Positions 1 to 30,323 of a stretch of DNA of 30,323 nt are shown here, one piece after another (the first letter of the stretch is position 1; each line of letters begins with the position of its first letter). The stretch lies in IMG/VR virus record IMGVR_UViG_3300028025_002014, positions 1-30,323 of that record; one strand, written 5' to 3'. This DNA comes from a virus. Lineage: Duplodnaviria > Caudoviricetes. A program made the position numbers and the translations under genes. A model generated the notes under the pieces. The model did not search any database. It saw only the letters and a list, made by a program, of their open reading frames with translations, and had not been told where the DNA came from.

Positions 1-121
1 AAACAGATAAAATTGAAGTAAAGATAGACCGCATTGAGGCAAAATTAGACAGTTTTAAGACTGAAATTGCCTGGTTAATTATCAAGGGTGGTGCTGGCCT
101 TATCGTGATGCTTTTAGGTGC
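1..121 (+). repeat. Exact terminal direct repeat, copy 1 (copy 2 at 29669-29789)
   Basis: Base-by-base identity from AAACAGATAAAATTG to CTTTTAGGTGC; the copies diverge at 122/29790. Implies a circular or permuted unit of 29,668 bp. Confidence 0.95.
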
Positions 122-158
122 ATTAGCAGCCATTTCCAAAGTAGCAGGAGTTTGGTAA
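1..158 (+). CDS. 3' part of the holin-like gene (variant of 29557-29826)
   Basis: Same frame and stop as the end-of-window gene; ends LGALAAISKVAGVW versus LGALGAISKVAGIW. Confidence 0.85.
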   Translation, partial: TDKIEVKIDRIEAKLDSFKTEIAWLIIKGGAGLIVMLLGALAAISKVAGVW

Positions 159-162
159 TGAA

Positions 163-168
163 TAATTA
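163..168 (+). promoter_or_regulatory. TAAATA-like box (TAATTA) 5 nt before ATG 174
   Basis: Same box-5nt-ATG geometry as TerS; no SD upstream. Confidence 0.4.
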
Positions 169-173
169 CCAGT

Positions 174-515
174 ATGGAGCGAAAACAATTTTACACTATC
201 ATAGATCAACTGGCTGAAGATTGGTATATAGATGCCACATCACCCGTTAAGGGCAAATGGGGATCTAGCATACATGGCAAGAACACTGGCCCAAGACGCA
301 AGACCAATTACCAAGGCGAAGAAAATCCAATTAATGAAACGTCAGGTGAAGTGCAGGTTATCCGCTGGGCTAAGAAATCAGAATTTTGTGTTCAATGCAG
401 TAAGTTCTGTGAGGACAAAGTTGAATTGATCAATCTGGAAAAATCACAAGTCAAATGTTCATGTGGTCAAAAGTATCCTGTGATCAATCACATACTTAAA
501 AAATTGGAAGCCTAA
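174..515 (+). CDS. Hypothetical Cys-rich (putative Zn-binding) protein, 'gene A'
   Basis: 113 aa with CxxCxxxC...CxC; a homologue at 30023-30323 keeps the frame and all these Cys. Confidence 0.85.
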   Translation: MERKQFYTIIDQLAEDWYIDATSPVKGKWGSSIHGKNTGPRRKTNYQGEENPINETSGEVQVIRWAKKSEFCVQCSKFCEDKVELINLEKSQVKCSCGQKYPVINHILKKLEA

Positions 516-706
516 TGGACCCACGTGACCGCAGTCTAATTGATCGCTATGGTATAGATCAAACTAGGTATTTTCACCAATTGGCACAGGACCCAAAACT
601 CAACATATTGGATCAACTCAAATACAGTGAGCAGATCAACAGGATTAGATCAAGGTCTAAATTTAGGGCAAAAACACCTATTGCAAATACAGATCAAAAC
701 AGTTAA
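515..706 (+). CDS. Hypothetical protein, 'gene B'
   Basis: TAATG coupling to gene A; homologue at 29826-30014 (LAxDP...LDQxKYSExI). Confidence 0.85.
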   Translation: MDPRDRSLIDRYGIDQTRYFHQLAQDPKLNILDQLKYSEQINRIRSRSKFRAKTPIANTDQNS

Positions 707-714
707 ACTAAATA
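707..714 (+). promoter_or_regulatory. T4-late-type promoter box (ACTAAATA)
   Basis: TAAATA at 709-714, right after the gene B stop and 3 nt before the first stem of the putative small RNA. Confidence 0.55.
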
Positions 715-717
715 TTC

Positions 718-884
718 TGTTGAAGGGCAATTTTCTTTTGTTATCTAATGCCATTGTAATTCCAGGAGCCCTTCAACAACTAGTGGAGTAATTCTCCTTG
801 GAGAGGTTAGCCTGTCAGCAATCAAACATTGTCCCACTAGTTTGAAAACCCCTTAGGTGCAACGCTTAAGGGGTTTTCTCTTTT
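718..884 (+). ncRNA. Putative ~165-nt small RNA with two large-loop hairpins plus terminator
   Basis: Perfect stems TGTTGAAGGGC/GCCCTTCAACA (718-728/768-778) and AACTAGTGG/CCACTAGTT (778-786/834-842), bracketed by a promoter box and a terminator; no credible + strand gene. Confidence 0.65.
844..884 (+). terminator. Intrinsic terminator
   Basis: 12-bp stem GAAAACCCCTTA/TAAGGGGTTTTC (844-855/867-878) followed by TCTTTT. Confidence 0.8.
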
Positions 885-908
885 CTGAACAAAATTCTTC
901 TTTACAAG

Positions 909-934
909 CCCTTTTGATTCATATATTATAAATA
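909..934 (+). promoter_or_regulatory. Bipartite late-type promoter CCCTTTT-N13-TAAATA
   Basis: Perfect TATAAATA at 927-934; CCCTTTT at 909-915. Confidence 0.7.
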
Positions 935-939
935 CAAAT

Positions 940-1346
940 AACAAACAATTTGACAGGCTGTTTGTAGAAACCATTTCAATCATAAATCTGTCCAGTGAGT
1001 ATCTGCATTATGGCACCATATGGGGGTTAAAACAGGACCCGCCCGTAGTCAATGTCTCACTTGCGAAATAACGAGAATGGCAGAGATTATGTTTATAGAT
1101 GAGTTCCTAAACTAAGTCCGTGCAGGACATGGCAGACATGCCTAAGGTTTAATTCCGTGCTATCTCAGAGGAGAGATGAAAGTCGTAAGGCAAGAGGAAA
1201 GGACAAGACTTATTTGTAAGCAAGACAGAAGCAGTCAAGGGCATAAACATGATAAACCATCGCTTCCAGGAGTTTCAGTCCGCAAGGGCTGTTGCTAATC
1301 TATGAAGATGGGAATGAGGAATTTTAATTTAAATGATTGAATGTTT
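940..1346 (+). ncRNA. Putative ~400-nt structured non-coding RNA of unknown class
   Basis: Closing helix 975-983/1333-1341; internal helices 1087-1096/1243-1252, 1113-1118/1207-1212, 1257-1266/1304-1311; GNRA-capped hairpins 1182-1191 and 1276-1291; G-U pairs fit the + strand; no credible ORF. Confidence 0.6.
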
Positions 1347-1365
1347 TGTTAGTCAGGTGTGTTAT

Positions 1366-1539
1366 AACAATAAGGTCAGAACGCTAAAGCGTTCCAACCT
1401 TGTTAGTAATAAATGCTTCGCTTCGTCTGGCAACTCCGCAAATCATTTATTACTTCCAATTTGTTTTCTTCTAGAAGATTTAGGAAAACAAATGACATGC
1501 GAAGTAGGTCATTTGTTGGGCGAAGTAGTTCGCCCTTTT
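1366..1539. other. Cluster of five inverted repeats with GCGAAG motifs; candidate replication origin
   Basis: Stems 1379-1385/1388-1394, 1405-1415/1444-1454, 1459-1468/1484-1493, 1487-1496/1508-1517, 1518-1524/1529-1535; GCGAAGTAG at 1499 and 1520. Origin function is inferred. Confidence 0.45.
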
Positions 1540-1553
1540 ATTAAGAGGTATAT

Positions 1554-1868
1554 ATGAAAGAAGATATCGCAAAGAAACATGAACACTGCCAGATGTCAGT
1601 CAGGTGGAAGTCCATTAAGGGAACACAAATCCCCAGACCTGGACTTTTTTGTCAAGCACATGATGTATATCTGGATTGGCTTAGACCTGAAGTTGCATAT
1701 GAACTAATAGATAGTGGTCAGGTAGTTCAGGAGCTATGGCGTGAAAGAAAGAAAATAAAACCCAAAAACTCTGACCTTGGCAATGTCTTAAAGAAAAGAA
1801 AAAAGCAGCGGCTCAAGGCCAAGCAATTGAATACACAACACATCAAACAAACAGGAAGACCTTTATAA
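1554..1868 (+). CDS. Hypothetical protein (His/Cys cluster, basic C-terminus; possible nucleic-acid binder)
   Basis: SD GAGG upstream; HEHC...CQAH; Lys/Arg-rich tail. Confidence 0.75.
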   Translation: MKEDIAKKHEHCQMSVRWKSIKGTQIPRPGLFCQAHDVYLDWLRPEVAYELIDSGQVVQELWRERKKIKPKNSDLGNVLKKRKKQRLKAKQLNTQHIKQTGRPL

Positions 1869-2071
1869 TGACACACAAAACAATGAATGATTTGCCAGAT
1901 ATCTTAAATTCAATCAGTTGGCAATTGAAGCGAATTGCTGATCACTTAGACAAAGAAAATTTAAAAGAGGATACACCTGATTTGCCTATTGAATCTTTGA
2001 AGAAGTCATCTTCACCTAGGACTGTTAAAGATATATTAGGTTCTTTTAATATTAACAATGATAGAGACTAA
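1868..2071 (+). CDS. Hypothetical protein
   Basis: TAATG coupling to the upstream gene; 67 aa. Confidence 0.7.
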   Translation: MTHKTMNDLPDILNSISWQLKRIADHLDKENLKEDTPDLPIESLKKSSSPRTVKDILGSFNINNDRD

Positions 2072-2100
2072 TAGATCAAAAGTGGTGTATTTTCCACTTG

Positions 2101-2122
2101 ATATTGCACTTCAATATAAATA
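2101..2122 (+). promoter_or_regulatory. T4-late-type promoter TATAAATA with overlapping palindrome
   Basis: TATAAATA at 2115-2122; ATATTG-N5-CAATAT at 2101-2117. Confidence 0.6.
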
Positions 2123-2151
2123 TAATTATATTTAAGAAGGAAGATTTATAG

Positions 2152-2580
2152 ATGTTAGCCCGTAATAAAAGACCTTTATACAAGCGTTGGCAGCAGTTCT
2201 ACTACTCAACTACCACACCAGGTAGTCACCTGTGGCACTGCTATGGTCAATTAGGCATCAAGATGTATAAACCCTGGGCAGTGCCCAAAGTGGGTTTTGA
2301 TCTTTTTGAAGATTGGGTCTATGCAAATTTAGGTAGGCCACCCAAAGGTCTGACTGTGCTGGGACTGATTGATCGCAAGAAGGACATCCGTCCAGGCAAT
2401 CTACATTGGACCACACAGTTATGGGTGCAGAACCATCGCAGGTTTAATCTCATGCTAAAGATCAATGGGCGTAAGCAGAGCCTTGCTGATTGGTCAAGAG
2501 AAACAGGCGTTAATAAAGCCACTGCTTGGACAAGAATACATGACAAAGGCATGACAGCCAGAGAGGCATTTGAACTATGA
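2152..2580 (+). CDS. Divergent HNH-like homing-endonuclease-family protein with C-terminal DNA-binding module
   Basis: LGRPPKG..VLGLIDRKKDIRPGNLHWTT resembles the phage motif MGxRPxGxSxDRIDNDGxYEPGNCRWAT; INGRKQSLADWSRETGV is the C-terminal HTH-like module typical of that family. Confidence 0.6.
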   Translation: MLARNKRPLYKRWQQFYYSTTTPGSHLWHCYGQLGIKMYKPWAVPKVGFDLFEDWVYANLGRPPKGLTVLGLIDRKKDIRPGNLHWTTQLWVQNHRRFNLMLKINGRKQSLADWSRETGVNKATAWTRIHDKGMTAREAFEL

Positions 2581-2708
2581 CACCAGACCAACTATATCCA
2601 TTGACACAGATCAATCATGCCATTGCCATTGCCTATGGTAAGTTCATAGACAAAGCACAGATACCCACAAGGTATGAACTCGTGGAGATAGTCAGTGCCA
2701 AGACCTAA
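2577..2708 (+). CDS. Small hypothetical protein (43 aa, MTPDQLYPL...)
   Basis: ATGA overlap with the upstream stop; fills the gap between genes; below the ORF-track cutoff. Confidence 0.55.
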   Translation: MTPDQLYPLTQINHAIAIAYGKFIDKAQIPTRYELVEIVSAKT

Positions 2709-3018
2709 AGGACCATTCATTGCAGGACGCAAATATCCAGTATTGATTGATCATGATCGTCATTGGGCTTACCTACGCATGAAGGCACAGGCTGTATTTC
2801 GCAAAGAAGAGTTTGAACTTACACAGGATGAATTTTTTGAACTATGGACTCCAGACCTTTGGGTTCAAAGAGGACGCAAACCAGAAGAACTTTGCATGGT
2901 CCGTGATGATGTGGAAAAGCCATGGAGTAAGAGCAACTGCCTAATAGTCAGCCGCTATCAACAGTTATGCCGTGGTAAGAAGATGGGCAAATACCCAGGA
3001 CAATTTAAGGACTTATGA
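2695..3018 (+). CDS. Second HNH-like (beta-beta-alpha) nuclease-family protein
   Basis: GTG start with GGAG SD; FELTxDEFFELW...RGR...LCMVRxDxxKPWSKSNCLIV resembles phage HNH-like proteins. Confidence 0.55.
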   Translation: MPRPKGPFIAGRKYPVLIDHDRHWAYLRMKAQAVFRKEEFELTQDEFFELWTPDLWVQRGRKPEELCMVRDDVEKPWSKSNCLIVSRYQQLCRGKKMGKYPGQFKDL

Positions 3019-3254
3019 TGTTTGACCCAAATTTTAATCCACTGGACACACTGACCAACTTAGAGTCTGTGGTCACTCAACTGAAATCACTGCACAAGCA
3101 GAACACAGAACTGCAACGACAGATCATTGAACAGATCAACAAACACACAGAAGCCATTAACGCACATGATCTACAGATCAATGAACTGCACAACAGACTA
3201 AGACTAATAGAGGTAGCAAGACAACATGAAGCCAACAAACAAATTGAAAATTAA
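3015..3254 (+). CDS. Coiled-coil hypothetical protein
   Basis: ATGA overlap; heptad Leu/Ile pattern. Confidence 0.7.
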   Translation: MMFDPNFNPLDTLTNLESVVTQLKSLHKQNTELQRQIIEQINKHTEAINAHDLQINELHNRLRLIEVARQHEANKQIEN

Positions 3255-3387
3255 AGTGACCATGCTAGGTGGTAAAACAGCGGAATTTAAGTTTAGCGAT
3301 GCAGATCAGGCACGTGAATACTTTGACCAACTGAGAACCATTGGCGTGCTAGCAGGTGAAGCCATTAAGACAATTGAATTGATTTAA
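3226..3387 (+). CDS. Small hypothetical protein (53 aa, MKPTNKLKIKV...)
   Basis: GAGG SD upstream; fills the gap before 3404. Confidence 0.6.
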   Translation: MKPTNKLKIKVTMLGGKTAEFKFSDADQAREYFDQLRTIGVLAGEAIKTIELI

Positions 3388-3403
3388 ACTAGGGTATATA
3401 GAT

Positions 3404-3877
3404 ATGAAGACAACACACGATAAAGTATGGATGGAAGAAGGCCTGGATCTTTGGCAAGGTGCAGCCACTGCACTTAATGAAGAGATCCTACAGGGCGGAC
3501 AACTGCAAAAGAACAACCGCAGAATTTGGGATACTATCCTGCACAACTGGAACAACTATGACTATGTCAGAGTCATTGCCTTGATGCGACTGTTAATGGA
3601 AACTAATCCAGAAATGTTTGCGGGACGCAATGAAGAAGCAGTGCTCACAGCTGACATGATCCTGGGCAAGCACTGGGATAGACCCACTGGTAAAAAGAAT
3701 CCCACATGGGGTCCAGATGGTCGTGTGTTAGATCAACCTGAGTTTAAACATGATGCATGGAAGTTGATCATGGCCATGCGTGAAGTATGGAACAAAGCAC
3801 AGGGCATTGACATTCCCAATGATGACACTAGCAAAACAAAAACCACAAACAAACCTAACCTATTTGACACTCAATGA
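3404..3877 (+). CDS. Hypothetical protein
   Basis: 157-aa ORF in the co-oriented cluster; no recognisable motif. Confidence 0.8.
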   Translation: MKTTHDKVWMEEGLDLWQGAATALNEEILQGGQLQKNNRRIWDTILHNWNNYDYVRVIALMRLLMETNPEMFAGRNEEAVLTADMILGKHWDRPTGKKNPTWGPDGRVLDQPEFKHDAWKLIMAMREVWNKAQGIDIPNDDTSKTKTTNKPNLFDTQ

Positions 3878-4059
3878 ACCAACATATCTACACAGTGATG
3901 AAACAACTCTACTCAAAATATAGTGGAGAAGAAATTGCAGAAGCCATCAAACAGATCCGCAAAGAACTCACTGAAGCAGAAGAACAGGCTGCACTCAAGC
4001 GACAGTTAAAAGTCATACAGGGTAAGATCAAAGTCAATGATGACCTATCCAATCAGTAA
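3874..4059 (+). CDS. Hypothetical helical protein
   Basis: ATGA overlap; 61 aa. Confidence 0.7.
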   Translation: MNQHIYTVMKQLYSKYSGEEIAEAIKQIRKELTEAEEQAALKRQLKVIQGKIKVNDDLSNQ

Positions 4060-4183
4060 GATCATTGAATGGGGTGTATGCCTACTGGACTGGCCCAACG
4101 AGGATTGGGACTATGATCCTTATTTTGATCAAGTGTTTGTGCATCCAGGCACCAAACTCTACACTTACCTAGCACTTCGTTAA
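4037..4183 (+). CDS. Small hypothetical protein (48 aa, ...KLYTYLALR)
   Basis: Open frame ending just before a terminator. Confidence 0.55.
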   Translation: MMTYPISKIIEWGVCLLDWPNEDWDYDPYFDQVFVHPGTKLYTYLALR

Positions 4184-4224
4184 AATACAGAACTTTCTGG
4201 CAAGTTTGATTCTGTGTTTTGGAT

Positions 4225-4260
4225 AGCCCAGTTTAGTGACATTTTCTGGGCTTTCTTTTT
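4225..4260 (+). terminator. Intrinsic terminator
   Basis: AGCCCAG/CTGGGCT stem followed by TTCTTTTT. Confidence 0.7.
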
Positions 4261-4292
4261 GGACAATATGTTGCAACAAGACAACACGAGAT

Positions 4293-4321
4293 TTCGCTGA
4301 AGTCAGTTATACTATTATTAT
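4293..4321 (+). promoter_or_regulatory. Possible host sigma70-type promoter
   Basis: Overlapping -10-like hexamers (TATACT 4308, TATTAT 4313/4316); weak -35 TTCGCT 17 nt before the last; no TAAATA box. Confidence 0.3.
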
Positions 4322-4347
4322 GTTCAACAGCATTAGGAGACGCAAAA

Positions 4348-4467
4348 ATGAAATACATTGTTTTAGATTGGAAAACTTATTTGGCAGACCCAAACTATTG
4401 GCAACGGATCAGTAATGAAAAGGCAATCCCTTTACATCTTGGAACAGGATTGGAGGCTGCAGAATGA
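4348..4467 (+). CDS. Small hypothetical protein (39 aa, MKYIVLDWKTY...)
   Basis: Strong SD AGGAGA; ATGA coupling to the next gene. Confidence 0.65.
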   Translation: MKYIVLDWKTYLADPNYWQRISNEKAIPLHLGTGLEAAE

Positions 4468-4688
4468 ACCTAACTAAAGAACAAGTTGAACTAATGGAAT
4501 TACCAGAAGTCAATAAACATCTCAAGCAACTGGCCAAAGCCTACAAGTTAGACAAGCCTTTTAAGGAATGGATGACACCTGAACTGTGGGACAATTTGGA
4601 TGACATTATCAATACCCTACTGTATCTAGAAGATCGCCAACAATGGTTAGAACAGTATGGACATCTCAGAGGAGAAAACAAAGTATGA
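4464..4688 (+). CDS. Hypothetical protein
   Basis: SD GGAGG; 74 aa. Confidence 0.8.
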   Translation: MNLTKEQVELMELPEVNKHLKQLAKAYKLDKPFKEWMTPELWDNLDDIINTLLYLEDRQQWLEQYGHLRGENKV

Positions 4689-4882
4689 AATGGCTGATCA
4701 TAGCACTGGCAGTATTAGCCACTGGTTGTGCCCAAAATAACAGTCACAGACCTGAATGCCAATTTGCTAACCTAAAGCCAGGGCAAAAGTTACCACACCA
4801 CTGTGGTGATTGGGGCAACCCTGGATCAACTATTATCACAGTTAGACCCTTGCCAAATGGCACCTATGTGATCGCTAAATAA
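4685..4882 (+). CDS. Small lipoprotein
   Basis: True start at 4685 (SD GAGGAG, ATGA overlap): MKWLIIALAVLATG-C is a signal peptide with lipobox. Confidence 0.75.
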   Translation: MKWLIIALAVLATGCAQNNSHRPECQFANLKPGQKLPHHCGDWGNPGSTIITVRPLPNGTYVIAK

Positions 4883-4916
4883 AAAATAACAAGAACTATA
4901 CCTTAGGCGTGTTTGG

Positions 4917-4944
4917 AGCCCACTGTTGTAGTGGGCTTTCTTTT
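4917..4944 (+). terminator. Intrinsic terminator
   Basis: AGCCCACT/AGTGGGCT stem followed by TTCTTTT. Confidence 0.8.
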
Positions 4945-4957
4945 GACCTAAAATAAC

Positions 4958-4983
4958 CCCTTTTGATCCATATCCTTTAAATA
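4958..4983 (+). promoter_or_regulatory. Bipartite late-type promoter CCCTTTT-N13-TAAATA
   Basis: CCCTTTT 4958-4964; TAAATA 4978-4983; 5 nt before the TerS ATG. Confidence 0.7.
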
Positions 4984-4988
4984 CAGAT

Positions 4989-5372
4989 ATGGATGACACC
5001 AACGATACTCCCGCCTCTAAGCGAAAGCAACGCAAGACCGCTACCAAAGAAGTAGAAGGTGTTGTGGTAGGCCGTGATAAGAAAATAATCCCCCCAAGCG
5101 AAGTCTATAAACTAGCACAGATGGGCTGTAAGGATACAGAAATCTGCGACTGGTTTGGTATTGATGGCAATACCTTACGCTACAACTTTAGCGTAGAACT
5201 TATAAAAGGGCGTGAATCGCTAAAACAAAGCCTTAGACAAGCACAGATTAGACTTGCACTCAGTGGCAACGCTACACTTCTTATCTGGTTAGGCAAGAAC
5301 ATTCTGGGGCAATCAGAGAACCCAACAGATTCAGAAGCCAACACTCCGCTTCCTTGGGATGACGATCTATAA
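4989..5372 (+). CDS. terS: Terminase small subunit
   Basis: HTH-like LAQMGCKDTEICDWFGI, the GNATLLIWLGKNILGQ motif, and position directly before TerL. Confidence 0.8.
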   Translation: MDDTNDTPASKRKQRKTATKEVEGVVVGRDKKIIPPSEVYKLAQMGCKDTEICDWFGIDGNTLRYNFSVELIKGRESLKQSLRQAQIRLALSGNATLLIWLGKNILGQSENPTDSEANTPLPWDDDL

Positions 5373-6604
5373 TGCCGTTATCTAAACCACAGGAGACAAT
5401 TGCCCTTGACTCACACAGATTTATATGTGTTGTTGCTGGCAGACGCTTTGGCAAGACACACCTATCTATTAGACAATTATGCTACCACGCTAAGGAGCCT
5501 GACAGAAATGTATGGTATGTGGCACCAACATACAAACAGGCAAAACAAATTGTCTGGCGAAAACTAAAGCATAAACTACAAGACCTAAAGTGGGCCAAGA
5601 AAGTTAATGAATCAGAACTAAGCATTGAACTAAAGAATGGCAGTCTAATCTCACTTAAAGGTGCTGACAATGCTGACTCATTAAGGGGTGTTGGCTTAGA
5701 TTATCTAATACTTGATGAATTTGCGGACATTGATCCAGAAGCATGGTATGAAGTCTTACGTCCTACACTGGCAGACAAACAAGGCGGTGCCCTGTTTATT
5801 GGCACACCCAAAGGCATTGGCAACTGGGCACATGACATCTACAACATGCCCACAGAAAACCCAGAGCAATGGGCGTCATATCAATACACTACTATTGACG
5901 GGGGTAATGTTAAGCCAGAAGAAATAGAAGCAGCCAAGCGTGACCTAGATGTTAGAACTTTCCGTCAAGAGTTCTTGGCCACCTTTGAAACCTACGCTGG
6001 CAGGATTTACTACAGTTTTGACCGTAAGCAGAATGTGCTTACTGTGGAACCCATTGACACTTCAGTGATCTATGTTGGAATGGACTTTAACATTGATCCC
6101 ATGAGTGCAGTGGTAGCAGTTAGACTAAAGGACACGCTCTATGTCATTGACGAAATCCGTATGTTTTCTAGTAATACCCAAGAGTTGGTGGATGAAATCA
6201 AAGCAAGATATCCAACTTCTAAAGTATGGGTCTATCCTGACCCAGCAGGATCAGCCCGTAAAACAGCGGCTGGCGGCGTTACTGACCACGCCATCCTACA
6301 GAACGCAGGATTTGTGCTTAAAAGCCCAAGAGCACACACACCAGTCAGAGACCGTATCAACGCAGTGAATAGCAGATTGTGCGATTCTACAGGCGTTAGA
6401 CACCTGTATGTAGCACCTAAGTGTAAATATACAATTGAGGGCTTGGAGCGTCAAACCTATAAGGAAGGCACCAGCCAGCCAGACAAAGAATCAGGCTATG
6501 ATCACATGATGGACGCACTTGGATACATGGTAGATTACCTATTTCCTGTGCGTAAAGAGCAGCCTGAATATACACCACAACGCTGGGGCCATAAGTTAGC
6601 CTAA
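5372..6604 (+). CDS. terL: Terminase large subunit
   Basis: Walker A AGRRFGKT, Walker B LILDE, GTPKG motif, RNase H-like nuclease residues GMDFN and DHMMDALGY. Confidence 0.96.
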   Translation: MPLSKPQETIALDSHRFICVVAGRRFGKTHLSIRQLCYHAKEPDRNVWYVAPTYKQAKQIVWRKLKHKLQDLKWAKKVNESELSIELKNGSLISLKGADNADSLRGVGLDYLILDEFADIDPEAWYEVLRPTLADKQGGALFIGTPKGIGNWAHDIYNMPTENPEQWASYQYTTIDGGNVKPEEIEAAKRDLDVRTFRQEFLATFETYAGRIYYSFDRKQNVLTVEPIDTSVIYVGMDFNIDPMSAVVAVRLKDTLYVIDEIRMFSSNTQELVDEIKARYPTSKVWVYPDPAGSARKTAAGGVTDHAILQNAGFVLKSPRAHTPVRDRINAVNSRLCDSTGVRHLYVAPKCKYTIEGLERQTYKEGTSQPDKESGYDHMMDALGYMVDYLFPVRKEQPEYTPQRWGHKLA

Positions 6605-6614
6605 GGAAACCTAA

Positions 6615-8093
6615 ATGAATACAACATTGACACAAGACTATCAATATGTCTCAACAACCAACAATGAATTCCAACGCAATAGAGATCGTTGGGAATTCCT
6701 ATACTACTCTGCTGTTGGTGGTGAGGAATATCGCAGACAGGGCTATCTTACCCGCTACAAACTAGAATCAAACGAAGAATACCAACAACGCCTACGCACA
6801 ACACCCTTGGACAATCATGTTCAGAGTGTAGTGCAGGTCTATGTCAGTTATCTGTTCCGTGAAGAACCTGATCGTGACATGAAGGGTTGGGAACTGCAAG
6901 AAGATGTAAAGAATTTTATCAAAGATGCAGACATGGATGGTCGCTCACTAGACTCATTCATGAAGGATGCCAGTTATTGGTCCAGCATCTTTGGACACGC
7001 TTGGATTATTATGACCAAGCCTAACCTGGGAGCACCTACACTGGGTGCAGAACAGGCCATGGGTGTAAGACCCTATATCAACCTATTAACACCACTAACC
7101 GTAATGGACTGGACTTGGGAGCGAACACCGTCAGGTGCCTATGTATTGTCATATTTCAAATACATTGAAGAAGTAGTTGATAAGATCACAGTGGTCAAAG
7201 AATGGACCCGTGAAACTATCAAGACTTGGGAAATGAATGACGAAAAGAAAGAAGCCTATGCTGTCATGGAAGAAGTTAATGGACTGGGTATTATCCCCGC
7301 TGTGATTGCCTACAATAAACGCTCAGTAGTCCGTGGTATTGGTGTTAGTGATGTCAGTGATATTGCTGATATTCAACGACTGATCTACAACTACAACAGT
7401 GAGATAGAGCAGGCACACCGTCTAGCAGGACATCCTAGCCTTGTTGTTACACCTGACACGCAGTATGGTAATGGTGCAGGTTCATTGATTGTTATCCCAG
7501 AGAACATGGATCCAGGCTTGAAGCCTTATGCACTAGAGTTCTCAGGTGTTAATGTTGCTAGCCTCCACGAAAGTATTAATCAGTTGGTGCAGAGCATTGA
7601 TCGTCTAAGTAACACAGGTGGCGTTCGTGCTACAGAAACACGCACACTAAGTGGTGTGGCCATGGAAGTAGAGTTCTCATTGCTTAATGCAAGATTAGCA
7701 GAAAAAGCAGACATGATGGAACTAGCAGAAGAACAACTATGGAAACTGTTTGGTCTATATCAAGGCCGTGAATGGCAGGGTGAGATTGACTACCCAGGAT
7801 CTTTCAATGTGCGTGATACACAGCGTGAATTTGCTCAATTAACACAGGCCAAAGCAGCCGCAACTGATCCTCGTGTATTACAGGTTATTGACCATGAATT
7901 AGTTGAATTGCTAGGGGAGGATCCAGATCTAGTATTGGCCACTAGCGAATACTTGCCAGCAGAACAACTGCCAGCAACAGAGCCATTTGAACCACACAAG
8001 ATGATTGACCCAGCAACAGGCCAAGAATACATTGCTCGCACTGAAGCAGAACACCTAGCCTACGCTGAACTAGGTTATGTGCATGAGGATTGA
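6615..8093 (+). CDS. Portal protein
   Basis: 492 aa directly after TerL; largely helical; SGVAMEVEF motif as in SPP1-like portals. Confidence 0.88.
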   Translation: MNTTLTQDYQYVSTTNNEFQRNRDRWEFLYYSAVGGEEYRRQGYLTRYKLESNEEYQQRLRTTPLDNHVQSVVQVYVSYLFREEPDRDMKGWELQEDVKNFIKDADMDGRSLDSFMKDASYWSSIFGHAWIIMTKPNLGAPTLGAEQAMGVRPYINLLTPLTVMDWTWERTPSGAYVLSYFKYIEEVVDKITVVKEWTRETIKTWEMNDEKKEAYAVMEEVNGLGIIPAVIAYNKRSVVRGIGVSDVSDIADIQRLIYNYNSEIEQAHRLAGHPSLVVTPDTQYGNGAGSLIVIPENMDPGLKPYALEFSGVNVASLHESINQLVQSIDRLSNTGGVRATETRTLSGVAMEVEFSLLNARLAEKADMMELAEEQLWKLFGLYQGREWQGEIDYPGSFNVRDTQREFAQLTQAKAAATDPRVLQVIDHELVELLGEDPDLVLATSEYLPAEQLPATEPFEPHKMIDPATGQEYIARTEAEHLAYAELGYVHED

Positions 8094-8095
8094 TC

Positions 8096-8257
8096 ATGCC
8101 AGTTAAGCCAGTTAGAACAACACGCAATGGTCGCCCTGTTCAAGGTTACAAATGGGGCGACTCAGGTAAGATCTACACAGGACCAGGAGCGAAAGCAAAG
8201 GCCGCGGCACAAGGCCGTGCTGCCTATGCATCAGGTTATAAAGGAAAAACAAAATGA
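8096..8257 (+). CDS. Small basic phage protein (53 aa, MPVKP...GYKWGDSGKIY...)
   Basis: GAGGA SD; resembles small basic proteins seen in phage head modules. Confidence 0.7.
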   Translation: MPVKPVRTTRNGRPVQGYKWGDSGKIYTGPGAKAKAAAQGRAAYASGYKGKTK

Positions 8258-8328
8258 ACAATCCATTACCAGTTAGAGGCATGAGAACTGCTAAGAACAA
8301 AAAACGTCCTAAACCACCTAAAAGATGA
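8254..8328 (+). CDS. 24-aa basic Pro/Lys-rich peptide
   Basis: SD AAGGA, ATGA overlap; MNNPLPVRGMRTAKNKKRPKPPKR. Confidence 0.5.
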   Translation: MNNPLPVRGMRTAKNKKRPKPPKR

Positions 8329-8353
8329 CCTTCTAACCAGGTTTGATTAAATA
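8328..8353 (+). promoter_or_regulatory. Late-type promoter ACCTTCT-N13-TAAATA
   Basis: TAAATA 8348-8353 with a degenerate upstream element at identical spacing; heads the scaffold-capsid operon. Confidence 0.65.
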
Positions 8354-8411
8354 TAACACTGAGGGCTAGGACCCTCTACCAATTTACTCTTTGAAAGGGA
8401 GGCGATGCACA

Positions 8412-9077
8412 ATGTCAGACAATACATTGGTTAATGATGAGACTGGCTCATCTGAAGATAACAACCAGGCAACCAAGCAGACAAAAACCTACACACAGGA
8501 AGAATTTGATGCACACATGGCTCGTATGAAGACTTCAATTACTAAAAAGTATGAGAAGACATTCCAAGAGTTAGGTGACATTGATGAACTTAGAGAACTA
8601 AAAGCCAACGCTGAACGTAAGGCCCTTGAGGACCAGAAGAAGCGTGGTGAGTTTGACAAGATCCTGCAGGAAATGGCTGCTAAAAAAGACGCTGAAATTG
8701 CCAAGCGAGATCAGTTGATTCGTGAATATACCGTGGATTTGCCTTTGGTGAATGCGGCTGCTCAGTTCCGTGCTGTTAATGCGGATCAGGTTAAGCAGTT
8801 GTTGAAGCCTAACATTAGGTTTGGTGAAGATGGGGCTGTAGAGATTATTGACCGCGAGGGTAAAACTCGCTACACAGATCAAGGCACCCCTTTCAAAGTT
8901 GAAGATTTAGTGTCTGAGTTTCTAACACAGAACCCACACTTTGTCCAACCTACACCAGCAACTACACAGGGTAAGAGTAACGTTTCAAGTATGCCTGGCA
9001 AACTTGACCTCACAAAACTTGATATGCGTAATCCTGAACACAGGAAGATGTATCAAGAGGCAAGGTTTAAAAAATAA
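8412..9077 (+). CDS. Capsid scaffolding protein
   Basis: KTYTQEEFD motif plus coiled coil, directly before the capsid gene; ATG 8412 has SD GGGAGG. Confidence 0.85.
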   Translation: MSDNTLVNDETGSSEDNNQATKQTKTYTQEEFDAHMARMKTSITKKYEKTFQELGDIDELRELKANAERKALEDQKKRGEFDKILQEMAAKKDAEIAKRDQLIREYTVDLPLVNAAAQFRAVNADQVKQLLKPNIRFGEDGAVEIIDREGKTRYTDQGTPFKVEDLVSEFLTQNPHFVQPTPATTQGKSNVSSMPGKLDLTKLDMRNPEHRKMYQEARFKK

Positions 9078-9098
9078 CTTACTTAAAGGAAAAATAAA

Positions 9099-9971
9099 AT
9101 GAGTTACCCATCAAACAACAACACTGACATCAACAGTGAATTATTTGCCAATTTCGTTGCAGACGCTCAATACGCTATGTATGAAGCATCTGTTGCTCGT
9201 CAGTTGGTCAAGGCATTTGACGTGCCAATGAACGCTGGTAAAGTAGTTCAGGTTCCAGTATGGGCCAGCATCGCAGCAGAAGTAATTGCTGACGAAGCAG
9301 CCGCTACTGCTAAAACTACAAACACTACTGCACCTACAATCACATTGAAGGAACACGTGGTCTATAACCAAATCACTGACATGTTACGTGACAGTGCTTA
9401 CGGCGATGTAATGAGCGAATTGGCTATCCAAAGCGGTCAAGCAATTGGTGAAAGCCTAGACACCACAGTGTTTGCTGAATTCGCTAATTTCTCTAGCGAT
9501 GTTGGCTCCACTTCTACAGAATTGACCACAGAGTTGATCCTAAAGGGTGCTGCAACACTTCGTGCTGCTAAGGTTCAAGGACCATACTTCGCAGTTGTTC
9601 ATCCAAACGCTGCATTCTACATGAAGAAGACTTTAACACAAGTTCTTCCATACAGCGGTGCTACTGGCTTGGCTAACCCAAGTGCAGTTGGTAACCAAGT
9701 TATGGTTTCTGGCATTATTGGTTCTATTGGTGGCGTTACAGTCATTGAGAGCCCATTAGTTGCTAGCGTAACTACTGGCGGTGCTACTGCTTATCGTGGT
9801 GGTGTTTTTGCTGCTTCTGCATTAGGTCTTGCACAGCGTGGTGGTGTTGATATGAACACTCTATATCTACCTGCTGCTCGTGCTACTGACCTAGTATTGA
9901 AAGCAGTTGCTGGTGCTGCTGTTATTCGTAGCACACATGGAGTTGCAATCACTTCTGAAGGCACTATCTAA
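9099..9971 (+). CDS. Major capsid protein (HK97 fold)
   Basis: 290 aa after the scaffold; YFAVVHP and G.IG.IGGV.VIES motifs; strong codon bias. Confidence 0.9.
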   Translation: MSYPSNNNTDINSELFANFVADAQYAMYEASVARQLVKAFDVPMNAGKVVQVPVWASIAAEVIADEAAATAKTTNTTAPTITLKEHVVYNQITDMLRDSAYGDVMSELAIQSGQAIGESLDTTVFAEFANFSSDVGSTSTELTTELILKGAATLRAAKVQGPYFAVVHPNAAFYMKKTLTQVLPYSGATGLANPSAVGNQVMVSGIIGSIGGVTVIESPLVASVTTGGATAYRGGVFAASALGLAQRGGVDMNTLYLPAARATDLVLKAVAGAAVIRSTHGVAITSEGTI

Positions 9972-9983
9972 TAGGAGTCTAAC

Positions 9984-10505
9984 ATGGCATTCATTAACTC
10001 AGGTGGGAATGTAATAAGTTTTGCGGAATATGAAGATGTTACCGCAATTGATCAACGCCTATTTGAGGCTAATGAAGGTTTCACTGATGTAATTGTTGAG
10101 GATGCACTAGAGAAGGCAACGACTCGTATCCTCAACAAGATTAAATCTAGTGATTGGTGGAGAAGTTACTATGTGCGTCAAAGTGCTGGTAGCAATCCCA
10201 ACATCTACACATCAACTCTTATTGATGTTCCTGCACCAAATCCAAACTTGATCAAAGCACGACAGGATGAATTTACTGACATGTGTGTTTATTTCACACT
10301 AAGTGAGTATTTGTATCCTAAGATTGCGGACTTTGGCAATACAGATTCAGCAGAGCGTCAGAAGATTGGCTTCTTTGATGAGAAGTTCCGCGTGATGTTC
10401 AAGGACTTACTTGAAGCAGGCGATTGGTATGATTTCAACAATGGTGGCACTGTTACCAATGATGAGAAAGCACCTAGTCGTCAGAACATTGTGAGAGCAA
10501 GATGA
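9984..10505 (+). CDS. Putative head-tail adaptor
   Basis: Synteny after the capsid gene; helical; SD AGGAG. Confidence 0.6.
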   Translation: MAFINSGGNVISFAEYEDVTAIDQRLFEANEGFTDVIVEDALEKATTRILNKIKSSDWWRSYYVRQSAGSNPNIYTSTLIDVPAPNPNLIKARQDEFTDMCVYFTLSEYLYPKIADFGNTDSAERQKIGFFDEKFRVMFKDLLEAGDWYDFNNGGTVTNDEKAPSRQNIVRAR

Positions 10506-10897
10506 GAGCAGAACTCTTGTCCTACCTAACTACTGCTACTTCAACTGCAACAGTGAAGACAGTCAGTGAGTTACCTTGGAACACAGCAGGTGAAGCACTT
10601 TATATTAAAAACATGAAGAAGTTTTACCTGGACCAGGAAGAATACAGCGAGTCAGTCCTGATTCCTGTGCTACCTGGGCAGAACGATGTCATGCAAAGAG
10701 AAATAACTGTAACAGGTTATTTTGCAGTAGATGCCAAAAACCAACCCGCTAATTTATCAGCATCACTAACCACCATATTAGGTGCTAAAGATAGAACAGG
10801 TATAGACAACTTTGGAATTGAAAGTGACTATACCACAGAAATACGAGACGATGTCTTAATATACACCGTCCAGTATAGATTGAACACCACAGCATAA
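10502..10897 (+). CDS. Putative neck/tail terminator protein
   Basis: 131 aa directly before the tail tube gene. Confidence 0.55.
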   Translation: MRAELLSYLTTATSTATVKTVSELPWNTAGEALYIKNMKKFYLDQEEYSESVLIPVLPGQNDVMQREITVTGYFAVDAKNQPANLSASLTTILGAKDRTGIDNFGIESDYTTEIRDDVLIYTVQYRLNTTA

Positions 10898-10914
10898 CTT
10901 AAGGAGAACATACC

Positions 10915-11388
10915 GTGGCATATATTAATGTATCAGGAAGTGGCGACTTTGCAACACTAGTTGTTAGCACAGCGACCATTACTTCTATTGACACCGCTAC
11001 TCATATTGTTGTTCCTGGAATGCAAAACATTACCCTTAACAATGGTAACGGAGTATTCCGTTGGAAACAATTAGACAGCACAAGCGAATACGCAATCGCG
11101 ATCGCAGCAACCAACCAAGTCTCTATGAACATCGTTCTAGATTCCGCAACCTTCTTTGGTGACGGATCTGGTGAAGATGCTCTAAGCAGAGGCCTGTTTG
11201 ACATCAGCAATGACAAATCATTGGTGCATTTCCGCTTATATTGGAGCGGAACTGGATCTGGTGACAAGTATGTGAGTGGCACTGGCTACTTCACAGGCCT
11301 AGCACCTACTGTCAGTGCAGACCAACCTGTTTGGGTAAGCCCATTGACTATTGACGTCGCTGGTGACTTTACTCCAGGCACAGTTTAA
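10915..11388 (+). CDS. Major tail tube protein
   Basis: GTG start with SD AAGGAG; beta-rich, 157 aa; followed by a terminator and chaperone genes. Confidence 0.75.
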   Translation: MAYINVSGSGDFATLVVSTATITSIDTATHIVVPGMQNITLNNGNGVFRWKQLDSTSEYAIAIAATNQVSMNIVLDSATFFGDGSGEDALSRGLFDISNDKSLVHFRLYWSGTGSGDKYVSGTGYFTGLAPTVSADQPVWVSPLTIDVAGDFTPGTV

Positions 11389-11407
11389 TCACAAATTAGA
11401 CTAAAAC

Positions 11408-11441
11408 AAGCCCTATCTAACCCATAGGGCTTTCTTTTCTT
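11408..11441 (+). terminator. Intrinsic terminator
   Basis: AAGCCCTAT/ATAGGGCTT stem followed by TCTTTTCTT. Confidence 0.8.
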
Positions 11442-11447
11442 TAAATA
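11440..11447 (+). promoter_or_regulatory. Late-type promoter box TTTAAATA
   Basis: TAAATA 11442-11447 abuts the terminator U-tract and precedes SD AGGAGA. Confidence 0.6.
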
Positions 11448-11469
11448 ACAGCATAGGAGATTTGCAGAC

Positions 11470-11643
11470 ATGGACTTTAAAAGTCTAACTACCAAAGAAA
11501 TAGTTCAAACACTATTGGCAGAAAATGCCAAAGCCCTGAGTGAGATACGTCACGCACAGGATGATTTAGAAAAAGCAGAGTCAAGGTTAAAGTTTAACTT
11601 GGCACTGATTCACAACTTAAACACAAGAGATTTAAAGGAATAA
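11470..11643 (+). CDS. Small coiled-coil protein (57 aa, MDFKSLTTKE...)
   Basis: SD AGGAGA; fills the gap; below the ORF-track cutoff. Confidence 0.7.
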   Translation: MDFKSLTTKEIVQTLLAENAKALSEIRHAQDDLEKAESRLKFNLALIHNLNTRDLKE

Positions 11644-11648
11644 GATCT

Positions 11649-11993
11649 ATGGATATCAAACAATTCGCCCGCAAACCACAGTTAGTAGAAGTCGCACTTG
11701 ACGATGCCGCCCTAGTAGAAGCCTATGGTGATGTTATCAAGTTCTGGATGTATGACTTTGTGGATATCAACACCTACTTTGACTTCTTCCGTAGTCAAAG
11801 CGAAAAGAACAACAGCCAACTGAATGCCATGCTACGCAGTATTATTCTTAATGCTGAAGGTCAGCCTAGTCTTGAGCCTGGTGACAGCCTACCCATTGAC
11901 ATTTCAGTTGCCGCATTGACTAAGATCAATGAAATCCTGGGAAAGTCAAATCCCAAGCCATTGACCTCAGAAGTTGGGAATCAGGAAAAATGA
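11649..11993 (+). CDS. Tail assembly chaperone (gpG-like)
   Basis: Between tail tube and tape measure; in-frame G GGA AAG slippery site near its 3' end. Confidence 0.75.
   Translation: MDIKQFARKPQLVEVALDDAALVEAYGDVIKFWMYDFVDINTYFDFFRSQSEKNNSQLNAMLRSIILNAEGQPSLEPGDSLPIDISVAALTKINEILGKSNPKPLTSEVGNQEK
11939..11945 (+). other. Programmed -1 ribosomal frameshift site GGGAAAG
   Basis: Same heptamer as lambda G/T; the -1 frame is open through to the stop at 12184. Confidence 0.8.
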
Positions 11994-12184
11994 TTACCAT
12001 AGGTCATTTGGCGAAAACATACGGCCTACTGCCTAGCCAGGTAGCAGCCCATGCAACAACATTTGACCTAATGATTACTGACGTTTATCAGGCTTGGGAA
12101 CACTATCAAAAGGATCCTAATGCAATTGACAACTATAGTCCAGAACAGTTAGAAGAAATACTTAAGAAGGGCAAGGGGCGATGA
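11990..12184 (+). CDS. Tail assembly chaperone frameshift extension (gpT-like)
   Basis: In the -1 frame relative to 11649; LAKTYGLLPSQV-type motif. Confidence 0.7.
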   Translation: MITIGHLAKTYGLLPSQVAAHATTFDLMITDVYQAWEHYQKDPNAIDNYSPEQLEEILKKGKGR

Positions 12185-12456
12185 GAGGTGCATTCAATCT
12201 ACGCATAAACCAAATCAAAGGCATCTTGGATCAAAACAAGATGGCCAATGAAGCACACAAGGTGTTCCTCAGAAACACACCCGTTAAGACAGGCAACGCA
12301 AGAGCCAACACTGAACTGGTGCGTAATGAGATCATTGCGGACTACCCCTATGCAGTTAGATTGGATCAAGGATGGAGCAAACAAAGCCCTAAGGGTATGA
12401 GCGAACCCACGATAAAGTTCCTGCAGGACTATATCAAGAAGAATTTAGGAAAATAA
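12181..12456 (+). CDS. HK97 gp10-like tail completion protein
   Basis: TPVKTGNAR...YAVRLDQGWSKQSPKGM motif. Confidence 0.75.
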   Translation: MRGAFNLRINQIKGILDQNKMANEAHKVFLRNTPVKTGNARANTELVRNEIIADYPYAVRLDQGWSKQSPKGMSEPTIKFLQDYIKKNLGK

Positions 12457-12457
12457 T

Positions 12458-14632
12458 ATGGCCACTACCATTGAAAGATTTATAACCCGTGTCACTGTTG
12501 AAGGTGCAGACAAACTAGACCGTTTAGGTGCCAGTGCTGACTCAGTCAATAGCAAGATGAATGGATTGATCAGCACACTAGCAGGACTTAGTTTTGGTGC
12601 CCTACTAAAAGGAGCACTTGACTCAGCAGACCGCATGGCTGACCTAAGTGATGCTACTGGTATCACTGTGGGCAGTATCAAGGCATTTGGTCAGGCTATG
12701 AATGATGCTGGTGGAAACAGTAAGAACGCTGAGAAGGCCATCATGGCCTTGTATGGTGCTATTGAATCAGCAGCAGATGGTAGTGAGCGAACACAGTCAG
12801 CATTTGGTCGTGTTGGTGTTAGTCTAAATGACCTACGCAATCTAAGTGAAGCAGACATCTTAAACAAGACTATCAAAGGTCTTGCAGATATGTCAGCAGG
12901 CAGTGAGCGTACTGCCACAGCCACAGCATTACTAGGACGCAGTTTCCGTGGTATTGATACTGGCAAATTCTTAGAAGCCTTAGATGCTGGCAAGTATCAG
13001 GATGCAGAAGCAGCCATTCTTGCAGCCGCAGATGCCAATCAGAAACTAGAACAGGCCATGGGCAATCTACAGATTGGTGCAATGAAGGCAATGCAACCTA
13101 TCATTGAAATGTTTGGTGAAACTGAACTGTCAATTGCAGCCGCTGAGAAGATTGTCAAAGCATTAGGCATCACATTTGCTGTGGTCTTTGGAGCACAGGC
13201 AGTGGCTGGCATTGTAGGTATGATCACTGCCGTGGCTAACCTAAACAAAGCATTAGGCATCACAGCAGCCTTGAGTAATGTAGTTGGCAAGAGTCCATTG
13301 GGCATACTGATCAAAATAGGTGCCACAGTGGCAGCAGTTGGTGGTGCAGCAGTGGCCATTGACGAACTGATGAAGGCCAATGATGACCTAGCAGCATCAG
13401 CAGAAAAGGCAGCAACCAGTCAAAGTAAGATACCTGCAGGACAGGTTATTGCCACAGGCGGTGGTGGATCAGCAAATCGTATTGTTAAACTAAATCCACA
13501 AGCAGAAGCAGCACAAAAAGCAGCAGCAGAAAGTGCAAAAAGAATTGCACAAAGCCAAGCAGAGTATGAGCGTATTCTCAACCAATCAACAGTTGATGAG
13601 ATTTCCAACATCCGTGCCAATGCTGCCGCTGACATTTCAAAAGCAGAAATTGATATCAAGGCACGTGAGCACCTAACTATTGCACAGCGTGAAGAAGAAC
13701 TTGCTGCCAAGCGATTAGAAATCAATGCCAAGGCAGCACATGACATTGCCAAGATTGAAACTGATGCTCGTAAAGGAGCACAGGATCAAGTTCAGAGCAT
13801 ACAGGATCAAACAAAATCACTTGAAGCCAAGTTTGCTCTAAGTCAGCGTATTCAAGACCTTGGACCAATACAAGCAGAGCGTGAGCAGCGTATTGCTGAC
13901 GCCATTGCTGAACAGACACGTCAAGTTGAAGAACTTAACCGTCGTAAGAATTTACCAGAACCTGATCGCTTAAAGGCAGAGCAGGCGATCAATGCTGAAT
14001 ATGAGCGACGTCTAGAATTAATTGACAAAGAAGCACAACTAAAGATGGCACGTGAGCAGGACTTTGGTGAAGGTGTTAAGAAAGCCATGAAGGACTTTGA
14101 ACAGAGCATGACACCGTTGCGTCAAGGTGAAGACATGGCCCGTTCAGTGTTTGGTAACATGACTTCAGCACTAGACAACTTTGTTGAAACAGGCAAGTTT
14201 AACTTTGCTGACTTTGCACGTTCAGTCATCATGGATCTATTAAAGATTCAAATGCGTGCCGCAGCCACACAATTATTCACACAGGCCATGGGCTTCTTTG
14301 GGTTTGCCAATGGCGGTGCATTCCAGAATGGTAAGACTATGGCATTTGCCAATGGTGGTATTGTTGGAGGACCTACACTGTTCCCAATGGCCAATGGCAC
14401 AGGACTTATGGGCGAAGCAGGACCAGAAGCAATCATGCCCTTACGCAGAGGCAAGGATGGTAAGTTAGGTGTTGCATCAGAGGGTATGGGTCAGAGTGTG
14501 GTCAATAACTACAACTATTCAATCTCAGCAGTGGATGCCAAATCAGTAGCACAGTTATTTGCTGAAAATCGTAAGACACTGTTGGGCACAGTGCGTCAGG
14601 CAGAAAAAGAACTGCCATTTAGGGGAGTCTAA
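12458..14632 (+). CDS. Tape measure protein
   Basis: 724 aa, Ala-rich helical; C-terminal GKFNFADFARSVI, FANGG and GEAGPEAIMPL motifs as in lambda-like TMPs. Confidence 0.92.
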   Translation: MATTIERFITRVTVEGADKLDRLGASADSVNSKMNGLISTLAGLSFGALLKGALDSADRMADLSDATGITVGSIKAFGQAMNDAGGNSKNAEKAIMALYGAIESAADGSERTQSAFGRVGVSLNDLRNLSEADILNKTIKGLADMSAGSERTATATALLGRSFRGIDTGKFLEALDAGKYQDAEAAILAAADANQKLEQAMGNLQIGAMKAMQPIIEMFGETELSIAAAEKIVKALGITFAVVFGAQAVAGIVGMITAVANLNKALGITAALSNVVGKSPLGILIKIGATVAAVGGAAVAIDELMKANDDLAASAEKAATSQSKIPAGQVIATGGGGSANRIVKLNPQAEAAQKAAAESAKRIAQSQAEYERILNQSTVDEISNIRANAAADISKAEIDIKAREHLTIAQREEELAAKRLEINAKAAHDIAKIETDARKGAQDQVQSIQDQTKSLEAKFALSQRIQDLGPIQAEREQRIADAIAEQTRQVEELNRRKNLPEPDRLKAEQAINAEYERRLELIDKEAQLKMAREQDFGEGVKKAMKDFEQSMTPLRQGEDMARSVFGNMTSALDNFVETGKFNFADFARSVIMDLLKIQMRAAATQLFTQAMGFFGFANGGAFQNGKTMAFANGGIVGGPTLFPMANGTGLMGEAGPEAIMPLRRGKDGKLGVASEGMGQSVVNNYNYSISAVDAKSVAQLFAENRKTLLGTVRQAEKELPFRGV

Positions 14633-15318
14633 TGAGCATACAAAACATTATCAACATCGCTGACACTATTCAGATCAATCGCCGTAAGGTCATTGGCATT
14701 CAATACACACGCAACGAGATTGCCCGCATCAGCGAACTGGTCACACGCAATCCATGGCGTTTTTCAGTGAAAGTATCAGCAGTTCTACGCTATGACCTGC
14801 CTGCTACTCGTGCCTTACTTGAAGAACTGGATAGACTAGATCGTAGGATCCCAGAAGAAATTACTTTTGCCAACAACAGTAATCTTAACTGGATGTTCAG
14901 TTATCAAGGTAGCCTAACACTGGCAGAAAGAAATACACTACGTGTCAGCAGGTTTGGTGACTCAACACATGACTACAATGAATTGGTCTTAACTGGATTG
15001 CCTACAACTGGTGCCAATGCCTTGCCCACTGCGGTTATGTTTAAGAAAGGTGACATCATACAGGTTAGTGGTTATCCTTATCCTTTCACAGTGCAGAACA
15101 CACAAGTTTTACGCGGCAGTTCTAATACAATAAGTATCACAACGCATAGAGAAAACTTTATTGACACATCAGTTGTCAATGGCAGTGTTGTTGCTGGACC
15201 AGCAGTTGAATTCAATATGTTCTGCACTAACATGCCAACCTATACTTTCGTAGGTAAGAACATGGTGCAGTTTGATGGTGCATTTGAACTCTATGAATAC
15301 ACAGGAACAATTCTATGA
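14632..15318 (+). CDS. Distal tail protein (putative)
   Basis: First gene after the TMP; beta-rich. Confidence 0.6.
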   Translation: MSIQNIINIADTIQINRRKVIGIQYTRNEIARISELVTRNPWRFSVKVSAVLRYDLPATRALLEELDRLDRRIPEEITFANNSNLNWMFSYQGSLTLAERNTLRVSRFGDSTHDYNELVLTGLPTTGANALPTAVMFKKGDIIQVSGYPYPFTVQNTQVLRGSSNTISITTHRENFIDTSVVNGSVVAGPAVEFNMFCTNMPTYTFVGKNMVQFDGAFELYEYTGTIL

Positions 15319-15896
15319 GCACATACATTGAGGAAGTTGATTCCGTTGATCGCATTAGGTCAGCAGAGTTTATCAAACTTACTGTCATTGGCACTAACAC
15401 CAATGCAATCTACACATTCTCAACCAGTTACAAGAAAGAAACTATTGGCGGTGTTGAATACTCACCAATGGGCGGACTTATTGCTATTGGTAATCAACAG
15501 CGTGATCTTGCAGTCACAGCCTATGACACCAGTATCAGCCTAGCAGGTGTAGATCCAGCCAACATCAGCCTTGTGCTTAACACTAACATTCGTGGCAGTG
15601 AGATTGAAATACACAGGGGATTTTACAGTGACGGTGGTCTAATCACTGGCATGTATCCACGCTTCACTGGCATTGTTACCAGTTACACAATCTCAGAGCA
15701 GCGTGAAGATCAAATTGACAGTTTCTCAGTGGTTATCAATTGCAGTTCTTACAAGTCAATTCTAGAAAACAACATTGGCGGACGTAGAACCAGTCCTGAC
15801 ATTTGGAAAACACTCTATGCAGGCACTGACACCTCTATGGACAATGTGGTCAATCTAAATGGTGCATACTTTGACTTTGGAGTCCCAGTTAAATGA
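15315..15896 (+). CDS. Tail tip/hub protein (putative)
   Basis: Synteny; IxRGF...RFTGIV pattern. Confidence 0.55.
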   Translation: MSTYIEEVDSVDRIRSAEFIKLTVIGTNTNAIYTFSTSYKKETIGGVEYSPMGGLIAIGNQQRDLAVTAYDTSISLAGVDPANISLVLNTNIRGSEIEIHRGFYSDGGLITGMYPRFTGIVTSYTISEQREDQIDSFSVVINCSSYKSILENNIGGRRTSPDIWKTLYAGTDTSMDNVVNLNGAYFDFGVPVK

Positions 15897-16339
15897 TTAG
15901 ACAGGCCACAAAGTTTGACACAGATCGCATCATTGAGATGTTACGCAGTTATAGATCAGCAACACCTTGGGATCGCCTTGCACTTTGCGACAATGAACTG
16001 CATGTCAAAAGACTACTGACACATGTATTTGCAGGCATGGGAGTAATCTTTCTTGCAGAACGTGAGAATCAAATAGTGGGCATGTTGATTGCAGTTAAGA
16101 ATGCCAATGTTTGGGATCCAGACCTTGTGGTAATGAATGAACTATGCTATTGGGTTGATCCTGAATGGCGTGGTGGCACAAGTGGTTATAGATTACTTGC
16201 TGCCTACAAAGAATACGGTGATAGATTAAAAGAGCAAGGGCTTATTGAAGCCTACACTATCAGTAAAATGGTCAATAGTCCTGACCTAGACTACAGCAGA
16301 TTTGGCTTCCAGAAATTGGAAGAGACTTGGAGAAATTAA
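15893..16339 (+). CDS. GNAT-family acetyltransferase
   Basis: MIRQAT start, IVGML, YWVDPEWRGG acetyl-CoA motif and YSRFGF. Confidence 0.8.
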   Translation: MIRQATKFDTDRIIEMLRSYRSATPWDRLALCDNELHVKRLLTHVFAGMGVIFLAERENQIVGMLIAVKNANVWDPDLVVMNELCYWVDPEWRGGTSGYRLLAAYKEYGDRLKEQGLIEAYTISKMVNSPDLDYSRFGFQKLEETWRN

Positions 16340-19300
16340 ATGCCAGCAACCATAGTTTTAACAGCCATTTATGGCGACATGATTTTAGCAGCCGCAGCCT
16401 TAGGCACATTTGGCCTTGCTGCCGCTACCTTTGCCATTAGATTGGTTGCTACCGCAGTTATCAGCAGTATCATTGCCAAGAGAGCAGCACCAGGAGATGT
16501 TGGAGGTGTGGGCACAAGACAGATTGGTGCTCGTGTGCAACTGCCACCTGCAACAGACAACAAAGTAGGTGTGGTCTATGGATCCGCCTACATGAAGCCT
16601 ATCATTGTTGATGCCAAGATCAGTGAAGATCAAAAGACCATGTGGCATGTTATGGTATTCTCAGAAGCCATGGATTCAGACAGTATTGGCACATTCTCAT
16701 TTGGTGACATTTACTGGGGTGATAAGAAACTAAACTTTGATGGCACTGACCAAACTAAAGTTATCAGTTGGACCAACAGTGACGGCACAACTGAAGATCA
16801 ACCTAATGGATTGATCAATGTGTATCTATATCGTGATGGTAGTTTTGTGCCAACCAACACAGCATCCACAGCCGTGCAAATTCTACAGGATTCAGGCATT
16901 GCAGAAGCCAATCGTTGGGACTCAACCAAACGCATGACCAAATTGGTATTTGCCATTGTTAAGATTCAATACGATCAAGAAAAGGGCATTACTGGCCTAC
17001 CTGAAATCACAGCAGTGGTTAATAACACATTGACCAAGCCTGGTGCAGTTATCAAAGACTACCTAACCAATGAGCGTTATGGTGCTGGCTTACCATTAAG
17101 CAAAGTTGATACTACTGCATTAACAGCATTGGACAACTACAGTGATGACACCATCAGTTATACACCAGCAGGTGGTGGTTCTGCACAGACCATGGCACGC
17201 TATCGTATCAATGGACCTGCTGACACTACTAAAAACTTCTTGGACAACCTAGTTGATCTATGTGAAAGTTGCGACAGTTGGTTGCAATGGAATGAAGTAG
17301 ATAACAAATGGTCAGTGATTATCAACAGAAGTTACTTGGACACTGATCCAACCAGTTCAGACCTAAGACAAATTGATTCTAGTTCAATTGTTGGTGGTAT
17401 CAACCTAAACCCTATTGATCTAAACTCAACATTCAATGCAGTTGAAGCACAGTTTCCCAACACCAAGACCAAGGACCAACCAGGTTACCACATTGTTAAT
17501 CTAAGTGAGTTTCCTAATGTGCCACGCAGTCCTAATGAGCCAGACAACAAACTGACCATTGCACTGCCTTACTGTAACAACATTGTTCAGGCACAATACA
17601 TTGCCGCTCGTAGATTGCTACAGAGCCGTGAAGACCTTGTGGTTAATTTTACCATGGACTACTCAGGCATTCAAATTGATGCAGGTGATGTTATTGGTAT
17701 CCACCACGAACAGTATGGATGGGGACGCTATTCAGAAACAGTGAGTATGCCATACGGTAAATTGTTCCGTGTGCATCAAGTGCAGGAAGGCAAAGCAGAA
17801 GATGGTAGCCTATACGCACAGATCACAGCAAGCGAATACAATGATGCAGTCTATGATGACAACTCCATTGACCTTGCTGACTTTACTCCAGAGCCTAACA
17901 CTGGTATTCCTGACCCAACAATTATCAATGCACCACAGACACCTAGCATTACAGATGTCTTTGAGCAGGCAGCAGTTCCACGCTTTACTGTCAGCACAGT
18001 GACTGCCAACTCAGGCAACACAGTGGCTGTTGAATATTGGTATAGCACTATAGAAAGTCTCAGCAACAATACCTACACATTGTATAGGACAGAATTGCCC
18101 AACGCAGGCAATGCCTTTGACACTAGCGAAACAGTGGTCACTGAGATTACTGGATTGCCAGCAGGAACCTATTACTGGCGTGTTCGTGCAGTGGGCCTAC
18201 GCCGCAAGAGTGACTTTTCCTCAGCCACCAGCATTGTTTGGGCACCAAGTTTCCTAAGTGAAATCACTGGACAGAACTTCCAAGTCACATTCCAACCTGG
18301 CACACTGGCAGTTCCAAGAACAGGCACGCTATTGACACCAACATTGACTAGCATAACTCCAAAAGCATTTGGTGTTGAAGGTGGTGCAGTGATTCCTTTT
18401 GTTCTAGCACAAACTGACACGGATCCAAGTTTTACATCAAGCACATGGCGTATTGGTATTAGTAGTTCTACTGGTTTTGCCAGCATCACACAGTCTGGCA
18501 TCACATTCTCTACTGCAACAATTACCACTGCCACAGACAAGAGTTTGAACTTTGCACAACCCCTAAGCATGGCTAGTAGTCCTGCATACTTGACTGTGCC
18601 TGTTCGCTACAAGGATGCCGCAGGTGTTGTCTATCAGGCAGCAGCCGCAGCACAGCAGTATGCGTTCCAAGATCCAGGAGCACAGGGACAAGCAGGATTT
18701 AATGGTTATACAGTGACCTATCCTAGAGTTTGGTTCCTTGCACCAACTAACACATATGATACCAATGTAACAGGTGGTGTTTATGATCGCCAGTTCCAAT
18801 ACTGGGTCACAAGACCTACTTCAAGTTACAGTCTAGTAGGCAATACAACTACCTACATCACTGTTGATAACTATGATTTTGCCCTAGCAGTCACTAGTGG
18901 CAACTATCGTTGGTCAGCACAGGCTGATCAGGACTTTAGCAACACCAACACAGGCACATTTACTGCTACTTGGACCAATGAAGCACAAATTGAAGCAGGC
19001 TTTGGTCCAGCAGGTAGTGATGGTGTAAGCCCACAGTTTATTGACTTTGACATTGCAGGCGGAACTGTATTCTACAGAAACTATCTAAATGAATACACAC
19101 CAGCGGCTATCACTGCCACTGTGATTGCCACAAACATTGACACACCAGCAGCACTATGGACTGTTAATGGTGGTTATTACACTGTGACCAGCACAAACTT
19201 TGTCAATGACACTATCACAATCTATCCTAACACCAGCACATCAACTACTTTGGTCACTGCGTCAGTTAGTGTTGATGCATTGACCAAAACACTACAACTA

Positions 19301-20302
19301 CCAGTAGTTGAGCGTGGTGAGCAAGGACCAGCAGGTGTGCCAGGAACAACTGGAACAACAGGTGTGCGTGGATTTATTCCTTTAAGTTACATACCAATTA
19401 CTGTAAATCCTAACTCAGCAAGTCAAGCACAATTGACCACAGCATGGACCAACTACACTGGTCTAACTCCTTTGTTCAATGACGGTGGTAGTTTCTACCA
19501 AGGAACTAACAGCAAGAGTTTTACCTACAATAGTTTTGGCACTTGGACTGCGGCCACACTACAGATTGCAGGTGACCTAATTGCAGATGGAACAATTCGT
19601 GCCAATGCACTAGCAGCCAACGAAATCTTTACCAACAAGTTTGCTTCAACAAACGCTGCCTTTGGTTATTCAACATCAACAGGCTATTGGTTAGATGGAT
19701 CAACTGGTGACGCTCGCTTTGGTGGCACAGTCAGCATTGGTGAAGACCTAACAGTTGAAGGACTTATTACTGCCAGCCAACTGACAGCAGATGTAGTTGA
19801 TACTGACAACATTATTGTCAATGCTGTGAGCCAAGGAACTGGTGCTAGCAGTAACACATTGGTTACCTATGGTGGTCCAGGTTTTAACACATGGTATGGT
19901 GCTGTTCCAGGAAGCACTTATGTGATCAATGTCAGTATTGAAACAAGCCTACCAGGACAGTTAATCTATGCATTTGGTGCTATGAACGCATTTGTTGAAT
20001 ACGATACAATCAGCACACCTACATGGACACCTGATCTACAGTTTAGATTGATGCGATACAACAATACTACCACAGCAGTCACAACAATCAACACAGTGCA
20101 ATACAGGATTCCTGATGTGCCTAGTGCAACTACACAAGTAGGAACTAACCATGTTTGGCCAGGTGTTACAGATCTTGTCAGTGATCCAGGAACATATACC
20201 TACTACATCCAGATAGCAGTTGCCAATGGTGGAGGCACTTGGACACCTAAGAACTTAAATGTTGAATTTAGAAGCGTATTAGTGCAGGAGTTAAAGCGAT
20301 GA
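16340..20302 (+). CDS. Central tail tip / host-specificity protein (gpJ-like, FN3 domain)
   Basis: 1320 aa; VVYG, DYLTNERYGAGL, FN3 GLPAGTYYWRVRAVG; short Gly-X-Y runs; IADGTIRA repeat region. Confidence 0.85.
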   Translation: MPATIVLTAIYGDMILAAAALGTFGLAAATFAIRLVATAVISSIIAKRAAPGDVGGVGTRQIGARVQLPPATDNKVGVVYGSAYMKPIIVDAKISEDQKTMWHVMVFSEAMDSDSIGTFSFGDIYWGDKKLNFDGTDQTKVISWTNSDGTTEDQPNGLINVYLYRDGSFVPTNTASTAVQILQDSGIAEANRWDSTKRMTKLVFAIVKIQYDQEKGITGLPEITAVVNNTLTKPGAVIKDYLTNERYGAGLPLSKVDTTALTALDNYSDDTISYTPAGGGSAQTMARYRINGPADTTKNFLDNLVDLCESCDSWLQWNEVDNKWSVIINRSYLDTDPTSSDLRQIDSSSIVGGINLNPIDLNSTFNAVEAQFPNTKTKDQPGYHIVNLSEFPNVPRSPNEPDNKLTIALPYCNNIVQAQYIAARRLLQSREDLVVNFTMDYSGIQIDAGDVIGIHHEQYGWGRYSETVSMPYGKLFRVHQVQEGKAEDGSLYAQITASEYNDAVYDDNSIDLADFTPEPNTGIPDPTIINAPQTPSITDVFEQAAVPRFTVSTVTANSGNTVAVEYWYSTIESLSNNTYTLYRTELPNAGNAFDTSETVVTEITGLPAGTYYWRVRAVGLRRKSDFSSATSIVWAPSFLSEITGQNFQVTFQPGTLAVPRTGTLLTPTLTSITPKAFGVEGGAVIPFVLAQTDTDPSFTSSTWRIGISSSTGFASITQSGITFSTATITTATDKSLNFAQPLSMASSPAYLTVPVRYKDAAGVVYQAAAAAQQYAFQDPGAQGQAGFNGYTVTYPRVWFLAPTNTYDTNVTGGVYDRQFQYWVTRPTSSYSLVGNTTTYITVDNYDFALAVTSGNYRWSAQADQDFSNTNTGTFTATWTNEAQIEAGFGPAGSDGVSPQFIDFDIAGGTVFYRNYLNEYTPAAITATVIATNIDTPAALWTVNGGYYTVTSTNFVNDTITIYPNTSTSTTLVTASVSVDALTKTLQLPVVERGEQGPAGVPGTTGTTGVRGFIPLSYIPITVNPNSASQAQLTTAWTNYTGLTPLFNDGGSFYQGTNSKSFTYNSFGTWTAATLQIAGDLIADGTIRANALAANEIFTNKFASTNAAFGYSTSTGYWLDGSTGDARFGGTVSIGEDLTVEGLITASQLTADVVDTDNIIVNAVSQGTGASSNTLVTYGGPGFNTWYGAVPGSTYVINVSIETSLPGQLIYAFGAMNAFVEYDTISTPTWTPDLQFRLMRYNNTTTAVTTINTVQYRIPDVPSATTQVGTNHVWPGVTDLVSDPGTYTYYIQIAVANGGGTWTPKNLNVEFRSVLVQELKR

Positions 20303-20733
20303 TCTACACAATTTATGACCCTATTACAGGACAAATCCAAAGCACTATTACAGGCAGTAGTGCCAGCGATCTTGCATTGAATTTACAAGGCAAGACCTAC
20401 ATTGAAGGAAACTTTGATGACAAGCATTACTACATCCTAGATAGTGCTGCCCATCCAAAAGCGGCAGACCCTAGCGATAATCTAAACAAATACTCTTTTG
20501 ACCATACTGCAAAGACTTGGGTCATTGATGTTCCTGCAACAGAACGCCTAGCAAGAAACTATAGAAATGTTTTGTTAGGACTGGTTGATAAGATCAATCC
20601 TGTTTGGTGGGAATCTCTATCTACAACACAACAAACAGCAGTGTCAGAGTTTAGATCTGCATTGCTGGATGTTCCACAACAATCAGGCTTTCCTAGTGAC
20701 ATCACTTGGCCCACAAAGCCAGACTTCCTGTAA
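20299..20733 (+). CDS. Tail fibre assembly chaperone-like protein
   Basis: C-terminal RSALLDVPQQSGFPSDITWPTKP motif. Confidence 0.75.
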   Translation: MIYTIYDPITGQIQSTITGSSASDLALNLQGKTYIEGNFDDKHYYILDSAAHPKAADPSDNLNKYSFDHTAKTWVIDVPATERLARNYRNVLLGLVDKINPVWWESLSTTQQTAVSEFRSALLDVPQQSGFPSDITWPTKPDFL

Positions 20734-20748
20734 TTGGGCTATTAAAAG

Positions 20749-20774
20749 CCCTTTTCAAAGGCTACCTATAAATA
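20749..20774 (+). promoter_or_regulatory. Bipartite late-type promoter CCCTTTT-N13-TAAATA
   Basis: Perfect TATAAATA at 20767-20774; CCCTTTT 20749-20755, which is also the 3' arm of a short GGGCT/AGCCC hairpin. Confidence 0.7.
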
Positions 20775-20857
20775 TCAACAGCGAGCGGTATTCATACCGT
20801 TGGCCAGCAAGCAGTGAGAGTCCTTAGACCCTACTGTATAACCCTTAGGAGAAGATA

Positions 20858-21361
20858 ATGGCTGGAGTGCTAAATTTTGCCAACTATATTGGCGGTGCGG
20901 ACAATGTCCAAATAGAACAGATTTTTCCATCAACACAGAGAACAATGACCTACAACTTTGGTCAGGATGTTACTGGATGGGTCTTTGATCTTGACGCACA
21001 AACAATTGTCGTAGATACAATGAGTTTTGATCGCAACACAGGCGAGCCAAACTTCGCAAACTCCTCAGTCATTGGTGTATTCACCGCAACACAGATTACC
21101 ACAAGCACTAACGTCAATGTTATCAATGCATCAAGTGGAACTGTTGCAATCACCTTCCCTGGCAACTTATACACAGGTCCTGTTTTACCTGATGCACGAA
21201 AGAATGTTCCAATCACCGTAGTTGGTGTTACATGGAGCACTGGTGCTTTACTTCCTCAGGTTAATACACATCGTTGGGCTTTCATACAATCGTGGGAACC
21301 TGGCGTCAATGCAGGCGATCCAACATTAGCTTCTGGTTATTACGCTATAACCACAAGTTGA
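20858..21361 (+). CDS. Putative virion structural protein (fibre adaptor)
   Basis: SD AGGAG; beta-rich, 167 aa; first gene of the fibre cassette. Confidence 0.6.
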   Translation: MAGVLNFANYIGGADNVQIEQIFPSTQRTMTYNFGQDVTGWVFDLDAQTIVVDTMSFDRNTGEPNFANSSVIGVFTATQITTSTNVNVINASSGTVAITFPGNLYTGPVLPDARKNVPITVVGVTWSTGALLPQVNTHRWAFIQSWEPGVNAGDPTLASGYYAITTS

Positions 21362-21367
21362 TGAGAG

Positions 21368-23923
21368 ATGGCACAAGCATTTACAATAACGCAACAAACC
21401 TTCAACTTTACTGCTACTGTCGTTACTAACGCACAGGGCATAACGCTGAACACCACTCCCCTGAACGTTACAGAGTATCGTCAGGGTTATACTGCTACCA
21501 TCGTAAGAAACAACTTGGGTGTCAGCACTACTGGCACTTACACAGTTAATATCTCACCAAGTCCTGTTAGTGTATTCACTAGCAGTGACACAGACATTCT
21601 AATTGGAGTCGTTGAGCAGACCATTGCCAATGTCACTGTGACCAACACAGTTGAAGCCATTGCAGTCACAAGTCCTGCAACTCCAATCACTGTAAATTAC
21701 AATCCTACATTGGTTGAACACGTCTATGACGGACAGCCAGTTTATACAACCAGCACACCTACCTTTAGAAATATAACTTTAGGTAATACCAGCACATTCA
21801 CATTCCCTGCAGATGATGGCACTAGTGGCTTTGCACTCTTAACAGATGGCAGTGGTCAATTATATTGGGGCCCAGCAGGTGGCGGTGGCGGCCCAGGCTA
21901 TTGGAGTCTAAATGATGACCTGCTGACCAATGGATTTAAGATCAAGTCAGGCACTGACACAGTTGATCTAAAGATCTTTGGTGGTGGCAAACTACTTGAC
22001 CTAGCACCTAATAGAACTTATCTAGGAACAGCCAGCAGTTACCTTGAGATCAACAACGGTATTGTCATGCGTGATGGCAACTACCGCATGGAAGTATCAA
22101 GTAGCACTGTTAAATTAGGTGATCCTAACACTGGCATTGAAATACTTGATGACATCCTTGGCACTAAACACGCAGACTTCCGCAATGGTTCAGCCCGTTT
22201 TAGAGCCAGTGAAGGCGGCATCATTGATATTGAAAACAACACTGCCGCAGTTGGTGGTGAAGAACTAGAGTATGGTAAAATTCGTCTTGAAAGCAAGACC
22301 ATTACTATTACTGCACAGAACATTGACATTGGTGCTAACTCAACTGTTACTATTGATCAAAACCTAAGTGTTCCAGGTGTTATCACAACACCAACATTGG
22401 CTTCAACTGGCAGTTACATACAGGTTCCTCCATTACGCTTTGCTGACGGATCTACACTGAGCACAGCGTTTATTGGAACAAACAGTGCCTACACCACAGG
22501 CACATTAATTCTTAATGGTAACCTAGAAACCAACGGTTACAACATTGAAGTGGCACCTGCCTCAATGATCAAGAGTTCATTGATTCAGTATCCACACACT
22601 GTAAAATTCACAGCCACTGGCATTACCTTAAACTGGAAAGGATTTGACTATCCTTACACAGGAGATGTGCCACGTCCAACTTATGCCAACATCCAGGTCA
22701 TTGACCAAGGCTTGACCAACAATGCGGCTGCTATCATCACAGCAACCAATGTTAATATTCATGCTGATAATTGGATTGATGTCAATAAGTTGCGTTTCCC
22801 TGATGGCACAACATTACAAAGTGCTATTCCAGTTAATAGTGGCACAGTGCAGACAATCACTGCCAACACTGGTATCAGCGTTTCTACATCAACTGGTGTG
22901 GTTGCTATTACCAACACAGGTGTTCGCAAGATCATTGCTGCCAACGCAACCATCAAAGTCACTGACAATGCTGATCAGTTAGAAACCAGTGGTCTTAACA
23001 CACAAACTGGTGATGTTTATGTGGGCATTGGCACACTACCCATCATTGCAGGCTATGCAGTTAATGTTGATCAAACAACATTTGAAAATTCAACAATCTT
23101 AAGTGTCAATAGTGCTACACTGGCCAATAACATTCTAGCAGGTAGTGGTATTACCATTACACGCAATGCAGGTCAGGTAACCATCAACACCACTGCCACT
23201 GCCAACATGATTCTTCAAAGTGATTTGAAGACCAATGGCTACAACATTGATGGTGAAAGCAACAGTTTAATCATCAGTGCTGGTAAGTTTAATCCGTTTG
23301 GAACAACACAGTCTAGCACAATCAGCATGCCTTTCAACAGTGCCATGCGTATTACCAGTGACTATGGTATTATCTTTGACACACCAGACGAAGATCCAAT
23401 ACAAATCCTAAGTCCTCTAACAGTTTTACACCGTGATGGATCTAGTAGGATTTCAACTGATGCACTGGGACAAACAACATTAAATGACACACGCATTGCC
23501 ATTACAGGCACCAACCGTGTGGTCATTAACAAGAGCAGTTTCTTTGGTGACTATATTGAACTAAAGACAACCAGCACTTCAGCAAGTTTGCACCTGGGTC
23601 CTGCAAAAGCGATAATTACTGCAACAGAGATTGTATTAGCAACAACCAGCACAGTCAAAGTTGGTAGCGATATCTATCACAGTCAATTGGCTGTTCAAGA
23701 TATTGTAAATTACAATGGAACTGGTCCAGTTACTGTTAGCAAAGGTATTCAATTCCCAGATACAACAGTTCAAAGAACTGCCTACATTGGTGGATTAGAC
23801 TTTGGTAGCATATCAGCACCAGCAACCAACATGGAACAGTTCTTACTACAATTACAGTCAGTAGATTTTGGAACATTTACATCACCCAGCACCTACGCAT
23901 TTGATGCAGGTGAGATAGAATAA
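21368..23923 (+). CDS. Tail fibre-like protein
   Basis: 851 aa, Thr/Gly-rich; repeats LxTNG[FY]xI x3 and [LI]xF[PA]DxTxxxxA x3; C-terminal DFG motifs. Confidence 0.7.
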
Positions 23924-23933
23924 GGAAACAGCA

Positions 23934-26900
23934 ATGTCATTACAGATTAGAAGAGGCTCAACACTACAGCGTTTATCAATCACTCCATTAGTGGGTGAAT
24001 TGATTTTAGATACAGATACCAATGAACTGTTTGTTGGTGATGGCACTACTGTTGGGGGTGTTCTTGTTACAGCACAAAGCACATCAACCTACACATTAAC
24101 CACTGCCACCACAGCCACACTGGGCGGTGTTAAGATTGGCCAAAACATCAACATATCAGCAGATGGAACTATCTCAGTCACAGGTGGCTTTGGTGCTACT
24201 GGTGCTACAGGACCAGCAGGTGCTACAGGTGCTCAGGGCAACATTGGTGCAACTGGTGCTCAAGGCATTCAGGGCGAAACTGGTGCTACTGGACCACAGG
24301 GTGCCACAGGTATTGGAGCAACAGGTCCAGGCTTTGCTGGTCTAACTTCTACCAGTTCTGTAGGTTTGGGCACAGGCTTTAAGACATTTACTGTTAATAA
24401 AGCACTTGGTGAAACTGGCTTCCAATTTGGCAGTGTAATTCGTGCGATTGCTCTAGACAGTCCAAGCAGCAGTTATGGACTTGGCGGTGTAGTCAGTCAA
24501 TTCACTGGCACAAGTTTAACCATTGGCGTTGGTGCAGTCACAGGTAGTGGCACATATTCAAATTGGTCATTTGCATTAACTGGGCTAACAGGTTCTACAG
24601 GACCACAAGGAGCAACTGGAGTTACTGGTGCTACTGGCCAAAGTGGAGATGGATTCCAATGGCGTGGTCTATGGAGTTCAGGCAACAGTTATGAATACCT
24701 AGACTTTGCAGAAAGCACTATTGATGGACAATGGTATTTTGTATTCACTCCAGGTGCAATTGATCCAGAGGACAATGTTGATCCAAGCATTAACAATGCC
24801 AACTGGGCATTGTTAGCACAAAATGGTGCTACAGGACCTACTGGTGCTACAGGTCTTACTGGTAACACAGGTGCTACAGGACCACAAGGTGCAAGCGGCA
24901 TTCAAGGTGAAAACGGACTTACTGGTGCTACAGGACCTCAGGGTGCTACAGGACCAGGAGGCACAGGCTCAGTTGGATCTACAGGTGCAACAGGTATTCA
25001 AGGCGATGTAGGTGCAACAGGAGCACAGGGCTCAACAGGACCACAAGGCGTTCAAGGATCTACTGGATCTACTGGCGTTCGCGGTGGTATTTCCTATCAG
25101 TTCAACACTGCCACAACAGATGCTGATCCAGGCACAGGTAAGTTTGCATTTAACAGCACAACTGCTACTAACATCACTTATTTGTATGTAGATTACAACA
25201 ACCACAATGGCACCAGCATGACTGCTTGGTATGATTCGTGGGATGACAGCAACAGTCCAGTTAAGGGTATGTTGGAGTTTGTCACTACAGACAGTGCAGG
25301 TGGCAACAGTCTTGTATTTGAAATTACTGGTGCAGTTCAAACTGCCAGCGGTTACTACAAGATTCCTCTAGCATGGGTTGGCGGCAATGCCTTACCTGGC
25401 AGCAATGATCTTTGGACCATTGATTTTACACGCACAGGTAACCTAGGTGCAACAGGCCCAACAGGTGCTACTGGAACACAAGGTGTCCAAGGTAGCACAG
25501 GACCACAAGGATCAACAGGACCACAAGGACCTACTGGTGCTACTGGACCAACAGGTGCAACAGGTGCTCAAGGTAATCAGGGATTTAGTTCTGGACGCTT
25601 CTATTACTTCAACCAAACAGTTACTGAAATTGGCAGTTACAAAGAACTTGGACAAAATCCAACTACTGCTACACAGCAGACAGTTACTGTTAGTGCTATT
25701 GGATCTACAAGCACATTGGTTGCAAGTTACATGAGTGATCCATTTGACTTTGAGATCATTCCTGGTGGTGTCCAACAGTTCAACCTACACTTTGCCAAAG
25801 ACAAGGAAGGTGATGATGTTCGTGCATTTGCTCGTTTAAAATTGGCAGCAAATGATGGAACTATTATTTCTACAATTGGTGACACTGCTCTAACAGCCAT
25901 TGCTTGGGATACAAACAATACAACTCCAACAGAGTTATTCACAACAATCACACTGCCAACTACAGACATTGATCCAAGTCAGCGTATGGTTGTTGAAGTT
26001 TGGGTCCTAAACAATAGTGGAACTGCTCCTGTAAATTACTACACAGAAGGCAGTGCTTATTATTCTTATGTAGTCACAACATTAGCAGCAGCCCCAGGAC
26101 CTACTGGTGCAACAGGTGCAACAGGTCTAACTGGAGCCACAGGTAGCCAAGGCGTTCAAGGTGCAACTGGCTCTACTGGCCTAACTGGTGCAACAGGTGC
26201 GGCAGGAACAAATGGTAATGACGGTGCAACAGGTGCAACAGGACCAGTTGGCCCACAAGGTAACTACGGTGCAACTGGAGCAACAGGTCTAACAGGTAAT
26301 CAAGGTTCTACAGGTGCATTTGGATCTACAGGTGCAACAGGACCACAAGGTGTTCAAGGTATTACTGGCGACCAAGGTAGCACAGGTGCTACAGGTCTTA
26401 CTGGATCCACAGGTGCTGCTGGAGCACATGGATCAACAGGTGCAACTGGTATTCAAGGTATTCAAGGTGAAACTGGAGCACACGGATCTACTGGTGCTAC
26501 TGGCCTAACAGGTTCCACTGGTCTAACTGGACAAGTAGGTGCAACTGGACCACAAGGTATCCAAGGAAGCACTGGTGCTACTGGTGAAACAGGACCACAA
26601 GGTAATGTTGGAGCACAGGGTGACCAAGGTGCAACAGGTGCCACTGGCCTAACAGGATCTACTGGTGTTCATGGTGCCACAGGTGCAACAGGCCTAACTG
26701 GTAGCCAAGGTGATCAGGGTGCTACTGGTGCAACTGGACAAACTGGTAATCAAGGTTCTACTGGAGCAACAGGCCCAGGCTTTAATTTAACTTCTACTTC
26801 AGGTCTTGCATTAGGCACAGGAACAAAAACATTTACAGTTAATCTAGACGCCACAGCCAGCGGTTTCAGTGTTGGAACATTGGTCACTGCTATTGCTATT

Positions 26901-28619
26901 GACAGCCCAGGTTCAGCATATGGTATGGGCGGCTATATTATCAGTTATAGCAGCACAAGTCTAAGCATTAGTGTTTCAAGATACACTGGCAGCGGCACAT
27001 ACAGTTCTTGGAAGTTTGTAGTTGCTGGCCTAACAGGTGCAACTGGACCACAAGGATCTACTGGTGCTACAGGACCTACAGGTGCTCAGGGTGATATTGG
27101 TGCAACTGGTGCTCAAGGCGAAATTGGTGCAACAGGTGCCCAAGGTATTCAAGGTAACATTGGTGCTACTGGTGCTCAGGGCGTTCAAGGTGACATTGGT
27201 GCTACTGGAGCACAAGGACCTACAGGTGCTCAAGGCAATATTGGTGCCACAGGTGCTCAAGGCAATATTGGTGCCACAGGTGCCCAAGGTGCTCAAGGCG
27301 ATATTGGTGCTACAGGTGCTCAAGGAACTACAGGTAATCAAGGTGCTACTGGTGCAACAGGCTTAACTGGAGCACAGGGCGATACGGGTGCTACTGGAGC
27401 ACAGGGACCAACTGGACTTACAGGTGCAACTGGAGCACAAGGTGTTCAAGGTGACCAAGGTGCAACTGGATCTACAGGACCAGGATGGGTATTGACCAGT
27501 GCTAGTGAAAACACAATTGGCACAGGAACCAAGACATTCACTGTGAATTTAAGTGCAACTGCAAGTGCATTCCAAGTAGGCAGTATTGTCAGCGTGGCTG
27601 CTATTGGTAGCCCAAGCAATGCCTATGGTATGGGTGGTGTTGTTACTGCATTCAGCGGAACTACACTCAGCATCAATGCAACTTCTACAACTGGCAGCGG
27701 CACATACAGTTCTTGGAACTTTATCCTAGCAGGACGCACAGGTGCTACAGGACCAACAGGTGCTACTGGACCTACTGGTGCAACAGGTGCTCAGGGCGTA
27801 ACTGGCAATGATGGTGCTACTGGTGCTCAAGGAGCCACTGGTATAGGATACAGTCTTGCATCTAGCACTACAATCTCCATGAGCACTGGAACTAAGACAT
27901 TTACCGTTGATAAATCTTCTACTAATTCAGCATTTGTAGTAGGTGATCTTGTTCGTGTTCAATCTAACATATATGAAACTGATTTCATGTATGGTGTAAT
28001 CACAAGTTATAGCGGAACAACATTAGAGATCAACTCAACTTATGCAAGCAGCATTGCTAGTGGCAACGATTGGAGATTTAGATTAACTGGTGAAAAAGGT
28101 GCAACAGGTGCTCAAGGTGCAACTGGACCTACTGGAGCACAAGGCGATATTGGTGCTACTGGTGCAGCGGGCACTAACGGAACTAACGGAGCAACTGGTG
28201 CTACTGGTTTAACTGGAGCATTTGGTGCAACAGGAGCAACTGGCCCAGCAGGATCAAACGGAACTAATGGATCAACAGGTGCAACAGGACCACAAGGTGG
28301 ATTTGCTGGTAGTGAAACACAATACACATGGGGTAACACAGCCGCAGGCACATATACTCCATCAGTAAGTTCTGGAACTGTGCATAAACTAACCTTAACT
28401 GGTAACGTGACAATCAGCAGTCTAAGTGGTGCAGTTACTGGCAGTAACATGACATTGATTCTTGTGCAGGATGCAACTGGTTCAAGAACATTAACATCTA
28501 CTATGAAGTTTGCTGGTGGTGTTAAGACTTTGACCACCAGTGCAAATGCTATTGATGTTGTGACAATCTACTATGATGGAACTAACTACTTGGCTGGTCT
28601 AAGCAGAGGATTTGCATAA
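23934..28619 (+). CDS. Collagen-like long fibre protein with Mtd-N-type N-terminal domain
   Basis: LQIRRG...[18 protein letters not shown]-terminus; extensive GAT/GPQ/GAQ triplets interrupted by globular modules; C-terminal [11 protein letters not shown] domain. Confidence 0.9.
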
Positions 28620-29353
28620 TGTGGTCATCGTTCAGTAAAAATACTGCACTCTATAACCCAGAGGTTCTTGATAATCTCTGGGATAGAAATGTGTTCTTAG
28701 GCAGGTTTGATGAGAACATCACTACTGACCTCACTGGACTTAATACTCCCAGTGCAGGCGGTAGTGCAGCGTTCAACAGCACTACTAAAAAATGGGGTGG
28801 TGGCAGTCTTTACAAACCCAATGGTGCCAGTTACCTAAACATTGGTGCTGCCAACAATACCAACTTCCAGTTTGGCACAGGTGATTTTACACTTGAAACA
28901 TGGTTCTATATCACTGCTATTGGCAACAGCCCAACAGGCAATTATAACTATGGTCTTTGGAGTGCTAATCAAGTAGCAGGATCAACTGCACATGGTTGGG
29001 CCTTGCTGTATAGAACAGCATGGAATCCCAAGTTCAGCATTGGACATTGGGATGGCACTACCTTCCTTGAAAACTCACAGACCAAGTTTGATTACAATAC
29101 ATGGACACACCTAACCTGCTGCCGTTTAGGAACAACCATGTATTTGGGTGTTAATGGTGTGGTGCAGAGTGTGGGCACTTGCTCAAAGAACCTAGTGACT
29201 ACTTCTACAAATACACGCATTGGCACTAATGGTTATAATGAATACAACTATACAGCCTACTTTGATGACTTCCGTGTGACCAAAGGTGTGGCCAAATATA
29301 CCAGCAACTATGTTGTGCCTTCAAAACAATGGCCAACACCATTGTTGCCATAA
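28619..29353 (+). CDS. LamG/ConA-like lectin-domain protein (putative receptor binding)
   Basis: FGTGDFTLETWFY, WTHL, YFDDFRVTKGVAKY motifs. Confidence 0.85.
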   Translation: MWSSFSKNTALYNPEVLDNLWDRNVFLGRFDENITTDLTGLNTPSAGGSAAFNSTTKKWGGGSLYKPNGASYLNIGAANNTNFQFGTGDFTLETWFYITAIGNSPTGNYNYGLWSANQVAGSTAHGWALLYRTAWNPKFSIGHWDGTTFLENSQTKFDYNTWTHLTCCRLGTTMYLGVNGVVQSVGTCSKNLVTTSTNTRIGTNGYNEYNYTAYFDDFRVTKGVAKYTSNYVVPSKQWPTPLLP

Positions 29354-29362
29354 GGAACAAAC

Positions 29363-29554
29363 ATGAATTACATTGAAACAGCAACATCATCTACAGTCAG
29401 TGCCAATGTTTGGCAATTCCACAACATCAAAGTTGAAGAGTCAAGATTTGTTGAATTTAGAGATTCAGCAGATCAACAGGCTATGATTGACCAAGGCATT
29501 GCACAAGGATGGATCATAGATCTAGGAACTTCTACTATTACATTTGAGGATTGA
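29363..29554 (+). CDS. Small acidic hypothetical protein
   Basis: SD AAGGA; 63 aa. Confidence 0.7.
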   Translation: MNYIETATSSTVSANVWQFHNIKVEESRFVEFRDSADQQAMIDQGIAQGWIIDLGTSTITFED

Positions 29555-29556
29555 AC

Positions 29557-29826
29557 ATGACCATACTGGGATCTACTACTAATGAAAAGCGTAGCCTTGC
29601 TGCACACGTAGATTTGTGTGCTCAACGCTATGCTACCCTTGATGAAAGAATGAACAATTTAGAATCAAAAACAGATAAAATTGAAGTAAAGATAGACCGC
29701 ATTGAGGCAAAATTAGACAGTTTTAAGACTGAAATTGCCTGGTTAATTATCAAGGGTGGTGCTGGCCTTATCGTGATGCTTTTAGGTGCTTTAGGTGCCA
29801 TTTCCAAAGTAGCAGGTATTTGGTAA
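29557..29826 (+). CDS. Coiled-coil plus single C-terminal TM protein (holin/XhlA-like)
   Basis: ATG 29557 with SD GAGGA; HVDLCAQRY, heptad repeat, hydrophobic C-terminus. Confidence 0.6.
   Translation: MTILGSTTNEKRSLAAHVDLCAQRYATLDERMNNLESKTDKIEVKIDRIEAKLDSFKTEIAWLIIKGGAGLIVMLLGALGAISKVAGIW
29669..29789 (+). repeat. Exact terminal direct repeat, copy 2
   Basis: Identical to 1-121. Confidence 0.95.
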
Positions 29827-30014
29827 TGGATGTTAGGGACTACTATCTAATAAAACAGTATGGTGAAGAAACTGCACAATATCTATTGATGCTGGCCAAA
29901 GATCCCACAATTGAATTATTAGATCAAATCAAATACAGTGAAGCTATTGGCCAGATACGCAAACGACTTTACTTTAAATCTAAATTGGATTGGAACACTT
30001 GCCCATATCAATAA
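29826..30014 (+). CDS. Gene B' (homologue of 515-706)
   Basis: TAATG coupling; MDVRD...LAKDP...LDQIKYSEAI. Confidence 0.8.
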   Translation: MDVRDYYLIKQYGEETAQYLLMLAKDPTIELLDQIKYSEAIGQIRKRLYFKSKLDWNTCPYQ

Positions 30015-30022
30015 ATTATGAT

Positions 30023-30323
30023 ATGGAGCGAAAAAAGTTTTACAAAATTATTGATCAACTTACCGAACAATGGTATGTTGATGCCAGCAAACCAGTCAAG
30101 GGCGTTTGGGGATCTAGCATCCACGACAAGCGGACTGGCCCACGCCGCAAGACCAACTACAGGGGCGAAGAAAATCCAATTAATGAATCTAGTGGGGAAG
30201 TGCAGATTATCAAGTGGGCCAAAAAATCCGAATTCTGCACTACCTGTTCAAAGTTCTGCGAAGACAAGGTTGAATTGATCAATTTGGAAAAAGCACAAGT
30301 CAAATGCAGTTGTGGCATAAAAT
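30023..30323 (+). CDS. Gene A' (homologue of 174-515), truncated by the window end
   Basis: MERKKFYKIIDQLTEQWYVDASKPVKG...CSCGIK, about 80% identical to gene A by eye; missing from the ORF track because it has no stop. Confidence 0.88.
   Translation, partial: MERKKFYKIIDQLTEQWYVDASKPVKGVWGSSIHDKRTGPRRKTNYRGEENPINESSGEVQIIKWAKKSEFCTTCSKFCEDKVELINLEKAQVKCSCGIK

Follow-up and report, generated by a model that had tools for sequence, protein, structure and literature searches.

A siphovirus genome with its own virion genes, T4-late-like promoter boxes and a candidate RNA origin: a possible satellite of a T4-like phage

Gene content and genome closure

The window, by which we mean the whole stretch of 30,323 nucleotides analysed here (IMG/VR record IMGVR_UViG_3300028025_002014), is dominated by a morphogenesis module of the siphovirus type (Table 1). 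This module runs for about 24.6 kb, from terS (4989) to 29554, close to the roughly 25 kb given in an initial annotation of the same DNA. The virion and packaging proteins are thus encoded by the genome itself, as in a satellite virus, and the replication genes that a satellite virus lacks are absent, by family searches, from the window and its closed relatives. Searches of PHROGs, Pfam and NCBIfam matched no polymerase, helicase, primase, integrase, Rep, SSB or endolysin in the window, which bears out the earlier claim that replication, transcription, integration and endolysin genes are not recognisable there and adds to it a holin-like gene of the XhlA family. The longest ORF outside the morphogenesis block is 157 amino acids in the standard-code list, as had also been stated. 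The sole sigma-named row, SigM on 1554–1868, scored 16.5 bits, far short of the cutoff of 148; this identity was dropped, and the protein was seen in one other genome only. Structure prediction covered 2 of about 17 early proteins, and the absence of replication genes is therefore a family-level result.

Table 1 Features of the window (positions in the 30,323-nucleotide stretch)
Position	Strand	Feature	Basis
1–121	+	Circle closure, copy of 29669–29789	Repeat comparison, X1 unitigs
174–706	+	Two small ORFs, 113 and 63 aa	ORFs; no lysin match
844–878	+	Intrinsic-terminator-like hairpin, closes late transcription unit	Sequence
901–934	+	TATAAATA (927–934) overlapping a sigma70-like promoter, 10/12; predicted promoter of structured element	Consensus match
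1012–1317	+	Conserved non-coding structured element with covarying helices; candidate RNA primer/origin	Covariation, no Rfam family
1372–1545	.	Short-hairpin cluster, 3′ of structured element	Similar clusters in relatives
2098–2126	+	Sigma70-like promoter, 11/12, overlapping TATAAATA at 2115–2122; heads small early genes	Consensus match
2152–2580	+	HNH endonuclease-like gene	phrog_3377, E = 2.6e-17; variably present in clade
2695–3018	+	PacI-like HNH, predicted fold	Most conserved non-structural gene of the clade, 14/18 genomes
3404–3877	+	157-aa helical protein, slot before terS	No recognised fold; model pLDDT 90.6
4976–4991	+	TTTAAATA, 5 bases before terS ATG; T4-late spacing; predicted leaderless message	Sequence
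4989–9971	+	terS, terL, portal, scaffold, major capsid protein; TAAATA at 8348 before scaffold gene	Family matches
9984–20733	+	Neck, tail tube, chaperones (TAAATA at 11442), tape measure, Dit/hub, acetyltransferase, tail tip, fibre-assembly chaperone	Family matches; several names from position and DSL-LC06 annotation
20767–29554	+	Fibre operon, TATAAATA at 20767 at head: collagen-repeat fibre (Mtd_N), LamG-domain protein	Family matches
29551–29826	+	XhlA-like holin candidate	phrog_1193, E = 7e-8; Pfam XhlA below cutoff
29790–30323	+	Branch of minor co-occurring strain, outside dominant circle	Unitig depth 6.8 versus 24.6

The initial annotation took a terminal repeat to close a 29,668-bp unit. 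The end repeat is 96% identical over 163 nt, of which the first 121 are exact; beyond the repeat, the two copies are 78% alike and carry two ORFs in exchanged order. In run X1, possibly the source run of the record, a 988-nt unitig (depth 37.7) spans 28802–29789, ends in a sequence equal to 1–121 and forks into a 9,949-nt unitig of depth 24.6, which starts at 92, and a 564-nt unitig of depth 6.8, which covers 29760–30323. The fork and its depths indicate that a closed circle of 29,668 bp is the dominant strain and that the last 534 nt belong to a minor strain, whose branch explains why the repeat is exact for 121 nt only. The proposed circle thus holds for the dominant strain, with the chain from 28802–29789 to 92 and onwards contiguous in X1, and the exact repeat is shorter than the repeat as a whole. 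The clade comprises about 790 IMG/VR stretches, among which six DTR-closed relatives (G001, G003, G004, G007, G012 and G015) share both the layout and the gene gap. Replication, sigma and endolysin genes are missing from the clade as a whole, and misassembly does not explain the gap.

A search of the small ORFs for sigma, Rep, SSB or lysin folds had been proposed; two conserved early proteins were folded, of which one gave a putative PacI-like HNH and the other no recognised fold. The first (2695–3018) is predicted to encode a PacI-like HNH protein, as PacI is the top structural match of the model (Z 6.5, rmsd 4.1, 93 aligned, with the next row at 3.9), a score that lies below the noise level of Z 8; R70 and N81 are conserved. 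A sequence search of the PacI-like alignment against solved structures gave no match, and the ESM Atlas returned only viral clusters without names for the 107-aa protein. The second (3404–3877) is the foremost candidate for an unrecognised activator or initiator. Its best structural Z is 5.4, structure searches returned no sigma, Rep or SSB row, BFVD gave two uncultured Caudovirales proteins only and the ESM Atlas gave no usable feature match. Near the left end, the 113-aa ORF is Cys-rich and weakly tied to a family of about 160 aa that follows the holin-like gene in relatives (the family HMM matches the minor-strain copy, E = 5e-4). This post-holin family, Cys-rich and with no family match, was dropped as an endolysin candidate.

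Promoter boxes and the structured element

The T4 late promoter consists of an 8-bp box and lacks a −35 element (PMC2988020, in excerpt), and copies of TATAAATA had been read in the initial annotation as promoters of this type. The three exact sites in the window are not significant alone (0.95 expected; 6 of 100 shuffles reach three), and two of them, at 927 and 2115, overlap sigma70-like promoters; what stands is the TAAATA core, which lies at operon heads clade-wide. Across 80 partly redundant loci, TATAAATA occurs 57 times on the coding strand and 3 times on the opposite strand, with 19 expected on each. Of the 461 TAAATA sites on the coding strand, 59 precede an ATG by 5 nt and a further 23 by 4 nt; none of six control hexamers has more than 3 sites at either distance. 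The core stands at 47 of 52 virion operon-head genes versus 6 of 144 internal genes (14 genomes), a contrast that is inflated because internal genes have coding sequence upstream. TTG at −35 spacing is found at 3 of the 47 TAAATA heads, with 2.4 expected; hence, there is no −35 signal. The usual spacing of sigma70 promoters to the start is 6–7 nt. The boxes therefore have the form of T4-type late promoters, with a TAAATA core 5 nt before a start that is itself placed by the leaderless ATG. They share with the T4 late system (gp55, gp33 and gp45) the core, the lack of a −35 element, the position at the heads of virion operons and the 5 nt before the predicted start, whereas the window has no gp55, gp33 or gp45 in cis and the first two bases of its boxes are more variable (PMC2988020, in excerpt). 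These two bases are AA in 14 of the 47 heads, TA in 10, AC in 7 and others in 16, and the invariant part of the box is 6 bases only; this variability counts against a T4 reading. An archaeal TATA box was rejected, being contradicted by the 4–5-nt spacing and by Shine–Dalgarno-like sites.

Sigma70-like promoters are also present in the early region, both in the window and in relatives, the early genes of which carry the canonical TTGACA/TATAAT type. This arrangement is that of an ordinary autonomous two-stage phage and counts against a helper. None of the 12 gene families tested is present in all TAAATA-bearing genomes, and two unrelated podoviruses (G013 and G014) have both the boxes and the RNA element and lack the PacI-like gene; the want of a universal family and the shared boxes and element count for a reader supplied in trans. 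The same two podoviruses encode their own endolysins, which counts against a helper, and no endolysin was found in the siphophage members scanned.

A covarying element of about 300 nt occupies the place where a replication module would be expected. It matches no Rfam family at the gathering threshold (best 25 bits versus 128) and no sequence among PLSDB plasmids, and it also occurs in unrelated TAAATA-rich podoviruses without recognised replication genes. Its position, promoter and covariation make it a candidate RNA origin that would prime replication, and the adjacent hairpin cluster may provide single-strand initiation signals. A second search pattern placed 4 of its 23 matches in large-phage fragments; these were rejected because they lie inside a GroEL gene and do not fit the model. 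A reversed-pattern control for the motif was set aside, as it overlaps the motif itself.

Promoter-driven RNA can prime replication without a plasmid-encoded Rep, as does ColE1 RNA II. T4 replicates plasmids that carry a promoter and an unwinding element or a preformed R-loop; on oriF and oriG plasmids, promoter-driven RNA primes without a plasmid Rep and T4 supplies the replisome (PMC3016281, in excerpt), a likeness to the window, where the origin is a candidate only. Those origins differ in having middle promoters and an unwinding element instead of a covarying RNA of about 300 nt. The T4 R-loop origins are driven by middle promoters and unwound by UvsW late in infection (PMC3016281, in excerpt) and thus fit poorly with a late-promoter origin.

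Relatives and comparable systems

DSL-LC06 (OR003941), of the proposed family ‘Nanhuiviridae’, is metagenomic only and resembles the window in length (29.8 kb), TerL (51%), MCP (33%), layout, RNA element, PacI-like gene and TAAATA operon heads. Its record lists no replication gene, whereas the paper that describes it mentions in passing replication genes in all seven of its genomes; the available excerpt of that paper makes no mention of a missing replication module, of the boxes or of the RNA (PMC10611076). Cultured relatives, namely HTVC111P-type pelagiphages and Vibrio phage 1.157.O, are similar in TerL (50–53%; pelagiphage MCP 28–32%) but have a non-structural region of 9–13 kb with larger genes, no RNA element and no operon-head TAAATA pattern (0 of 5 heads in 1.157.O and 1 of 6 in HTVC112P). 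Vibrio phage 1.157.O encodes a helicase, an SSB-like protein and ERF, and HTVC112P encodes a nuclease and an HTH regulator. A host search with TerL against GTDB contigs returned 13 loci, none above 47% identity, and no prophage relative, and hence gave no host. Runs X4–X6 had small shares and were left out of any inference on habitat.

Gene sharing with T4-like phages is mixed. All 19 weak GenBank matches of the PacI-like protein outside DSL-LC06 are T4-type phages of 165–173 kb (E = 7e-3 to 4e-2), and for the SegE-type GIY-YIG protein of a relative the best matches are large T4-type phages, Melnitz among them. A T4 origin was rejected for endonuclease VII, the glycosyltransferase and the HNH protein of the window, for which the best matches lie outside T4-like phages, and the LamG gene (4 loci, 24–33% identity) was uninformative as a large-phage link.

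Helper-dependent elements of bacteria include P4, PICIs, cf-PICIs, PLE and Phanie. P4, PICIs and PLE integrate, encode replicases of their own and use borrowed virion parts (PMC10690885, in excerpt), in agreement with the initial annotation; Phanie has a phi29-like polymerase and a borrowed tail (PMC11476376, in excerpt). The window has the opposite gene content to P4, PICIs, cf-PICIs and PLE, with tape-measure, tail and fibre genes and without integrase, primase or Rep. Satellite viruses with encapsidation genes but without key replication genes are already known from Streptomyces: MiniFlayer and MulchRoom have genes for terminase, portal, scaffold and capsid but none for primase or other functions key to replication, and MiniFlayer also lacks an integrase (PMC10690885, in excerpt). 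MulchRoom and Ando rely on the tails of their helpers, and MiniFlayer attaches itself to its own (PMC10690885 and PMC13587820, in excerpt). These satellites have 20–26 genes and their dependence was established by culture (same sources), whereas the putative satellite described here differs from the MiniFlayer kind in its genome of about 30 kb, its full tail with tape measure and fibres, its late boxes of the T4 type and its structured RNA element.

Helper dependence and its alternatives

The full set of head and tail genes, the gap in replication, sigma and endolysin genes and the T4-style boxes, all shared with many aquatic relatives, together suggest that this virus relies on a co-infecting T4-like phage. 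On balance, and with modest confidence, we regard the window as a satellite virus that has an RNA-primed origin and depends on a T4-like phage. The initial annotation had called it the reverse of known satellites. The clade-wide gap and the T4-late anatomy of the boxes sustain that view; the arrangement is not unprecedented, given MiniFlayer and MulchRoom, and dependence on a helper is something that we infer. Expression of the small early genes would fall to host sigma70, and RNA transcribed from the structured element would provide a primer or R-loop to be extended by a replisome supplied in trans, such that no Rep protein would be needed; the PacI-like HNH may assist by nicking or binding DNA. 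A gp55-type sigma factor of the helper would then read TAAATA and turn on the terminase, head, tail and fibre operons, after which the satellite would package its own DNA into its own siphovirus particle and exit through the endolysin of the helper. Without an integrase, it might meet its helper by plasmid-like persistence or by co-entry.

It is possible, if doubtful, that the clade consists of autonomous minimalist phages, in which the structured RNA primes host enzymes in the manner of ColE1 without Rep, a small self-encoded protein of unrecognised fold, made from the sigma70 promoter, steers host RNA polymerase to TAAATA and an unrecognised small protein performs lysis. The sigma70-like early promoters are consistent with this, and a large clade without an integrase is easier to account for without a helper. 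The slot before terS is filled across the siphophage clade by a protein of about 130–200 aa of no recognised fold, which likewise counts against a helper; two of the slot families merge (probability 88), and G012, one of the closed genomes, adds a weak member (probability 57). However, families c32, c40 and c42/c39 stay unlinked (hhalign probability ≤3), the unrelated podoviruses use the same box with no clear slot member (probability ≤16), neither folded candidate matches a sigma, wHTH or Rep structure and the scanned siphophages offer no endolysin.

We consider it unlikely that the box is read by a sigma factor of some host lineage, whether an alternative sigma or a primary one with tolerance at the last −10 position, and that replication is wholly host-driven. 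The absence of a GTDB prophage above 47% TerL identity, the use of the box by unrelated small phages and the small number of its invariant bases, six, would fit; by contrast, the −35 signal is missing, the 4–5 nt to a leaderless ATG suit the T4 position of −13 to −6, and the canonical early promoters in the same genomes make the host sigma appear conventional. Loss of a replication module by misassembly, or its masking by an alternative genetic code, is very improbable: the two ends of the record do come from different strains, but the unitig chain across the junction is contiguous, the six closed relatives have the same layout and the longest open frames overlapping 1–4990 are 218 aa (table 4) and 184 aa (table 15).

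Extended beyond the window, the satellite reading would tentatively describe a widespread, overlooked guild of siphoviruses and podoviruses of about 30 kb that are obligate parasites of T4-like phages, with their own virions, no replication protein, exchangeable structured-RNA origins from which the replisome of the helper extends, and virion output tied to the gp55 sigma of the helper; as a whole, this proposal is doubtful. If it is true, hundreds of aquatic-virome contigs taken for ordinary lytic phages would be parasites of phages, and TAAATA boxes in genomes that lack gp55 would be a sequence marker for them. The range of bacterial satellite viruses, now a few small isolates from Streptomyces, would then extend to phages with full tails and T4-like helpers. 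If the clade is instead autonomous, its late activator would be one not yet known, and its origin would be protein-free. Under either reading, the structured elements of about 300 nt and about 370 nt would be RNAs or single-strand structures that are missing from Rfam.

Gene content and closure of the window

The window is a complete virus record with every convincing gene on the + strand. The initial annotation had given about 25 kb to morphogenesis, which virion genes indeed fill, and an ORF scan agrees that the remaining ~5 kb holds no ORF longer than 157 aa; under alternative codes (tables 4 and 15), the longest open frame there is 218 aa. The reported lack of recognizable replication, integration and endolysin genes was borne out by searches of 45 window ORFs against PHROGs and Pfam and of 27 against NCBIfam, which gave no match to a polymerase, helicase, primase, integrase, Rep, SSB or endolysin. 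Between the hub and tip genes of the tail operon lies a GNAT acetyltransferase gene, found at the same place in the metagenomic phage DSL-LC06 (OR003941), and the 1,561-aa fibre has an Mtd_N N terminus and long collagen repeats like those in many unrelated contigs of the same runs.

Features of the window and of stretches of relatives' DNA (L-numbers)
Feature	Position	Strand	Content or evidence
Structured element	1012–1317		non-coding, 3′ of box at 927
Small zinc-finger-like gene	1554–1868		
HNH	2152–2580	+	sole substantial nucleic-acid match in window (PHROGs, Pfam, NCBIfam)
PacI-like HNH candidate gene	2695–3018		
Gene of 157-aa protein	3404–3877		slot before terS
Boxed terS start	4976–4991		
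Morphogenesis genes	4989–29554	+	terS, terL, portal, scaffold, major capsid, neck, tail, tape measure, collagen-repeat fibre, LamG protein (PHROGs, Pfam)
GNAT acetyltransferase	15893–16339		
Fibre	23934–28619		
XhlA-like holin candidate	3′ of morphogenesis block	+	PHROGs, Pfam
Second element type	L087:10370–10830	−	
Second element type	L090:5020–5490	−	
Second element type	L092:4480–4940		
Second element type	L093:10700–11160	−	
~308-aa protein, unannotated	L150:2237–3160; L095:397–1323		
Broken Cys-motif frame, DSL-LC06	L081: about 600–730		

The terminal repeat said to close a 29,668-bp unit is exact over 121 nt only. In sequencing run X1, which is perhaps the source of the record and hence not independent evidence, a 988-nt unitig (depth 37.7) ends at 29789 (= position 121) and forks into two, one of 9,949 nt that starts at position 92 (depth 24.6) and one of 564 nt over 29760–30323 (depth 6.8). 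It follows that the circle of 29,668 bp represents the dominant strain; a minor co-occurring strain, at about one-fifth of the depth, accounts for the end past the exact repeat (29790–30323 against 122–706), where the copies fall to 78% identity and two post-holin ORFs are in swapped order. Runs X2 (subsurface) and X3 (freshwater) contained 54% and 43% of sampled words.

A TerL search of IMG/VR returned an estimated 790 stored stretches, the best 80 being 60–79% identical. Fifteen relatives' records were examined whole, 13 of them in the siphophage clade of the window (G001–G012, G015); all 13 share its layout, in which non-structural genes, most of them small, take up a few kb, and 6 have terminal repeats of 55–133 nt. 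We scanned 96 proteins of G001–G009 and DSL-LC06 against PHROGs and Pfam, left of 173 candidates once tail-region genes and repeat members of clusters were taken out, and then 94 and 52 proteins mainly of G011–G015; proteins of G001–G010 above 450 aa, which were placed in virion clusters or at tail positions, stayed outside the scan. Matches comprised endonuclease VII, GIY-YIG and HNH nucleases, methyltransferases, glycosyltransferases and Dps-like proteins, and the scanned proteins included no replication, sigma or integrase family except for sub-cutoff AAA (G011) and HTH (G012) rows. The nearest GenBank genome of this layout, DSL-LC06, has a record that names no replication gene; a passing remark in its paper places some replication genes in all seven of that paper's genomes (PMC10611076, in part). 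The early region is larger in the cultured TerL relatives HTVC112P and Vibrio phage 1.157.O, and 1.157.O has genes for a helicase, ERF and a protein of OB fold. A GTDB search gave no prophage above 47% TerL identity. The gene gap is a real, clade-wide feature. A ~308-aa protein near the early region is common to G015 and G007 (71%) and is big enough for a candidate initiator in those members.

Late-type promoters and a structured element

Exact copies of TATAAATA, the T4-style late-promoter box cited in the initial annotation, are weak evidence in the window alone (three, reached in 6 of 100 shuffles), and two of the three overlap sigma70-like promoters. What holds is the clade-wide signal of its core, TAAATA, at virion operon heads, which is strong. 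A set of 80 loci, redundant in part, has 57 copies of TATAAATA on the coding strand and 3 on the opposite one, with 19 expected for either strand. TAAATA lies 4 nt from the downstream ATG at 23 of 461 sites and 5 nt from it at 59, with at most 3 sites at each distance for six control hexamers. In 14 genomes (G010, a near copy of G003, left out), it precedes terS in 11/14, scaffold in 13/13, tail chaperone in 10/10 and the fibre-operon head in 13/15 cases, against 6/144 internal genes, a contrast inflated by the coding DNA upstream of the latter; operon heads of Vibrio phage 1.157.O (0/5) and HTVC112P (1/6) served as controls. TTG stands at −35 spacing in 3 of 47 operon-head sites (2.4 expected). 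As a whole, the arrangement matches the anatomy of T4 late promoters, which have an 8-bp box, no −35 element and gp55 as reader (PMC2988020, in part). The terS message is probably leaderless in the window and relatives, 9 of 11 boxes lying 4–5 nt 5′ of an ATG.

Near-consensus TTGACA-17-TATAAT/TATACT sites occur in the early regions of many clade members; in that of the window such sites are not in excess (7 versus 11.3 in shuffles). With sigma70-type sites early and TAAATA boxes late, the expression programme thus looks two-staged, driven by host sigma and then from TAAATA.

The structured element, which the initial annotation does not mention, is made up of invariant islands and spacers rich in indels. 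An alignment of 15 sequences has changes on both sides in 8 of the 16 pairs predicted, and 98.8% of its cells pair, versus 89.7% in shuffles (0/500) and no more than 44% in slid controls, the structure having been derived from the same alignment; 19 distinct further matches, aligned to the element model and hence biased towards it, show 100% pairing and 6 covarying pairs. It has no Rfam family or plasmid match, and its sole GenBank match is DSL-LC06. Its lead pattern recurs in 22 IMG/VR and 27 JGI contigs, each at most 34.7 kb, in overlapping sets (one JGI record shares the window's length). A second type of ~370 nt, mostly shortly 3′ of a TAAATA, occupies the same genomic place in G003–G006 and further loci (30 of 78 pairs covarying, 9 sequences); it was not found by the first model or in Rfam. 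Short-hairpin clusters follow both types. In G007 and G002, flanks of the second type after the holin-like gene enclose other sequence, possibly further element types. Just 5′ of the element in DSL-LC06, a short Cys-motif frame broken by TGA resembles by eye the zinc-finger-like gene type of the window.

An exchangeable promoter-headed element in place of a replication module suggests a candidate RNA-primed origin. T4 replicates plasmids carrying a promoter and unwinding element, or with any R-loop formed beforehand in a region of that kind, but its UvsW unwinds R-loops late (PMC3016281, in part). The element is uncatalogued until now and a testable handle.

Box readers and helper dependence

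The PacI-like protein is the most conserved non-structural protein (14 of 18 genomes), although it was not found in the closed genome G012. Its confident model (pLDDT 86) has PacI as best structural match, at Z 6.5 with the next row at 3.9, so that a DNA-binding or nicking protein of HNH fold is probable. Its weak GenBank matches other than DSL-LC06 are T4-type phages in 19 of 19 cases, and the SegE-type nuclease of a relative best matches large T4-type phages; three other accessory genes do not, leaving mixed indications of gene flow with T4-type phages.

A less likely reading is that the phage is autonomous, its RNA origin driven by the host and its small activator unrecognized. The main loophole for autonomy is the 157-aa protein, whose predicted structure (pLDDT 91) has no clear match among solved structures and whose slot is occupied clade-wide by families linking up only in part. 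Against autonomy, two unrelated podoviruses of ~33–35 kb (G013, L146–L147, and G014, L148–L149; linear records with CheckV completeness of 70% and 97%) have dense TAAATA boxes, their own endolysins and the same RNA element, and neither candidate protein nor recognized replication genes were found in them, which speaks for a reader provided in trans. A PurD-like ATP-grasp gene is present in G013 as well. That a host sigma reads the TAAATA box is unlikely, and the missing −35 signal speaks against it. An artefact is very improbable: the circle junction leaves no room for a lost module, alternative-code frames are short and the gap is clade-wide.

The best supported reading, and a somewhat probable one, is a candidate satellite virus of a T4-like phage. 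Such a helper would provide the late sigma for the TAAATA boxes, the replisome and the endolysin. The 'inverse satellite' of the initial annotation thus keeps its virion genes, missing replication genes and T4-like boxes, and its dependence on a helper is what we infer.

Lacking an integrase and Rep and having a full tail, the window falls outside P4, PICI and PLE. In gene content it can be likened to MiniFlayer and MulchRoom, satellite viruses with genes for encapsidation but not for replication (PMC10690885, PMC13587820, in part), and is unlike Phanie, which has a phi29-like polymerase (PMC11476376, in part). Neither PMC12772148 nor PMC12822802 (both in part) describes such an element, and searches of the open-access literature (satellites with TATAAATA or TAAATA, gp55, late promoters) returned no paper on such phages. 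If helper dependence is true, these phages would be a variant of satellite virus not described before in the open-access literature.

Follow-up and report, generated by a model that had tools for sequence, protein, structure and literature searches.

The system most like the one described here is SviR, a small RNA of the Vibrio cholerae satellite PLE, which pairs near the ribosome-binding site of the late putative structural gene gp120 of phage ICP1 and has a second seed for PLE's own transcripts (bioRxiv 10.1101/2022.04.08.487710); it is the only satellite small RNA acting against a helper phage that we found in the literature searched. The predicted small RNA at positions 719-884 of the window, by which we mean the whole 30,323-nt stretch that was analysed, resembles SviR in that its seed complements, in silico, the site where translation of a late structural gene of the helper begins, the two being likened by function and description and not by sequence. 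It differs from SviR in carrying its seeds on exchangeable hairpin modules (for sheath, tube and head-operon leader) and in standing behind a T4-type late box. PLE is described there as an integrating element whose DNA travels in altered particles of its helper; the window, in contrast, has its own head and tail genes, no integrase match and no close prophage among GTDB genomes.

In genome plan the window appears closer to MiniFlayer-type satellite viruses than to PLE. Like MiniFlayer and MulchRoom, satellites of Streptomyces phages, it has its own capsid and packaging genes and no obvious replicase, MiniFlayer also being described without a lysogeny module (PMC10690885, in the part available). 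Unlike these two it has tape-measure and tail genes, the hosts and helpers differ, and an interference RNA does not appear in the available part of that paper. The nearest GenBank record of like build is the lake phage DSL-LC06 (OR003941; 29.8 kb, 51% terminase identity), which resembles the window in having no replication gene among its 44 annotated CDS, TAAATA boxes before genes and a homolog of the long noncoding region that we call type A, and is unlike it in having no clear two-domain RNA. DSL-LC06 was published as an orphan cluster together with 50 uncultivated genomes, and the word 'satellite' is absent from the main text, as far as the available part goes (PMC10611076). A literature search with thin coverage of subscription journals and with supplements excluded returned no paper that treats this family as satellites or describes its RNA. 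The C-rich-loop small RNAs RsaE, RNAIII and 6C work by anti-Shine-Dalgarno (anti-SD) words on their loops, and the window's RNA is like them in having unpaired anti-SD loop words that may reach several mRNAs; unlike these RNAs, which are chromosomal and, in the sources as available, act on genes of their own cell, it matched no Rfam family at gathering score. CRISPR, bridge RNA and TIGR systems have long, variable guides set between repeats and a gene for a partner nuclease or recombinase, whereas here the loop words are conserved and the stems vary, and an HNH gene at 2152 is the only nearby candidate for a nuclease partner.

The window is a whole virus record of 30.3 kb, rated 100% complete, with matches to terminase, portal, scaffold, capsid, tape-measure and tail proteins and a siphovirus-like genome. 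No polymerase, primase, helicase, sigma or integrase match was obtained (35 ORFs in PHROGs and 26 in Pfam, many small ORFs staying unnamed). About 790 sequence stretches match its terminase patterns, the best 80 being 60-79% identical, and no close prophage was found among GTDB genomes, where the best terminase reaches 47%. Nine of the ten TAAATA sites in the window lie on the plus strand, eight of those nine before genes or RNAs, and a strand bias was also seen in 15 of 15 relative loci tallied; the hexamer is unbiased in pelagiphage HTVC111P (37:41) and not clearly biased in DSL-LC06 (9:8). T4 late promoters consist of a -10-like box, have no conserved -35 and are read by gp55 (PMC7892883). 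The late boxes without a sigma gene, together with a noncoding element common to relatives and giant phages (see below), suggest helper dependence, and the window is likely a helper-dependent parasite of giant phages. Searches with the tail-fibre N-terminus gave no helper clue, BLAST of the small RNA against cultured phages gave nothing relevant, and the ORF upstream of it (174-515) found one weak relative only. Other features of the record are a 1561-aa protein with long collagen-like G-X-Y repeats (23934-28619), probably the tail fibre, and its two ends (1-466 and 29669-30315), which are diverged copies (76-96%) of one region and possibly reflect two merged strains or a duplicated module; a homolog of ORF 515-706 sits in different order at the far end of the window. 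Sigma70-like promoters scoring 10 and 11 of 12 overlap TAAATA boxes at 901-934 and 2098-2126, and these overlaps could provide helper-independent maintenance transcription.

The features of the small RNA locus are collected in Table 1. An 11-bp stem (718-728/768-778) encloses a 39-nt loop (loop 1, 729-767), and a 9-bp stem (778-786/834-842) encloses a 47-nt loop (loop 2, 787-833), A778 being common to both stems. The folding of 719-884 gives -60.4 kcal/mol, a value equalled in 0 of 200 shuffles. Perfect 11-bp stems with a 20-60-nt loop occur three times in the window against 0-4 times per shuffled window (8 shuffles), and what goes beyond chance is the combination of tandem stems, box, terminator and recurrence in relatives, not a single perfect stem. 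In the predicted fold the large loops hold inner structure and are not bare guides: loop 1 folds internally into a hairpin displaying CUAAUGCCAUU (745-755), and loop 2 has an open strand, AGUAAUUCUCCUUG (787-800), plus weak small hairpins. The original prediction, made from the sequence of the window, had named a promoter box, the two stem-loops and a terminator, and all of these are present, with the amendment that, of the promoter elements, the late box TAAATA is the conserved one. This box is accompanied by no conserved -35, and the predicted start site lies about 5 nt downstream, as in promoters of the T4 late type. Both hexamers of the overlapping sigma70-like site are kept in the X3 and X4 contigs (one with a C>T change), with a different spacer. 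Loop 1 is, as was originally read, the reverse complement of a Shine-Dalgarno (SD) sequence followed by ATG GCA TTA, and it has no full match in the window genome (the best is 11 nt), again in line with that reading; the open frame then quoted is not conserved beyond ATG GCA TTA G. The anti-SD foreseen in loop 2 was located as TTCTCCTT at 792-799. A search of sequencing runs found no RNA run with matching sequence among those listed.

Table 1. Features of the small RNA locus and of the long noncoding region that follows it (window coordinates).
Feature	Position	Strand	Basis and remarks
Weak sigma70-like promoter, TTGCAA-17-TAAACT	681..709	+	8 of 12 by eye; overlaps the late box; missing from the consensus scan
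T4-type late promoter core, TAAATA	709..714	+	Predicted start at about G719; strand bias and recurrence in the family
Predicted small RNA (two domains and intrinsic terminator)	719..884	+	Fold, z -5.58
Domain 1, 11-bp closing stem and inner hairpin	718..778	+	Fold; identical in X2 and one X8 contig
Putative anti-tail-sheath seed, open loop 745-755 and 3' arm	745..761	+	Complements the region around the sheath start codon
Domain 2, 9-bp closing stem	778..842	+	Fold; in an X8 contig a different module follows base 781
Open anti-Shine-Dalgarno strand, UAAUUCUCCUUG	787..800	+	Unpaired in the ensemble; fits AGGAGAA of helper head and sheath genes
CUGUCA module	808..817	+	Loop directed at the helper head-operon leader in relatives; here fits own downstream transcript better
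Intrinsic terminator	844..884	+	16-bp stem; hairpin 844-878, U tract to 884
Second TAAATA box and long conserved noncoding region (type A)	929..1345	+	3' limit approximate; RNA-complementary site at 951-960

Relatives of the window carry, at the same place, RNAs of about 80-160 nt with a 7-11-bp closing stem followed by a terminator. A scan with a loop-derived pattern alone returned 27 loci, 19 of which are such RNAs (10 distinct), and TAAATA lies 4-5 nt upstream of the stem motif in all 19. When these RNAs are folded singly, the loop words UUGCCAU/CUGCCAU/AGCCAU, CUGUCA, UCCU/CUCCU, GUCAU and GGCAU recur as modules whose order varies between family members; CUGUCA is displayed as a hairpin loop in L028, L037, L042, L050, L073, L105 and L120. 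In an alignment of 12 L028-type RNAs the stems covary, with 22 cells changed on both sides (a count inflated by relatedness) against 0 of 500 shuffles, and the loop UGCCAU is invariant in 12 of 12. Stem covariation with variable loops had been expected of the relatives; the covariation is there, and it is the loop words that stay constant. A covariance model (R1) built from these 12 RNAs does not detect the window's RNA, so 'family' stands here for shared position, box, architecture and loop words and not for proven homology. No such RNA was seen in the DNA examined at the terminase loci L010, L016, L020, L021, L025, L066 and L081, and a metagenome scan found no close relative of the window's RNA except L492, which is identical to it. 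A further RNA type of about 100 nt, with no TAAATA directly upstream, occupies the same position in L052 (6975-7075), L060, L064, L070 and most of L090-L099, where a covarying hairpin shows UUGUCC(A/G)UUUC.

Exchange of modules is visible among close relatives of the window, on the basis of contigs from 4 of 21 listed sequencing runs, those from X3 and X8 having 30-letter loose ends. In X3 the loop word UAAUGCCAUU is retained with changed flanks, and a C797T variant would still allow pairing with AGGAGAA via G-U. One X8 contig is identical to the window up to base 781 and then continues into another module, and a second has a different sequence straight after the same promoter box. The exchangeable parts first suggested from the window are borne out by these contigs, in which domain 2 changes next to an unchanged domain 1, or the whole RNA changes after an unchanged promoter. 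Of the accompanying idea of guide display, the displayed seeds hold and the 40-nt guides do not, the working parts being 9-17-nt seeds on covarying hairpins.

An 18-nt piece of loop 1 matched six viral records. One of the matches is the start of the clamp-loader gene in a giant that uses TAAATA and is a relative of Pseudomonas phage PA5oct, and the terminase of this giant led to 80 loci of the clade (PA5oct-like giants, about 330-380 kb). The long noncoding region of L033, 3' of its RNA, matches G009 (E 3e-15) and G006 (E 2e-14), that is, 2 of 32 giant records, and the long element of L012 matches 5 more giants strongly (of 23 records). This element of about 400 nt (type B), common to several relatives and to PA5oct-like giants, points to the helper clade. 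It is noncoding and structured, is present in small viruses and in at least seven giant-phage records, and shows compensatory change in 23 of 55 predicted pairs (12 sequences); GAA hairpin motifs follow it, the copy in L033 has no Rfam family, and it may be an origin primer or a new large RNA. Copies lie at L033:926-1330 and L012:3800-4190 and, in giants, at L253:10522-10950 (G006), L286:8690-9134 (G009), L555, L556 and L558. The L028-type RNA has no helper copy in 54 giant stretches. The type A element of the window, an 18-nt motif of which recurs in 10 viral records, has no convincing match in 55 giant records, so that the window itself is linked to the helper by kinship (terminase 60-79%), promoters and target matches. 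Type A contains GNRA-like hairpins (935-1345) and is followed at 1372-1535 by hairpins with CGAAG motifs, origin-like in look.

A late sigma factor is encoded in both giants tested, and the sheaths of two giants tested are 43-44% identical to those of Atu_ph07 and PA5oct/Paride. Target sets were assembled from the best 80 relatives of G006, which are not independent, and comprised 39 sheath, 61 tube and 52 head-operon start regions; TAAATA lies no more than 75 nt away in every one of them, and a leaderless TAAATA-N5-ATG spacing was seen in G001 and G006. The background consisted of 1064 other giant-phage genes, with starts from crude first-ATG calls. Energies were calculated with a simplified ungapped-helix model of our own making; after near-duplicates had been dropped, energy tests were run on 14 and match tests on 20 of the 27 extracted RNAs.

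When 1145 start regions are compared, the window's RNA has its best unselected two-site matches at the sheath genes of G012 (13 nt over the AUG and 9 nt over the SD) and G006 (10 and 9 nt). By accessibility-corrected helix energy the sheath ranks 1 of 398 in G006, 1 of 61 in G012 and 4 of 124 in G010; its ranks are poor (25/76, 38/92, 144/197 and 111/142) in four giants whose sheath genes start differently. The complement of 745-755, AATGGCATTA, starts 12 of 39 sheath genes against 0 of 1064 background genes, and 745-761 matches the L315 sheath start exactly over 17 nt, the best of the 39. Over all 39 sheath starts the mean longest match is 8.2 nt, which 0 of 100 shuffles reached, and 17 of the regions fall in the top 2% of background energies for this RNA; 17 likewise fall in the top 5% of the 131 background genes that also start with ATGGC, and 0 of 150 loop shuffles reached the observed energies. 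Candidate start-codon-centred targets above chance, which the original prediction called for, are present. The sequence AGGAGAA stands before the gene in 33/39 cases for the sheath, 40/52 for the first head-operon gene, 63/74 for the scaffold-like gene and 41/63 for the capsid, against 29/1064 in the background, a figure that is lowered because the background starts are crude first-ATG calls. Two other candidate targets were set aside. The clamp loader of G001 has a 19-nt match, but this gene had been selected by the very search that found the match, the one further clamp loader found starts differently and the extension is lost in X3; the match to gp15 of a classical T4-like record (L109) came from a degenerate pattern and was taken as chance, the PA5oct-like clade giving the better fit. 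That record has an antisense TAAATA box about 65 nt inside its gp15-like gene (G002:18462-18484, minus strand).

The sister RNAs fit other helper genes. Members with UAUUGCCAU fit the tail tube, placing 41-48 of the 61 tube regions in the top 2% (L023, L028, L033, L068, L119), and for L033, L042, L051 and L119, 13-27 of the 52 head-operon regions do so. ATGGCAAT starts 50/61 tube genes (5 of the 1064 background genes) and ATGGCAG starts 30/52 first head-operon genes (12 of the background), these two and AATGGCATTA being the complements of three loop variants. For the protease gene the corresponding counts are 0-2 of 49 with 13 RNAs and 7 of 49 with L119; target enrichment was absent for L079 and L085 and slight for L014 and L092. 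The hexamer ACAGCC stands just after the late box in 48/52 head-operon leaders against 0/224 other late leaders, and is complemented through the CUGUC loop by L028, L051, L108 and L119 and in another register by L014 and L079, over 11 nt in L014 and L051, 12 in L079 and 13 in L119. In X8 the swapped domain contains UUAGGCUGU, which is complementary to a variant of the leader that 5/52 head operons have; the window's own RNA gave no significant fit to the head-operon 5' end (11 of 100 shuffles). An example of such a leader in a giant is L253:18519-18557 (G006), which leads an acidic protein of 270-335 aa; searches returned no name for this first head-operon protein. The GGCAU loop of L092, L095 and L014 is complementary to AUGCCA, the leaderless start of a neck-region virion gene in giants, over 10 nt between L095 and G006, making this gene a possible further target of GGCAU loops.

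These data bear on whether the RNA might be a broad translation damper, hitting mainly host mRNAs or any strongly translated mRNAs with AGGAG and AUG GCA, with the giant matches a by-product of common start words. It is true that ATGGCA is the second commonest start among the 1145 giant genes (90), that the anti-SD strand 787-800 ranks unrelated genes first in G008 and G010, and that matches as long as those to the sheath occur at bacterial-looking gene starts; the 18-nt loop 1 piece is shared by 94 metagenome stretches, of which several are such starts and only two are sheath starts, so a long match alone is not specific. However, the sheath specificity persists within the ATGGC class, the loop variants map onto three different helper genes of neighbouring function, and ACAGCC is confined to the helper head leader, and we regard a general damper as unlikely.

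Regulation in cis deserves the same scrutiny. The RNA could act on the long transcript that follows it, which might be an origin primer or some different structured RNA, in the manner of ColE1 RNA I and RNA II, kissing it via GACAG and UGGCA words. In the window, 808-817 pairs with 951-960 over 10 bp (-11.0 kcal/mol), L042 is alike in this respect, the long region of many relatives has GACAGGC and TGGCA again at its 5' end, and the GAA hairpin motifs come after that region; GACAGGC occurs in 0/52 helper head-operon leaders. Against this, CUGUCA is present without an own GACAG after the next TAAATA box in L051, L108, L113 and L119 (L112 also has CUGUCA, with no next TAAATA box in the stretch examined), the flanks in most members fit helper GACAGCC/CA better than own GACAGGC, and loop 1 scores just -1.9 to -4.4 with the own long region. 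ColE1 RNA I is a cis antisense RNA, transcribed from the strand opposite to RNA II and fully complementary to it, unlike the window's RNA, which lies on the same strand upstream of the long region and shares at most 10 bp with it. As the main role of the RNA, cis regulation seems improbable to us. By analogy with the second seed of SviR, to which the 10-bp fit compares with the reservation that the module is partly paired in the predicted fold of the window's RNA, it may be a second function. Avoidance of self targets is incomplete, as the window's own gene in the tail-tube region at 10915 scores -8.1 with the RNA.

The loops also resemble those of tRNAs. The anticodon loops with GCC (Gly) and GUC (Asp) have an invariant U33, and the words UUGCCAU and CUGUCAC look like them, so that the multiple similar loops on variable stems might be decoys, either mimics that draw anticodon nucleases away from tRNAs or a sponge that soaks up some UGYCA-loop-binding protein. 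We think this very unlikely: the would-be U33 is A in L014, L073 and L092, as expected from wobble in the Ala codon GCA/GCT, the loops are of 10-12 nt, and the modules UCUCCU, GGCAU and AAGGCUG fit helper messages and not tRNAs. It is just as hard to believe that there is no functional RNA and only chance inverted repeats or DNA hairpins beside an origin, for although single perfect stems do arise by chance and origin-like hairpins lie nearby, ten distinct relatives have G-U-tolerant covarying stems, fixed loops, box and terminator, and targets are enriched.

We therefore propose that 719-884 is probably a modular antisense RNA of a helper-dependent virus, directed against the late assembly mRNAs of the helper and working like SviR; fold, box, family, covariation, module exchange and target complementarity are all read from sequence and its comparison. 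The first suggestion of an antisense RNA aimed at translation starts of helper genes gains support from the comparative tests, which point to the sheath start and to AGGAGAA of head genes in PA5oct-like giants. A gp55-like late sigma factor of the helper would fire the TAAATA box, switching the RNA on as the late genes of the helper start, and the overlapping weak sigma70 site might permit earlier expression. The 11-nt loop of domain 1 would nucleate on the sheath AUG and zip into the 3' arm, and the open UUCUCCUUG strand would cover AGGAGAA sites. The CUGUCA module would, in most relatives, have been directed against the 5' end of the helper's head operon and, in the window, against the virus's own long transcript. 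Translation of the helper's sheath, scaffold-like and capsid proteins would then fall and particle assembly would be blocked, with helper replication and late transcription spared for the small virus, which would build its own head and tail.

On a broader view, to which we lean, widespread 30-kb viruses that do not integrate and encode their full virion would parasitise PA5oct-like giants in the style of virophages: they would borrow the late sigma factor and replisome, some would capture the 400-nt element, and they would fight the giant with an antisense RNA of combinable hairpin modules, passed from one lineage to another and directed at the messages for sheath, tube, neck and head operon, the helper of each virus being readable from its loops. 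If this is true, it would be a second and apparently independent case after SviR, with named targets, a modular design and a large family, since the stretches that match the window's terminase patterns number about 790 and the helper clade is of even greater size. A 2026 review, in the part available, calls it unclear whether more satellites are drawn to large phages (PMC13359090). The present analysis offers a candidate satellite family of giant phages, and with it a sequence rule that would pair a satellite with its helper.
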